Shown: one piece after another, positions 1 to 64,000 of the stretch
How the letters are laid out: every line of letters starts with the position of its first letter
How positions within the stretch are numbered: the first letter of the stretch is position 1
NCBI GenBank assembly: GCA_963783385.1
Contig: CAWANJ010000002.1
Span: 320,001-384,000 of the forward strand
DNA: 64,000 nucleotides
Origin: an uncultured Gemmatimonadales bacterium
GTDB taxonomy: Bacteria; Gemmatimonadota; Gemmatimonadetes; Palauibacterales; Palauibacteraceae
Direction of reading: 5' to 3'
The notes under the pieces: generated by a model
Told to the model about the DNA's origin: nothing
The model's database searches: none
What the model saw: the letters and a program-made list of their open reading frames with translations, nothing else
Made by a program: the position numbers and the translations under genes

Positions 1-71
1 CGATCGACTACGAGGTGCTCACGGGGCTGGGCGGACGCCTCTCCCGGATCTACCTGGATCGGCAGCCTTGA
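1..71 (+). CDS. alr: Alanine racemase, C-terminal end (partial)
   Basis: Frame from 3 reads IDYEVLTGLGGRLSRIYLDRQP*, resembling the conserved Alr C-terminal I-x-YE-x-L...R-x-x-R-x-Y. The stop overlaps the cdd start (TTGA). Confidence 0.7.
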   Translation, partial: IDYEVLTGLGGRLSRIYLDRQP

Positions 72-514
72 GCCGGGCGGAGCGTGCCGATCTCCTGGAT
101 CTGGCGCGGGAGGCCATGCGCTCGGCCTACGCTCCCTATTCGGGATTCAGGGTGGGGGCGGTGCTCGAGGCCGAGGACGGACGGCGCTTCTCGGGCTGCA
201 ACGTGGAGAACGCCGCCTCCTCGGTCACGGTGTGCGCGGAGAGGGTGGCGCTCGGGACGGCGGTGCGCGCCGGAGCACGGCGCTTCCGGCGGCTGGCGCT
301 GTGCGCGAGCGGCACGCGCCCGGTGTCGCCCTGCGGCGTGTGCCGACAGGCTCTCTCGGAGTTCGGGGTCGAGACGCGGGTGGTGAGTGTGGCGGACGGG
401 AGCGACGGGAGCGACGTGGCTGAGTGGACGCTGGAGGAGCTCCTGCCGGCCCGCTTCGGCGCCGGAGACCTCGGGCGGCGGTCGGTCGTCCGGGACACCG
501 GGGAGGAGGCGTGA
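68..514 (+). CDS. cdd: Cytidine deaminase
   Basis: AYAPYSGFRVGA, GCNVENA, CAERVA and SPCGVCRQ zinc motifs. Confidence 0.95.
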   Translation: MSRAERADLLDLAREAMRSAYAPYSGFRVGAVLEAEDGRRFSGCNVENAASSVTVCAERVALGTAVRAGARRFRRLALCASGTRPVSPCGVCRQALSEFGVETRVVSVADGSDGSDVAEWTLEELLPARFGAGDLGRRSVVRDTGEEA

Positions 515-1836
515 GCCCGGCGTTCTCGCGCGGCCCCGGGGCGCGCCGCGCACGCCGACGACGCCGGGTTCGCGGGGCCGCGGCCGTCACGCTCCTCCTC
601 CTGGCCGCGGCGTGCACCGAGCGCTCGATCACCTCTCCCAACGAAGGCTCGGCTCCGGGCTCGGGCACGCCGACCGTCGAAATCACGATCCCGGCCGATT
701 CCATGATGGTGTGGCGGGACACGACTTACACGGGCTTCGCCACGCCGGGGAACGTCGCGTTCTGGATCGGGGCGGACACCGACTCGCTCGAATCGCGGCC
801 GTTGCTGCGGATCGCCGCCATCCCGGACACCCTCACCATCGACTCGCTGGCCTTCGTGGTCGACACCTTCCGCGACGCGCAGCTCCGGCTGACGTACGAC
901 ACGACCGACATCGTCATTCCGGCGGGCGGGACGACTTTCAAGGCCTACGTCCTGAACCGGTCCTACGACGCCTCGCAGGCCACCTGGGACCGGGCCGCGG
1001 ATGGCCAGCCATGGGACAGCGCGGGCGGCGATCTCGGGCCCCTCCTGGCCACCCTGACGCTCAAGCCGCTGGGCTCCGACTCGGTGGTCAACGACACGAT
1101 CACGGGCGACAGCGAGCTCCCGCCCGACTCGCTGCTCAAGGCGTGGCGAGCCTCGGGCGGTGGCCATGGGATCGTCGTCGTGCCCCAGGACGCGGGCACC
1201 CGGGTCCGGTTCGTCCGGGCCGTGCTGGCCAGCAACTTCGACGCCGTTCACGGGGACTCGGTCCGGAAGCTCTACCAGTACTTCCCGGCTTCCGGGCAGA
1301 CGTTCATCTACAGCCCGTCGCCCCCCGCCCCGTCCCCGTCGGAGCTGCGCGTGGGAGGCGTTCCGGCCGGCCGGGGCTACTTCGAGTTCCTGCCCCCCGA
1401 CAGCGTGGAGGGTTACCGGCTGCGCGGCGCGCAGATCAGCCGGGCCGAGCTCGTGTTCCAGCCCCTGGGGGCACCGGCCGCGCCCTTCCGGCTGGAGCGG
1501 GCGGTCAGGGCCAGGCTCACGGCGCTGGCGGCCGATTTCTTCCAGCTGGGCCCCAAGACGCCGGTGGCCGGCTGGGCGAGCGCGCCCACCTTCAGCATGG
1601 ACCCGGACTCCCTGGCGACCGGCACGCCGGTGCGACTCGACGTGACCACGCTCCTCCGGAACTGGGCCGGGACGCCCGCCGACTCCACGCCGGAGACGAT
1701 CCGGCTCGGACTCGAGCTACTGCCCGATGGCCAGACGCTGGGCTACTGGTCGTTCGGCGGGGTGGCCGCGTCCGCCGGGGCCCGGCCGCGGCTCCGGCTG
1801 CTCGTCACCCCACCCGTGCCGTTCACCGTGCCATGA
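511..1836 (+). CDS. Putative lipoprotein with DNRLRE-like beta domain
   Basis: GTG overlaps the cdd stop. Arg-rich N-region plus LLLLAAAC lipobox, and a QATWDRAADGQPWDSAGGD segment resembling DNRLRE-type domains. Confidence 0.65.
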   Translation: MSPAFSRGPGARRARRRRRVRGAAAVTLLLLAAACTERSITSPNEGSAPGSGTPTVEITIPADSMMVWRDTTYTGFATPGNVAFWIGADTDSLESRPLLRIAAIPDTLTIDSLAFVVDTFRDAQLRLTYDTTDIVIPAGGTTFKAYVLNRSYDASQATWDRAADGQPWDSAGGDLGPLLATLTLKPLGSDSVVNDTITGDSELPPDSLLKAWRASGGGHGIVVVPQDAGTRVRFVRAVLASNFDAVHGDSVRKLYQYFPASGQTFIYSPSPPAPSPSELRVGGVPAGRGYFEFLPPDSVEGYRLRGAQISRAELVFQPLGAPAAPFRLERAVRARLTALAADFFQLGPKTPVAGWASAPTFSMDPDSLATGTPVRLDVTTLLRNWAGTPADSTPETIRLGLELLPDGQTLGYWSFGGVAASAGARPRLRLLVTPPVPFTVP

Positions 1837-3101
1837 GCCGGACAGGAATCCGAATGCTTCGCGCCGCAAACGCCCGGACCGGAGGTCCATCGCGCACGGG
1901 GCGGCGGGCGTCCCGCCTGGCGGTCCTCGCCCTGGCGCTGGTAGCGGGGGCGGGTGGCGTCCGCTCGGCGTCCGCGCAGGCCGTGCCGACCACGGCGCTG
2001 GGCCTGGGCTACCCGACCCCGCCGCTGGATGCGCGCGCGGCGGCGCTCGGGGGCATCGGCGTCGGCCTGCTGGGGGGGACGCTGTCGGTGCGCAACCCGG
2101 CCGACCTCATCGACTTCAAGGTGCCCGTCCTCAGCGCCACGACCTCCCCCCAGAGCGTGACGCTCAGGGGAAACGGGCTGAGCCCGACTCACGATGGCCG
2201 CAGCAACTTCCCCGTGCTCGGGATCGCGGTTCCGATCAGCGGGTTCGCCTTCGGGATCGGCGTGGGATCGGAGCTGGACCAGGACTGGTCCCTGAGCTTC
2301 GCCGACACCCTCCACGCGGCGAGCGGCGACTTTCCGTACGTCGACCGTCGGGAGCACAACGGCGGCATCAGCTCCATCGACATCGCCGCGGCGCGCCAGT
2401 TCGGGCCGCTGTCCGTCGGGTTCGCGTACGATCGCCTGGTCGGCAGCCTCCGTCAGACGTTCACGCGCCAGTTCCAGGCCAGCACTGACAGCACGGTGAG
2501 CCCCCCGGGCACCGTCAGGGACCGGGCCCAGTGGAACTACCACGGCTCGCGCTTCCGCGCCGGCGCGGGCGTCCAACTCGGCGCCCGGGTGCGGGTGAGC
2601 GGCGTGTACTCGTGGACTCCGTCGCTGACCGCCGAGCGGGACAGCGTGGGCACCACGCGCACTTTCGACATGCCCCGCTGGTTCGCGGTCGGGGCGAGCG
2701 CCCGTCCATTCACGAACCTCCTGCTGACGGCGGGAGGGGGCTGGTCGGGATGGTCCGCCGCCGATCGGGAGGTGAGCGGGACGCGGGCGCGCGACATCCA
2801 CTGGGGCGGGGCGGGGCTGGAATTCACCGGTTGGAAGATCGGCGTCTTCCCGCTCGCCCTGCGGGCGGGCGCGCACTTCACGCAGCTACCCTTCTGGCAG
2901 ATCGGTCACCAGCCCCTGGACGAGAAGGCGGTGTCGGCCGGCATCGGGACGCAGTTCGCCGGGGACCGCGGGCGGCTGGACTTCAGCCTCGAGGTCGGCA
3001 AGCGGGGGAACGCGCCCGCCACGGGGACCGCGGAGACCTTCCGGCGCTTCACGCTCACCTTCATGCTGCGCCAGATCCCCACGCCGGGCTTCCTGCCTTG
3101 A
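1833..3101 (+). CDS. Putative outer-membrane beta-barrel protein (FadL/OmpP1/PorV-like)
   Basis: ATGA-coupled start, signal peptide ending ASAQA, ARAAALGGIG...NPA motif, amphipathic strands. Confidence 0.65.
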   Translation: MSRTGIRMLRAANARTGGPSRTGRRASRLAVLALALVAGAGGVRSASAQAVPTTALGLGYPTPPLDARAAALGGIGVGLLGGTLSVRNPADLIDFKVPVLSATTSPQSVTLRGNGLSPTHDGRSNFPVLGIAVPISGFAFGIGVGSELDQDWSLSFADTLHAASGDFPYVDRREHNGGISSIDIAAARQFGPLSVGFAYDRLVGSLRQTFTRQFQASTDSTVSPPGTVRDRAQWNYHGSRFRAGAGVQLGARVRVSGVYSWTPSLTAERDSVGTTRTFDMPRWFAVGASARPFTNLLLTAGGGWSGWSAADREVSGTRARDIHWGGAGLEFTGWKIGVFPLALRAGAHFTQLPFWQIGHQPLDEKAVSAGIGTQFAGDRGRLDFSLEVGKRGNAPATGTAETFRRFTLTFMLRQIPTPGFLP

Positions 3102-3141
3102 TTGAGGGCCCGTTGATCTCCCCCGGGCTACGTATGCGGGC

Positions 3142-4536
3142 GTGGGAAGCATGACACGGCTACTCCCGCTTCGACGTCCGCGTCGTTCCCCCGAACCCGG
3201 CGCGGGTGCCCCGCGCCCGGCGGGGCCGCGCGTGTACATCGAGACGTACGGCTGCCAGATGAACATCAACGACACGGAGCTCATGGCCGGAGGGCTCGCC
3301 GAGCGAGGATACGTGCGGGTGGAGGATCCGGAGCGGGCCGACGTGATCCTGGTGAACACCTGCGCGATCCGGGAGCACGCCGAGCGGCGGGTGCGAGGTC
3401 GGATCGGACAGCTGCAGCGCTATCGGCGCGCGCGTCCCGATCTGGTGCTGGGGGTGACGGGCTGCATGGCCCAGCGCATCGGCCACCGGCTCCTGGAAGA
3501 GGTCGACGGAGTCGACCTCGTGGCCGGACCCGACGGCTACCGCGACCTGGGCCGACGCCTGGATGGGATCCTCGACGGCGCGCTGGAGCGCGGACAGGCG
3601 CTCCTCGACCTCGATCCCACGGAACACTACGAGGGAAGCCGGATCGCCCGGGGGAAGGGCGTGACCGCGTGGATCACGGTGCAGCGGGGCTGCGACCACC
3701 GGTGCACTTTCTGCATCGTGCCCTACGTCCGGGGCGACGAGAAGAACCGCGAGCCGGCCCGGATCCTCGAGGAGGCGCGGCAGGCCGTGCGGGAGGGCTA
3801 CACGGAGGTGACCCTCCTGGGCCAGACGGTGAACTCGTATCGGCACGGGTCGTGGGACTTCCCGCGGCTCCTTCGCGCCGTGGCCCGGGTGCCGGGCCTG
3901 AGGCGGGTGCGGTTCACCTCACCCCACCCCAACGACGTGACCAAGGAGCTGCTCGAGGTGATCGACCGGGAGCCGACCGTGTGCCGGCAGCTGCACCTGC
4001 CCGTGCAGTCCGGCTCCGACCGGGTCCTCAAGCGGATGGTGCGTCGCTACACGTCCGCCGAGTTCCTGGCGAAGGCCGAGCTCTCCCGGAGGATGGTGCC
4101 GGGGATCGCCCTGAGCACGGACGTGATCGTGGGCTTCCCGGGCGAGGGGGAGGAGGACTTCGAGGCTACCCTGGCGCTGATGCGGCAGGTCCGCTTCGAG
4201 GATGCGTTCCTGTACCGCTACTCGCCGCGCGAGGGGACGCCGGCGACGCGCTTCCCGGAGGAGGACTTCGTCCCGGGCGACGTGGCGCAGGATCGGCTGG
4301 AGCGGCTCATCGACCTGCACCGCGGTCTCCAGCGCGAGGTCAGCGAGCGCGAGCTGGGACGCACGGTCCAGGTGCTGGTCGAGGGCGCGGCGCGCTCCGA
4401 GGGCGACGTGCTGGGCCGCACCGAGTGCAACAGGGTCGTGGCGTTCCCGGGCTCGACGGATGAGATCGGATCGTACCTGGAGGTACGGCTCGTCGGAACC
4501 TCGGGGGCCACGTTCACCGGAGAGCGCGTCGCGTGA
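3142..4536 (+). CDS. miaB: tRNA-2-methylthio-N6-dimethylallyladenosine synthase
   Basis: ETYGCQMN, NTCAIRE, radical-SAM CDHRCTFC, C-terminal TRAM domain. Confidence 0.95.
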   Translation: MGSMTRLLPLRRPRRSPEPGAGAPRPAGPRVYIETYGCQMNINDTELMAGGLAERGYVRVEDPERADVILVNTCAIREHAERRVRGRIGQLQRYRRARPDLVLGVTGCMAQRIGHRLLEEVDGVDLVAGPDGYRDLGRRLDGILDGALERGQALLDLDPTEHYEGSRIARGKGVTAWITVQRGCDHRCTFCIVPYVRGDEKNREPARILEEARQAVREGYTEVTLLGQTVNSYRHGSWDFPRLLRAVARVPGLRRVRFTSPHPNDVTKELLEVIDREPTVCRQLHLPVQSGSDRVLKRMVRRYTSAEFLAKAELSRRMVPGIALSTDVIVGFPGEGEEDFEATLALMRQVRFEDAFLYRYSPREGTPATRFPEEDFVPGDVAQDRLERLIDLHRGLQREVSERELGRTVQVLVEGAARSEGDVLGRTECNRVVAFPGSTDEIGSYLEVRLVGTSGATFTGERVA

Positions 4537-4549
4537 GGGGAGGGTCGCG

Positions 4550-4804
4550 GTGAAGAACTGGGTGCGCATCCTGAACCTGATCGTGGCGGCGGCGCTGGCC
4601 ACCGCCTTCGCCATCGCCAACGGCGCGCAGCGCGTCACCGTGGAGCTGGGGCTGTTCACGCTGCGGTCCGTGTCGCTGCCACTGGTGGTATTCGGGGCGG
4701 TGCTGTTCGGAATGGTGGCCGTCCTCCTGGCGGGCCTCCGCGGCGACATGCGGAACCGGCGCCAGATGGAGAAGGCCCGCCGCCTGTTCGAGCGAGAGGA
4801 CTAG
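4550..4804 (+). CDS. LapA-like small membrane protein
   Basis: 85 codons, two TM segments, FAIAN...V-x-L-x-LF pattern, basic C-tail. Confidence 0.6.
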   Translation: MKNWVRILNLIVAAALATAFAIANGAQRVTVELGLFTLRSVSLPLVVFGAVLFGMVAVLLAGLRGDMRNRRQMEKARRLFERED

Positions 4805-4865
4805 CCGGGCCCGCCCGCTGCTCGCGGCGGCCTCCTAGACCGGCGCGCCCGGGCTCGCGGCCGCC

Positions 4866-7422
4866 GTGAAATCTCCGCGCCGGCGGGACGGGCGTCCTAT
4901 CCGCCGGGCGCGGCCCGGGCCCCTCCTCCTGGGCGCCCTGGCGCTGCTGGCCGGCGACCTGTGCGGCCTGGCACCCGGCGCCCCATCCCCTCCCGGCCAT
5001 CCCCCTGCTCGCGGGGGCGGCGTTCCTGACGCTGGCCCTCGTTCCCGGCTGGACGGCCCGGGGATCCGGCGCGGCCCGGGAGACCCTCGGGCTCCTCGGG
5101 GCGTGCTTCCTGGTCGGCCTGGCTCTCGGCGGCCGAGGCGCCGCCGCGGCTCGGAAGGGGTGTGCGGCGGGCCTCGCGTCGGGCGACACGGTGGAAGCCC
5201 GGGGCCGGCTGGCCGGGCGCCCGAGCCCGACCGCCGGCGCCGGCGCACCGGGCCGGCGCGGGCCTCCCGTCGTGCGCGCCGAGCTCACGGAGGCGCGGAT
5301 CTCGTTCCGTGGCGGTGGCTGCCGGCTCGGGCACCTCCGGGTGAGCCTGCCGGCGAAGGCCGTCGGGGCGTCGAGCGGGAGCTCCGGGCTCTCGGCCGGC
5401 ACGATCCTCGACGTGCGCGGCCGCTGGTGGAGCGCGGGACGCGGCGACCGGTGGCCCCGGCCTCCCGGCCGGGCCGGGGTGCTGCTGGCCCGCTCGGCGC
5501 GCGCCGGACCGCGCACCGTTCCGGCCTGGCGCGTTCGGCTTCGGGCCGCGGCGGCGCGGCGCCTGCGCCGCAGGCTCCCGGCCGATGTGGCTCCGCTCGG
5601 CCTCGCGCTGGTGCTGGCCGACCGGAGCGGCCTGGACCCGCGGCTGGCCCGCCGCTTCGCCGAGGCGGGCCTCGCGCACCTCCTGGCCATTTCGGGCCTG
5701 CACGTCGGTATCCTGGCCGCCGGGGCGGCCGGACTCCTGGGGCTCGCGGGGCTTCGCCGCAGGCGGCACGCCCTCGCGGCCGTGCTCGCCCTGGGGTACG
5801 TGGCTCTCCTGGGGTTCCCTCCGGCGGCGCTCCGGGCGGCGATCCTGGTCGGGGGCTGGGCCCTGGCCCGGACGCGCGGGAGCCCGGTACGGCTGGGAGA
5901 GCTGCTGGGACTGGCGGCGGCGGTCACCATCGTTCTCGCTCCGCTCGCCCCGCTCGACGTGGGTTTCCAGCTCTCCTTCGCCGGTTTCGTGGGGCTGGGG
6001 CTCGGGGCGGCTCTGGCGCGACGGGCCCTGGAGGCGGGGCTGGCGGCGGGCGGGCGGGCGGCGACGGCGGCGCGCCGGGGCCGGCGGCTGGCGCTGCCGC
6101 TGGCGGCCGGAGCGGGTGCCTTCGGCCTCACCGCGCCCCTGGCGGCGGTCCACTTCGGACGGGCGGCGCCGATCGCCGTCGTCACGAACCTGGTGGGCGT
6201 CCCCCTGGTGACGCTGGCGCTGGCCGGGCTGGCGGGAGCCCTGGTCCTGCCCGTCTTCCTGGGCGGGGGCCTGGCGGCGGCCGCGGCGGGAGGGGCGCTC
6301 CGGCTCCTGGAGGGCGTGGTGGACCGCTTCGCTGCGCTCCCCTTCGGCCACGCCGAAGTGGCGCCGCCCGGGCCGCTTGCCTGGGTGGCGGCCGTCCTCC
6401 TCGTCGCGGCGGCCGTCCAGGCGGCCCGGGGGCTCCCCCGGCGTGCCTGGATCCCGGTCCTGTGCGGAGGCCTGGCCGTGCTGGTGGCCGGCCCGGGCCT
6501 GTATGCCCTGAGGGCCGGTCCCGATGCTCTCCTGTGCTCGCTGGACGTGGGTCAGGGAGACGCGGCGGTGCTGAGGACGCGCCGCGGACACTGGCTCGTG
6601 TTCGACGCCGGGCCGCGCTCGGGCTCCTTCGACGCCGGACGTCGGGTGATCACGCCGTTCCTGCGCCGGCGCGGGGCGAGGTCCATCGCGCTGTTCGTGC
6701 TCTCGCACCCTCACCTGGACCACCTGGGCGGCGCTCCGGCCCTCCTGGACGGATTCCAGGTGGCGGGCGTGCTGGATGCCGGGAACCCACTGCCCACGCC
6801 CGCGTACGCCGACTTTCTGGAGGAGGTGTCGGAGGAGGGAGCTCGCTGGCTGCCGGCCAGGCCGGGCGAGCGGCTCCGGATCGACGAGGTCGAGCTCCTG
6901 GTCCTGGGTCCCGACCTCGAGGCCGAGCGGACCCGAGAGGAGACCGTCTCACCCGACGCCGCGGTGGAGGCCAACGAGGGGAGCGTGGCGGTCCGCGTGC
7001 GGATCGGGGGCTTCACCTACGTGAACCCGGGGGACGCCTCCGCCGTGGAGGAGCGCTGGCTGCTGGATCGCTGGCCGCCGGACTCGCTGCGGGCTATCCT
7101 CCTCAAGGTGGGACACCACGGGAGCCGGGGCTCCTCGAGCGCGCCGTGGCTGGCGGCCGTGGCGCCCCGCATCGCGTTCATCTCCAGCGGGGCCGGCAAC
7201 CGGTATGGCCATCCCCACGCCGAGGCCCTCGAGCGGCTCGGGCAGGCTGGAATCTCGCGCGTGTGGCGGTCGGACCGACAGGGGACGCTGTGCCTCGAGG
7301 TCCGGGCGGACGGGGCGTGGCGGATGCCGGGCGGGAGCTGGAATCCGCCGACGCCCGGGCGACCGGTCGCCGACCCCGACATCGACACCGTCATCGTGAC
7401 ACACACGCAGGAGCGTCGCTGA
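4866..7422 (+). CDS. comEC: ComEC/Rec2 DNA uptake protein (apparent frameshift near 4980)
   Basis: HLLAISGLHVG, GFQLSF, LDVGQGDA, SHPHLDHLGG, LKVGHHGS, NRYGHPH. The hydrophobic N-terminus begins at 4866 in a different frame. Confidence 0.9.
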
Positions 7423-8442
7423 TGGAGAGGTCCGTCATCACCCTCAACCGCTTCATCCTCGAGGAGGAGAGGCGGCATCCGGAGGCCACCGGAGCGTTCT
7501 CGAACGTGCTCCAGGACCTGACGCTGGCCGCCAAGCTCATCAACCGGGCCGTGAACCAGGCCGGGCTGGTCGACATCCTGGGGGAGACCGACCGGGAGAA
7601 CGTGCACGGCGAGCAGGTGCAGAAGCTGGACGAGTATGCCCACGAGGTCATCGTGGCCGCCATGGACCACGGCGGTCACCTGTGCGTCATGGGCTCCGAG
7701 GAGGCCGAGGAGATCGTCCCGATCCCGGATCGCTTCCCGGTGGGCGAGTACGTGCTCCTGTTCGATCCGCTCGACGGCAGCTCGAACATTGAGGCGAACA
7801 TCTCGATCGGGACGATCTTCTCGGTGTACCGGCGGGTCACCGATCCGGCCGTGACGAGGAACGGTACGCTGGAGGACTGCCTCCAGCCGGGGACCGACCT
7901 GGTGGCCTCGGGCTACTTCCTGTACGGCTCCTCGACCATCCTGGTGTACACAACCGGGCGGGGCGTGCACGGCTTCACCCTGGATCCCTCGATCGGGGAG
8001 TTCCTCCTCTCCCACCCGAACATCCACTTCCCCGACCCGCCGCAGAAGGTGTACGCCATCAACGAGGGTTACTTCGGACGCTGGAGCGAGGCGCAGAGGA
8101 GCCTGGTTCGGCGGCTGCGCGGCGATGCGGGCGGGGACGACGGGGACGGCTTCAAGCTCCGCTACGTCGGCTCGCTGGTGGCCGACTTCCACCGCACCCT
8201 GCTGTACGGCGGCCTGTTCATGTATCCGGCCGACAACCGCCATCCCTCCGGAAAGCTGAGGCTCCTGTACGAGGCGGGTCCGCTGGCGTTCGTGTGCGAG
8301 CAGGCGGGAGGGAAGGCCACGAACGGCGAGAAGCGCATCCTGGAGATCCGGCCCGAGGAGCTCCACCAGCGCACGCCCCTGTTCATCGGGACGGCGGAAT
8401 GGGTGGAGATGGCCGGCGAGCACCTGGCCCGCGAGGGCCTAG
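7422..8442 (+). CDS. fbp: Fructose-1,6-bisphosphatase class I (probable indel just before the natural stop)
   Basis: FDPLDGSSNI, RYVGSLVADFHRTLLYGG, GKLRLLYE. As given the frame runs to 8723 into add. A TAG at 8440-8442 is one base out of frame. Confidence 0.9.
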
Positions 8443-8464
8443 CGGCCCGCGGCGCGTCGCCCCG

Positions 8465-9571
8465 TCAGGGCAGCCAGGGACGGAGGGCGCCCTCGTCCAC
8501 CCCGACCCGCTCGGCCACCCGGGGGCCCACCTCCTCCAGGAGCCGCATCTTGTCGGCCCGGTGCAGGAAGGCGCTGCGGAAGCCGTCCAGCACCATCACG
8601 CCGATCTCGGGCAGGGTGAAGCCCAGGTGCTCGTGGGCCCGCACGTACTCCCCGGTCACCGTCGTGCCGCTCATGAGCCGGTTGTCGGTGTTCAGGCTCA
8701 CCACGACCCCCGCGTCGAAGTAGCGCCGCAGGGGGTGGGCGGCGAAGCTCTCGACCGCGCGGGTCTGGACGTTGCTGGTCAGGCAGATCTCGAGCGGCAC
8801 CCGGTGGTCGGCCACGTACTGCATGAGGTCGGGGTCCTCGTGGAGCCGCGTGCCGTGCCCGATGCGGTGCGCGCCGCAGTAGTGCAGGGCCTGGTGGATG
8901 GACTCGGGGCCGTACGCCTCCCCGGCGTGGATGGTGGCGTTGCAGTTGGCGTTGAGCACCGTGTAGAAGGCGTCCCGGTGCTTCTTGGCCGGGTAGTTGT
9001 ATTCGGCGCCGGCCAGGTCGAAGCCCACCACGCCCCGCTCCTTGTAGGCCACGGTGAGGTCGGCCAGGTCGCGCGACACGTCCGGGTCCATGTTGCGGAT
9101 CCCGCACACGATGAGCCGCGACTCGATGCCGAGCGCCTCGCGGGCCCGCTCCATGCCCCGGAGCGGCGCCTCCACGGTCTCGGGCAGCGGCAGCCCCTCG
9201 CGCGTCATGAGGATGGGGGAGTAGCGGATCTCCATGTAGCGGACGTTCTCGGCGGCCGCGTCCTCGCACAGCTCGAAGGCGATGCGCTCCAGGGCGTCGG
9301 AGTGCTGCATCACCGCCAGGGTGAGCTCGAAGCGCGCCAGGTAATCCTCCAGGCTGCGCGCGTCCCGCACGTGCAGGTAGTCCACGAGCGCGCCCGGGTC
9401 GTCCGAGGGGAGCTCGACGCCCTGCTCCCGGGCCAGCTCCATGAGCGTGGCGGGGCGGAGCGAGCCGTCCAGGTGCACGTGGAGATCGGTCTTCGGGAGG
9501 GCGCGGACCACCTCTCGCACTTCCCGCACGGATTCCTCGTTCGGGTCGGGGGTCCCGCGCTCCCGGCTCAT
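8465..9571 (-). CDS. add: Adenosine deaminase
   Basis: PKTDLHVHLDGS, HAGEA, RIGHG, LNTDN motifs. Confidence 0.93.
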   Translation of the reverse strand: MSRERGTPDPNEESVREVREVVRALPKTDLHVHLDGSLRPATLMELAREQGVELPSDDPGALVDYLHVRDARSLEDYLARFELTLAVMQHSDALERIAFELCEDAAAENVRYMEIRYSPILMTREGLPLPETVEAPLRGMERAREALGIESRLIVCGIRNMDPDVSRDLADLTVAYKERGVVGFDLAGAEYNYPAKKHRDAFYTVLNANCNATIHAGEAYGPESIHQALHYCGAHRIGHGTRLHEDPDLMQYVADHRVPLEICLTSNVQTRAVESFAAHPLRRYFDAGVVVSLNTDNRLMSGTTVTGEYVRAHEHLGFTLPEIGVMVLDGFRSAFLHRADKMRLLEEVGPRVAERVGVDEGALRPWLP

Positions 9572-11196
9572 CGAGCGCTCGCCGGCGCGGTCGGGCAGGC
9601 GGCGGAAGCGGAGGTGCGGGCCGGCACGGCTCGCCACCGGTCCGGAGTCGGCGCCCGCACGGGCTGGGGCCGGTGCGCGAGGTAGCCGACGAGCGCGTCC
9701 AGGTCGGCGATTTCGGTCGGCGAGGCGGACCGCGCCTCCCGGAGCATCGCGAAGCCCGAGCCGCCGGCGGCCATGAAGTCGTTGACGGTCACCGTGTACA
9801 GCGAGTCGGGCCGCACGGGCCCGCGCCCGTCCACGCGGATGGACTGGATCCGGCGCCCGGCCGGGGCGGAGGGCTCGTAGCAGACCGTGAGCCCGCTGAC
9901 GTGGGCGTGGGGGCCGTCCTCCTCGAGCGCGTGCTCGAGCGCGCGGCGGAGCACCCGGCCGCTCAGCCGCAGGCGCACGAGCGCGTTGCCGAAGGGCTGG
10001 AGCTCGAACAGGTCGCCGTAGGTGACCGGACCGGCCGGGAGGCTCCTGCGGATCCCCCCGTCGTTCATGATCGCGGCCGCCGCGCCCGTGGCGCTGCGCT
10101 GGGCGTCGGCGATGAGATCGCCCAGCGCGTATTCGGCGCCGCGCGCCCCCCGGGCGAGCGGCTCGGCCAGGACCGCGACCCGCCGGTCCACGCGCCCGGC
10201 CACCCGGGATCGGAAGCGGTCGACCAGGCGGGCCACGGCCGCATCCGGACGCACCGCGCCGGGCCAGGCCGTGGTGACGACCGGAAGGCCGGCCTCGACC
10301 GTGTCCGAGCCGCGACGGGACAGACGCTCCCGCGCGAAGGCGACCCCGTTGGCGTAGGACTGGACCACGGGCCGTGCGCGGACCCGGGTCCGGATGAGGG
10401 TGTGGGTGTGCCCCGCGATCGCGTAGTCCCACCGGGAGCGAGTGGCCCGCAGCGCGTCGAGGGCCTCCCCGTGGCAGGAGCGGCCGTGGTCCCCGCAGAA
10501 GCCCCCGGCGTGCAGCAGCACGACCACGAAGTCGACGCCCCGCGACCGCAGCACGGGGACGTAGCGATCGATGGCGGCGGACAGGCTTCGGAACTCGAGG
10601 CCGGCCACGTTGGAGGGCCTGGTCGTCACCGGCGTGGAGCGGGTGGTGACGCCCACGACCCCGACCCGGACGCCGCCGCGCCGCACGACCGTCCAGGGAC
10701 GATCCCACGCCGGGTGCCGGTCCGTCCCCTTCACGTAGATGTTAGCGCCCAGGAACGGAAACGCGGCCTGGTGGACTCGCGCGACCAGGGTGTCGATCCC
10801 CCAGTCGAACTCGTGGTTGCCGAAGGCCGCCGCGTCGTAGCCCATGCTGTCGAAGGCGGCGATCGTGGACCGCCCGCCGAGGAAATTGGAGATCGGCGTC
10901 CCCTGCATGAGGTCGCCCGCGCTGAACCGGAAGGCCGCGCACGGGGAGCCGGCCTCTTCCCGGCGAAAGTACGCCTCCAGCAGGGCCGCCCCTCCCAGGG
11001 CGCGACCGTGCGCCCACGCGGGCGTCGAGGGGAGGAGATGTCCGTGCGTGTCGCTGGTGGAGAGGATCAGCGCACAGGGAGAGGGGGGAGCGGCGCCGGG
11101 CGAGGGGATGGGGACGCCGACGGGCGCCAGGAGGGGCCACGCCAGCAGGAGAGCCCCGAGGAGCATCCCGGGGCGCGGGCCGCCTTCAGCACGCAC
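9568..11196 (-). CDS. Secreted 5'-nucleotidase (UshA/CpdB-like metallophosphoesterase)
   Basis: Signal peptide, DTHG, AGD, GNHEFD, GHTH, GGIR, QPFGN, GGSGF. Confidence 0.9.
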   Translation of the reverse strand: MRAEGGPRPGMLLGALLLAWPLLAPVGVPIPSPGAAPPSPCALILSTSDTHGHLLPSTPAWAHGRALGGAALLEAYFRREEAGSPCAAFRFSAGDLMQGTPISNFLGGRSTIAAFDSMGYDAAAFGNHEFDWGIDTLVARVHQAAFPFLGANIYVKGTDRHPAWDRPWTVVRRGGVRVGVVGVTTRSTPVTTRPSNVAGLEFRSLSAAIDRYVPVLRSRGVDFVVVLLHAGGFCGDHGRSCHGEALDALRATRSRWDYAIAGHTHTLIRTRVRARPVVQSYANGVAFARERLSRRGSDTVEAGLPVVTTAWPGAVRPDAAVARLVDRFRSRVAGRVDRRVAVLAEPLARGARGAEYALGDLIADAQRSATGAAAAIMNDGGIRRSLPAGPVTYGDLFELQPFGNALVRLRLSGRVLRRALEHALEEDGPHAHVSGLTVCYEPSAPAGRRIQSIRVDGRGPVRPDSLYTVTVNDFMAAGGSGFAMLREARSASPTEIADLDALVGYLAHRPQPVRAPTPDRWRAVPARTSASAACPTAPASAR

Positions 11197-12616
11197 AGCT
11201 CTCCATCTCGTAGCCCGCCTCCCGGTCCAGGAGGGGCGCCTTGTAGTCGCCCGTCCAGCACGCCTCGCAGAAGGGTCCGTGCCCCCCGACCGCGGCGCGC
11301 ATGCCCTCCAGGGACAGGTAGCCGAGGGAGTCGACGCCCAGGTGCTCGCCGATCTCCTCGACCGTCTTCTGCGCTCCGATCAGCTCCTCGCGCGTGGGCA
11401 TGTCGATGCCGTAGTAGCACGGGTAGCGGATGGGCGGGGAGGCGATCCGGAAGTGGATCTCCCGCGCCCCCGCCTCGCGCAGGAGCGCGACGAGGCCGCG
11501 GCTCGTGGTCCCGCGGACCAGGGAGTCGTCCACGACGACGATGCGCCGATCCTCGATGAGCTCGCGGACGGGGTTGTACTTGACCCGCACCTTGAAGTCG
11601 CGGCCCGACTGGGTGGGGTGGATGAAGGTGCGGCCGACGTAGTGGTTGCGGATGAGCGCGAGCTCGAACGGCGTCCCGGACTCCTCGGCGTAGCCCAGCG
11701 CCGCGGAGTTGGAGGAGTCGGGCACGGCGAACACGCAGTCGGCCTCGACCGGGTGCTCCCGGGCCAGCTGCCGGCCGAAGGCGCGGCGGGCCCGGTCCAC
11801 GCTGCAGCCCCAGATGCGCGAGTCGGGCCGGGCGAAGTACACGAGCTCGAACAGGCACGGCGCCGGCTCGGCCGGAGGCAGGGGACGCATGCTCTCCACC
11901 CGTCCGTGGCGGATCTTGAGCACCTCGCCCGGCTCCAGGTCACGGACGTACTCGGCGCCGATGATGTCCAGGGCGCAGGTCTCGGAGGCCACGATGGCCG
12001 CCTCGCCCAGCCGGCCCAGCACCAGGGGGCGGAAGCCGCGCGAGTCGCGCGCCGCGTACAGCGTGTCCCCGACGCTCAGGGCCAGCGAAAACGCGCCCTG
12101 AATCTGGGAGAGCGCGTCGTCCACCTGGGCGCTCTCGGAGTCGCGGCGCGAGCGCGCGATCAGGTGGATCACCACCTCGGAGTCGCTGTCCGTCTGGAAG
12201 ATGGCGCCCTCGGAGGTGAGCCGGTCCCGGAGCTCGTGCTGGTTGGTGAGGTTACCGTTGTGGGCCAGGGCGAGGGGCCCGTGCCGGTAGTCCACCAGGA
12301 CCGGCTGCGCGTTGCGCAGGTCCGAGCTCCCCGCGGTGGAGTAGCGCACGTGGCCGAGCGCCATCGAGCCCGTGAGGCGCCGCATGGCGGCGTCGTCGAA
12401 CACGTCGCTCACCAGCCCCATGCCGCGGTGGGAGCGGGCCCGACCGTCGGCGTCCACGGACACGATGCCGGCGGACTCCTGGCCCCGGTGCTGGAGGGCG
12501 TACAGGCCCATGAAGGTGAGGGCCGCGGCATTGGGCGAGCCGCTCACCGCGAATACGCCACACTCGTCGTGCGGCTTGTCGTCGCCTTCGATGACGGGAA
12601 GGGATCGGTTCACCAT
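11186..12616 (-). CDS. purF: Amidophosphoribosyltransferase
   Basis: ECGVF, LQHRGQE, GHVRYST, VDDSLVRGTT, Fe-S cysteines. Confidence 0.97.
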   Translation of the reverse strand: MVNRSLPVIEGDDKPHDECGVFAVSGSPNAAALTFMGLYALQHRGQESAGIVSVDADGRARSHRGMGLVSDVFDDAAMRRLTGSMALGHVRYSTAGSSDLRNAQPVLVDYRHGPLALAHNGNLTNQHELRDRLTSEGAIFQTDSDSEVVIHLIARSRRDSESAQVDDALSQIQGAFSLALSVGDTLYAARDSRGFRPLVLGRLGEAAIVASETCALDIIGAEYVRDLEPGEVLKIRHGRVESMRPLPPAEPAPCLFELVYFARPDSRIWGCSVDRARRAFGRQLAREHPVEADCVFAVPDSSNSAALGYAEESGTPFELALIRNHYVGRTFIHPTQSGRDFKVRVKYNPVRELIEDRRIVVVDDSLVRGTTSRGLVALLREAGAREIHFRIASPPIRYPCYYGIDMPTREELIGAQKTVEEIGEHLGVDSLGYLSLEGMRAAVGGHGPFCEACWTGDYKAPLLDREAGYEMESCAC

Positions 12617-12641
12617 GGCCTCGGGCCCGGCAGGGGTCGTC

Positions 12642-14918
12642 TCACGTGGTCAGCCCCGCTTCGTGCTCCATGCGGCGGGGAAGGGCGCGGTCGTACACGG
12701 AGGCCGCCTCGGGGGCGTCCACCACGGCGGTGCGGCCGGCGGCCGTGATGCGGATCGGACCCCCGCGGGGCCCCACCCGTCCGGCCCGGGTGGCGGCGAC
12801 GCCGTGGCGTCCGGCCAGCTCGAGCAGCGGCTCCAGGTCGCCGGGCGCACACGAGAGCGCCGCGCGCGACTGGCTCTCGCCGAACAGGAGCGCGGCGGCC
12901 GAGACGCCGTCGCCGGTCAGCTCGATCTCCACGCCCACCGGGCCTCCCTCGGCCAGGATGGCGCATTCGGTCAGGGCCACGGCCAGGCCCCCGTCCGAGA
13001 CGTCGTGCGCGGAGCGCAGGAGCCGCGCTCCGGCCGCCTCGACCAGGAAGGCCACCAGCGTGGCGGCTTCTTCGAGGTCCAGGACCGGAGGCTCCCCCGC
13101 CACCAGGCCGTGGACCGTGCGCAGGTACTCGGACCCGCCCAGCTCCTCCCGCGAGGTGCCCACCAGCACCACCTCGTCCCCCGGTGTCCGGAAGGCGGAC
13201 GGCACATGGGCGGTCACGTCGTCGAGGACGCCTACCATCCCGATCACCGGCGTCGGGTGGATGGGTCCGGCCGGCGTCTCGTTGTAGAGCGACACGTTGC
13301 CGCCCGTCACCGGCGTTCCCAGCGCCCGGCAGGCCTCGCCGATGCCGGCCACCGCCTCGCGGAGCTGGTGGTAGACGGCCGGCTTGCGCGGGCTGCCGAA
13401 GTTGAGGCAGTTGGTGACGGCCAGCGGCCGGGCTCCCGAGCAGGCCACGTTGCGGGCCGCCTCGGCGACGGCGATGGCGGCCCCGCGCCGCGGCGACAGG
13501 TAGACGTAGCGGCCGTTCCCGTCCACGCTGGCCGCGATCCCCCGTGGCGTGCCCGCCAGCCGCAGGACCGCGGCGTCCGAGCCGGGCCGGACGACGGTGT
13601 TGGTGCCCACCGTGGTGTCGTACTGCTCCCAGATCCAGCGCTTGGAGGCCACCGAGGGAGCGTCCAGGAGGGCCAGGAGGGCGTCGCGCGCCTCCTCGTC
13701 GGACCCGAGCTCCTCCGCCTCCGAAAGATCGCGGCCGCGCAGCCGGCCCACCGCCTCGTCCTCGCGCGCCTCGTAGGTGACGATCGGGGGCTCGCCCACG
13801 AGCGGTCCGAGCGGGATCTCCGCCACCACCTCCCCGTCGTGGCGCACGCGGAAGAGGCCGTCGTCGGTGACCTTCCCGATCACGGCGCTGCCCAGCTCCC
13901 ACCGCTCCAGCACCTCCCGCACCGCGTCCTCGCCGCCCGGCTCGGTGACCACGAGCATGCGCTCCTGCGACTCGGACAGGAGGATCTCGTAGGGTGTCAT
14001 CCCGGTCTCCCGGACGGGCACCCGGGCCGTGTCGATCTCGATGCCGGCGCCGGCGCGCTCGGCCATCTCGGTGGCGCTCGAGGTCAGCCCGGCCGCCCCC
14101 ATGTCCTGGATGCCCACCACCAGGTCCCGCTCGATGAGCTCGAGCGTGGCCTCCAGGAGGAGCTTCTCGGTGAACGGGTCGCCCACCTGCACCTGCGGGC
14201 GGCTGTCGGCGGTCTCCTCCCCGAGCTCCTCGGAGGCGAAGGCGGCGCCGTGGATGCCGTCGCGGCCGGTGCGCGAGCCCACCGTCATCACCACGTTGCC
14301 CGGCGCTCCGGTTCCGGCCCGCGTGAGGCGCTCGAGGCGCACGAGCCCCAGGCACATGACGTTGACCAGCGGGTTGCGCTCGTACACCGGGTCGAAGATC
14401 GTCTCGCCGCCCACGGTGGGGATGCCCACGCAGTTCCCGTAGTCGCCCACGCCGCGGACCACCCCGTCCAGCAGGTAGCGCGAGCGCGGCGAGTCGAGCG
14501 CCCCGAAGCGCAGGCTGTCGAACAGGGCGACCGGCCGGGCGCCCATGGTGAACACGTCGCGCAGGATCCCGCCCGAGCCCGTGGCGGCGCCCTGGTAGGG
14601 CTCCACGGCCGAGGGATGGTTGTGCGACTCGATTTTGAAGGCCAGGCCCCAGCCGCCGCCCACGTCCACGACCCCGGCGTTCTCGCCCGGCCCCTGCACG
14701 ACCGCCTCGCCCTCGGTGGGGAGGGTGCGGAGGAGCGGCCTGGAGCTCTTGTAGCTGCAGTGCTCCGACCACATGGCCGAGAACACGCCGAGCTCCGCGA
14801 GGGTGGGCTCGCGCCCCAGTATCTCCAGGATCCGGTCCCACTCGGCGCGGCTGAGGCCGTGCTCGGCGGCGAGCTCCGGGCCCATGGCCGGGCCGGCGGT
14901 GGCGGTGCCGGGGCTCAC
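12642..14918 (-). CDS. purL: FGAM synthase subunit PurL (small type)
   Basis: [42 protein letters not shown]. Confidence 0.96.
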
Positions 14919-15616
14919 GAGACGGCCGCGGCCGTGGTGGCCAGGGCCGAGCGGAACACGCCGAGGCCGTCGTCCGAGCCCAGGATGGCGGCGTAGGCGC
15001 GGTCGGGGTGGGGCATCAGCCCCACGACGTTCCGCGCCTCGTTGCACACTCCGGCGATGGCCCGCAGCGAGCCGTTGGGGTTGGCGTCCGGCGTGGCGTT
15101 CCCCGCCGCGTCCACGTAGCGGAACACCACCCGGCCCTCCTCCTCGAGCCGATCCAGGGTCGCGGCATCGGCCACGAATCGCCCCTCGCCGTGCGACAGC
15201 GGCATGCGGAGGACCTGTCCGCGGCGGTAGGCGCCGGTGAAGGCCGTGTCGGTGCGCTCGACCGACAGGTGGACGTCGTGCGACAGGAAGCGGAGCCCGG
15301 CGTTGCGGGCCAGCGCTCCCGGAAGGAGGCCGGCCTCGCACAGGATCTGGAAGCCGTTGCAGATCCCGAGCACCGGGCCGCCCGCGCGGGCGAAGCTCTC
15401 GACCGCCTTCATGATCGGACTGAAGCGCGCGATGGCGCCGGCCCTCAGGTAGTCGCCGTAGGCGAAGCCCCCCGGCAGCAGGATGGCATCGGCGCCGCCC
15501 AGGTCCCGGTCGCGGTGCCACAGGTAGAAAGCGTCCTCTCCGAGGCCCTCCTCGACGGCGCGGTGACAGTCGGCGTCGCAGTTGGAGCCGGGGAAGCGGA
15601 CGATCGCGAACCTCAT
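14915..15616 (-). CDS. purQ: FGAM synthase glutaminase subunit
   Basis: FPGSNCD, GICNGFQ, HGEG, GLMPHP. Confidence 0.95.
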
Positions 15617-15901
15617 GCGCCGCCTCCGCCCGCCACGGCGCTGCCGGCGGCGGGCCGCACGGCGACCGCGAAGTCCTCGATCACGGGGTTGGCCAGGAGC
15701 TCCTCGCACATGCGCTGCGGCCTCGTCCCGGGCCGCGTCCGCGTCCTCGGCCTCCAGCGTCAGCCGGATGAGGCGGCCGGCCCGCACGGCCGTGACGCCT
15801 CCGTAGCCCAGCTCCCGGAGCGCCCGTCCGATCGTCTCGCCCTCGGGGTCCAGGATCCCCTGGCGGGGCGCCACCCGGATCTCCACGTCGAAGGTGTCTA
15901 T
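15613..15901 (-). CDS. purS: FGAM synthase subunit PurS (frameshift near 15712, ATA where a start is expected)
   Basis: ILDPEGETI...VRAGRLI in one frame continues as [14 protein letters not shown] in another. Confidence 0.85.
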
Positions 15902-16851
15902 GACGTCCCTCCTTCTTCTACTGGCTGTACGTCGGAGCCGGGGAGCTCCCGACCCGTCAGCCGGCGGTATGCGTCCAGGTACCGCTCGGTCGTGGCCCGG
16001 ACCACCTCGTCCGGCAGGTCCGGGGCCGGCGGGTTCCGGTCCCAGCGGCCCTCCTCGACGAGGCCCTCCAGATAGTCCCGCACCGGCTGCTTGTCCAGCG
16101 ACGGCTGCGTGCGACCCGGCTCCCAGGTCTCGGCCGGCCACAAGCGCGAGGAGTCCGGCGTGAGCACCTCGTCGATCAGCAGGATCTCGCCGCTCCGCAG
16201 GCTGGTTCCGAACTCGAACTTGGTGTCCGCGATCAGGATGCCCCGCTCGCGCGCCGCCGCCCCGGCGAAGCGGTACACGGCGAGGCTGAACTCGCGGAGG
16301 ATCTCGGCCGTGTTGAGCCCCAGGAGCTCCCGCATGCGCGCGAAGGTGATGTTCTCGTCGTGTCCCGATTCGGCCTTGGTGGCCGGCGTGAAGCGCGGCT
16401 CCGGGAGCTCGTCGGCTTCCCGCAGCCCCTCGGGCAGCGGCTCGCCCGCCAGGGTGCCGTGCTCGCGGTACTCCTTCCAGCCCGAGCCGGCCAGGTAGCC
16501 CCGCACCACGCACTCCACCGGGAACGGCTCGGAGCGCTCGACCAGCATGCCGCGACCGGCCCACCCGGATCGGCACGCCTCGAGCTCGGGACGCAGGCGC
16601 ACGATCCGGTCGGGGTCGGCGGACAGGCAGTGGCCGTGGACGATGTCCGCGGTCTCGTGGAACCAGTGGCGGGAGATCTGGGTCAGCACGGCGCCCTTGT
16701 GGGGGATCGGCTGCGGAAGGACGCAGTCGAAGGCGCTGATCCGGTCGCTGGCCACCATGAGCAGCGTGGCCGCGTCCACCTCGTACATCTCCCGGACCTT
16801 GCCCCTGCTGAGGAGGGGCAGGGGGAGCTCCGTCTGCCGGACGACCGCCAT
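15898..16851 (-). CDS. purC: SAICAR synthase
   Basis: [47 protein letters not shown]. Confidence 0.96.
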
Positions 16852-16919
16852 CTCGCTCCTTACCTTGTCTGGGCGCGCGGGACCCCCGCGCGCGGCTGGG
16901 CCGGTGCCGCAACGGCCTT

Positions 16920-18356
16920 CTACACCCGCAGGGTCACGGTCTCGCCGGTTCCGGCGTCCGCGCCCTCGAGCAGCGGGTCGACCCGTACCCGCAGGAAGCG
17001 CTCCACCTGCTCGGGCGCGCGGCCGACCAGGCCCTCCGGCCGCGCCAGCGCCTCGAGGCGGTCCCGGTCCAGGCCGAAGGACGGGTCCGCGGCCACGCGG
17101 TCCAGGAAGTCGTTGTCGGACGCTCCCTCGTCCAGGCGGCGCCGCGCCTCCATGGCGTGGCGCCGGACCCTCTCGTGCAGCTCCTGGCGGTCGCCGCCCG
17201 CCTCGACGCCGGCGAGAAGCACCTCCTCGACGACCAGGAAGGGCAGCGCCCGCGCCAGCCGCTCGCCGATCACCGCCGGGTGGACGACGAGGCCCGCGCC
17301 CACGTTGGCCTCGAGCTGCAGGACGGCGTCCGCGCACAGGTAGGCCTCCGGGAGGGCGATGCGCCGGTTGGCGGAGTCATCCAGGGTACGCTCCATCCAC
17401 TGGACCGAAGCGGTCCACGAGGCGTCCAGCTCCAGGACGCACAGGTGACGCGCCAGGGCGCAGATGCGCTCGGAGCGCATGGGATTCCGCTTGTAGGGCA
17501 TGGCCGACGAGCCGATCTGGCGGTCCCCGAAGGGCTCCTCGACCTCCCCGAACGCCTGCAGCAAGCGGACGTCGTGTCCGAAGCGGGCCGTGCTCGACCC
17601 GATCCCCGACAGGGCGGCCAGGCACCTGTGGTCGACCTTGCGGGGGTAGGTCTGCCCCACCACGTCGTATACGCCCGGGAAGCCGAAACGCTCGGCCAGC
17701 ATCTGGTTGAGGCGGTCCACCTTCTCCCCGTCGCCCAGGAGGCGGAGGAAGCTGGCCTCGGTGCCCGTCGTGCCGCGCGCGCCCCGCAGCCTGAGATCCG
17801 CCAGGGCCCGGTCGACGGCCTCGACGTCCGAGACGAGGTCCTGGATCCACAGGCAGGCCCGCTTTCCAACCGTGGTGGGCTGGGCGGGCTGCAGGTGCGT
17901 GTAGCCGAGCGTGGGCTCGGCGGCGTGCTCACGGGCGAAGCGGGCCAGGGCACCCACCGCGGCGAGCAAGCGGCGGCGCACCAGCCGCAGCGCCTCCCGG
18001 TGCTGCAGGAGGCTCGCGTTGTCGGCCACGAAGCAGCTCGTGGCGCCGAGGTGGATGTGGCCGCGGGCCTCGGGAGCCACCTCCCCGAAGTGGTGGACGT
18101 GGGCCATGACGTCGTGGCGGAGCTCGGCCTCGATCTCGGCGACGCGCTCCAGGTCCACCCGGTCGCGCGCCGCGCGCATGGCGGCGATCGCCCGCTCGGG
18201 GACGGACACCCCGAGCTCGCGCTCGGCCTCGGCCAGGGCGATCCACAGGTCGCGCCACAGGAGGGCCTGGCGACGCGGCGAGAACACAGCGGCCATCTCG
18301 GGCGAGGCGTATCGATCGAGCAGCGGGTGCGGGTAGGCCTCGGGTCGATCGCTCAC
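16920..18356 (-). CDS. purB: Adenylosuccinate lyase
   Basis: [33 protein letters not shown]. Confidence 0.95.
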
Positions 18357-18367
18357 GGTCTGTCCCC

Positions 18368-19906
18368 TCAACGGAGGCCGAAGGAGGTCACCAGGGACTC
18401 CCCGTTCCTGTACAGCCACACGCGCACGAAGCCACGCTGCGTGGCCGCCTTGAACAGCTGGGCGGCGTCGTCGGCCGTCTTCACCTCGCGGCGGTCGATC
18501 GCCACGATCACGTCACCCTCCTGCATGAGCGTGGAGCCGGCCACGTCCGAGCTCACGTCGACGATGAGGGCGCCCTGGTCCACGCTGAGGTGCCGTTCCA
18601 CGGCGATCTGGGGCGTGACCGTGACCAGCTGCAGGCCGCGCAGGACCTCGACCCGCTGCGCCTCCTCCGAGGGGAGCTCCTTCACACCGAGCTCGACCTC
18701 GCTCTGCTTGCCGTCGCGGAGGTAACGGAGCCTGGCCGTCGATCCCACGCCCACGTCCAGGAGCGCCACCTCCCAGTCGAGCGGTCCCCGGACCCGGTCG
18801 CCGTCCAGGGTGAGGATCACGTCGCCCTTCCGGATCCCGGCGCTGGCGGCCGGGGAGCCGGGCGCCACGCGCCGGACCACCGTGCGGGCCACGAGGCTGT
18901 CGGAGGTCACGGTGGCCACGTCCAGGCCGACGTACGGCCGGCGAATGCGCCCGAACTTCCGGAGCTCGTCCGCGATCCGTAGGGCCCGGTCGATCGGGAT
19001 CGCGAAGCCGAGGCCTTCCGATCCGCCCGACTTGGAGAGGATGAAGGAGTTCACGCCCACCACCCGTCCATCCGCGTTGACCAGGGGCCCGCCGCTGTTG
19101 CCCGGATTGATGGCCGCGTCGGTCTGGATCATGTCCGCGTAAAGGACCTCCCGATCCCCGTTTCCCCGGTAGTCCCGGTTGACCCCGGACACCACGCCGG
19201 TGGTCACCGTGGCCTCCGTGTTGGAGAGGTAGAAGCCGAACGGGTTCCCGATCGCGATGGCGGGCTCGCCGACCATGAGGTCCGAGGAGCTCCCGAGCGG
19301 GGCGGGGGGCACGCGGCCCGCCGGGACCTTGAGGAGGGCCACGTCGGTGAGGCCGTCCGCGCCCACGAGGTGGGCCGTGTATCGGTGACCCGAGGCGTCG
19401 ACCACCACGATGCGGCTGGCGTTCTCGACCACGTGCGCGTTGGTGAGGATGTAGCCCTGGTCGTCGATGGCGAAGCCGGAGCCGAGGCCGCGCACCTGGC
19501 GCTGCGCCCCGAACGGGACGAAGCCGAAGGGTCCCTGGCTCCGGGTCGTCTCGGTGGAGACGACGTTGACGCTGACGACGGAGGGCATGACGCGCCGCAC
19601 CGCGGTCACGGTCGGGGTGTGGCGCGGGTCGGACGAGGCCACCGTGTCGGAGGGCTCCGCGGCGCGGGCGCGCCGGGCGAACGAGCTCCCGAACGCGGGG
19701 GCGTCGCCGGCGCCCGCCTCCGCGCCACCCGTGCTGGCGTCCCGGGCCGCGGCCGGATCGGCGGTGGCGGTCGTCATCCGGTCGGCCGGCGCGTCCGGCG
19801 ACCCCGCCCCGCCCGCGCTCCGCAGCAGCGTGCCGAGGCCGAGGCCGCCCGCGAACAGCAGGGCCGCCGCGCCGGCCAGGGCCAGGATCCGGTTCCGTGC
19901 CTTCAA
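18368..19906 (-). CDS. HtrA/DegP-family serine protease with two PDZ domains
   Basis: TNAHVV, DVALLK, INPGNSGGPL catalytic triad, PDZ repeats, N-terminal anchor. Confidence 0.93.
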   Translation of the reverse strand: MKARNRILALAGAAALLFAGGLGLGTLLRSAGGAGSPDAPADRMTTATADPAAARDASTGGAEAGAGDAPAFGSSFARRARAAEPSDTVASSDPRHTPTVTAVRRVMPSVVSVNVVSTETTRSQGPFGFVPFGAQRQVRGLGSGFAIDDQGYILTNAHVVENASRIVVVDASGHRYTAHLVGADGLTDVALLKVPAGRVPPAPLGSSSDLMVGEPAIAIGNPFGFYLSNTEATVTTGVVSGVNRDYRGNGDREVLYADMIQTDAAINPGNSGGPLVNADGRVVGVNSFILSKSGGSEGLGFAIPIDRALRIADELRKFGRIRRPYVGLDVATVTSDSLVARTVVRRVAPGSPAASAGIRKGDVILTLDGDRVRGPLDWEVALLDVGVGSTARLRYLRDGKQSEVELGVKELPSEEAQRVEVLRGLQLVTVTPQIAVERHLSVDQGALIVDVSSDVAGSTLMQEGDVIVAIDRREVKTADDAAQLFKAATQRGFVRVWLYRNGESLVTSFGLR

Positions 19907-19916
19907 CGCGTCTCCC

Positions 19917-20742
19917 TCACTCGGGCTCTCCGGGCTCGTCGACGGCCGTGAGGCCGGGAACGCCCGGGCCCCGGTTCCAGGCCGTCCCGTACCGCACCCC
20001 CGTCAGGTAGAGACCCTGCGGGGGCGCCGGCGCCGGGGGGCGCGCGTCCCGTCGTTCCGGTCAGGAGACCCTCCAGCTCGTCCGGACCGCGCCGCCCGGT
20101 CGCGATCTCCACCTGCGTGTGCACGAGGTATCGTACCATGTGATGGAGGAAGCGGTTCGCCACGATGAGGAACCGGAGGTCGCCGAGGGTCGTCCTCGAC
20201 CAGCCGGCGGCCTCGACGATGCAGGTCGTGCCTCGCTCCTCCTGGCCGGACTTGGCGAACGCCTCGAAGGAATGGCGCCCGAGCAGAGTCGCCGCCGCGG
20301 CGGCGAGACGATCCGGCTGCGGGGCCGGATCCACGCGCCACACACGCCCGGCGCGCAGGGGGGAGGCCGATCCCGGCCCGATGGCCAGGAAGTACTCGTA
20401 ACGGCGGGCGCTCGCGTCGTAACGGGGATGAAATTCTCGCGACGTCTCGGTAAGTTTCTCGATCCAGATCTCGTCCGGCACGACCGCGTTGAGGGCCCGC
20501 CGCAGGTCCGCCGCCTTCCAGCGCCGGGGCGCGGCGAAGGAGATCTCCTGTCCCGTGGCGTGCACCCCGCGGTCGGTGCGGCCGGCCGCCAGCGTGCCTG
20601 CGGGCGCGTCGAACAACCGGGACAGGGCGTCCTCGATATCGCCCTGCACGGTGCGTCGCCTCGGCTGGACCTGCCAGCCGTGGAAGGCAGCGCCGTCGAA
20701 GTGCACGGTGGCGCGGAACCAGGTGCGGGTCCGTTCCTGCAC
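19917..20742 (-). CDS. truA: tRNA pseudouridine(38-40) synthase (frameshift in homopolymer near 20035-20040)
   Basis: FHGWQVQP, AGRTDRGVHA, FLHHMVR. The terminal APPQGLYL motif is in the shifted frame. Confidence 0.92.
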
Positions 20743-20861
20743 GGCGCCAAGCTACCCGGCGCCGTCGCGGGGTGTCAAGCTGGAACCGGCGGCGGCGGAA
20801 CGGGTTTCCAGCGGAGTCGAGGGTGGACGAGCCGGTCGCTCGGGCGGAGGTGCGTGGAGGC

Positions 20862-21881
20862 GTGACGGGCAGCATGCGGGAACTGGCGGCGGGAGGGGCC
20901 CTGTCGGCCGCCGAGGCCGAGCGGGCCTTCGGCCGCATCGTGCGGGGCGAGGCCGACCCGGAGGACACGGCGGCGCTCCTTCTGGCCATGCGGGAGCGGG
21001 GCGAGACCCCGGCCGAGGTGGCGGGGGGCGTGCGCGCCCTGCGCAGCGCGATGGTGGAGGTGGCGCTCCCGGCGGATGGCCTGGTGGACACGTGTGGGAC
21101 CGGCGGAGGGCGGTTCACGACCTTCAACATCTCCACCGTGGCCGCCCTGGTGGCGGCGGGCGGCGGCGTGCCGGTGGCCAAGCACGGGAACCGCTCCTTC
21201 ACCTCGCGGTGCGGGAGCGCGGACGTGCTGGAGATTCTGGGCGTGGCCATCGACCTTCCGGTGGAAGCGCTGGTCGAGGTGTTCGAGGCCACCGGCTTCT
21301 GCTTCATGTTCGCGCCGCGCTTCCATCCCGCCATGCGTCACGTGGCGCCGGTCCGCAGGAAGCTCGGGGTGACGACGATCATGAACCTCCTGGGCCCCCT
21401 GACCAGTCCGGCCCGCGTGCGTCGGCAGGTGGTGGGCGTTTCGGACCCCGACCGGCTCGAGCTCATCGCCGGAGCCCTGCTGGAGCTGGACCACGAGCGG
21501 GCGCTCGTCGTCCACGGCGACCCGGGCATGGACGAGCTCAGCCCGATCGGGGTCACGCGGGGGATGCGGCTGGACCGCGGGCACCTGGAGCCGTTCGAGC
21601 TGGACCCACGGGCGCTCGGCTGGGAGGCCCTGTCGCGCGACGACCTGGGGGGCGGCTCGCCCGAGCGCAACGCCGCGCTCGCGGTCGGCATACTGGACGG
21701 CTCGATCCGGGGGGTGGCCAGGGCGGCGGTCGTGCTCAACGCCGCGGCCGCCTTCTGGGCGGCGGGGCGCGCGGACAGCCTGGAGGAGGGCGTGGACCGG
21801 GCGAGGGCCTCGCTGGAAGAGGGACGGGCCTTCGGGGTCCTCGAGCGCCTGCGCTCGCTCACCGCCGAGCGGGCCGGCTGA
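20862..21881 (+). CDS. trpD: Anthranilate phosphoribosyltransferase
   Basis: DTCGTGG, FNIST, KHGNRS, GSADVLE, MDELS. GGAGG precedes the GTG. Confidence 0.95.
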   Translation: MTGSMRELAAGGALSAAEAERAFGRIVRGEADPEDTAALLLAMRERGETPAEVAGGVRALRSAMVEVALPADGLVDTCGTGGGRFTTFNISTVAALVAAGGGVPVAKHGNRSFTSRCGSADVLEILGVAIDLPVEALVEVFEATGFCFMFAPRFHPAMRHVAPVRRKLGVTTIMNLLGPLTSPARVRRQVVGVSDPDRLELIAGALLELDHERALVVHGDPGMDELSPIGVTRGMRLDRGHLEPFELDPRALGWEALSRDDLGGGSPERNAALAVGILDGSIRGVARAAVVLNAAAAFWAAGRADSLEEGVDRARASLEEGRAFGVLERLRSLTAERAG

Positions 21882-21922
21882 TCGGCGGCGCACGCCGCAC
21901 CGGACCACCCCGCCGGCCAGGG

Positions 21923-22534
21923 TCAGTACTTCCGGATCACCCCGACGACAATGCCACGGATCCGGATCCGGTCCGCGTCGAACAGGAGCGCGTCGAGGGC
22001 CGGATTGGCCGGCTGCAGGCGCACCCGGCCGTCCGTCTCGTGGTAGAACTTCTTCATGGTGGTGTTCTCCCCGTCCACCAGCGCGATCACCATCTCGCCC
22101 TCGTGCGCCGTCTCGCGGGACTGGACGATCACGTAATCCCCGCTGCGGATCTGCTCGTCGATCATGGAGTCTCCGCGTACGCGCAGCACGAAATGCTCGC
22201 GGCGGGAGCCCGCCACCATGTCCTCGGGGACGGTCAGCGTCTCGGTGTCCTCGATGGCCTCGATCGGCTCACCGGCGGCCACCAGCCCGAGCAGGGGGAG
22301 GTCGGTCGTTCCCGATCCGTTCGCGCGACGGGCGAGCTCGATGGAGCGGCTCTCGTTGTAGCTCTTCCGGATGTAGCCCTTGTCCTGGAGGTTGCAGAGG
22401 TGCTCGTGCACCGTGGCCAGGGACCGGTAGCCGAAGTGGTCGGCGATCTCCTCGAAGCTGGGAGAATAGCCGTTGCTGTCGAGGAAGGTCTCGACAAAGT
22501 CGAGGATCTCCTTCTGTCGCCTGGTGAGGGCCAT
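21923..22534 (-). CDS. lexA: LexA repressor
   Basis: LTRRQKEIL, PSFEEIA wHTH, VAAG cleavage site, GDSM catalytic Ser. Confidence 0.95.
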   Translation of the reverse strand: MALTRRQKEILDFVETFLDSNGYSPSFEEIADHFGYRSLATVHEHLCNLQDKGYIRKSYNESRSIELARRANGSGTTDLPLLGLVAAGEPIEAIEDTETLTVPEDMVAGSRREHFVLRVRGDSMIDEQIRSGDYVIVQSRETAHEGEMVIALVDGENTTMKKFYHETDGRVRLQPANPALDALLFDADRIRIRGIVVGVIRKY

Positions 22535-22598
22535 CGGCTCCGTCCCCGTGGTGTGCCGGTCGCGTCTCGACGCCCCCGGACCGCGGCGCTGCTCACCG

Positions 22599-22650
22599 GG
22601 TACCGAAGGGAAACCGAAAGCAAGGTACCCGAACAGGCCCCGAAACGCAA
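22599..22650. promoter_or_regulatory. Candidate tandem LexA operators (CCGAA-N6-CCGAAA twice)
   Basis: CCGAA at 22603, 22614, 22629 and 22640, about 65-115 bp upstream of the lexA start. Confidence 0.55.
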
Positions 22651-22794
22651 GCACGCGCGTGACGGCGCGGGCCTTGCGCGTCCCAATGCGCCGAGGACGG
22701 CAGACCGAGAGGGCGCGCTCGCGGCTTCGCCGCGGCGGTCCATGGACCGCGGCCGCGCGCCGGCAGCCTGGACACCACACGGGAGGAGATCGCG

Positions 22795-23628
22795 TTGCTT
22801 CTGGATGAGATCGTCGCCACGAAGGCGGAAGAGGCCTCGGCACTGCGTCGCTGGGAGGACCACCTCGAGGGCCGGGCGGAGTCGGCCTCGGCGCCCCGGG
22901 ACCTGGAGGCCAGCCTGAGGATGGGAGCCGACGCCAATGCGGTCGCCGTGATCGCCGAGTTCAAGCGGCGCTCCCCCTCCGCCGAGGAGCTCGCCCCGGA
23001 CGCCGATCCCGAGGTGGTGGCGCGGAGCTACGAGGAAGGCGGGGCGGCGGCCGTCTCGGTCCTGACCGACGGTCCCCACTTCGGGGGGTCCCTTTCCGAC
23101 ATCGAGAAGGTGCGGGCCGCCTGCTCGCTGCCCGTGCTGCGCAAGGACTTTCTCCTCGATCCCATCCAGGTCCTCGAGGCCAGGGCGGCCGGCGCGGACG
23201 CGGTCCTGCTCATCGTCCGCATCCTCGACGACGCCCGACTGCGCGACCTCCTGTCGACCGTCCAGGCGCACGGCATGACCCCCCTGGTCGAGGTCCACGA
23301 CGACGAGGAGCTGGAGCGTGCCCTCAGGGCCGATGCCCGGATCATCGGGGTCAACGCCCGTGACCTGGCCACCCTGGAGGTCGACCTCGACGGAGCCCGG
23401 GCGCTCCTGTCCCGCGTACCCCCGGAACGGATCGCGGTGGCTGAGAGCGGGGTCACGGGAGTCGAAGACGTGGCCGAGCTCGGCGCCGCCGGAGCGGACG
23501 CCGTCCTCGTCGGCACCTGGCTCATGCGCTCCGGAGCGTCGCGCGTCTCCGAGCTCACGGGTCAGCCGCGCTCGGGGCGGGGTCGGCGGAGCGGGTCCGG
23601 CCTCGCGGCCGAGCCGAGCGGCGGCTGA
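22795..23628 (+). CDS. trpC: Indole-3-glycerol phosphate synthase
   Basis: [36 protein letters not shown]. Confidence 0.95.
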
Positions 23629-23648
23629 GCCGCGTCCGCGGCGGGCGC

Positions 23649-24350
23649 GTGGACGGGCCCACGGGGACTCCCCGGGTCAAGATCTGCGGCCTCACGCGGG
23701 TGGAGGACGTCCGTGCCGCGGCGGCGGCCGGAGCGGACTACGTGGGCTTCGTGCTGGCCGGGGGGCCGCGTCACGTGGAGCCGTTCCGAGCCCGGGAGCT
23801 CCGCGAGGCGGGTCGGGAGGCCGCCGGCCGCGGCGGCGGGCCGGAGCCCGTGGCGGTCCTGGTGGACGCCGCGGTGGCGGAAGCGTGCGAGGCCGCCGCG
23901 GCGGCGGGCGCGGGGATCGTCCAGCTCCACGGGTCCGAGACGCCCGAAGCCTGCGCCGCCCTCCGGGAGGCGGGCCTGGTGGTGTGGAAGGCTCTCCGTC
24001 CACGCTCGCTCGAGCGGCTCCGCGACCTGGTCGCCCGGTACGGCGGCTGCGTCGACGCGCTCCACGTGGAGGGCTGGTCGCTGCGCGCGGCCGGCGGCAC
24101 GGGGACGGGGTTCCCGTGGACGTGGATCGGGGTCCTGCGCGAGGAGGGCGTCCTGTCGGGTCCCGGCGCCTCCGGACCGCCGGTCCTCGTCCTCGCCGGC
24201 GGACTCACTCCCGACAACGTCGCCGAAGCCATCCGGCACGTACGGCCCGACGCGGTGGACGTGTCGAGCGGCGTGGAGATCCGGCCGGGCGTCAAGGACC
24301 CGGCCCGGGTCCGGTCGTTCGTCGAGCGTTCGCGGAACGCGCTAGGTTGA
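23649..24350 (+). CDS. trpF: Phosphoribosylanthranilate isomerase
   Basis: VKICGLT, VQLHG, GGTG, LAGGL, DVSSGVE. Confidence 0.93.
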
Positions 24351-24381
24351 GGCCGAAATCCCGCACCAGGAGAGAGCCGAC

Positions 24382-25593
24382 GTGACGACGACAGGAGGCG
24401 CCCCCGCCTCCGGGACCGGGGCGGGGCGCTTCGGCCGCTTCGGCGGCCGGTACGTGCCCGAGACACTCGTTCCCGCGCTCGAGGAGCTGGAGGCCGCCTA
24501 CGCGGAGGCCGCGGCGGATCCGGAGTTCCTCGGGAGGCTCGCGGAGCTGCTGGCCGACTACGTCGGCCGGCCGAGCCCGGTCTACCGGGCCGACCGGCTG
24601 GGCGGGGCGCTGGGCGGCGTGCGCGTGTGGCTCAAGCGCGAGGACCTGAATCACACGGGCGCCCACAAGATCAACAACACGCTGGGCCAGGCGCTCGTGG
24701 CGCTCCGCATGGCCAAACGGCGCATCATCGCCGAGACGGGAGCCGGGCAGCACGGCGTGGCCACGGCGACGGCGTGCGCCCTGTTCGGCCTGGAGTGCGT
24801 GGTGTACATGGGCCGGGAGGACATGCGCCGGCAAGCGCTCAACGTGGAGCGCATGCGGCTCCTCGGGGCCGAGATCCGGCCGGTGGACTCGGGCCGCGGG
24901 ACCCTCAAGGACGCCACCAACGAGGCCATCCGGGACTGGGTCGAGAACGTCCGTGACACGCACTACATCATCGGATCGGTGGTGGGCCCCGACCCGTATC
25001 CGCGCATGGTGCGCGACTTCCAGCGCGTCATCGGGGACGAGGCGCGCCGGCAGCTCGCCGACCGGGATGTCCGTCCGGCCGCCGCCTTCGCCTGCGTGGG
25101 GGGCGGCTCCAACGCCATCGGCCTGTTCACGGCCTTCCTCGGCGACGAGGAGGTCGAGCTGGTCGGCGTCGAGGCGGCCGGCGAGGGGCTGGAGACCGGC
25201 CGCCACGCGGCGTCGCTGGCGGCCGGATCGCCGGGCGTCCTGCACGGCTCGCTCAGCTACCTGCTGCAGGACGAGGGAGGGCAGGTCGTGCCGGCGCACT
25301 CGGTGTCGGCGGGGCTGGACTATCCCGGGGTCGGGCCGGAGCACGCGTGGCTGCGGGACACGGGACGGGTGCGCTACGAGACGGCCACGGACGCGGAGGC
25401 GCTGGCGGCCTTCCGGGACCTCACCCGCCTGGAAGGCATCATCCCGGCCCTCGAGAGCGCGCACGCCCTCGCCGGGCTCCGGTCCGAGGCGGAGCGTTGG
25501 CGGGGGCGCGACGTGCTGGTGTGCCTGTCGGGGCGCGGCGACAAGGACGTCGTCGAGGTAGGGCGCCTCCTCGCGGAAGGTGGCTACGCGTGA
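24382..25593 (+). CDS. trpB: Tryptophan synthase beta
   Basis: [32 protein letters not shown]. Confidence 0.97.
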
Positions 25594-26451
25594 GCGCGGA
25601 CTCCGGACCGACGCCGGTGTCGAGCGGGGCCACGGGCCCGGCGGCCACCGGCGCGGGCGCCCTGGGGGCCGGCCGCCTGGCCGGGGCCTTTCGCGCCCGG
25701 CGGACGGCGGGGGGCGCGGCCTTCATCCCCTACCTCACGTTCGGGTACCCCTCGCCCGAGGACACGCCGCGCCTGCTGCGGCGCCTGGCCGAGGCCGGGG
25801 CGGACGTCATCGAGCTCGGGGTGCCGTTCAGCGACCCGCTCGCCGATGGACCCACCATCCAGCGGGCCAGCTGGCGGGCCCTGGAGCGGGGCGCCACGCT
25901 GGCCGCGGCGCTGGAGCTGGTGGAGCAGGTGGCCGCCGACCTCCCGCCCCTGGTCCTGTTCAGCTACCTGAACCCGATCCTCCACGCCGGCGTCGACGCG
26001 TTCCGCGAGCGGGCCGCGGCGGCCGGCGTGGCGGGGGTCCTGGTGACCGACCTGCCGGTGGGGTCCGATCCGGAGCTGGAGGCGCGCCTGGCCGCGGCGG
26101 GTCCCGACCTCATCCGGCTGGTGGCGCCGACCACCAGCGAGGCGCGCATCCGGGGCATCGCCGGGACGGCCTCGGGCTTCCTGTACTACGTGTCGCGCAC
26201 CGGCGTCACGGGCGCGCGAGCCAGCCTCACCGACACGCTGGCCGAGGAGGTCGGCCGGCTGCGCGGCGCTCGTGGACCTGCCGGTGGCCGTCGGGTTCGG
26301 GATCTCCCGGCCCGAGCAGGCCGCGCTGGTGGGCCGCCTCGCGGACGGGGTGGTGGTGGGAAGCGCGCTCATCGACGCGCTCGGCCGCGACGAGGAGGCG
26401 TTCGCCGAGCTGGCCGCCGCGCTTGCGGAGGCGGCGCACGGGGCGTCCTGA
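25590..26451 (+). CDS. trpA: Tryptophan synthase alpha (frameshift near 26268)
   Basis: [17 protein letters not shown] and GVTG, then [10 protein letters not shown]...VVGSA in the shifted frame. Confidence 0.92.
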
Positions 26452-26460
26452 CGCGAGGGC

Positions 26461-28293
26461 CTAGCCGGACGGCTTCAGCCGGTCCAGCAGTGCCTCGCTG
26501 GGCTCGACGAACACGGTCTGCACTCGTTCGGGCACGACGACGCCCGGCGGCGCCTTGCGGGGGCTGCGAACGTACTTCCGCCGCGTCCAGTCGACCCCGA
26601 CCGTGCCGCTGTGCCGCGCCTCGCTGTGCACGGCGGCCGCCACCGCCGCCTCCAGAAGGTCCCGCCGGGGCGGATTCGCGTCCTTCCGGCCCCAGCGCAG
26701 GATGACGTGGGCGCCGGGCACCTGCCGGGCGTGGAGCCAGATGTCCTCGGTGTGGGAGTGGTGGAAGGTGAGCTCGTCGTTCTGCCTCGCGCCGCGGCCC
26801 ACCCGGATCTCGAGCCCGCCCGAGGAGACGTAGCGGCGGTAGGGCAGGCGGGAGCCGTCGCCGTCTCGCTTGCGTCCCGGCTCCTCGGGGCGGCCGCCGG
26901 CCAGCTCCCACAGGGCCTCCGAGGGACCGGACGCGGCCAGGGTTCCGAGGCCGGCGCGTAGCGCCTCGACCCGGGCGCGGGTTTGCCCCAGGACGTCGGG
27001 AAGTCGCCGGGCGGCGCGCTCGCGGCGCGCGGCGAGCGCGTAGAGCCGTTCCGCGTTCTCGGCGGCCGACAGCTTCGGGTCGAGCTCGATCTCCCGGGGC
27101 TCTCCCTCGAAACCCTCGAGCGCTATCCGGCCCGCCCCGCGACGGATCTGCGGAAGCCGCGCCAGGATCAGGTTCGCGTCCTCCCGGAGCCGCTCGGCGT
27201 CGGCCCCCTCCTCGATCTCCCGCTCCAGGGCGGCGGCGCGGCGCTCGGCGCGCTCGGTGGCGGCCAGGAGGGCGGCCTCGAGCCGCAGCACCTCGGGGTC
27301 GGTCGCGGGCGCCGCCTCCTCCCGGCCCCCCGGCCCGCTCTCCTCCGCCGCGGGCCCGGGTCCGCCGGCGGTCGGGGGCGCCCATCGACCGGCGGCCGCG
27401 GCCCGGGCGAAGGCCGCGAGCAGGGAGTCGGCCCTCTCCGCGTCGGGGCGTCCCAGCCGGACGGGGTAGGGCTGGGAGGCGCCATCGCCCGGGAGGAGCC
27501 AGGCGGCGGGCCCCTCGGGCGGGGCCGGAGCGCCGGGAACGGCCGCCAGGCCCAGGAGCGACAGGTAGCGCCCCCGGGCTGCCTGCAGGTCGACGGTGGC
27601 CGCTTCCCCGAGGATCCACGGGGCGGTCAGCCCGCTCGTCCAGGCCGCCTCGCGCAGCAGCACCCCGGCGCGCCGTCCCGGCTCTACGTCGGCGAGGAGC
27701 GTCCGCCACGCGTCCTCGTCGGGCGCGGCATCCCGCCACCGGCGGGGACCGCCGGGGAAGGACGGCGGCCGGTAGGGACGGCCGCCGCGCAGGTCCCGGC
27801 CACCGGCCTCGCGCGGCCACAGCGCCGCCCTGATCCGCCAGCGGCCCGCCTCCTTCGTGCCGTCGGCCCCGGTCTCCTCGGCCACCAGCAGGTTCCACTG
27901 GTTGGTGAGGAGCTCGGCCACCAGGCGGCCGCGGCGTCCGCCGCCCTCGAGCTCGAGGACCAGGAGACGCTCGTCGGGCGGAGACCACGCTCCGGTCACC
28001 CGGCTCCCGTGCAGCTCCACTGCGGTCACCTCCGAGAGGGCCGCCCGGGGGTCCGCTCCCGCCGGGCCCCTCTCGGCGAGCGCCAGGGCCTCCAGCGAGC
28101 CCGGCTCGGCCTCCAGGATGAACCCCGCCTCGGGATGCAGGAGGAAGAGGAGGGACGGCCCCTCCTCGAGGCGGAGCTCGGCCGCGCGCATCCCGCGGTG
28201 GAGGCGCAGCTCGCGCGCTCTCCGGCCCAGCGTCCGCTCTCCCAGCTCGCGGGCCAGGCGGCGGACGAGCACGGGGTCGTACTGCAGTGGCAC
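26461..28293 (-). CDS. rqcH: RqcH/Rqc2 (NFACT, FbpA-like) ribosome quality-control protein
   Basis: DERLL...ELL..QWN N-terminal domain, coiled coil, GRGARQNDELT, DIWLHA, GAHV NFACT-R motifs. Confidence 0.85.
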   Translation of the reverse strand: MPLQYDPVLVRRLARELGERTLGRRARELRLHRGMRAAELRLEEGPSLLFLLHPEAGFILEAEPGSLEALALAERGPAGADPRAALSEVTAVELHGSRVTGAWSPPDERLLVLELEGGGRRGRLVAELLTNQWNLLVAEETGADGTKEAGRWRIRAALWPREAGGRDLRGGRPYRPPSFPGGPRRWRDAAPDEDAWRTLLADVEPGRRAGVLLREAAWTSGLTAPWILGEAATVDLQAARGRYLSLLGLAAVPGAPAPPEGPAAWLLPGDGASQPYPVRLGRPDAERADSLLAAFARAAAAGRWAPPTAGGPGPAAEESGPGGREEAAPATDPEVLRLEAALLAATERAERRAAALEREIEEGADAERLREDANLILARLPQIRRGAGRIALEGFEGEPREIELDPKLSAAENAERLYALAARRERAARRLPDVLGQTRARVEALRAGLGTLAASGPSEALWELAGGRPEEPGRKRDGDGSRLPYRRYVSSGGLEIRVGRGARQNDELTFHHSHTEDIWLHARQVPGAHVILRWGRKDANPPRRDLLEAAVAAAVHSEARHSGTVGVDWTRRKYVRSPRKAPPGVVVPERVQTVFVEPSEALLDRLKPSG

Positions 28294-28439
28294 GGAACGC
28301 GCCTCCTCTCTCGGTTGGTACGCCGACAGGCCGGGAATATATTCAGGCCGCCCGGTCGTGCGCGCACGCCGGGGGTCCGGGTGGAGGCGGTCGCCCGCGA
28401 CCGTTCGGGCCGAACGGAAGGCGGGGGAGGTCGAAGGTG

Positions 28440-29270
28440 ATGAGCCGACGCAGCCACGAGCGGAAGCGCCGCGTGACCACGCGGGAGCTGGTCGCCATGA
28501 AGGAGCGCGGCGAGCGCATCGCCGTGCTCACCTGCTACGACCACCTGTTCGCCCGCCTGCTGGACGCGTCCGATGTCGACGTCGTCCTCGTCGGAGATTC
28601 GCTGGGCCAGGTGATCCTCGGCTACGACTCCACGCTCCCCGTCACCCTGGAGGCGATGATCCACCACGCCTCGGCCGTGCGGCGGGGCATCACCCGCGCG
28701 CTCATGGTGGTGGACCTGCCCTTCCTCACCTACCAGGTGAGCGACGAGGAGGCCCTGCGCAGCGCCGGCCGGGTCATGAAGGAGACCGGGGCCGAGGCCG
28801 TCAAGCTGGAGGGGGGGCACGAGGCCGCGGTCTCCCGGGTACGGGCGCTCGTGCGGGCCGGTATCCCGGTCATGGGCCACCTCGGCCTCACGCCCCAGTC
28901 CGTGCACAGCTTCGGTGGGTACGGGGTACGTGGACGGGAGCCGGAGGAGGCCACGCGGCTGCGCCAGGAGGCGGCGGCGCTCGAGGAGGCTGGCTGCTTC
29001 GCCATCGTCCTCGAGCTCATGCCGACCGAGCTGGCCCGGACGGTGAGCGAGGCCCTCCAGATCCCGACGATTGGCATCGGCGCGGGTCCGGGCTGCGACG
29101 GCCAGGTGCTGGTGCTTCCGGACATGCTGGGGCTCAACGAGGGGTTCGAGCCGAAGTTCCTCCGCCGGTTCGGCGCGCTCGGATCCGCGGTCCACGAGGC
29201 GGTTGACGCCTACGTGGAGGCGGTACGCGAGGGGACGTATCCGGATGCTTCGGAGAGCTATGACGGGTGA
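28440..29270 (+). CDS. panB: Ketopantoate hydroxymethyltransferase
   Basis: LVGDSLG, DLPF, KLEGG, GHLGLTPQS, IGIGAG, DGQVLV. Confidence 0.96.
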   Translation: MSRRSHERKRRVTTRELVAMKERGERIAVLTCYDHLFARLLDASDVDVVLVGDSLGQVILGYDSTLPVTLEAMIHHASAVRRGITRALMVVDLPFLTYQVSDEEALRSAGRVMKETGAEAVKLEGGHEAAVSRVRALVRAGIPVMGHLGLTPQSVHSFGGYGVRGREPEEATRLRQEAAALEEAGCFAIVLELMPTELARTVSEALQIPTIGIGAGPGCDGQVLVLPDMLGLNEGFEPKFLRRFGALGSAVHEAVDAYVEAVREGTYPDASESYDG

Positions 29271-30231
29271 CGCGACGCGGTCGGTCGCCGTTTCGGGGCC
29301 GGACCCGGCCCCGGGACGGCCGGAGGCCGGTTCGCCCGCCCGCCCACGCGTGGTCCGCGACCCCGAGGAAGCCAGGGAGGTCGCCCGGGCCCTGCGAGCC
29401 GAGCGCGGCAGCCTGGCCCTCGTCCCCACCATGGGCTTCCTGCACGAGGGGCACCTGAGCCTGCTGGACCGGGCCGGCGAGCTGGCGGGCGCGGTGGCGA
29501 TCTCGGTGTTCGTCAACCCGACGCAGTTCGGCCCGGGCGAGGACTACGAGGCGTATCCGCGCGACCTGGAGCGGGACGCGCGGCTGGCCGCGCGCCGCGG
29601 GGCGGAGCTCGTGTTCGCGCCCGCGGCCGACGCCATGTACCCGGCGGGCCCTCCCGCCATCACGGTCGACCCGGGGCCGCTGGCCGACCGGCTGTGCGGC
29701 CTCAGCCGACCGGGCCACTTCCGGGGCGTGCTCACCGTCGTGCTCAAGCTGCTCCACGTCCTCGAGCCGGACGTGGCCGTGTTCGGGCTCAAGGACTTCC
29801 AGCAGTCGGTGCTCGTCCGCCGCATGACCGAGGAGCTGGACGTGCCCACCCGCATCGAGACGGCGTCCATCGTGCGGGAGGCGTCCGGCCTGGCCATGAG
29901 CTCGCGCAACAGCTACCTGTCGCCGTCCGAACGGCGGGTGGCGGAGTCGCTGTCGGCAGGCCTGCGGCGGGTGCGGGAGCGCTTCGCGGCGGGGGAGCGG
30001 GACCCCACGCTCCTGGCGTCGCTGGCCCAGGCCACCATGGACGCGGCCGGGGCCGCGGTCGAGTACGCCGAGGTGGTCGACCCGCGGGAGCTCGAAGGAG
30101 TGGAGCAGGCGTCCGCGGAGGACGTGTGCGCGGTCGCCGCGCGCGTCGGGTCGACCCGGCTCATCGACAACGCGCCGCTCGGCGGGGAGAGCAGCCTGGA
30201 CGCCCTCGGGCGTCCAGGGGCACCCGAGTGA
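29260..30231 (+). CDS. panC: Pantoate-beta-alanine ligase
   Basis: PTMGFLHEGH, FVNPTQF, RPGHF, KDFQQ, GLAMSSRN, RLIDN. Confidence 0.96.
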   Translation: MTGDATRSVAVSGPDPAPGRPEAGSPARPRVVRDPEEAREVARALRAERGSLALVPTMGFLHEGHLSLLDRAGELAGAVAISVFVNPTQFGPGEDYEAYPRDLERDARLAARRGAELVFAPAADAMYPAGPPAITVDPGPLADRLCGLSRPGHFRGVLTVVLKLLHVLEPDVAVFGLKDFQQSVLVRRMTEELDVPTRIETASIVREASGLAMSSRNSYLSPSERRVAESLSAGLRRVRERFAAGERDPTLLASLAQATMDAAGAAVEYAEVVDPRELEGVEQASAEDVCAVAARVGSTRLIDNAPLGGESSLDALGRPGAPE

Positions 30232-30264
30232 CACGACGATCCGATCGGAGAGCAGATAGAGACC

Positions 30265-30330
30265 ATGCGACGCACCCTGTTCAAGTCGAAGATCCACCGG
30301 GCCACCCTGACCGGGACGCCCGCCTCGTGA
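30265..30330 (+). pseudogene. panD: Aspartate 1-decarboxylase remnant (21 aa)
   Basis: MRRTLFKSKIHRATLTGTPAS* matches the PanD N-terminal signature directly after panBC. The rest of the gene is absent. Confidence 0.85.
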
Positions 30331-30920
30331 CCGCCGCCCGCGCCGCCGCTCCTCACCCGCTGGTCGCGGCCGCGGGACGCGAAGGGCGCCTGCCGGAGTG
30401 GGCCCGCTGCGGAGAGAAGCGGCGGGCCCACATCGAGGGGGTGGCGGCCCTCATGTCCGAGTGGTCCGAGCGGCTGGGCCTGCCGGACCGGGAGCGCGTG
30501 CGCTGGGCGGCGGCCGCGCGGCTGCATGACGCCCTGCGTGACGCGTCGCCCGGCGAGCTCCGCCAGGAAGCGGCGCTCGACTGGCCCGCCGCCCTCCTGC
30601 ACGGCCCCGCCTGCGCGGCGCGCCTGCGGGCGGAGGGCGTGGAGGACGGGGATCTCCTGGGGGCCGTGGCCTACCACACGGTCGGGCACCCGGAGTTCGG
30701 GCGGCTCGGCGAGTACCTCTACCTGGCCGACTTCCTGGAGCCGGGACGCTCCTACCTGCCGGAGGTGCGCGAGCGGCTCCGGGCCATCCTGCCCGCGGAG
30801 CGCCTCGAGGCGCTCCTGTCCGTCGTCGGCCTCAGGCTGGCCCACCGGCTCGAGGTGCGCGGCCCGATCCGTCCCGAGACGGTGGCCCTGTGGAACCGGC
30901 TGGTGGAAGAGGCCGCGTGA
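30327..30920 (+). CDS. HD-domain hydrolase (YqeK/Ap4A hydrolase-like)
   Basis: RRAHIEGV, LHD, LLHG, YHTVG, YLADFLEPGR. Confidence 0.8.
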   Translation: MTAARAAAPHPLVAAAGREGRLPEWARCGEKRRAHIEGVAALMSEWSERLGLPDRERVRWAAAARLHDALRDASPGELRQEAALDWPAALLHGPACAARLRAEGVEDGDLLGAVAYHTVGHPEFGRLGEYLYLADFLEPGRSYLPEVRERLRAILPAERLEALLSVVGLRLAHRLEVRGPIRPETVALWNRLVEEAA

Positions 30921-31432
30921 AGGGGCGCCTGGGGACGGTCGTCACGGTGGTCGTGCTCCTCGGCGTGGGCTTCCTGCTCGGCTCCTTCTGGCTCCAGTGG
31001 CGCGGAACCCGGCTCCGGCAGCCCGGCTCGGAGGTGGAGGGCACGCCGGTCACCGTTCCGGAGGGCTTCGCTTCCCGGGCCCGGGTCGAGGTCCTCAACG
31101 GCTCGGGGGAGCCGGGCGCGGCCGAGCGCGCCGCGAGCCGCCTGCGAGCCATGGGCTTCGACGTGGTCTACTTCGGCAACGCGCCCAGCTTCGGACACGC
31201 TCGCACGCGGGTCCTGGCGCGGTCGACCAACCGCGGCGCGGCCCGCCGGGTGGCGGATTCGATCGGCCTGGACAGCGCCATCTCCCGCCCGGACACCAGC
31301 CTCTACCTGGACGCCACCATCATCCTGGGGGACGACTGGCACCACCTGCTAGAGGTGCGCGCCCGGAGCGAGAAGCCATCGGGGCGACGGGCGAGTCTGC
31401 TCGACCGCATCCTGCACGCCGTCCATCGGTGA
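30917..31432 (+). CDS. LytR C-terminal domain membrane protein
   Basis: N-terminal TM, VEVLNGSG..GAA, GNA, IILGDD. Confidence 0.8.
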   Translation: MKGRLGTVVTVVVLLGVGFLLGSFWLQWRGTRLRQPGSEVEGTPVTVPEGFASRARVEVLNGSGEPGAAERAASRLRAMGFDVVYFGNAPSFGHARTRVLARSTNRGAARRVADSIGLDSAISRPDTSLYLDATIILGDDWHHLLEVRARSEKPSGRRASLLDRILHAVHR

Positions 31433-31487
31433 GGCCGGCTCGCGCGTCGGGGGCCGCCGCGCGTCGACGGCCCCCGCCAGGGGGTCC

Positions 31488-32570
31488 TCAGGATGCCGGG
31501 TCGCCGCGCTCCAGTCGGAGCTGGCCGCAGGCGGCCGCGATGTCCCGGCCGCGGGGCTCTCGCACCGCGGCGCTCACCCCGCGCCGGTGCAGGGTCCGGG
31601 CGAAGGCCTCCACCCGCTCCGGGGGGCTGGATCGCCAGGGCCGGTCGGGGATCGGGTTCCACGGGATCAGATTAATGAAGCACATGAGATCCGACGTGAT
31701 ATCCGCAAGGGAATCAGCGAGTTCTGTGCTGTCGTTGATCCCCTCGATGAGGGTGTATTCGAAGGTCACGCGACGGCCCTTCCGGTCCAGGTACTCGCGC
31801 ACCGCCTCCAGGAGCTCGGGCAGGGGGTAGCGTCGCTCGATCGGCATGAGCGCGGCCCGGAGCTCGGAGAGCGGCGCGTGCAGCGAGACCGCCAGGCCGA
31901 AGGGCTCCGGCCGACGGGCCAGCTCGAGGATCCCGGGCACGAGGCCCACCGTCGACACGGTGATGCGTCGAGCGCCCACGCCGAAGCCCTCGTGCAGGAC
32001 CTCGAGCGCCGCGAACACGGGGTCGGGATTGGCCAGGGGCTCGCCCATGCCCATGAACACCAGGTTGGTGATGGGCCGGCCCATCTCCTCGCGCGCGAAG
32101 CGGAGCGAGTCGCGGTACTGGGCCACGATCTCGGCCGCCGTGAGGTGGCGCCGGAAGCCGAAGGACCCGGTGGCGCAGAACCGGCAACCGAGCGCGCAGC
32201 CGGCCTGCGAGGACAGGCACAGCGTGAGTCGGTCCCCGGCGGGGATGAGGACGGACTCCACCTGCTCGCCGTCCTCCAGCCGCCACAGGTGCTTGACCGT
32301 GCCGTCGGACGAGCGCGCCGTCCACGCCGCCTCGAGCGGCGTGAGCTCGAACGCCGTGCCCAGCTCGGTGCGCAGCTCCGTGGGCAGCGTCGTCGCCTCG
32401 TCGAACGAGCGCGCCGCCTGCCCGTACACCCAGTGCTCCACCTGGTCGGCGCGGTAGGCGGGCTCTCCCCTCGCCTCGAGCCAGCTGGCCACGGCGCGGC
32501 GGAGCTCCTGAGGCGCGAGGCCGAGCAGGGCCGCGGGTCCGGTCGTTTCCGGGAGGGTTTTCTGGCTCAT
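31488..32570 (-). CDS. rlmN: 23S rRNA/tRNA m2A methyltransferase
   Basis: CLSSQAGCALGCRFC, MGMGEP, SLHAP, DIAAACGQL. Confidence 0.96.
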   Translation of the reverse strand: MSQKTLPETTGPAALLGLAPQELRRAVASWLEARGEPAYRADQVEHWVYGQAARSFDEATTLPTELRTELGTAFELTPLEAAWTARSSDGTVKHLWRLEDGEQVESVLIPAGDRLTLCLSSQAGCALGCRFCATGSFGFRRHLTAAEIVAQYRDSLRFAREEMGRPITNLVFMGMGEPLANPDPVFAALEVLHEGFGVGARRITVSTVGLVPGILELARRPEPFGLAVSLHAPLSELRAALMPIERRYPLPELLEAVREYLDRKGRRVTFEYTLIEGINDSTELADSLADITSDLMCFINLIPWNPIPDRPWRSSPPERVEAFARTLHRRGVSAAVREPRGRDIAAACGQLRLERGDPAS

Positions 32571-32721
32571 GGCTCGTCAATGAAGGGAAGCTGCGCCCGC
32601 TTGCTGCGGCCGATGGCCGCCGGTATACTCCGGAGCCGTAGTACGCGGAACCGGCCGGCTCCGTTCCTCGTTCCCCGCCCCCGCTTCCGGAGCTCCCCGG
32701 GAGGCCACCCTTCGTGAATCC

Positions 32722-33105
32722 GTGATTCGCAACGTGCGTCCGTGGCGCCTGGTCGCCGCCTGGGTGATCGTCATCCTCGTGGCCACGACGGTTCCGTTTC
32801 CGTCCGGAATCATCGAGACGGGCCCGTTCCCCTTCGACAAGGTGGTCCACTTCGGGCTGTACGCGGTACTGGGATGGTCGGTGCACCGCGCCGTGAGGGC
32901 GGGGGGCGGACGGAGACCGCTGTCGATCCTGGCGGCGTGGGCCGTGGGACTCACCTTCGGCGCCCTGGACGAACTGCATCAGCACCTCGTTCCGGGGAGG
33001 GATCCTTCGGTGGCGGACTGGGCCGCGGACGCGGCGGGCTACACGGCCGCCTTCCTGGCCTCGTCCGTGCTCGCCAGGAGGAGCTCGAGAAAGGAGAAGA
33101 AGTGA
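32722..33105 (+). CDS. VanZ-family membrane protein
   Basis: DKVVHF, DELHQ..VPGR..S..DW..D. Confidence 0.85.
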   Translation: MIRNVRPWRLVAAWVIVILVATTVPFPSGIIETGPFPFDKVVHFGLYAVLGWSVHRAVRAGGGRRPLSILAAWAVGLTFGALDELHQHLVPGRDPSVADWAADAAGYTAAFLASSVLARRSSRKEKK

Positions 33106-34959
33106 CGGGGGAGGCTGGAGGGCAGGTGGAGCGACCGAGCGAGGGCAGGGAAGCGACATCCTACCGGGACGCGCGCTGCGCGACGGCGGACCGCTCCTGG
33201 GTCGGCCGGACGGTGCGGCTGGCGGGCTGGGTGCACCGGCGGCGCGACCTGGGCGGCCTGCTGTTCGTGGACCTGCGGGACCGGAGCGGCCTCGTGCAGC
33301 TGGCGTTCGGCGAGGACTGGACGGAGGCCGACGCGCTCGAGCTGGCGCACGCCCTCGGGCCCGAGGACGTGGTCCGCGTCCAGGGAGAGGTGGAGCCGCG
33401 CCCCGAGGGGGCCCTCAACCCCGACATGGCCACCGGGGAGATCGAGGTGCACGTCCGCTGCCTGGAGCGCCTGTCGGAGGCCGACTCGCTCCCGATCCTG
33501 GTGGCGGTGCCTCCCGAGGAGAGCCTGCCCTCCGAGGAGCTCCGGCTCCGGCACCGGTACCTGGACCTGCGCCGCCCCGAGATGGTGCGGCACTTCGAGG
33601 TTCGCCACCGGGCGGTGGCCGGCGCCCGCGCGGCGCTGGACGCCGAGGGCTTCCTGGAGGTGGAGACGCCGCTCCTCACGCGGCGGACGCCCGAGGGGGC
33701 GCGCGACTATGTGGTCCCCAGCCGCCTGCACCACGGGGAGTTCTACGCCCTGCCGCAATCCCCGCAGCTCTACAAGCAGCTCCTCATGGTGTCGGGCTTC
33801 GACCGTTACTACCAGGTGGCGCGCTGCCTGAGGGACGAGGACCTCAGGGCCGACCGCCAGCCGGAGTTCAGCCAGATCGACGTCGAGATGTCCTTCGTCG
33901 GGGTGGACGACGTGCTCGGCGTCGGCGAGCGCATGCTGGCGGGCATGTGGCGCGAGGGGGTGGGGCTGGAGCTCGAGCTTCCCTTCCCGCGCATGACCCA
34001 CGACGAGGCGATGGAGTCGTACGGGACCGACAAGCCGGACCTGCGGATCCCGTGGCGGCTCGAGGACTTCACGGAGACGCTCGACGGGCACCGGCTTCCG
34101 GGTCGTGGACGGCGCCGTCGAGGCCGGGGGACGGGTTCGCGGCCTGGTCGCCAGGGACGGGGTGCGGCTCTCCCGCAGCGAGATCGACCGGCTGGCGGCG
34201 CGCGCCACCGAGTACGGGGCCGGCGGGCTCCTGTGGCTCAAGTCGGGCGAGGAGGGTTGGTCGGGGCCCATGGCCCGCTTCATCGACGAGGAGCGCGGAG
34301 GACGCCTGGCTTCGGAGCACGACGTGGAGACCGGCGACCTCGTCCTCCTCGTGGTCGGCGGCGACGCCGAAACGTCCCGCCCCCTGGACGCGGTGCGGCG
34401 CGCAGCAGGGGAGGCACTGGACGCGGTGGACCGGAACGCGCATCGATGGCTGTGGGTCACGGACTTTCCCCTGTTCGAGCGCGACCCCGAGACGGGCCGG
34501 CCCGCGGCGGCGCATCACCCCTTCACCCTCCCCGCGACCGACGATCCGGCCCGCATCCGCGAGGAACCCTTCAGCGTGAAGGCCAGCGCCTACGACGTGG
34601 TGTACAACGGGGTGGAGTTGTGCAGCGGCAGCATTCGTTGCCATGATCCGGAGCTCCAGAGAGCGATCCTGGCGACGCTGGGACTGGGGGCCGAGGAGAT
34701 CGAGGAGCGCTTCGGCTTCCTCCTCGAGGCGTTCCGGTACGGCGTGCCGCCGCACGGCGGGTACGCCCTGGGAGTGGATCGCACCGTGATGCTCATGCTG
34801 GGAGCCGACTCGATCCGCGAGGTCATCGCTTTTCCCAAGACGACGGCGGCACGCGGGCTCATGGAGGGTGCGCCCTCTCCGCTGGCCCCCGGGGAGCTCG
34901 AGGAGTTCGGGCTACGCTTCGCGGAGGGGCCGGGCGCTCCGCGAGGAGCGTCGTCGTGA
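33102..34959 (+). CDS. aspS: Aspartyl-tRNA synthetase (frameshift near 34090)
   Basis: RDLGGLLFVDLRDRSG, TPEGARDY, ALPQSPQ, DRQPEF, HHPFT, GVPPHGG. Confidence 0.95.
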
Positions 34960-35952
34960 GCGACTCCTCGTCCGGGGCTCCCGTGGTGCGCACGCGTCTG
35001 TCCGCCGAGGGAGCCGATCAGCTTCTCCTGGCCGGGATCAACGACGTCAACCTCTCGGCCCTCGCGGACCTGTTCGACTGCCAGGTCGTCCTCCGCAACG
35101 ACGAGCTCATCCTCTCCGGCCCGGCGGAGGGCGTGGAGGCGTGCCGTTCCGTGGCCGAGCGCATGCTGGAGATGGCGCGTCTGCGCCGCTCCTTCGGCAC
35201 CGAGGACATCCGGCGCATGGCCGCGATGGGAGCTTCCGGCTCCGAAAACGGCGGCGGGTGCGCCGCGCGAGGACGCGCTCGTCCTGCCCGGCGTCCAGAA
35301 GGTGATCCGGCCCAAGTCGGAGGGGCAGGGCGAGTACCTCCAGGCCATCCGCGACAACGACATCGCGGTCGGCATCGGTCCGGCCGGCACCGGGAAGACC
35401 TACCTGGCCGTGGCCATGGGGGTGGCCACGCTGTACCGCAAGCGGGTGCGCCGCATCATCCTCACCCGCCCGGCGGTGGAGGCCGGCGAGGCCCTGGGCT
35501 TCCTGCCCGGGGACATCCGCGAGAAGGTGGATCCGTACCTGAGGCCGCTGTACGACGCGCTGGAGGACATGATGCCGCCGGACCGCGTGCGGCGGGCCAT
35601 CGAGGAGCACACCATCGAGATCGCGCCGCTCGCCTACATGCGCGGCCGGACCCTCTCGGACGCCTTCATCATCCTGGACGAGGCCCAGAACGCCACGACC
35701 TCCCAGATGAAGATGTTCCTCACCCGCCTGGGGCCGAACTCGCGGACCGTCATCACGGGCGACAAGACGCAGATCGACCTGGCCCGTCCCGAGGACTCGG
35801 GCCTCCTGGAGATCGAGGAGATCCTCACCGGGATCGAGGGCATCGAGTTCATCTACCTCACGGACCGGGACGTCGTCCGCCACCGGCTCGTGAAGGAGAT
35901 CATCCGGGCCTACGCGGAGAAGGGCGGCGAGACGGGCCGCCGGGAAGGATGA
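34956..35952 (+). CDS. phoH: PhoH-family ATPase (frameshift near 35255)
   Basis: [32 protein letters not shown]. The N-terminal part is in another frame. Confidence 0.9.
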
Positions 35953-35956
35953 GGCG

Positions 35957-38248
35957 GTGAGCCTCGGCTCGGCGGCCATCCGCTGGCGTCGCGCGCTGCG
36001 ATCGCTCAGCGGCTCGCCCGGGAGTGACTGGCGCTCCCTGCTGGTGCACCACGGCGTCCGTGCCGGCTTCGTGCTGGGCGCGGCGCTGCTGCTGCCGTTC
36101 CTGTTCCCGCGCACGTCGCTTCCCAGCTACGCCCACCTCGAGGAGGGCATGGTCGCCCCCGAGGACGTCATCGCGCGGGTGCCCTTCCAGGTCATGAAGG
36201 ATCCATCCGAGCTGGCGGCCGAGCGCGAGGAGGCCGCCAGCGGCGTGGCCCCCATCCTGGCCCTCGACCCCGCGGCCGCGGACTCGGCGGCCACCGACGC
36301 GATCCGACTGTTCACGCAGATGGACAGCGCCGCCCGGACGCCCGGCGCCGACACCTCCTCCGTCCGGGGCGTGCTGGCCCAGGCCGGGGTGACGCCCACG
36401 GCCGCGCAGCTCCAGTACCTGGCCTCCTCGGGACGGCGGTCCCGGCTGCGGGACGCGCTCGTGTCGGCGTACCGGACCCTGTTGCCGCGGGGGGTGGTGA
36501 GCCGCGGCGAGCTCGGCGGCGTGACGGCCGGACAGGTGGTCGTGCGCAGCCAGAAGGGGGACCGGCTGGTGGCACGGGACTCCCTCATGACAACCGGCGG
36601 CTTCTACGAGCGTGCCGCGGCCCGCGAGTCGGAGGATCTCGGCCCCACGGGGCAGCAGCTCTTCCAGACGCTCCTCGTCCGCTACGTGCAGCCCACGCTG
36701 CGGCTGGACAACGCCGCCACCCGGGCCGCCCGCCAGCAGGCCCGGGACGCGGTGCGGGCGGTCGAGGGGTCGGTGCTGCAGGGCGAGCGCATCGTGGCGG
36801 CCCACGAGCGCGTGAGCCGGGCCCAGGTGCGGAAGCTCCGCGCCTACGAGGCGGAGCTGCGGCGCCAGGGCCATGTGACCGGCGGCTACACGCCGCTGCG
36901 CACGGCGGGCTCGGTGCTGTACGGCGTGCTGATCCTGGGCCTGCTGGCCGTCGTCCTCCTGTCGCTGCGGCCGCGCATCTACCGGGACGTGCGCGGCTTC
37001 GTCCTCGTGGTCGGTCTGGCCTTCACCGTGGTCGTGGCCGGCGGGTATGCGGCGACCGCCGCCATGCCGGCGGTCGCGGTGCCGGTGGCCTTCGCCGCGC
37101 TCGTGGTGGGCGCCCTGTACGACGGGCTCCTCGGCGTCGTCGTGGCGGCGGTGGTGGCGGCGCTGGCCGCCGGCCAGCCTCCGCTGGCCGGGTCGACGAC
37201 GCCCTTCCTCACCTTCGTGGCCGGGGCCGCGGCGGCGATGGGCGTGCGCGGGGTCCGGCGGCGATCGGACAGCTGGATTCTCCTGGCGGTGGTGACGGCC
37301 GCGTACGTGGTCGGCGCGTCGAGCCTCGCGTTGACGCGCTCCCTGCCGCTCCACTCCCTGCTGGTCACGGCGGGGTGGGGAGGGCTCAACGCCGCCCTGT
37401 CGACGGTGGTGGCCATGGGGCTGGCCGTGCCGGCGCTGGAGAGCTTCACGGGCATCATCACGGACCAGACCCTGCTCGAGCTCTCCGACCTGGACCGGCC
37501 GCTCCTGCGCAGGCTGTCGCGCGAGGCGCCCGGCACCTACGCCCACTCGGTCGGAGCGGCCAACCTGGCCGAGGCGGCCTGCTCGGCCATCGGCGCCAAC
37601 GCGCTGCTGGCGCGCGTGGGGGTGTACTATCACGACATCGGCAAGATGGCCCGGCCGCAATTCTTCATCGAGAACCAGCCCCCGGGCCGCAACCCGCACG
37701 ACCGCCTTGCGCCGGAGAAGAGCGTGGAGGTGCTGCGCGAGCACGTGCGCGAGGGGCTGCGCCTGGCCGAGGACGCCCGGCTGCCGGGGGCGATCCGCGA
37801 CTTCATCGCGCAGCACCACGGGTCGCAGCGGATCAGCTTCTTCTTCGAGAAGGCGCGTCAGCAGGGCAAGGACCCGGACCCCGAGGCCTACCGGTACGAG
37901 GGCCCGAGGCCGCGCAGCAAGGAGACCACGGTCGTGATGCTGGCCGACGCCGTCGAATCGGCCACCCGCACGCTCTCCGATCCGACGCCGTCCGGCATCC
38001 GGACCCTGATCGAGCGACTGACGCGGGGCCGTCTCGAAGAGGGCCAATTCGACGAGAGCCCGATCACGCTGGGGGAGCTGGTCCAGGTCAAGGAGGAGTT
38101 CGCCCGGGTGCTGATCGGCATGTACCATCGCAGGATCGACTATCCCGGCTCCGACACGGCCCCGCCCGCGGCCCGGGAGGGGACGACCGGGGAGGTCGAG
38201 TCCGAGGACGGCCGTCCGGCGGAGCGTTCCCCGCGCGTAGGGACGTGA
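35957..38248 (+). CDS. 7TM-HD phosphohydrolase (PgpH-like)
   Basis: Extracytoplasmic domain, multiple TMs, APGTYAHS, YHDIGK, HHG, MLAD. Confidence 0.88.
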   Translation: MSLGSAAIRWRRALRSLSGSPGSDWRSLLVHHGVRAGFVLGAALLLPFLFPRTSLPSYAHLEEGMVAPEDVIARVPFQVMKDPSELAAEREEAASGVAPILALDPAAADSAATDAIRLFTQMDSAARTPGADTSSVRGVLAQAGVTPTAAQLQYLASSGRRSRLRDALVSAYRTLLPRGVVSRGELGGVTAGQVVVRSQKGDRLVARDSLMTTGGFYERAAARESEDLGPTGQQLFQTLLVRYVQPTLRLDNAATRAARQQARDAVRAVEGSVLQGERIVAAHERVSRAQVRKLRAYEAELRRQGHVTGGYTPLRTAGSVLYGVLILGLLAVVLLSLRPRIYRDVRGFVLVVGLAFTVVVAGGYAATAAMPAVAVPVAFAALVVGALYDGLLGVVVAAVVAALAAGQPPLAGSTTPFLTFVAGAAAAMGVRGVRRRSDSWILLAVVTAAYVVGASSLALTRSLPLHSLLVTAGWGGLNAALSTVVAMGLAVPALESFTGIITDQTLLELSDLDRPLLRRLSREAPGTYAHSVGAANLAEAACSAIGANALLARVGVYYHDIGKMARPQFFIENQPPGRNPHDRLAPEKSVEVLREHVREGLRLAEDARLPGAIRDFIAQHHGSQRISFFFEKARQQGKDPDPEAYRYEGPRPRSKETTVVMLADAVESATRTLSDPTPSGIRTLIERLTRGRLEEGQFDESPITLGELVQVKEEFARVLIGMYHRRIDYPGSDTAPPAAREGTTGEVESEDGRPAERSPRVGT

Positions 38249-38724
38249 CGGGGGCGATCCGGATCGAGATCGCCGGCCTCGAGGACTGGCCGTCCCTCGA
38301 GGGGGCGCGGCCCGCCCTGGAGAGGGGGGTCCGCCTGGCCCTCGACTCGGCCGCCGAGCCGCTCCGCGGTGAGGTCTCCGTGGCGTGCCTCGACGCGGAC
38401 GCCATGGCGGAGCTCAACCGGCGGTGGCTGAAGCGGGAGGGTCCGACCGACGTGATCGCCTTCGACCTGGGCGAGCCCGGCGCCGACGGCGTCCGCGAGC
38501 TGGTCGGCGACGTGTACGTGTGCCCCGATGTGGCCGTGGCGGCGTCCGCCGCGCCCGGTGGCCCGGAGGCCCCGGAGGAAGTCGTCCGTCTGGCCATCCA
38601 TGGCGTACTGCACGTCCTCGGGCACGACCATCCCGAGGACCAGACGCGCTGGGCGTGTCCCATGTACCGGCTTCAGGAGAGCCTCCTGGCCCGTGCCCTG
38701 GAGGCCGACGCCCCGCAGGCCTGA
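38245..38724 (+). CDS. ybeY: Endoribonuclease YbeY
   Basis: PTDVIAF, GDV, HGVLHVLGHDH. Confidence 0.92.
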   Translation: MTGAIRIEIAGLEDWPSLEGARPALERGVRLALDSAAEPLRGEVSVACLDADAMAELNRRWLKREGPTDVIAFDLGEPGADGVRELVGDVYVCPDVAVAASAAPGGPEAPEEVVRLAIHGVLHVLGHDHPEDQTRWACPMYRLQESLLARALEADAPQA

Positions 38725-38739
38725 GACGGGAGGCGCCCG

Positions 38740-39390
38740 ATGCTGAGCCGACTGCGACGCTACCTGATCACGGGGCTCATCGTGGTGGCCCCGATCGGGG
38801 TGACCGTGTTGGTGCTCGTGTGGCTGTTCGAGCACCTGGACGCGATCCTGGGTCAGTGGCTGCCCGTGCCGGTCCGCTTCCCCGGGGTGGGCTTCCTGGC
38901 GCTCCTCGTCATCCTCCTGTTCGTGGGCTGGATGCTGCGCTGGGCCGCGGGCCGGCGGCTGCTCAGGTGGTGGAACCGCATCCTGTCCCGGCTGCCGCTC
39001 ACCCGCCGGCTGTACAACGCCTCGTCCCAGATCGTGCAGTCGCTGCTGGACCGGGACGAGAACATCTTCCAGAGCGTGGCGCTGATCGAGTACCCCTCCC
39101 CGGGGTCGTACGCGATCGTGTTGGTGACGGCTCCAGCGCCGAGCTCGGTGGGTAACCTGCATCCCGGAGCGGACCTGGTGAGCGCGTTCCTGCCGACCAC
39201 GCCCAACCCCACGACCGGCTACCTGCTCCTGGTGCCAGCCGAGCGGCTCAAGATCGTGGACATGACCGTCGAGGACGCCATGAAGTTCATCATCTCCGCC
39301 GGCGTGGTGGCGCCCGAGCCCGACCAGCCCCGCATGCGAGGCCTCGACGTCGAGCGGCTCATCCGCGAGGCCGGGAAGCGCCGCCCGTGA
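38740..39390 (+). CDS. DUF502 membrane protein
   Basis: GLIVVAPIGVT, IEYP, PTTPNPTTG, FIISAG. Confidence 0.88.
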   Translation: MLSRLRRYLITGLIVVAPIGVTVLVLVWLFEHLDAILGQWLPVPVRFPGVGFLALLVILLFVGWMLRWAAGRRLLRWWNRILSRLPLTRRLYNASSQIVQSLLDRDENIFQSVALIEYPSPGSYAIVLVTAPAPSSVGNLHPGADLVSAFLPTTPNPTTGYLLLVPAERLKIVDMTVEDAMKFIISAGVVAPEPDQPRMRGLDVERLIREAGKRRP

Positions 39391-40734
39391 CCGATCCGCG
39401 GAACCCGGAGGAGATGCTGTCGACAGCATCCCATCTGCTCGCCTCCGGGGATGACGAGAGCCTCCGCGAATACGGGGTCTCGCTGCACCCCAGCGACCTG
39501 GCGGACCTCCTCGAGCACCTGGAGGAGGGGGACCGGGTGCGGCTGCTGTCCCTCCTCCCGGCCGGGCCGGCCTCGGACGCGCTGGCCGAGATGGAGGACG
39601 TGGAGCAGCCCGGCGCGCTCCTGGCCCGGCTGGAGCCCGAGCGCATCGCCGAGCTCGTCTCGGAGCTGGCCGACGACGACGCAGCGGACCTGATCGGCGA
39701 GCTCGAGCCGGAGGACCAGGCCCGGGTGCTGGCCTCCGTGGACGACCCGGTCGAGATCGAGGAGCTCCTCCACTACCCGCCGGAGACGGCCGGCGGGATC
39801 ATGACGCGGGAGATGGTGGCCGTCTCCTCGGCCCTCACGGCCGGAGCCGCCCTGGCGTCCATCCGGCGCCAGGCGTCGCAGGTGGACGAGTTCTTCACGA
39901 TCTTCGTGGTGGACCCGGCCGGCCGCCTCCAGGGCGTGGTCCCCCTGCAGGGCCTCGTGCTGAGCGATCCGGACCGGCCCATCACGGAGCTGGTGGAGGA
40001 GCCCCCCGCCGTGGTTCCGGTCCACATGGACCAGGAGGAGGTGGGCCGGATCCTGTCGCGCTACAACCTGGTGTCCATCGGCGTGCTGGACCCGCTGGGT
40101 CGTCTGGTGGGCCGCGTGACCTTCGACGACGTGATCGACGTCATCGAGGCCGAGACCACCGAGGACATCCTGCGCTTCGCCTCGGTGTCCGAGGAGGAGG
40201 AGCTGCGGGGCTCCATGCGCGATGCGGTGCGGAGCCGGCTGCCGTGGCTGCTCGATCAACTTCGTCACGGCGGTCATGGCCGCCGCCGTCGTCTATCTGT
40301 TCCAGGGCACGATCCGCCAGCTCGTGCTCCTGGCGGTGGCCATGCCGATCATCGCGGGCATGGGGGGCAACGCCGGGACGCAGGCGCTCGCGGTCACCGT
40401 GCGGCGCATCGCGCTCTCGGACGAGACGACCCGGGAGCTGTGGAGCGTGGTGGGGAAGGAGCTCCTGGTCGGGCTCATCAACGGGCTGGTGCTGGGGCTG
40501 ATCGGGGCGCTGGCGGGCGTCCTCCTGGCGGGGAGGCCCCTGTTCGGGCTCGTCGTGCTCCTGGCCATGTGGGGGAACCTGGTGGTGGCCGGGTTCGCCG
40601 GCGCCTTCATCCCCATCTTCCTGGAGAGCGTCGGCGTGGATCCGGCCGTGGCCTCCTCGATCTTCGTCACCACCTTCACCGATCTGTGCGGCTTCTTCCT
40701 GCTCCTGGGGCTGGCCACGGTCGTGCTGCTCTGA
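39387..40734 (+). CDS. mgtE: Magnesium transporter MgtE (frameshift near 40253)
   Basis: TAGGIMT CBS pair, RLPWL, GMGGNAGTQ, DPAVAS, TTFTD. Confidence 0.92.
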
Positions 40735-40810
40735 AAGGGCCGTCTCGGGCCGGGACGGTGGGGGCCGGGCGTTTGCCGTGTCCGGAGCGGGGCGCCAACT
40801 TGGAGCCGCG

Positions 40811-41953
40811 ATGAGTACGAGGACGGAGGACGGGACGGAGGCGCCGCGTACGCGGCGCGAGGCCGACGCGGGCGGCGAGGAGCTGCCCGAACGGTTCGCC
40901 GCCGTGGTTCGCCGCTTCCGGGCCGGGGATCCGCGCGGACTCGCCCGGGCCATCACCCTGGTGGAGAACGAGATTCCCGGCTTCGAGCGCCTGCTGGACG
41001 CGCTGCACGAGGGGGTGGGCCGCGCCCGCCGCATCGGGATCACGGGTCCTCCCGGGGCGGGCAAGTCGACCCTGACCGCGGCCCTGGCGCGCCTGTTCCG
41101 CGCGCGCGGGCTCACGATCGGCATCGTGGCGGTGGACCCGACCAGCCCGTTCACGGGCGGCGCCCTGCTCGGGGACCGGGTGCGGATGACCGACCTGGCC
41201 ACCGAGGAGGGGATCTTCATCCGCTCCATGGCGAGCCGGGGCTCCCTGGGGGGGATGGCGACCGCCAGCCGCGAGGCCGCCGACCTCATGGACGGGTTTG
41301 GGTTCGACCGCATCCTGCTCGAGACGGTGGGCGTGGGCCAGTCGGAGCTCGAGGTCGCCCAGGCGTGCGACACGGCCGTGGTCGTGCTGGTGCCCGAGTC
41401 GGGCGACGGCATCCAGGCCATGAAGGCCGGCCTCATGGAGGTGGCGGACCTGTTCGTGATCAACAAGGCGGACCGCCCCGGGGCCGACCGGCTGGCGGCC
41501 GAGATCGCCATCATGCAGCGCATCCGGGCCGGCCGGACGCCGGGCGGCGGGACGGGCCACCACGGGGCGGGTGCGGCCGGCGGCGGCGAGTCGGACGGGG
41601 CCGCCGACGGTGACGAGCCGGCCCGCTCCGGCGGCCGCGAGGCTCCGGTGCTGCAGACGGCCGCCTCGAAGGGCGAGGGGATCGAGGCGCTGGCCGGCGC
41701 GCTGGATGAGCATTTCGGGTTCCTGCAGGAGGGTGGGGCGCTGGAGCGCCGCCGCCGCGAGCATCTGGTCGAGCACGCCCGCTCCGTGCTCCGCCGGCGC
41801 TACGAGCGCCGGGCGGATGCGATGTGGAGGGAGCGCGGACCCGAGGTCGAGAAGGCGCTGGGTGCCGGCCGGCTGAGCCCGTACGCGGCCGCCGACGCGG
41901 TCGAAGACGGGGCCTCCGACGCCGTCGAGGAGCGCTCCCGGGAGGCCGACTGA
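40811..41953 (+). CDS. meaB: Methylmalonyl-CoA mutase-associated GTPase
   Basis: GPPGAGKST, DPTSPFTGGALLGDRVRM, ETVGVGQSE, NKAD. Confidence 0.94.
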   Translation: MSTRTEDGTEAPRTRREADAGGEELPERFAAVVRRFRAGDPRGLARAITLVENEIPGFERLLDALHEGVGRARRIGITGPPGAGKSTLTAALARLFRARGLTIGIVAVDPTSPFTGGALLGDRVRMTDLATEEGIFIRSMASRGSLGGMATASREAADLMDGFGFDRILLETVGVGQSELEVAQACDTAVVVLVPESGDGIQAMKAGLMEVADLFVINKADRPGADRLAAEIAIMQRIRAGRTPGGGTGHHGAGAAGGGESDGAADGDEPARSGGREAPVLQTAASKGEGIEALAGALDEHFGFLQEGGALERRRREHLVEHARSVLRRRYERRADAMWRERGPEVEKALGAGRLSPYAAADAVEDGASDAVEERSREAD

Positions 41954-42065
41954 GTCCTGGCGGGCCGGGAACGCCGGGCACCGGGAACCGTATAGCTAGT
42001 GGGCCGCCGCCGGGTCTCTTCCCGGTACCGGGCGGCCGGGTGCACACCAGGCTGGGAGCCACCCC

Positions 42066-43790
42066 ATGGGAAGCGTGATGGACGATACCCGGTCCCGGGA
42101 GGCGCTCGAGCGCGAGCTCGAGGCCCGGGAGAGCGAGGTCGAGGCGCTGCGCGCGGAGCTCGCGCGCTGGCGCGAGGCCTACGAGGCCGTCCCCAAGCGG
42201 GGCGACGCGGCCGGCTTCACGACCGTGTCGGGCCGGAGGGTGGCGCCCCTGTACACGCCGCTGGACCGGGACGGGTTCGACTACGCGCGGGACCTGGGCT
42301 TCCCGGGCGAGTTCCCGTTCACGCGGGGCCCCTACCACAGCATGTACCGCACCCGGCTGTGGACCATGCGGCAGTTCTCCGGCTTCGCCACCGCCGAGGA
42401 GACGAACGAGCGCTACAAGTTCCTGCTCGAGCGCGGCCAGACCGGGCTCTCCGTCGCCTTCGACTTCCCGACCCTCATGGGCTACGACTCCGACGACCGC
42501 CTGTCGGAGGGCGAGGTGGGGAAGTGCGGCGTGGCGATCACGAGCCTGGCCGACATGGAGACGCTGTTCGACGGCATCCCGCTGAGCGACGTGTCGGTGT
42601 CGATGACCATCAACGGGCCGGCCATCATGCTGTACTGCTTCCTGCTGGTGGCGGCCGAGAAGCAGGGGGTGCCGTTCGAGGAGGTCCAGGGCACGATCCA
42701 GAACGACATCCTCAAGGAGTACATGGCGCAGCACGCCTGGATCTACCCGCCCGAGCCGGCCCTCAAGCTCATCGTCGACACGTTCGAGTGGTCCGCCGAG
42801 CACGCGCCGAAGTTCAACACGATCTCGATCTCCGGCTACCACATCCGGGAGGCCGGCGCCACGGCCGCCCAGGAGCTGGCCTACACCCTGAAGAACGGCT
42901 TCACCTACGTGGAGCGGGGGATCGAGCGCGGGCTGGACGTGGACGCCTTCGCCCCGCGGCTGTCCTTCTTCTGGGACGTCCACAACGACTTCTTCGAGGA
43001 GATCGCCAAGTTCCGGGCGGCGCGCCGCATCTGGGCCCGTCACCTGCGCGAGGTCTACGGGGCGCGTGAGCCCGAGAGCTGGCGGCTCAGGACGCACGCG
43101 CAGACGGCCGGCGTGACGCTCACCGCCCAGCAGCCCGTGAACAACGTGGCCCGGGTGGCCTACCAGGCCATGGCCGCGGTCCTGGGCGGCACGCAGTCCC
43201 TGCACACCAACGCCCTCGACGAGACGCTCGCCCTCCCCACCGAGCAGGCGGTGCGCGTGGCGCTCCGCACCCAGCAGATCCTCGCCTACGAGACCGGGGT
43301 CGCCCACTCGATCGACCCCCTGGCCGGCTCCTACTATCTGGAGCGGCTCACCGACGAGCTCGAGGAGGAGGCCGAGGAGATCTTCCGGGAGATCGACTCC
43401 CTGGGCGGCGTCGTCTCCGGGATCGAGAACGGTTACTTCCAGTCCCAGATCGCCGCCTCCTCGCGCCGCTTCCAGGCCGAGGCCGAGTCCGGCGACCGGG
43501 TCGTGGTCGGGGTGAACGAGTTCGTGGAGGATGAGGAGTCGCCGATCGAGATCCTCAAGATCGGCGAGGAGGCGGCGGCCAAGCAGCAGGAGCGACTGGC
43601 CGCCGTGCGCGAGCGCCGCGACGGGGCCGAGGTGGAGCGCCTCCTGGACCGGCTGGGCGAGGCGGCCCGCGCCGACGAGAACCTCATGCCCCCCATGCTG
43701 GACGCCGTCCGCGCCTACGCCACCCTGGGCGAGATCCGGGCCACGCTGGAGGCGGTGTACGGCCGCTTCCAGGAGCCGGTGAGCTTCTGA
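42066..43790 (+). CDS. Methylmalonyl-CoA mutase family, substrate-binding (large) subunit
   Basis: [40 protein letters not shown]. There is no B12-binding domain, so this is a split enzyme. Confidence 0.93.
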
Positions 43791-43833
43791 TCGGTCAGCG
43801 GCCCCAGCCCCAAGGCCTCAGCCCATTCCGCCG

Positions 43834-44473
43834 CTACTCCGAGGCTCGCCGTGCGCAGAAGTAGCCGTTGGGTGTCGGTGGTCTCCAGAAGCCGACAGCC
43901 CATGTGCCCTTGAGGCCCGTGGAATCGGCTGCCCATACGACCCAATCGGGAGCTCGCCGCGGCCGGACGCTTCCGCTCCGTTCGATCTCTCCTTGTTCCA
44001 AGAAGACGGTGCCGTCCCTTCCCCGCGAACCTACCAGCTGCTTGGACACCTCCACCGATTGAACAATGCGGGCCGTTGCCGGCTGTAGCGAATCGGCCTC
44101 ACCTCTGTCCAGGGCGAGATCAGTTTGTCCTTCGACGAGCCAGGAGAGACCCTTGAGTATTTCAGGGCCTTCGCGTGACCAACGCTCGAGGGTCAAATGG
44201 CCAGACACATCGGAGCCTTTCTGCTCACCCGCCGCGATGTGCATCGTCAGTTCATATGTTCCGGGTAGCCACCCAATCTCGACGACCGAGGCCGCGAGCG
44301 TATCCGGTGGACCACAAGCTCGGATATCCGCCGCTGCCTCCTTTCGTGAATTCTCTTGCCTTGACGGGATACAGGCGATCGCCGACGCTGCCATCACCGA
44401 CGCTGACGATACAGACCAGGCTGCGCCTTACGAACAGGTTTCTGCCGCCCTCGCGTTCGTCCTTGAGCTTCAT
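43834..44473 (-). CDS. Putative immunity lipoprotein for JAB-like toxin A (probable frameshift near 44400)
   Basis: Directly downstream of the Rhs-CT. ASAIAC lipobox-like segment. Paralogous to 46075-46641 (C-x-PPDT...GTW...GYFCA-x-R). Confidence 0.65.
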
Positions 44474-44488
44474 GATTTTCTGAGCGCC

Positions 44489-45778
44489 TCATTGTGGCCA
44501 GGAACAAGTCGTCCAACTGGAATCGGTAGGGGTGTAAACATAGAGCGAACCGGAGATGATTATGTGGGTCGTGTGCCGAGCCTTTGTCGTGAATGTATCT
44601 CGAAGGCTTGGAGCGCCGCCGCCCCAATGCGTATGAAAGTCTCCAGAGGCGCCTGCGTAGAAGGGCACGTGCACAGTGTCTCCTCCTGGTATCCCAGAAA
44701 CGGTTACGTGCAATGGATCGCTCCACGGAGCCCCGTACCAGCCGCCGAATTCCTGCCTGTTTAGCCACGACCGCCTGTAGAGCTTACCTGCCTGCTCGAG
44801 GAAGCTCGCGTTGAATTGACAATTGAACGTGTCGGCCCGAGCAGCCGCGGCTGCTCCACCCCCCGGAGGTCCAAACGCGGCAAAGCCGGAATTGGGGCCC
44901 GCACCGTCACCGACTCCCCCGAGGCCGGTCGCTGACGAGCCGCCATAGCCACCGACGGCCCCCGCACCGCCGCCACCGCCCTGGACGAGGACCTTGAGCT
45001 CCGTCGCCTCATCGCACCACGGATAGGGGGTCCAGGTGAAGTGGCAGTCGAGGTCAGAGGGATCCGTCCCGTTGACCGGACTGTTCCCCACGTAGGCGTA
45101 CGGGTTGATCCCGGCCGCGAGCCCGAGCGGGTCCTCGCTGAGGAAGCGTCCGAGCTCGGGGTCGTAGGAGCGGGCCCCCATGGCGTAGAGACCCTCGTGC
45201 CAGTCGAGCATCTGGCCGGCGTAGCGCAGCCAGTTGGACACCGTGGTCGAGCCGTGCTGGGCGTTCCCCCAGGGGTCGTAGCGGTAGTCGTTGGCCACGC
45301 CCGAGGCGCCGAACAGCCCGAGGACGGAGCCGAGGTCGTCGGTGGCCAGGTAGTGGGTCTGGGCGTCGCTGCGGACGCTGTGGGGCCGGGAGCCGCCGTC
45401 CCAGAGGTAGTGCAGCACGTAGCCGGTCTTGCCGCGCTCGACGCGGCGGCCGAAGCCGTCGTACTCGTAGCGCCACACGGTATCGCCGTCGGCGAGGCTG
45501 TCGAGCCGGCCGCTGGGGCTCCAGTAGAAGCTCTCGTCGACCCCGTTTCCGGACTTGGAGGTGAGCCGGCCGGCGGCGTCCCACGTGAGGCTGTAGCCGG
45601 CGAAGGAGCTCGGCCGATCGGCCGTGTCGATGACGGCGCCGTGGTCGGTGCGGTTTCCCACGGCATCGTAGGCGTAGAGCGCCGAGTCGGCGACGGGGTA
45701 ACCCGAATTGAAGGTGCAGTTGTTCACTTCGATCGAGCCGGGTGTGCAGGTGACGCCCGCGTTGGCCACGCGGTCCAC
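44489..45778 (-). CDS. Orphan Rhs core fragment plus JAB/MPN+-like toxin A
   Basis: YD repeats, ARSYDPELGRFLSEDP, PVNGTDPSD. Tail carries EFGG...FHTH...PSLRD. Confidence 0.8.
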   Translation of the reverse strand: MDRVANAGVTCTPGSIEVNNCTFNSGYPVADSALYAYDAVGNRTDHGAVIDTADRPSSFAGYSLTWDAAGRLTSKSGNGVDESFYWSPSGRLDSLADGDTVWRYEYDGFGRRVERGKTGYVLHYLWDGGSRPHSVRSDAQTHYLATDDLGSVLGLFGASGVANDYRYDPWGNAQHGSTTVSNWLRYAGQMLDWHEGLYAMGARSYDPELGRFLSEDPLGLAAGINPYAYVGNSPVNGTDPSDLDCHFTWTPYPWCDEATELKVLVQGGGGGAGAVGGYGGSSATGLGGVGDGAGPNSGFAAFGPPGGGAAAAARADTFNCQFNASFLEQAGKLYRRSWLNRQEFGGWYGAPWSDPLHVTVSGIPGGDTVHVPFYAGASGDFHTHWGGGAPSLRDTFTTKARHTTHIIISGSLYVYTPTDSSWTTCSWPQ

Positions 45779-46074
45779 GTACCCGGTGAGCTCCTCAGCC
45801 GCTGGCCGAGTTTTCGCGACCTCCGGCCCGGTAAGGAGCCGTCAGGCAACCCGCGCTCGCCAGCCCAAGGGCGAGAGAGTGGATGTCTCCAGACTGCGTA
45901 CAGCCGGGTGTCTCTTTACACAAATGGTCGTCCCGGTCCCGTGGACGAATGGAGCCACATCCGCTCCTGCTGAATTATGGAGGACGTGTCTCGGACCGCG
46001 GCCATGCGCAGCAAAGAAGGCGAAATTTCAGTGGCCGACCGGCTTCGGCGCCTCGGGCGTGAACGCTAGTCTCG

Positions 46075-46641
46075 TCAGGATTCCGGCAGGCGCCAAGCAC
46101 AGAAGTACCCGGCTGGAACAGGTCTAACATTGGTGCCCGCAGACCATGTACCAGTGAACCCAGTTCGGTCACCGTTTTGCACGTCCAGATCCACTCCCTG
46201 ATCGACGGCCATAGCATTGAGACGGGCCCCTCCAACCACGATAAAGAACCGTCCGCGATCCTTGAAGACCAGCACGCCAGGATGCTCTGGGTCCTTCGAC
46301 GAGGGTTCTGGTGATCCAATTGGAACGTTCCCGAGCCGCGTTAGTGGTGCCTCCATCCAGCCGGCGGCCGCCCAGCCAAATCTCCTTGCTCGCGCACTGA
46401 CCTCAAGTGTAAGCCGGCCCTGCACGATCGTATCTCGACGGGCTCCTTGCGTCACATGCAACTCGATAACAAAAACACCCACGAGATTGGCAAATTCGGC
46501 ATCCGGAGTTGATGTTGTGTCGGGCGGCTGGCACTTACTCTGTGTCATGTCCCGGTTCGAATGTGCCATGTCACATTGGCCGCCCACAATAATGAGGCAG
46601 CTTAGCATCAGAACCATTAGGTGAGTAGCTAGCAATTTCAT
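46075..46641 (-). CDS. Putative exported immunity protein for JAB-like toxin B
   Basis: Signal-peptide-like N-terminus, follows the Rhs-CT, paralog of 43834-44473. Confidence 0.65.
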   Translation of the reverse strand: MKLLATHLMVLMLSCLIIVGGQCDMAHSNRDMTQSKCQPPDTTSTPDAEFANLVGVFVIELHVTQGARRDTIVQGRLTLEVSARARRFGWAAAGWMEAPLTRLGNVPIGSPEPSSKDPEHPGVLVFKDRGRFFIVVGGARLNAMAVDQGVDLDVQNGDRTGFTGTWSAGTNVRPVPAGYFCAWRLPES

Positions 46642-46702
46642 CGTGCACCTTGGACGGCCCAATTACTCTGTGCAAGCCGTGGACACGACCGCGTGGTTCG
46701 AG

Positions 46703-47572
46703 TCAGTGCGGCCATCCACAAGCTGTGGTGGACATGTCACCAGGGGTGACCACATAAATGGTGTCGTTGGGCCCGAATATGGCCATTGTAGTTTGATATC
46801 TACGCACCCATACGATATCCGCCCCGCTAGGTCCAGGGTTTCCCCCGAGCCACCGCGGTACAATATGCGCGTGCCAGTTGCCGGAGCTTCCAGGATGAGG
46901 CAAGAGGTAGCCGCTCGTCATTGACGGATCTTGGATTGTATTTCGCAGTGGTCTGTCCCATGGGGGGCCATACCAGCCTCCGCGTTCAGTCGATGCAGCG
47001 TTCGAGTTGTTCCACTCCTCGTTTCCTTGTCGCAGGAAACCAGGACTGAAGCTGCAGTCAAACGTGTCAGCAGCAGCGGTCGCCGCGAACCCTCCGCCGC
47101 CCGGAAGTCCAAAGGCGGCAAAGCCGGAATTGGGGCCCGCACCGTCACCGGCTCCCCCGAGGCCGGTCGCTGACGAGCCGCCATAGCCACCCACGGGACC
47201 CGCGCCGCCGCCACCGCCCTGGACGAGGACCTTGAGCTCCGTCGCCTCATCGCACCACGGATAGGGGGTCCAGGTAAAGTAACAGTCCAGGCCAGAGGGA
47301 TCCGTCCCGTTGACCGGACTGTCCCCCACGTAGGCGTAGGGGTTGATCCCGGCCGCGAGCCCGAGCGGGTCCTCGCTGAGGAAGCGTCCGAGCTCGGGGT
47401 CGTAGGAGCGGGCGCCCATGGCGTAGAGGCCCTCGTGCCAGTCGAGCATCTGGCCGGCCCAGCGCAGCCAGTTGGACACGGTGGTCGAGCCGTGCTGGGC
47501 GCTCCCCCAGGGGTCGTAGCGGTAGTCGTTGGCCACGCCCGAGGCGCCGAACAGCCCGAGGACGGAGCCGAG
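46703..47572 (-). pseudogene. Orphan Rhs core end plus JAB/MPN+-like toxin B, interrupted by IS21
   Basis: PVNGTDPSG, then ERGG...WHAH...PSGAD. The core continues at 49841-49975 on the far side of the IS. Confidence 0.8.
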
Positions 47573-47678
47573 TGTCAATGGACGCCAAGTCTCACGATGT
47601 TAGCGGACGCACAGATTTACGACCCTGCTCCTGCTGGTGATCGTTCACCTCCGGGTTCGGGTGTGCCGGGACGGGTGC

Positions 47679-48461
47679 TCATTTCAGGAGCCGCTCGAGG
47701 TCACGGAGCCGGTAGCTCCTTCCCTTGATGTTGAGGACGTGGCAGTGGTGAAGCAGGCGGTCGAGGAGGGCGGTGGCCATGACCTCGTCGCCGGCCAGCA
47801 CCTCGGGCCAGTCCTTGACGGCCTTGTTGGTGGTGATGAGGATCGAGCCCTTCTGGTAGCGGTAACTGACGAGGCGGAAGAGGAGGCTGGCCTCGAGCCG
47901 GGTCATGGGCTGGAAGCCGACCTCGTCGATGATCAAGAGCGCGACGTTCATGTACTTCTTGGCGCGCAGCCGTCGGGGCGGCACGTCGGCGTCCTTCTTC
48001 AGGCTGTGGAGGAGGTCCTCGAGCCGGAAGAAGGCGACCGAGAAGCCGCTCTCGACCGCCTTGACGCCCAGGGCGACCCCGAGGTGAGTCTTGCCGACGC
48101 CAGGCGGGCCCTGGATGAGGAGCGTCTCTCGCTCGCGGATCCAGGCGCCGGTGGCCAGCGTCTCGATGCGGCTGCGCTCGAGGGAGGGCTGGAAGGCCCA
48201 GTCGAAGTCGGCCAGCGTGTAGCCGGTCGGGAGCCCCGAGAGGCGGAGCGAGGTCTTGATGCGCCGTTCCTCGCGCTGGCGGATCTCGGCCTCCAGGAGC
48301 CGGTCCAGGAAGCGGTGGGGCGGCACGTTCGACTTGACTGCTTCGGAGAGGAGCTCGCCCAGCCGCTCGGCCGCATGCGTGAAACCGAGCTGGACGAGAG
48401 CCTCCTGCGTCCGGTCGACGTCCAGCCGCCCCTTGCGGGCCGACGTCTGCGGGGCGCTCAC
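47679..48461 (-). CDS. istB: IS21 helper ATPase
   Basis: GPPGVGKTH, LIIDEVGF, ITTN, LLDRLLHH, GRSYR. Confidence 0.94.
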   Translation of the reverse strand: MSAPQTSARKGRLDVDRTQEALVQLGFTHAAERLGELLSEAVKSNVPPHRFLDRLLEAEIRQREERRIKTSLRLSGLPTGYTLADFDWAFQPSLERSRIETLATGAWIRERETLLIQGPPGVGKTHLGVALGVKAVESGFSVAFFRLEDLLHSLKKDADVPPRRLRAKKYMNVALLIIDEVGFQPMTRLEASLLFRLVSYRYQKGSILITTNKAVKDWPEVLAGDEVMATALLDRLLHHCHVLNIKGRSYRLRDLERLLK

Positions 48462-49729
48462 CGGGCCACCTCCGCCAGCGCGGCATACAGATCCACGGGC
48501 CGGGCCTCGACGGGCAGGAGGTAGATCTCCTGGAGCTTCCGGCCCATGCGGCCCAGCGGCGGCGGCGGGAGGACGCGGCCTGTGGCCTCGCCCTCGAAGC
48601 AGTCCGGGTCCATGAGGAGCCGCTCGGGCGTGTGCCGCGGGTAGGCCTTGACCACCCGGCCCTCGGCCCAGATCTGGACGACCCCGGCGCAGCCGCGCAC
48701 CTCGACCGCCTGGCCGGCCAGGGCGAAGGGAACCGCGTACTGACGGCCCTCGAAGGCCACCAGGCAGTCCCGGTCCACCCACCGGGTGACCGCCACGTCG
48801 AAGGGCTCGGGCAGGATCGGGAGCGGCCGGAGCCGCTCGAGCTCCCGGCGCCAGCTCTCGTGGACCGTGGCTCCGGTGGCCGGGCACACCGCCGTGCGCG
48901 CCCACCGGTCGATCCTCTCGTCCGTCCAGGCCTGCAGCTCGTCGAGGCCGCCGAAGCGGCGGCCCGCCGGATCCAGCCGCCTCCGCCCCAGCCTCACCTT
49001 GGCCTCCGCCTTCCCCTTGGCCTGCGGCTCCCGCGGCCCGCACGCGTCGATGTGGAAGCCGACCGTCTGCGCGTAGGCCCGGTAGGTGGGATGGATCGTC
49101 CCCCAGGCCCCCGCGCCGCGGCTCAGCGCCGTCTTCACGTTGTCGATGCGGTTCACCGCCGCCACGCCCTCCAGGCGCCGGTAGGCCTCGTTGTGGCAGG
49201 AGAGCCAGGAGACCTGGTCCTCCCGCCGGCTCCACACCGCCGCCGGACGGCGGCTGTGCGAGAGCGTCATCCAGAACAGGTGCAGGGGCTCGGGCCCCTC
49301 GCCCACGTCCACCCGCGCGATACTCCGCCCAGTCCGTCTGCGTCTGCGCCCCCGGAGGCGTCTCCACCCGCCGGTAGGTCCTGAGCTTCGGCCGGGATAC
49401 CGCGCCCTGGCACGTACCGCAGCACCGAGCGGTAGGAGCCCCGGTAGCCGTACTCCGCCGCCAGGTGCTCCCAGAGCTCCTGGACGTTCACCGGCCGCTG
49501 TCTGCTCCTCCCGGTCGGCGAACCAGTGCTCGATCACCCCGGCCAGCCGCTCGGCCCTGTAGGGCCGCTTCGAGCGACCGTCCTCGGCTCCCTCGGCCTG
49601 CCGCCTCAGGTGGTAGCGCACCGTGCCCTCGGTCACCCCCAGGGTACGCGCGATCTCGCAGTGGTTCTGCCTCTTCTCGGCCAGCACCCCGATCGTCACG
49701 GTCTCCTCCCTGCGAAGTCTCCTGGCCAT
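48458..49729 (-). CDS. istA: IS21 DDE transposase (several indels at 49320-49500)
   Basis: N-terminal HTH, ETPPG..QTDW, IDNVK, KGKAE, YAVP. Segments are distributed over three frames. Confidence 0.88.
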   Translation of the reverse strand: MARRLRREETVTIGVLAEKRQNHCEIARTLGVTEGTVRYHLRRQAEGAEDGRSKRPYRAERLAGVIEHWFADREEQTAAGERPGALGAPGGGVRLPGLLPLGAAVRARARYPGRSSGPTGGWRRLRGRRRRRTGRSIARVDVGEGPEPLHLFWMTLSHSRRPAAVWSRREDQVSWLSCHNEAYRRLEGVAAVNRIDNVKTALSRGAGAWGTIHPTYRAYAQTVGFHIDACGPREPQAKGKAEAKVRLGRRRLDPAGRRFGGLDELQAWTDERIDRWARTAVCPATGATVHESWRRELERLRPLPILPEPFDVAVTRWVDRDCLVAFEGRQYAVPFALAGQAVEVRGCAGVVQIWAEGRVVKAYPRHTPERLLMDPDCFEGEATGRVLPPPPLGRMGRKLQEIYLLPVEARPVDLYAALAEVAR

Positions 49730-49840
49730 CGGGGGCACCCTCCTTCGAGCTCGAGGTTCGAAGGTCTCGGTACCCCCGCCACTCCGCAGGGTCGTAAATC
49801 TGTGCGTCCGCTAAGGAGAAAAAGAACCCGTCCCGGCACA

Positions 49841-49975
49841 CCGAGGTCGTCGGTGGCCAGGTAGTAGGTCTCCTCGTCGGCGCGCAGGCTGTGGGGCAGG
49901 GCGCCGCCGGGGAAGTAGGCGTAGGTGGCCTTGAGCGCGGTGGCCCCGGCGTAGACGGCGAACAGGGAGCTTCCG
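49841..49975 (-). pseudogene. Rhs core fragment (5' part of the cassette disrupted by IS21)
   Basis: Encodes GSSLFAVYAGATALKATYAYFPGGALPHSLRADEETYYLATDDLG, nearly identical to the lead Rhs. Confidence 0.85.
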
Positions 49976-49998
49976 CGCCATTGACAGTACTGTGCTGT

Positions 49999-50253
49999 TC
50001 AGGGGTACCGGAGCCCTATAAGCGCCGCCGAAGAAGGAGAATGAGCCGACCAGCCCAGAGCATTCCCAGCGCTGTCGAGATCAGAATGCCAGACGCCAAA
50101 CGAGTGCGATATCGCCCCGTCAAGGCCGAAGGCCAGAAAGCCGACCGCGCTCACTGATGCGCGCAGCAGGGGAGTCATGGGGCGGTTGAGCTTCCTCCAG
50201 GTTCGCTCGAGCCGAGAAATCCTCTGGTCCTCGGAATTCACTGGTAGAATCAA
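49999..50253 (-). CDS. Putative small immunity protein
   Basis: Start overlaps the toxin stop. 84 aa with a hydrophobic segment. Confidence 0.45.
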   Translation of the reverse strand: MILPVNSEDQRISRLERTWRKLNRPMTPLLRASVSAVGFLAFGLDGAISHSFGVWHSDLDSAGNALGWSAHSPSSAALIGLRYP

Positions 50254-51143
50254 TGGTTTAGAGAACAGAATGCCGCCGTAAAGCCAAGGTGGCCAGCTAG
50301 CATACCAAGATCGATTGCTAGTCCGACATCACTGGCCTTCATCAAAGTGGCGCGCACAATCCGAGTCGAGTTCATGAAATGACCGGCCTCCCATGCCGCT
50401 GAGAGCGGCATGTCAAGGCCGGGCATACGCAGCGCTCTTGGAAGGGCAACCACTCCAAGTAGGCTTCCACTGATATAGCTACCTACCGTCGCATCGAAGG
50501 AAAGAGCCGCCGCTTCGCCTATGTCGTTTATGCCCTCCTCGAAGAGCTGTCTTCCCCTGCGGTAGCAGTCGCCGAAGGATGGATCCGACCTTGACAAACC
50601 GCGATCTCCGACGCCGGTGGCGGCGGGCAGCTGTGCCCCAGCGAGACTGCTGCTGTGCAGCGCGCTCCCGGAAGGCCGCGACGTCCCGTTCGCGAGGGCC
50701 GCGGTGAGCACGGTCAATAAGTTGCCGAAGGACCAGCCGCCGCCGCTCCCCTCCACTGCGACAAAGAGACCCGATGACCAGCATGGGTCGTCCCACGTGC
50801 CGCACTCGAGATCGGTGCCCATTGGATCGACGAAGTTGACCGGGCTGTTCCCCACGTAGGCGTAGGGGTTGATGCCGGCCGCGAGCCCGAGCGGATCCTC
50901 GCTGAGGAAGCGTCCGAGCTCGGGGTCGTAGGAGCGGGCGCCCATGGCGTAGAGGCCCTCGTGCCAGTCGAGCATCTGGCCGGCCCAGCGCAGCCCGTTG
51001 GACACGGTGGTCGAGCCGTGCTGGGCGCTCCCCCAGGGGTCGTAGCGGTAGTCGTTGACCACGCCCGAGGCGCCGAACAGCCCGAGGACGGAGCCGAGGT
51101 CGTCGGTGGCCAGGTAGTAGGTCTCCTCGTCGCTGCGGAGGCT
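50250..51143 (-). CDS. Orphan Rhs core end plus hydrophobic helical toxin tail
   Basis: YLATDDLGS...PVNFVDPMG followed by a unique tail with hydrophobic helices. No evident start of its own. Confidence 0.78.
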   Translation of the reverse strand, partial: SLRSDEETYYLATDDLGSVLGLFGASGVVNDYRYDPWGSAQHGSTTVSNGLRWAGQMLDWHEGLYAMGARSYDPELGRFLSEDPLGLAAGINPYAYVGNSPVNFVDPMGTDLECGTWDDPCWSSGLFVAVEGSGGGWSFGNLLTVLTAALANGTSRPSGSALHSSSLAGAQLPAATGVGDRGLSRSDPSFGDCYRRGRQLFEEGINDIGEAAALSFDATVGSYISGSLLGVVALPRALRMPGLDMPLSAAWEAGHFMNSTRIVRATLMKASDVGLAIDLGMLAGHLGFTAAFCSLNH

Positions 51144-51169
51144 CGTGAACTTCTCTTCCGTACATAAGG

Positions 51170-51373
51170 TCACGACTTGAAGCGCCGCCGAGCCGACTTC
51201 TCTCGCTCGGTTCGAGACCAGGAACTCGAACCACCAACGATACCGAAGAGGACGGATAGAGACACGAGGCCTACGGTATCTCCCGTACTCCACTGCCTTG
51301 AGCCCAGATGCGCCAAGAACATCGTTCCAAACACAGGCACGGCGACAAGAATCTCGGTGCATGCTGCGCCCAC
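51170..51373 (-). CDS. Small 2-TM protein, possible orphan immunity gene
   Basis: 67 aa, two hydrophobic segments, basic tail, same strand as the array. Confidence 0.35.
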   Translation of the reverse strand: MGAACTEILVAVPVFGTMFLAHLGSRQWSTGDTVGLVSLSVLFGIVGGSSSWSRTEREKSARRRFKS

Positions 51374-51381
51374 TGGCGCTG

Positions 51382-51906
51382 CTACGTCCGGGGCGTGTCC
51401 GCGCCCCGAAGGGAAGCCGCGCGTCCGCGGTCATCCAGGGTATGGATGGGTGCTTCGGGTGCCGAGTGCAACGACCGTCGGTGCTCGATTGTGAGGCGCA
51501 CAGCAATGAGCCCGAGCGTCACAATTATCAGCGCCCCAAGGCTGAGATCGTACGTGGCCATGACAAATGAGTATGCGGGCACAACGGTATACAGGAGAAG
51601 AATGTGGAGCGGGATTCCCCCGGTCCCGCCTTTCAGGCTCAATGTAGCGAGCATGGCGACCGGTCCGGCGAGATAGATCCCGACCAGCATCCAGACGCTC
51701 TGTCGGAATTTGTGATTCCAGAACCAGTCTCCAGCAAGGTAAGCTAAGCCGGAGGAAGCGGGGAGGAGCAAGGTGACCAGCCACAAAGGCTCAGTCGTTC
51801 GGAAGATGACCGAAATGAGCAAGTCGGGCAGCCAAAACCCGGCTGCGCCGAGCGCCACGGCAGCCAGAACCCGATAGTACCGCCTCATTTTGTGACTCTT
51901 AGGCAT
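51382..51906 (-). CDS. Putative multi-TM immunity protein
   Basis: Starts 4 bp after the toxin stop. About 5 TM segments, lower GC. Confidence 0.65.
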   Translation of the reverse strand: MPKSHKMRRYYRVLAAVALGAAGFWLPDLLISVIFRTTEPLWLVTLLLPASSGLAYLAGDWFWNHKFRQSVWMLVGIYLAGPVAMLATLSLKGGTGGIPLHILLLYTVVPAYSFVMATYDLSLGALIIVTLGLIAVRLTIEHRRSLHSAPEAPIHTLDDRGRAASLRGADTPRT

Positions 51907-51910
51907 GCAC

Positions 51911-53089
51911 TCATCCCTCCACCCAGCAGTAAACATGCTCTCCGATGCCGTACCGCGCGTCGAACCAACTGACCGACTGCGCCGCTCCACGGAGCACGGG
52001 GTTGGCAGAAGCTACATCAGTTAACACCGGAACGTACTTCCCATTCGAGTAGAACTGGAGGAGGCAACCCCGAATCGAATTCAACCTGGGCGTATCCTCT
52101 ATGTGTTTGCAGATCCAGCCGAGATCCGCTCTGCCGGTGGAGTCATAGATTCTGCATGCGCCCGGCGGCTTTGAGGGCCACCAGTGCTCGGTGCGTCCCG
52201 TGTCAGCCCGAGCAGCCGCACTGGCTCCTCCGCCCGGAGTCCCGAACGCAGCGAAAGCGGAATTGGGGCCCGCACCGTCACTGTCGCCCCCGAGGCCGGT
52301 CGCTGACGAGCCGCCATAGCCACCGACGGCCCCCGCACCGCCGCCACCGCCCTGGACGAGGACCTTGAGCTCCGTCGCCTCATCGCACCACGGATAGGGG
52401 GTCCAGGTGAAGTAGCAGTCGAGGCCAGAGGGATCCGTCCCGTTCGTCGGACTGTTCCCCACATAGGCATACGGATTGATCCCCGCCGAGAGCCCGAGCG
52501 GGTCCTCGCTGAGGAAGCGTCCGAGCTCGGGGTCGTAGGAGCGGGCGCCCATGGCGTAGAGGCCCTCGTGCCAGTCGAGCATCGAGCCGGCCCAGCGCAG
52601 CCAGTTGGACACGGTGGTCGAGCCGTGCTGGGCGTTCCCCCAGGGGTCGTAGCGGTAGTCGTTGGCCACGCCCGAGGCGCCGAACAGCCCGAGGACGGAG
52701 CCGAGGTCGTCGGTGGCCAGGTAGTAGGTCTCCGCGTCGGCGCGCAGGCTGTGGGGCAGGGCGCCGCCGGGGAAGTAGGCGTAGGTGGCCTTGAGCGCGG
52801 TGGCCCCGGCGTAGACGGCGAACAGGGAGCTTCCGTCCCACAGGAAGTGGAGGACGTAGCCGGTCTTGCCGCGCTCGACGCGGCGGCCGAAGCCGTCGTA
52901 CTCGTAGCGCCACACGGTGTCGCCGTCGGCGATACTGTCGAGCCGGCCCGTGGGGCTCCAGTAGAAGCTCTCGTCGACCCCGCTTCCGGACTTGGAGGTG
53001 AGCCGGCCGGCGGCGTCCCAGGTGAGGCTGTAGCCGGCGAAGGAGCTCGGCCGGTCGGCCGTGTCGATCACGGCGCCGTGGTCGGTGCG
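51911..53089 (-). CDS. Orphan Rhs core fragment plus Cys-rich toxin tail of unknown family
   Basis: RTDHGAVID...PTNGTDPSG, the shared DCYFTWTPYPWC linker, then a unique tail of about 95 aa. Confidence 0.8.
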   Translation of the reverse strand, partial: RTDHGAVIDTADRPSSFAGYSLTWDAAGRLTSKSGSGVDESFYWSPTGRLDSIADGDTVWRYEYDGFGRRVERGKTGYVLHFLWDGSSLFAVYAGATALKATYAYFPGGALPHSLRADAETYYLATDDLGSVLGLFGASGVANDYRYDPWGNAQHGSTTVSNWLRWAGSMLDWHEGLYAMGARSYDPELGRFLSEDPLGLSAGINPYAYVGNSPTNGTDPSGLDCYFTWTPYPWCDEATELKVLVQGGGGGAGAVGGYGGSSATGLGGDSDGAGPNSAFAAFGTPGGGASAAARADTGRTEHWWPSKPPGACRIYDSTGRADLGWICKHIEDTPRLNSIRGCLLQFYSNGKYVPVLTDVASANPVLRGAAQSVSWFDARYGIGEHVYCWVEG

Positions 53090-53092
53090 GCG

Positions 53093-53357
53093 CGAGTTCG
53101 TCGAGGGGGAGACTCCGATCGCGGTCCTAAACGCGGGCGGGGAGGCGGCCCGCAAGCGGGAGGAGCGCCTGGCCTGCCTCCGCGCCGCGACGGCGCCGAG
53201 GTGAAGCCTACTGGGCCGCCTCGGCGAGCTGGCCTGAGCCGACGGGACCCTCGTGCCCCCCATGCTGGACACCGTGCGCGCCTTCGCCACCCTGGGTGAG
53301 ATTCGCGCCACGCTGCAGGCGGTGTACGCCAGCTTCCCGGAGCCGCTGACCTTCTGA
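53093..53357 (+). pseudogene. Degenerate copy of the 3' end of the mutase large-subunit gene
   Basis: Colinear with 43517-43790 (e.g. ccccccatgctggac...gccaccctggg...gccacgctg...gcggtgtac...ttctga) with indels and stops. Confidence 0.9.
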
Positions 53358-53452
53358 ACTCTCCGGCTTGAGGCTCTGTCTCTGGTCCATTGCGTGACAG
53401 GTACCTGGGTAACGGAAGCGGCGCTTCAGGCGGCATTGGAAGACAACGCCGC

Positions 53453-53956
53453 TCACTCCTGCCCGGAGCGCTCAGACGAGTTGCCGTTTGCTTCTCGGTC
53501 CTCCCGTACGAGCCCGCGGTGACGCTTCCACCCGTACCTGAACGCCAGGCCATAGAAGGCACCGACCATTGCCCAGGCACCGAGAATGACCGCTGCGTGT
53601 GGGCGCAACCACCAGGAACCAAACCAGCTTATAGAAGTTAGCGCGAATACGAGGACAGTAGCCACGGAGCCGACTAGAGCCGACCCAAGCCACGACGCAG
53701 TCGCGATGGGCCGTAACAGTCCCACGCACATGCCGGCAGTCACGCCACCGAGCAGGTAGAACCCGAGCACCCATCCCCAAGAGATGCGTCGTAGGCCTCC
53801 GAGTTGCTGCACCTCGGTCGTCAGTTCCGCCAACGGATCAGCTCCGATGGCCTTGCCCACGGCTACGACCAGACTCGCGATCGTTCCTAGGACAACCGCC
53901 CATACTATGCCCCACTTCAGGCCCCAGCGGAGGTCCTCTGTCCAGGACCTAGCCAT
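53453..53956 (-). CDS. Putative 4-TM immunity protein
   Basis: Follows the toxin tail, GAGG SD, four hydrophobic segments. Confidence 0.65.
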   Translation of the reverse strand: MARSWTEDLRWGLKWGIVWAVVLGTIASLVVAVGKAIGADPLAELTTEVQQLGGLRRISWGWVLGFYLLGGVTAGMCVGLLRPIATASWLGSALVGSVATVLVFALTSISWFGSWWLRPHAAVILGAWAMVGAFYGLAFRYGWKRHRGLVREDREANGNSSERSGQE

Positions 53957-54013
53957 TATCCTCGACCGTCCCGTCCCAAAGTGCACGAGAAGGATGAGCT
54001 TCGGCTTTCGCCA

Positions 54014-54595
54014 CTAGCCGCCCGTGCACGCTTGAAATGCGTCCCAGATCCTTGCGACGGTTCCAACGACCGGTAGAAGGCGAAGGAGCGTGCCTCCCGT
54101 TCCGTGGCCGCTCGTCACCGTAAGCCCAGTCTTCGCTGACGCCACTTCGGCGATTGCGGGGTCAGCCGTCACTAACCTGACACCAGTACTGACTGCTGAG
54201 GAAATGGTAGTCTGCAGGCCAGCCGCTTTGATCAAGGCAGCCGGAGGAGCTACCGCATCGGCCACGGACCAGCCCCGCGCCAGATTGGTGGTCACATCGC
54301 CGACGAATGCCGTACCTACTTCACCTCCCAAGGCGGCACCACGGAGTGCAATGCCCGTTCCTGCACTCGCGATCACCAGCCCATCCAAAGCAGCCGACAA
54401 CAGAGCGTCTCCAATGGCATGACCGCAATTGGTGCTAGCCGCGCGGAACGCACCGGCTGTAGATAGCGCAGCGTCCCCACCGACGCCTCCGGCAGCAGCG
54501 GCACCCTGCAGAGCCCCGAGGAACCAATCGGACCCCCGCGTGCCGACGGAGCCCATGAAGTTGCGACCGCCATACGACGAGCCCGACGCGACGTC
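54014..54595 (-). pseudogene. Orphan toxin tail (Gly/Ala-rich, hydrophobic) cut off from its Rhs core at an IS end
   Basis: Same Gly linker and C...C layout as the other tails. 5' boundary coincides with the IS terminus at 54596. Confidence 0.65.
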
Positions 54596-54991
54596 TGTCA
54601 ATGGACGCCAAGTCTCACGATGTTAGCGGACGCCTACTTTTACGACCCTGCTCCTGCTCCTGATGGTTCACCTCCGGGTTCGGGTGTGCCGGGACGGGCC
54701 CTCATTTCATGAGCCGCTCGAGGTCCCGGAGCCGGTAGCTCCTGCCCTTGATGTTGAGGACGTGGCAGTGGTGGAGCAGCCGGTCGAGGAGGGCGGTGGC
54801 CATGACCTCGTCGCCGGCCAGGACCTCGGGCCAGTCCTTGACGGCCTTGTTGGTGGTGATGAGGATCGAGCCTTTCTGGTAGCGGTAGCTCACGAGGCGA
54901 AAGAGGAGACTGGCCTCGAGCCGGGTGAGCGGCTGGAAGCCGACCTCGTCGATGATCAGCAGGGCCACGTTCATGTACTTCTTGGCGCGCA
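54596..54991 (-). mobile_element. istB: Truncated IS21 copy (one end plus 3' part of istB)
   Basis: TGTCAATGGACGCCAAGTCTCACGATGTTAGCGGACGC is identical to the sequence at 47573. The istB C-terminus is nearly identical but carries substitutions. Confidence 0.9.
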
Positions 54992-55598
54992 GGCTGGCCT
55001 GGCAAGATCGCGAGGCGGTCAATCACCGCGCCATCTCACTGTGAGACCCAGCGGCCGGCTCCATCGCAAGAAGGCGTCGACACAGAGACGCGTTAGAGCC
55101 AAGGGGCCCGATGCGACAGCCCACGAACAGCGCTCTTCTGCCTTCATGTGCACGAAGGAACCACCGATCATCTTGAAGAAGTCCAAGTCTAGTGCATTGA
55201 CAGCGGAGTCCACTTGTGCCGGCCGACACACGCATCCCGCCCGGCCATAAAGACCGTCTTTGCCGAGAGCGCAATCCGGGCCCAAACCAACGGAGTCGCC
55301 TCCTTTCGGTCCTATCGCACATTCGGGTCAAAGACCCGACGGACTCCCTACTTTCGCAGACTGACCACTCGCAACGTCGCAACTCCCCAGACAACAGGCT
55401 ATCATAGGGAATCAACTCCGCGACATACCCCCAGGGCTTCGCGATTGGCACGCCTCGTCCCCCAGCTGAATCCCCTTGGCTGCACGCACGGCGCTGACGA
55501 GCCTGCTGACCGCACGCAACGCCCTTCTATCGTGTGACATACATGGGTGCGCCCCCAGACGGCTCCCTGCCGTTGTCCATAGGGAATGCTCGCTCGGC

Positions 55599-56096
55599 CT
55601 ATCCAATTCCCACAAAGACGCCGACAATCATGACACCCATTGCGAGGCCGATTAGCAGTCGAGAGACGACCTGGAACTTCCTGCCCTCGGGGGCGAAAGC
55701 CGATAGCGGTGCGAAGAGAGTCCGTGTCCGAAACCTGTGCCTCGTTTCAGCGTCAGGAATATAGCGAAGACCGAAATGTGCAAGAACACTTCCAGCCAAG
55801 CCAAGTATGCCTGCCACTCCGATAATAGGCCACAGCCGTGGTGGGAGGCTGCTCGTCGCTCCCGCGAGGAAGTGCGCATACAATATGAGTAGAGCCACGC
55901 CTAGGAACGCAAATGCAAGAGTCTTATAGAGCAGGCCAGTTGGCTGATACTGCGACAACGGTGCCCAAAAGCCCTTCCTTCGAAGCGATTCTCGCCCGTC
56001 GCCGTCCCTCGCATGGTAACTCGCCAGCCAATTGGCCACGTTGGCGGCGATCACAGCGGCGATTATGCCTATAGTGGGCCAGTCCAAGCTCTCCAT
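55599..56096 (-). CDS. Putative 4-TM immunity protein
   Basis: Follows the toxin tail. Internal two-fold repeat (FWAPLSQYQPTG / LFAPLSAFAPEG). Confidence 0.68.
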   Translation of the reverse strand: MESLDWPTIGIIAAVIAANVANWLASYHARDGDGRESLRRKGFWAPLSQYQPTGLLYKTLAFAFLGVALLILYAHFLAGATSSLPPRLWPIIGVAGILGLAGSVLAHFGLRYIPDAETRHRFRTRTLFAPLSAFAPEGRKFQVVSRLLIGLAMGVMIVGVFVGIG

Positions 56097-56118
56097 CCGT
56101 CTCTCCCGTGCTTCGCAG

Positions 56119-57085
56119 CTAGAAGGCGAAACACCCGGTGTGTCCGCCGAACGACGTCATGTTCACGAAGAGACCCGCTCCACCTCCTGCGTTGAAACCA
56201 GTGCCGGAGAACTTGTGGTTGAGGAAGACGGCATTGGCCCCAAAGTCGCCGTAGCTTCCTTCCAGTTCGATGCTGCCGCCGCCACCGGCCTTGAAGCTCA
56301 ATGCCACCAAGTCGTCAACGCCACCTGTCTGCACCGACACTTCGGCTCCACCCTCCGCTCCATAGCCGAAGGATGGGCCACCATGCCAATACAGAGCATA
56401 TGTATGAGAATGTGTGTTGTCCGAGCCAATAGCCAGCCCGCCTTCTAGGTTTCCACCAAAGCCCTGAGCGTAGATAGTGCCCGCGCCGACACTGTATGTG
56501 CCATTGAGAGAGATGGACTCCGTTACGCCTGTGGCGCAGGTGGTCCGATGCGGAAGGTGTTTCTTGATGAAGGCTGCCGCCTTCACAGCGAAGCCACCGA
56601 AATCACCTTGGCTGAGCATGCCTGCCGTCACCGCCAGGGAATTCCACATGCTGCCAAGGGAGATGCTCTCTGCAAGGGCAAAGGCATAGGCGGCTCCGCC
56701 CCACCGAGACTCGACCGGGACGTGGAGTCCTTGCACTCGATGGACCGGGCAGTCCCATGCGCCCGCGGTGCAGGTGGGCTCGAGCCCACTCGGATCGGTC
56801 CCATTGACCGGACTGTCCCCCACGTAGGCGTACGGATTGATCCCCGCCGAGAGCCCGAGCGGGTCCTCGCTGATGAAGCGCCCCAGCCCGGGATCGTAGT
56901 ACCGGGCCCGCACGTAGGAGAGGCCGGTATGCTTGTTCCACGCGAGGCCGGCGTAGCGCAGCGGGTTGGTCACCGAGCCCGTGGCCACCTGCGGCTCGCC
57001 CCACGGATCGTAGCGGTCCTGGTTCTGGACGCCCGAGCCGTCGAACAGGCCCTCGACCGAGCCGAGGTCGTCGGTGGCGTAGCTC
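56119..57085 (-). CDS. Orphan Rhs core end (diverged variant) plus Gly-rich beta-type tail
   Basis: YATDDLGSV...ARYYDPGLGRFISEDP...GTDPSG followed by a Gly/aromatic alternating tail. Confidence 0.8.
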
Positions 57086-57315
57086 AGCTGGACTTCCCTC
57101 GCGTCCCGACCGACGCTAGCGTTCAGATCGAGAACTCCAGTCGAATGCCGCAGAGGTGCGGTCGCCAACCCGAGACCCACGCCACCTCCGAAGACCTAAG
57201 CCACCGCGTCAGCGATGACCTCCAGACGGCGTGAGGGTGGCCTCGCGTCGCCGTGCGACAATCGGCCCGAACGTGGCGCAATCCAGCTCACTATGTCCGG
57301 AGCGGGTGGAAATCC

Positions 57316-57903
57316 CTACAGGGCCTCCCCGTGCGAATCGGATTCCCACCTGACAGGAATGTGGCGAGCTATAGCTTCAAGAGCTTTCCTGTCCAGCTTG
57401 CTGGCAATGCTGTTGATGGACAAGAAGCCAGCTCTTTCAAGCAGCATACGCCCTCCCGCAGGCTCGAAGCGAAGCACGACCCACCGCAGAATCATGTAGC
57501 GCTCCTGAACGCATACACTTCGGTACCGCTCCCAGGGAAGGAAGAGGCCACCTCCCACAATACCATACTGACCAATACGGTATGACAGCAGTTCCCACCT
57601 GCGGATGCCGTGAATCATGAACCAAGTCGAAGCCACGAGGGCGAGCAACAGGCCGTACTCTGATAGTGCATGCGTCCATCCGCCTCGACCATTGAGAGCC
57701 TGACGCAGCAGATTCACTCCTACCAAGGCTAAGAGGATCAGCGACGCGGACTCGCACAGCACGAGCAGCGCATTCCATATCCCCCGGAGTCGAACGGTAA
57801 CCTCCACCTCGCCAACTCGGCCTTCAGCACTGGAAAGCCTTGCGGCCAATACGAATGCTGCCGGAGAGATGGCCAATAGCCACATGATAATGTCCGAAAG
57901 CAT
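57316..57903 (-). CDS. Putative membrane immunity protein for the lead Rhs
   Basis: Directly downstream of the lead Rhs. About 3 TM segments plus a small C-terminal domain. Confidence 0.65.
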   Translation of the reverse strand: MLSDIIMWLLAISPAAFVLAARLSSAEGRVGEVEVTVRLRGIWNALLVLCESASLILLALVGVNLLRQALNGRGGWTHALSEYGLLLALVASTWFMIHGIRRWELLSYRIGQYGIVGGGLFLPWERYRSVCVQERYMILRWVVLRFEPAGGRMLLERAGFLSINSIASKLDRKALEAIARHIPVRWESDSHGEAL

Positions 57904-57957
57904 GATCTTACCAGGTTTGAGTTTCCGAACAGCCGAAGGCGGGCATGAATGTCGGCT

Positions 57958-60258
57958 TCACTGAAGACAGGCCGCAGTCGGATTGGGAGTTCCAGTGAGT
58001 TCATTAGAGACATAGGCCGTGGTAGCGGCCTCGCCGAGCGCACTTAGGAGCATCACACGCGGTTCATAAATATAGGATATGCCACTGAAGACCAAGCCGA
58101 CGAATGCACCTACCTTCGCTCTCTTCTTCCGAGAGGGCGAAACGTCCGCGGCGTCTATGTCCCGCCACGTGGCTCGAGCAGCTTGAACATCAAAGAACAG
58201 ATTTAGCACGGTGCCCGGCCCAGGAAAGGCTTGGAAAGGTGCGAGATCGAGGACCTCGTAGAGGGCCCGACCGCAAGGATCGTCTAGGGCATCTGCCGGC
58301 TTGCTCACGCCTGCGCGGCCTCCGCTTCCACCCACTGTCGCTGCGGGGTCGGGGCCAAATCCTATTGGCTGCTGCCTTCCCCGATGTCCGAAGTTCTTAG
58401 TAAAACCAGACGTGCGGGGCGTATCAAACGGCCACGCTCCACTCGTGCCGCTGGACTCGACCCACACCCACGCGATTCCGCCGTGGTCGCACACCAAGTG
58501 GAGCCCGTCGTCCATTTGGATCAGGATGCAATTTACCGGATCCATCCCCGACGGATCGGTCCCGTTCACCGGGCTGTTCCCCACGTAGGCGTAGGGGTTG
58601 ATGCCGGCCGCGAGCCCGAGCGGATCCTCGCTGATGAAGCGTCCGAGCTCGGGGTCGTAGGAGCGGGCGCCCATGGCGTAGAGGCCCTCGTGCCAGTCGA
58701 GCATCGAGCCGGCCCAGCGCAGCCAGTTGGACACGGTGGTCGAGCCGTGCTGGGCGTTCCCCCAGGGGTCGTAGCGGTAGTCGTTGGCCACGCCCGAGGC
58801 GCCGAACAGCCCGAGGACGGAGCCGAGGTCGTCGGTGGCCAGGTAGTAGGTCTCCGCGTCGGCGCGCAGGCTGTGGGGCGGGGCGCCGCCGGGGAAGTAG
58901 GCGTAGGTGGCCTTGAGCGCGGTGGCCCCGGCGTAGACGGCGAACAGGGAGCTTCCGTCCCACAGGAAGTGGAGGACGTAGCCGGTCTTGCCGCGCTCGA
59001 CGCGGCGGCCGAAGCCGTCGTACTCGTAGCGCCACACGGTGTCGCCGTCGGCGATACTGTCGAGGCGGCCCGTGGGGCTCCAGTAGAAGCTCTCGTCGAC
59101 CCCGTTCCCGGACTTGGAGGTGAGCCGGCCGGCGGCGTCCCAGGTGAGGCTGTAGCCGGCGAAGGAGCTCGGCCGGTCGGCCGTGTCGATCACGGCGCCG
59201 TGGTCGGTGCGATTCCCCACCGCGTCGTAGGCGTAGAGCGCCGAGTCGGCGACCGTGTAGCCCGAGTTGAAGCTGCAGTCGTTGGGATCGATCGAGCCCG
59301 GCGTGCAGGTCACCCCCGCGTTGGCCACGCGGTCCACGTAGCTGGTGAGCCGGCTCTCACTGTCGTACGTATAGGCCCGGCTCGTGTCCTCGCTCGCCCC
59401 CCGGTAGACCGCGGTCCGCCGGCCGAGCGAGTCCTCGCTGAACGCCTGCCCGAACTTCGCCTCGAGGACGGAGCTGCTCCACGAGAGGGACCCCGTCCGG
59501 TGGGAGGAGGCCACGCCGCGCCACAGCGTGTCGCCGGTCGGGTAGATCACTTTCGTGGTCTGGCGGTCCGCGTCGTAGGCGAAGGTCGTCGCCTGCCCCC
59601 CGGCGTCGATGAGGGAGTCCAGCCGGCCCTGGTCGTCGTACCGGTAGCCCACCGAATCGGTCCACGGGGTCGTCGCGGCGATCTCGGCCCGGCGGCCCTC
59701 CCCGTCGTACCGGCTGTGCAGGACGTAGCGGGTAGAGCCCCGGCGGGTGATCTGGTCCACCACGCGGCCCGCGGCGTCGTAGGTCACCGTGTCCGTGCTC
59801 GCGGCGTTGGAGGCGGCGACGAACAGGCCGTCGGGATCCGTCGTGAACGTGGTGGTGTCGCCCCCCTCGGCGCGCCACGCCAGTTGGCCCAGGGCGTCGT
59901 AGCCGAAGCCCACGGTCTGACCGACCCGGTTCGTCCAGCTCGTGATCCGTCCGTTCGCATCGTAGGCGTACGCGTCGGCGTGGCCGGCGGGATCGGTGCG
60001 CCCGGTGATCCAGCCCAGGGCGTTCCGGTCGAACGAATAGGTCTGTCCGAGGGCGTCGGTCACTCCCGTGACGTAGAGCGAGTCGTACGACAGGCGCGTG
60101 GTGTCCCCCAGGGGGCCGACCGTGAGGGTCACCCGGTTCAGCGTGTCGTAGGCCGTGGTGGCGGTGTGACCGTCGGCGTCGGTGACCTGGACGGTCCGGC
60201 CGTGATCGTCGTAGGCGTAGCGCGTGGTCCTCGCCTCGCTCGACAGCGTCGAGTCCAC
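57958..60258 (-). CDS. Lead Rhs/YD-repeat protein (766 aa) with hydrophobic toxin tail
   Basis: Many YD repeats, Rhs-associated core, PVNGTDPSG. No signal peptide or PAAR/VgrG-type domain. Confidence 0.9.
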   Translation of the reverse strand: MDSTLSSEARTTRYAYDDHGRTVQVTDADGHTATTAYDTLNRVTLTVGPLGDTTRLSYDSLYVTGVTDALGQTYSFDRNALGWITGRTDPAGHADAYAYDANGRITSWTNRVGQTVGFGYDALGQLAWRAEGGDTTTFTTDPDGLFVAASNAASTDTVTYDAAGRVVDQITRRGSTRYVLHSRYDGEGRRAEIAATTPWTDSVGYRYDDQGRLDSLIDAGGQATTFAYDADRQTTKVIYPTGDTLWRGVASSHRTGSLSWSSSVLEAKFGQAFSEDSLGRRTAVYRGASEDTSRAYTYDSESRLTSYVDRVANAGVTCTPGSIDPNDCSFNSGYTVADSALYAYDAVGNRTDHGAVIDTADRPSSFAGYSLTWDAAGRLTSKSGNGVDESFYWSPTGRLDSIADGDTVWRYEYDGFGRRVERGKTGYVLHFLWDGSSLFAVYAGATALKATYAYFPGGAPPHSLRADAETYYLATDDLGSVLGLFGASGVANDYRYDPWGNAQHGSTTVSNWLRWAGSMLDWHEGLYAMGARSYDPELGRFISEDPLGLAAGINPYAYVGNSPVNGTDPSGMDPVNCILIQMDDGLHLVCDHGGIAWVWVESSGTSGAWPFDTPRTSGFTKNFGHRGRQQPIGFGPDPAATVGGSGGRAGVSKPADALDDPCGRALYEVLDLAPFQAFPGPGTVLNLFFDVQAARATWRDIDAADVSPSRKKRAKVGAFVGLVFSGISYIYEPRVMLLSALGEAATTAYVSNELTGTPNPTAACLQ

Positions 60259-60346
60259 GCCCGTCTCACGACGGGCGCGTCGTTTCGAATCGCGCCTCTA
60301 CTTGGAGCCGGCCGACGATCGGCTCGAGACTCATACCGATACGATA

Positions 60347-60375
60347 CGGATAGCAGACTCGGGCGAAATAGTCAA
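60347..60375 (-). promoter_or_regulatory. Candidate sigma70-type promoter for the Rhs array
   Basis: Minus strand TTGACT-N17-TATCCG with a TG extension, in a lower-GC intergenic stretch about 90 bp upstream of the Rhs GTG. Confidence 0.4.
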
Positions 60376-60707
60376 GGCTCTCGGAGGCGTTTTTTCGATT
60401 CCTGACTCCACAACACGCATGGTGACATAGGCTTATGAATGACGGACACGGCGGTGGTATCGGCCATCGGCGCGACCGATTCGCGAAATGAACGGGTCTT
60501 GCGCCCCGGGGGACGCGACGCCAGCCGCACGGTTCGGGGTCGGATCGACCCGGGGGCCACGAGGTCACCACGGCGCGAGGGCCCGGGTGGAGAGACCTGC
60601 CCGCTCCCTCGACGGAGCGCCCCTCGAAGCCCTACCTTGCTGGGCTGGAAGCGGAGACGACACGGCGCGGCCGCGGGCCGCGCCTGGACGATAGCATCGG
60701 GACGCTC

Positions 60708-61130
60708 ATGGCCGAACGAAAGATCCGGGTCCTGGTGGCCAAGCCCGGCCTGGACGGACACGACCGCGGCGCCAAGGTGATCGCCGCCTCCCTGCAGGAC
60801 GCCGGCATGGAGGTCATCTACACGGGCCTGCACCAGACGCCCGAGCAGATCGCCTCGACGGCGCTCCAGGAGGACGTCGACGTGGTGGCCCTGTCGATCC
60901 TGTCCGGGGCGCACATGACGCTGTTCCCCCGCGTGAAGAAGGAGCTGGAGGAGCGGGGGCTGGACGACGTCCTCATCACGGGGGGCGGCATCATCCCGAA
61001 GGAGGACATCGAGGCGCTCGGGGAGCAGGGCATCGGGCGGCTATTCGGGCCGGGGAGCCCGACGACGGACGCGATCGACTACATCCGCTCCTGGTACGAG
61101 GAGAACCGCGCGGGCGTCGGGGACGCATGA
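60708..61130 (+). CDS. Acyl-CoA mutase cobalamin-binding (small) subunit
   Basis: [11 protein letters not shown]12-binding motif, SILSGAH, GGGIIP. Confidence 0.95.
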
Positions 61131-62743
61131 GCCCCGAGGGCGGAGGCCCCCTCCGGGCTCTGGCCGCGGAGGTCCGTGCCCTCGAAGAGCGCCTGGAGCG
61201 GGGCGGCGGCGACAAGCGCATCGAGCGCCAGCACTCGAAGGACAAGCTCACGGCGCGCGAGCGGGTCGAGCTCCTGGTGGATCCGGGCGGCTGCTTCCTC
61301 GAGATCGGCCTCCTGGTGGCCTACGACCGCTACGACGGGGAGGCTCCGGGCGCCGGCGTGGTGACCGGTGTCGCCGAGGTCGAGGGCCGCGAGGTGGTCG
61401 TGGTGGCCAACGACGCCACCGTGAAGGCGGGCTCGTGGTGGCCGGAGACGATCACCAAGATCCTCCGGGCCCAGGAGATCGCCATGCGCTGCCGGGTCCC
61501 CATCGTCTACCTGGTGGACTCGGCCGGCGTGAACCTTCCCTACCAGGGGGGCGTGTTCCCGGGGCAGTACGGCGCCAGCCGCATCTTCTACTACAACTCG
61601 ATCATGCGGCACTACCTGGAGGTGCCGCAGCTCTCGGCCGTCATGGGGCCCTGCATCGCGGGCGGCGCCTACCTGCCGGCCCTCTCCGACGTGATCGTCA
61701 TGGTGGAGGGCTCGAGCTTCATGGGGCTGGGCGGGCCCAATCTGGTGAAGGGGGCCACGGGGCAGGAGGTGGAGGCCGAGGAGCTGGGCGGAGCCCTCAC
61801 GCACAACGCCATCAGCGGCGTGGCGCACTACCGGGTCGAGGACGACCGCGCCTGCATCGCCCGGCTCCGTGAGCTCGTGTCCGAGCTGCCGCCGGCCGAG
61901 CGGTTGGAGCCGTCGGCCGCCGCGGCCCCCCCGGCCCGCGACCCGTCGGACGCCTACGACCTCTTCCCCGAGAACCACCGGCAGCCCTACCGCATGGAGG
62001 ACGTGCTCGACACGATCCTCGACGAGAGCTCGCTGGAGGAGTTCCAGGCCGACTTCGCCCGCGAGATGCTGACGGGGGTGGGGAGCCTGATGGGCCACCG
62101 GGTCGGCGTCATCGCCAACCGGCGAGGGATGTTCAAGGCGAAGGACGGCGGGGCGCCGCGCTTCGGCGGCATCGTGTACGCGGACAGCGCCGAGAAGGTG
62201 GCCTACTTCATGGACACCTGCGACCGGCACCGGATTCCGCTGCTGTTCGTGCAGGACGTGAGCGGCTTCATGGTCGGGACGGAGGCCGAGCACTCGGGGA
62301 TCATCCGGGCCGGCGCGCGCATGGTGGAGTCCATGGCCTGCGCCCGCGTGCCCAAGATCGTCCTCACCCTGAACCACGCCTCGGGGGCCGGTTACTACGC
62401 CATGGCGGGGCAGGGCTTCGACCCCGACTTCATCTTCACCTGGCCCTCGGGGCGCATGGGCGTCATGGAGGGCGAGTCGGCCGTGCGCGCCATTTACGGG
62501 CCCAGGCTGGACGCGGCGGCCGCCAGCGGCGAGGCGCTCGACGACGACACGCAAGAGGCCATCGAGCACACGCGCCAGGAGTACGAGCGCCAGCTCGACG
62601 CCCGCTACGCGGCGGCCCGCGGCTTCGTGGACGCCATCATCTACCCGGAGGAGACCCGCGACGTGCTCGAGTTCGCGCTGCGCACCGCGCTCAACAACCC
62701 GGCGCCCCACATCGGGGCCTTCACGCTCCCCGACAATGCGTAG
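61127..62743 (+). CDS. Acyl-CoA carboxylase carboxyltransferase subunit (MCC/PCC beta-like)
   Basis: [36 protein letters not shown]. Confidence 0.92.
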
Positions 62744-62770
62744 GCGGCGGACGCGCTCCAGGGGGCGCGC

Positions 62771-64000
62771 GTGAGCCGCTCGATCCGGGTCGCTTCCGGA
62801 CAGGGTTTCTGGGGCGATTGGCAGGAGGCGCCCAAGCTCCAGGTGCGCCGGGGGCCGATCGACTACCTGATGCTCGACTACCTGGCCGAGATCACCATGT
62901 CGATCCTCCAGAAGCAGAAGGAGAGGGATCCGTCCGCCGGCTACGCCCGCGACTTCGTGCCGCTGATGGCCGAGCTGGCCCCCGAGCTGATCGAGCGGGG
63001 CGTCCGCGTGGCCAGCAACGCGGGCGGCGTGAACCCGGAGGGCTGCCGCGAGGCGCTGGTCGAGGCCCTCGCGGGCACGAGCCTCTCCCGGCCGCTGCGG
63101 ATCGCCACGGTGGCCGGGGACGACCTCTCGGGCCGGCTGGACGATCTCCTGGCCGCCGGCCACGAGCTCCGCAACATGGAGACGGGCGAGCCGCTGGCGG
63201 CCGTGCGGGACCGGGTGCAGTCGGCCAATGCCTACCTGGGCGCCGCGCCCATCGTGGAGGCCCTGGAGGGCGGGGCCGACGTGATCGTCACGGGCCGCTC
63301 CACCGACACGGCGCTCACCTACGCCCCCATGATGCACGAGCTCGGCTGGGGGGCCGAAGACTGGGACCGGATCGCGGCCGGGATCGTGGCCGGCCACATC
63401 AACGAGTGCGGCGCCCAGGCGGCGGGCGGGAACACCCTGTACGACTGGCGCTCGGTGGACCTCGTGGAGCCGGGCTACCCGATCGTCGAGATGGACGAGG
63501 GCGGGAGCTTCGTCGTGACCAAGCACCCGGACCTCGGCGGGCGGGTCACGTGGGCCACGGTCACCGAGCAGCTCGTGTACGAGATGGGGGACCCCACCGA
63601 GTACATCACCCCGGACGCGATCGCCGACTTCACCACCATCCACCTCTCGGACGAGGGCGGGGACCGGGTGCGGGTGTCGGGGGTCGAGGGCCGGCCGCGC
63701 ACCGACCGGCTCAAGGTGTCCATCGCCTACCACGCCGGCTGGAAGGCCACCGGGACCCTCACCTACGCGTGGCCCGACGCCCTCGACAAGGCGCGGCGGG
63801 CGGACGAGGTCCTCCGCGGACGGCTGGCCGGCCTCGGCCTGTCCTTCGACGAGATCCGGACCGAGTTCGTGGGCGCGGGGGCATGCCACGGGCCGCGCCT
63901 GGCCGGACCGCCCGCGCCGGACCTGCCGGAGGTGGAGCTGCGGGTGTCGGTGCGCGGGCCCGACCGCGACCCGGTCGAGCGCTTCACGCGCGAGATCGCG
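62771..64000 (+). CDS. AtuA/DUF1446 acyclic terpene utilization family protein (partial)
   Basis: SGQGFWGD, DYLAEITM, NAGGVNP, SANAYLG, GHINECGAQ, EQLVYE. Runs off the window. Confidence 0.88.
   Translation, partial: MSRSIRVASGQGFWGDWQEAPKLQVRRGPIDYLMLDYLAEITMSILQKQKERDPSAGYARDFVPLMAELAPELIERGVRVASNAGGVNPEGCREALVEALAGTSLSRPLRIATVAGDDLSGRLDDLLAAGHELRNMETGEPLAAVRDRVQSANAYLGAAPIVEALEGGADVIVTGRSTDTALTYAPMMHELGWGAEDWDRIAAGIVAGHINECGAQAAGGNTLYDWRSVDLVEPGYPIVEMDEGGSFVVTKHPDLGGRVTWATVTEQLVYEMGDPTEYITPDAIADFTTIHLSDEGGDRVRVSGVEGRPRTDRLKVSIAYHAGWKATGTLTYAWPDALDKARRADEVLRGRLAGLGLSFDEIRTEFVGAGACHGPRLAGPPAPDLPEVELRVSVRGPDRDPVERFTREIA

Follow-up and report, generated by a model that had tools for sequence, protein, structure and literature searches.

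A decayed Rhs toxin array of Gemmatimonadota with paired cysteines in all seven tails

Even Cys counts are a classical signature of exported disulfide proteins. Pediocin-like class IIa bacteriocins are secreted and carry a C-terminal disulfide; pore-forming colicins have membrane-active toxins and polytopic membrane immunity proteins of 3-4 helices. Among Rhs proteins, the available text of Zhang et al. (2012; PMC3482391) predicts Sec-dependent toxins with signal peptides by comparative genomics and labels them a 'T2SS' class. That portion reports no genomic link to T2SS genes, and the word 'disulfide' is not found in the 300,000 characters covered. It reports Tox-JAB-1 from Bacteroidetes only, paired with the lipoprotein Imm65 (signal peptide, lipobox, YxC). 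Bacterial teneurin-like proteins (BiTLP; Nat Commun 2026, PMC13018210) have, in the part of the article covered, no known delivery machine; one C-terminal domain (CTD) is toxic to Escherichia coli only if directed to the periplasm, and a Cys near the CTD end is in a disulfide. Neither a Cys rule nor T2SS linkage appears in that part, and Gemmatimonadota has 0 occurrences in PMC13018210. In CdiA-CT regions, as far as the source was covered, a variable N-terminal module with a disulfide precedes the toxin proper (PMC11630599, citing Bartelli et al. 2019), and ionophoric CdiA-CT toxins have membrane immunity proteins as their partners (PMC11630599).

Here we analyze an Rhs array in a 64,000-nucleotide stretch of an uncultured Gemmatimonadales genome (the window). 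The array (43834..60258, minus strand) is a Gemmatimonadota polymorphic-toxin locus of the Rhs/YD type that has decayed, comprising a 5'-deleted main gene and six displaced tail/immunity cassettes (Table 1). Its ends were placed correctly by the original prediction: the last immunity gene terminates at 43834, and the truncated main gene has its start codon at 60258. Along the minus strand, the main gene remnant comes first, followed by the six orphan cassettes, two of them disrupted by IS21.

Table 1. Features of the array in window coordinates; tail Cys positions are numbered from the D of DPxG
Feature	Position	Strand	Description	Tail Cys positions
Deletion junction	60260..60269	.	~10 bases common to both flanks	
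T1, main Rhs gene remnant	57958..60258	-	766 aa; core 58546-60258, tail 57958-58557; NC..VC Cys loop, then DPC...AACLQ	10,23,95,197 of 199
I1, putative T1 immunity protein, membrane	57316..57903	-	at least 2 TM-like segments (hydropathy scan)	
T2, orphan core end + tail	56119..57180	-	TC..DC loop, TTC...TGCFAF	9,16,87,222 of 225
I2, putative immunity protein	55599..56096	-	4 TM-like segments (hydropathy scan)	
IS21 remnant (IstB C-terminal 106 aa)	54702..55022	-	adjoins truncated T3 cassette	
T3, truncated tail without junction or loop	54014..54601	-	TNC...QACTGG	59 and 192 of 195
I3, putative immunity protein	53453..53986	-	4 TM-like segments (hydropathy scan)	
T4, orphan core end + tail	51911..53311	-	6 Cys; DC..WC loop, GAC...VYCWVEG	7,17,94,109,124,170 of 174
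I4, putative immunity protein	51382..51990	-	4 TM-like segments; true start probably downstream of 51990	
T5, orphan core end + tail	50250..51506	-	EC..PC loop, GDC...AFCSLNH; core homology 50842-51132	9,16,88,188 of 192
Possible I5, uncertain	49999..50253	-	84 aa or shorter; open frame directly after T5	
T6 orphan core, 5' part	49841..49975	-	cut off from remainder by IS21	
IS21-family element inside T6 orphan	47577..49840	-	istA 48458-49738, istB about 47679-48500	
T6, orphan 3' part + tail	46703..47578	-	DC..WC loop, FDC...TACGWPH; JAB/JAMM-like E...HxH...SxxD motif	7,17,83,195 of 199
I6, lipoprotein-like immunity protein	46075..46662	-	signal peptide, then CQPPDT...GYFCAWR	
T7, orphan	44489..45778	-	FNC...TTCSWPQ	7,17,82,187 of 191
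I7, lipoprotein-like immunity gene	43834..44470	-	compared with intact 212-aa ortholog L001:5704-6342	

The T1 core matches PF05593 RHS_repeat (E 1e-35, Pfam profile search) and TIGR03696 Rhs_assc_core (90 bits vs a cut-off of 32.5). TIGR03696 also matches the divergent T2 core (90.5 bits; 59-68% identity). Core homology begins at about 53089 in T4, whose tail is identical to the P0067 tail. The complete form of T3 is seen in P0061 (41% identity, 167 aa aligned), with the loop DPSGLRCYFVWTSFPWC and four Cys at 7, 17, 88 and 220 of 222. The IS21 remnant matches PF01695 IstB_IS21 (E 4e-34) at profile positions 138-234 of 238, and the element inside T6 has rve/Mu-transpos_C_2 matches and an IstB_IS21 match at E 2e-71. 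The 5' part of the T6 core is 99% identical to positions 4713-4847 of the ortholog locus L001; L001 4840-4847 is found on either side of the insertion, a probable 8-base target duplication. For T6, the ESM Atlas gives a lead to DUF4329/Toxin-JAB1 (score 0.91), and Pfam models find nothing in T6, T7, I6 or I7 even at E <= 10. Pfam and NCBIfam searches returned no match for I1, and the hydropathy scan at the threshold used found no TM-like segment in the possible I5. A T7-type tail is still fused to a full-length gene in a same-genus relative, and T7 is the oldest orphan of the array. L001 4779-7175 matches window 45398-43001 at 94% identity (blastn). The signal-peptide part of I7 sits in a different frame here, through a frameshift or an assembly error.

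The main gene remnant has no signal peptide because its 5' half is deleted. It matches residues 749-1319 of its 1514-aa ortholog at 98% identity, with no open frame upstream. By blastn, L001 3-936 corresponds to window 61191-60260 and L001 3400-5117 to window 60269-58553; about 2.46 kb is missing relative to the ortholog, comprising promoter-proximal DNA, the signal peptide and the N-terminal ~745 codons. One contig of run X1 spans the junction, and contigs of runs X3, X4 and X8 diverge from the window at 60260/60266 and run into the full-length allele. The array in the window is a relic and cannot itself produce exported toxin.

The short Cys loop claimed for the start of the six junction-bearing tails is present in all six translations. 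T4, T6 and T7 open with DPS(G/D)LDC(Y/H)FTWTPYPWC, and the starts of T1, T2 and T5 are DPSGMDPVNCILIQMDDGLHLVC, DPSGLEPTCTAGAWDC and DPMGTDLECGTWDDPC. The description of three loops of one type needs a small correction, as T7 reads DCHF, not DCYF. A clear Gly/Ser linker is seen in T4, T6 and T7, which have loop and linker in common; T1 and T5 have a moderate one and T2 a weak one. This first tail module is a short Cys-clamped, often beta-hairpin-like loop with a Gly/Pro/Ser-rich linker. As originally predicted, Cys counts are even in 7/7 tails (4,4,2,6,4,4,4 for T1-T7), and in 7/7 just 2-4 residues separate the last Cys from the stop. The domains are indeed mostly unrelated: kinship of the toxin part is seen only between T6 and T7 (57% identity), and BLASTP from T1, T2, T3 and T5 matched none of the other window tails. 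When each tail's Cys number was kept and positions were randomized, the joint probability was 6.9e-7 for a Cys in the last 5 residues of all 6 independent families and 2.9e-5 for two Cys within positions 5-25 in 4 independent loops. Cys makes up 2.0% of tail residues (28/1375) vs 0.70% in a crude call of 1675 proteins from this genome, and 3.7% of those proteins carry a Cys among their final 7 residues. With five Cys, one of them extra at residue 1481, the T7-type tail of the ortholog has an odd count.

The layout is conserved in homologues, recurring in 144 further tails that represent 123 BLAST-unrelated toxin families. The relatives carrying it are related soil and sediment bacteria. In the pooled, de-duplicated set of 144 tails, 124 have a Cys loop after DPxG, 134 have an even Cys count (odd in 8) and 82 carry a Cys among the final 7 residues. 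Counted by family (n=123), 107 have the loop, 114 an even count and 21 the loop only; a terminal Cys lies within 7 residues of the end in 66 and within 15 in 79. The first source set was the best 150 library matches to T1, of which 72 were under 2000 aa with a tail of 120-270 aa, limits that were fixed after the hit list was inspected. In these 72, at least 2 Cys fall in the first 45 tail residues of 65 and a Cys in the last 7 of 48; counts are even in 68, odd in 2 and zero in 2, with exactly 4 Cys in 43. The other 50 junction-bearing matches among the best 150 have an early Cys pair in 5 and a terminal Cys in 3, with counts even in 15, odd in 29 and zero in 6; the remaining 28 show no junction by the pattern used. 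The second set, 73 tails from genomes of the phylum, has the loop in 60 and counts even in 67 and odd in 6. Among 16 control tails of proteobacterial and other Rhs proteins, loop and terminal Cys are each found in 0/16, and 11 have no Cys whatever. Mature cores have even Cys counts in 41/45, and their consecutive Cys pairs have a median gap of 7 residues within pairs vs 167.5 between them. A paired-Cys design shared by more than 100 unrelated toxin tips points to export and cross-linking outside the cytoplasm.

The seven genes downstream of the window tails encode four polytopic membrane proteins, two lipoprotein-like proteins and one uncertain product (after T5). Among relatives, a crude hydropathy rule, which also flags 48.5% of this genome's crudely called proteins, was applied to one downstream ORF per tail picked by us; 7/73 tails were left without a call. 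Downstream proteins are envelope-type in 41 and not in 7 for tails with at least 2 Cys beyond residue 45, vs 7 and 11 for tails with fewer (Fisher p = 0.0004), and envelope-type in 4/14 for loop-only tails. Cys pairs inside the toxin domain thus appear to accompany membrane or secreted immunity proteins, and loop-only tails soluble ones. Since loop-only tails pair with soluble immunity proteins, not all cargo of this class would act outside the cytoplasm.

The neighborhood and N-termini of relatives support a family that would be exported via Sec and not borne by T6SS. A signal-peptide-like N-terminus is present in 45/60 full-length relatives. In the ortholog, an in-frame signal-peptide-like stretch, RARPPVAVAVGLLALLIGVGALHA/QG, precedes the start, and the ATG itself lies in a different frame from this stretch. 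No TssC was found in four genomes (this genome, G000, and G003, G011 and G035; completeness 92-97%), and no PAAR in this genome. Genes for VKOR and a DsbA-like protein adjoin each other in this genome (C1:692862-693805). A T2SS operon (GspE-F-pseudopilins-K-M-D) with a sigma-54 activator immediately precedes the Rhs gene in 5/10 loci, as do T2SS genes with the activator in 5/20 further loci. The linkage totals 10/30 full-length loci of the phylum (10/23 genomes), and no T2SS is directly upstream in the other 20/30. The sequence GGCAC-N6-TGC occurs 21-84 nt before the start in 6/10 loci vs 0.01 expected per 250 nt. GspM has no match in this genome or the same-genus relative, which have two secretins each vs three in two T2SS-linked genomes. 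Crossing of the outer membrane would most likely be by T2SS.

The original interpretation, disulfide-bonded extracytoplasmic cargo outside T6SS, draws support from Cys parity, signal peptides, searches that found no TssC or PAAR, the VKOR/DsbA genes, the immunity proteins and the T2SS neighborhood. We consider it fairly probable that the array is a relic of a Sec-exported Rhs family with periplasmic Cys pairing, both tail ends pinned and a likely T2SS route. The Rhs protein would be exported by its signal peptide and fold in the periplasm, where a DsbA/VKOR-type system would oxidize Cys in consecutive pairs. Shell Cys would form short local loops. The first tail pair would clamp a hairpin 1-4 residues past the DPxGL autocleavage site, and in most tails a long-range second pair would join the two ends of the toxin domain (~100-130 residues), its start and its last few residues. 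With both ends of the released fragment pinned, the small toxin should be stabilized. It may then work in the target's periplasm or membrane, consistent with the membrane or lipoprotein immunity proteins whose genes neighbor such tails. The T2SS encoded with a sigma-54 activator directly upstream in many relatives would carry it over the outer membrane. An AF2 model of the T6 tail (mean pLDDT 36) is too low in confidence to use.

The same pairs could be disulfides with a different role for the terminal one. It could keep a membrane-inserting or enzymatic toxin closed and inactive in the shell and in the producer's periplasm until reduction or thiol exchange opens it at the target, or it could force release by shell opening, since a closed loop is not threadable through a narrow pore. 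Of the putative pairs in these proteins, only the long-range one is non-local; it accompanies membrane-type immunity proteins, and hydrophobic or Gly/Ala-rich stretches occur in T1, T3 and T5. The portion of a preprint covered (10.64898/2026.05.07.723447) describes redox-controlled processing of a CdiA toxin. Our data do not distinguish such a switch from a stabilizing staple, but an oxidizing target periplasm offers no obvious reductant, and we regard it as unlikely. Some tail Cys might instead bond to Cys of the Rhs shell or plug, tethering the cleaved toxin to its carrier, or bind metal. A precedent in the available text of PMC13018210 is the disulfide between CTD Cys2216 (of 2237) and FN-plug Cys719 of a Bacillus teneurin-like protein, whose near-C-terminal place resembles that of the terminal Cys here. 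A single tail-to-core link would turn both counts odd, however, and tails (134/144) and cores (41/45) are even on their own; orphan tails with unrelated toxin parts also keep the pattern though recombining onto one core. For metal, CxxC sites differ from the spacing here, C-x5-36-C then C-x~100-C, and the sole CxxC...CxxC tail seen is a control (L004). We hold both variants to be very unlikely.

Periplasmic T6SS effectors that require DsbA were reportedly described by Mariano and colleagues in 2018. The tails could likewise be ordinary T6SS or contact-dependent effectors, made reduced in the cytoplasm and oxidized only by the target's DsbA in its periplasm. The lack of TssC matches in four genomes and of a PAAR match in this one, the signal-peptide-like N-termini, the paired Cys throughout the shell and the T2SS neighborhood already disfavor this reading, and it seems extremely improbable. 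Also disfavored, with next to no probability in our estimate, is a layout inherited from one ancestral tail or regular by chance, without present function. The locus is a relic, and T4, T6 and T7 do share loop and linker by descent, but the layout is kept across the 123 families while all else differs, the joint probabilities in the window are low and control Rhs tails lack it.

Like the Rhs/YD toxins with orphan tails (E. coli and Salmonella rhs; Tse5, RhsA, RhsP), the proteins described here have YD repeats and an Rhs-associated core ending in PxxxxDPxGL. Shared too are variable C-terminal toxins of ~150-230 aa with an immunity gene after each, and C-terminal displacement that has built arrays of core-end/tail/immunity cassettes. 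As differences, neither a PAAR or VgrG link nor a T6SS sheath gene was found here, and the proteins carry a signal-peptide N-terminus and paired Cys through shell and tail (control tails 0/16). Disulfide bacteriocins and colicins are similar as extracellular antibacterial proteins with disulfide-pinned ends and helical membrane immunity proteins, but are free peptides or three-domain proteins, not Rhs-shell cargo, and unrelated in sequence. CdiA-CT has a comparable two-part C-terminal region and membrane immunity proteins; it differs in type V secretion, in entry domains that are helical and bind receptors of the inner membrane, and in having no terminal staple. BiTLP, as far as PMC13018210 was covered, resemble this family in their Sec-targeted YD-shell, small cleaved, encapsulated and polymorphic C-terminal toxins, and immunity genes. 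The BiTLP disulfide joins tail to plug, unlike the intra-tail pairs proposed here, and the teneurin superfold (FN-plug, NHL propeller, TIP domain) is not detected here, just RHS repeats. In the portion of PMC3482391 covered, the 'T2SS' class likewise consists of signal-peptide Rhs proteins with polymorphic tails, and Tox-JAB-1/Imm65 resembles T6 and T7, which carry E...HxH...SxxD and have lipoprotein-like immunity proteins with YxC (GYFC).

The design under study consists of a Cys loop (C1-C2, the first and second tail cysteines) after the DPxGL junction, a Cys that opens the toxin domain and a terminal Cys near the stop codon. The original prediction described it from the window tails, and the Cys positions, counts and C-terminal motifs given there hold, except that one loop read as DCYF is DCHF. 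Cys makes up 2.0% of tail residues versus 0.70% in 1675 crudely called proteins of the genome, of which 3.7% have a Cys in the last seven residues. We shuffled Cys positions with each tail keeping its own Cys number. Under this randomization, the joint probability that every one of the six independent families has a Cys among its last five residues is 6.9e-7, and the probability that each of the four independent loops has two Cys at positions 5-25 is 2.9e-5.

We searched 1.84 billion representative sequences with T1, the first tail gene of the array, using HMMER, and examined the best 150 of 181,534 matches. Two named relatives of the Rhs, P0012 from a Gemmatimonadaceae bacterium and P0061 from Candidatus Palauibacterales, are in line with the placement of the window's genome in Gemmatimonadota. 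The last core junction was located by sequence pattern; 28 of the best 150 had none. A group of 72 was defined by protein length below 2000 aa and a tail of 120-270 aa, limits that were set after seeing the list and did not use Cys. In this group, drawn from the best 150 of 181,534, 65 tails have at least two Cys in their first 45 residues and 48 have a Cys in the last seven; the Cys count is even in 68, odd in 2 and zero in 2, and exactly four in 43. The four-Cys tails of this group typically place them at about +8, +18 to +36, +65 to +115 and 0-6 residues before the end. The 50 other junction-bearing matches among the same best 150, mostly 2500-7500 aa long, include 5 with at least two Cys in the first 45 residues and 3 with a Cys in the last seven, and their counts are even in 15, odd in 29 and zero in 6.

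For a second collection, independent of the first, we searched 401 genomes of the phylum. A core end was found at E <= 1e-10 in 86 of them (a tally that counts the window's genome and the unpublished genome G217), most of which belong to two families (52 of 166 and 29 of 94 genomes); the window's own family contributes 1 of 29. We read 76 tails from the matched genomes, G217 excluded. Among the 73 of 120-270 aa, the loop is present in 60, and the Cys count is even in 67 and odd in 6. Pooling and de-duplicating the two collections, with the window tails left out, gave 144 tails whose toxin parts form 123 BLASTP families (E <= 1e-5 over at least 60 aa). The Cys loop follows the junction in 107/123 families (124/144 tails) and the Cys count is even in 114/123 (134/144). 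The last Cys lies within 7 residues of the end in 66/123 families (82/144 tails) and within 15 residues in 79/123 (97/144), and 21/123 families have no Cys beyond the loop. None of 16 proteobacterial and other Rhs tails used as controls has the design, and 11 of the 16 have no Cys at all. The layout recurs across relatives, and the original observation is confirmed and extended.

We infer the Cys pairing from sequence. DsbA-type oxidases yield consecutive pairing during export, and an even-number Cys bias is well established as a mark of exported disulfide proteins. C1-C2 would be a unit of its own, because tails with the loop only exist. Six-Cys tails usually have a second short loop ahead of the last, long-range pair, and in tails without a terminal Cys (among the best 150 of 181,534 matches) the last two Cys are usually 3-11 residues apart. 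Cores have an even Cys count in 41 of 45, and their Cys likewise form tight consecutive pairs, with a median gap of 7 residues within pairs versus 167.5 between pairs. With the pairing so assigned, the start-to-end pair of the toxin domain would be the sole long-range pair in these Rhs proteins. Since C1 sits 1-4 residues past DPxGL, the conserved autocleavage site, a released fragment would have both its ends pinned. CaaX-like lipidation of the terminal Cys was considered and rejected: this Cys lies anywhere from 0 to 7 residues before the end and is not, as a rule, followed by aliphatic residues.

Many of the longer loops resemble beta-hairpins by sequence. An AlphaFold2 model of the T6 tail from a three-sequence alignment was unusable (mean pLDDT 36.1, pTM 0.28). 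The toxin families are small (the largest has 4 members), and in the one family with at least four, covariation of Cys columns was uninformative. The linker after the loop is rich in Gly, Pro, Ser and Thr and is unconserved. A subset of otherwise different tails (T1 and the relatives P0004, P0008, P0015, P0017 and L045) carries the motif WPF(S/D/G)TPR..G...NFG.RG between the Cys loop and the toxin domain; this might be a processing or recognition site.

The putative immunity partners point to where the toxins act. I1-I4 have two to four TM-like segments, and I6 and I7 are lipoprotein-like. Each of the latter two repeats the start-to-end arrangement of the toxins with two further Cys, one close to the mature start, in C(Q/G)PPDT, and the other, in GYFC, six or seven residues short of the end. 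A downstream ORF could be called for 66 of the 73 phylum tails. The downstream protein is of envelope type (TM segment or signal peptide) for 41/48 tails with at least two Cys beyond tail residue 45 versus 7/18 of the remaining tails (Fisher p = 0.0004), a comparison among relatives that are not fully independent and by a crude rule that flags 48.5% of crudely called proteins of the window's genome. Loop-only tails, a subset of these 18, have envelope-type proteins in 4/14. A family-level table with an earlier version of the rule goes in the same direction (p = 0.026). A terminal Cys (within 7 residues of the end) is weakly associated with envelope immunity (p = 0.037 and 0.027); any Cys pair beyond tail residue 45 is the clearer variable. 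Our reading is that the first loop is a delivery or packaging part of every tail, and that disulfides within the toxin domain label cargo that remains in the envelope. The proposal that these tails are disulfide-stabilized, extracytoplasmic cargo is supported by the sequence statistics and gene context.

Single tails gave few leads to function. For all seven, Pfam at E <= 10 returned one meaningless match (DUF5577, E 8.7) and nothing else, and NCBIfam had no match to I1-I4 or I6. Hydrophobic or Gly/Ala-rich segments in T1, T3 and T5, together with their membrane partners, hint that these may be membrane-active toxins. For the T4 toxin part the best ESM Atlas score (0.83) is at noise level; T4 also has a sub-threshold TEN_YD-shell match (15.9 bits versus a cut-off of 50). 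For T6, ESM Atlas led to DUF4329/Toxin-JAB1 with a score of 0.91. T6 and T7 share the motif E...HxH...SxxD, with E106, H144, H146, S159 and D162 invariant in 3/3 sequences. I6, I7 and the immunity protein of the same-genus ortholog region L001 have a signal peptide, Cys-containing lipobox-like ends and GYFC (YxC). In the sections of Zhang et al. (2012; PMC3482391) that concern this pair, Tox-JAB-1/Imm65 is RHS-borne and Sec-dependent, with the sole lipoprotein immunity protein of their collection. By motif, T6/T7 and their lipoprotein partners would fit Tox-JAB-1/Imm65; membership is unproven because the Pfam models miss them, with no match of any Pfam model, Toxin-JAB1 (PF15659) and Imm65 included, to T6, T7, I6, I7 or the L001 immunity protein at E <= 10. 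A PDB profile search with the T6/T7 alignment gave 11 matches, none meaningful (best E 0.23), and 694 candidate proteins of 832-2650 aa contained no homolog of the T7-type toxin part at E <= 0.001.

The array forms a 16.9-kb island between two methylmalonyl-CoA-mutase-type genes (see table). In the cores, Pfam and NCBIfam both see RHS/YD repeats and the core, and neither recognizes the tails or immunity proteins. RHS/YD repeats are found in T1 (PF05593, E 9.7e-36; TIGR01643, 100.7 bits), and the Rhs-associated core TIGR03696 scores about 90 bits (cut-off 32.5) in T1, T2, T7 and L001. The autoproteolysis site is present as a conserved motif, PxxxxDPxG(L), invariant in 6/6 cassettes that retain it, and tail release is predicted from it. 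G+C is 58-65% in the cassettes versus 70-75% in the flanks. A tblastn search with T1 found no other Rhs locus in the 3.54-Mb assembly.

Features of the Rhs island and of compared loci; array parts run from high to low coordinates, every part on the minus strand
Sequence	Feature	Coordinates	Strand
Window	B12-binding-subunit gene, flank	60708-61130	plus
Window	Deletion junction	60260-60269	
Window	T1: 766-aa Rhs gene (I1 follows)	57958-60258	minus
Window	Linker motif in T1	58380-58470	minus
Window	T2 + I2: orphan core end with tail, then immunity gene		minus
Window	IS21 istB 3' remnant beside truncated T3 cassette	54702-55022	minus
Window	T3 + I3: tail without junction, then immunity gene		minus
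Window	T4 + I4		minus
Window	T5, then short doubtful ORF		minus
Window	T6 orphan: 135-base core fragment, complete IS21 element, remainder of T6, then I6		minus
Window	IS21-family element (istA, istB), complete, within orphan core; putative 8-base target duplication	47577-49840	
Window	I6, lipoprotein-like	46075-46662	minus
Window	T7 + I7		minus
Window	I7, lipoprotein-like	43834-44397	minus
Window	Methylmalonyl-CoA-mutase-type large-subunit gene, flank	42066-43790	plus
L001	Segment absent from window	937-3399	
L001	Region with signal-peptide-like sequence and out-of-frame ATG	1000-1146	
L001	Lipoprotein-like immunity gene	5704-6342	
Window's genome, contig C1	Adjacent VKOR and DsbA-like genes	692862-693805	
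L123	Activator and Rhs core fragments between cassettes	15905-17747	
L120	Activator and Rhs core fragments between cassettes	10005-11732	

The same insertion site in L001 (genome G003) has the same two flanking genes and between them a single intact Rhs gene of 1514 aa, with a T7-type tail, and one immunity gene. By alignment, the window lacks the promoter-proximal DNA, the N-terminus and about 745 codons of this gene. About ten bases at the deletion junction are common to both flanks, and no open frame was found upstream of the T1 GTG start. A complete shell with its N-terminal plug takes about 1200 aa or more before the tail; the core of the window's main gene has 567 residues, and the same-genus ortholog is complete. 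Public contigs back both alleles. One contig of sequencing run X1 spans the junction, which is not independent support because X1 may be the source sample. Contigs from runs X3, X4 and X8 depart from the window sequence at 60260/60266 and go on as the full-length allele.

Other parts of the array are damaged too. IS21 splits the T6 orphan, with eight core bases on either side of the insertion. The loss of the T3 junction beside an IS21 remnant points to an IS-mediated deletion. T3 once had the complete design, since in the relative P0061 a toxin of T3 type follows a loop of DCYF type, and the tail has four Cys. In I7 the signal-peptide part is in a different frame from the ortholog's, an apparent frameshift that might not be genuine. 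The ancestral tail is T7; C-terminal displacement stacked T1-T6 ahead of it. The window locus is a fossil of a system alive in relatives: a record of past tails, not a working weapon.

The export route was assessed from the relatives and the ortholog. A signal-peptide-like N-terminus is found by a simple rule in 45 of 60 full-length relatives, and most of the remaining 15 look like shortened gene calls. The corresponding part is lost from the window's main gene. In L001, the reading frame ahead of the first canonical start encodes ...RARPPVAVAVGLLALLIGVGALHA/QG, which is signal-peptide-like. The L001 gene contains no canonical start in frame with this stretch; the ATG at 1082, just past a run of ten C (1060-1069), is in another frame. 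The missing start is possibly a sequencing error, a real defect or a phase-variable tract. An adjacent VKOR and DsbA-like (Thioredoxin_4) gene pair is likely the organism's disulfide-forming pair, and the genome has four more Thioredoxin_4 matches elsewhere. T6SS-delivered Rhs effectors are defined by a PAAR- or VgrG-binding N-terminus and a T6SS in the genome. In the 1514-aa ortholog Pfam reports RHS repeats alone, with neither such an N-terminus nor the teneurin features (FN-plug, NHL propeller, TIP domain). TssC (PF05943) has no match in the window's genome, G003, G011 or G035, nor PAAR (PF05488) in the window's genome; T6SS absence is not proven by these counts because the genomes are 92-97% complete (92% for the window's).

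A type II secretion system is probably the export route of the Rhs capsule, judging from gene neighborhoods. In 5 of 10 phylum loci, the Rhs gene lies directly behind GspE, GspF, pseudopilins, GspK, GspM, GspD and a receiver-less sigma-54 activator (Pfam, NCBIfam); GspM is over its curated cut-off and the secretin GspD outscores PilQ. In a tblastn comparison of 20 further upstream regions, 5 have GspM, GspD and the activator in the same order and 3 the activator alone. The T2SS-activator-Rhs arrangement totals 10/30 loci in 10/23 genomes (L115-L118, L121, L128, L131, L135, L140 and L142), in genera other than the window's. In 6 of the first 10 loci the pattern GGCAC-N6-TGC occurs 21-84 nt ahead of the Rhs start (expectation 0.01 per 250 nt), an enrichment that is indicative only because the pattern was picked after viewing the sequences; the strict sigma-54 consensus TGGYAY-N5-TTGC was absent upstream of the Rhs starts examined. 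The own-genus Rhs copy stands without this machine, since GspM has no match in either the window's genome or G003, each of which has two secretins, versus three in two T2SS-linked genomes. The arrays in L123 and L120 have pieces of the sigma-54 activator gene and of Rhs cores between cassettes, which suggests that activator-Rhs units are duplicated or recombined whole.

To our knowledge, Rhs toxins have been investigated almost exclusively as cargo of the T6SS, with folding in the reducing cytoplasm. Neither the Cys rule nor Rhs in Gemmatimonadota nor a T2SS-Rhs linkage was described in the publications found by a full-text literature search that covered main texts and few subscription journals. 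We tentatively propose a previously undescribed weapon, a possibility that we rate somewhat short of probable as a whole: a sigma-54-controlled T2SS of Gemmatimonadota would export a whole, folded, disulfide-bonded Rhs capsule in bacteriocin-like fashion. The tail Cys layout would encode the destination of the cargo, with a universal Cys-clamped hairpin at the N-terminus left by autocleavage and a start-to-end staple only on toxin domains that stay in the victim's oxidizing envelope.

A large Rhs branch of uncultured lineages apparently makes its whole capsule in the oxidizing periplasm, with T2SS export probable. Its tails follow a simple sequence rule (paired Cys, a clamp past the cleavage site, a start-to-end staple) over more than 100 unrelated toxin domains, and the rule tracks the location of the immunity protein. 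It could serve as a cheap predictor of a toxin's target compartment and yields more than 100 candidate small, disulfide-stabilized antibacterial domains. Outer-membrane passage and cargo release by Sec-dependent YD-shell toxins become testable; their delivery route is stated as unknown in the relevant part of a 2026 paper (PMC13018210). Among known systems, Sec-dependent Rhs toxins were predicted in 2012 (PMC3482391, in the sections on such toxins), and disulfide-containing entry domains are described for CdiA-CT in the corresponding passages of PMC11630599. PMC13018210 describes, in its sections on Sec-targeted bacterial teneurin-like YD-shell toxins, one with a periplasm-active CTD and a disulfide from tail to plug.
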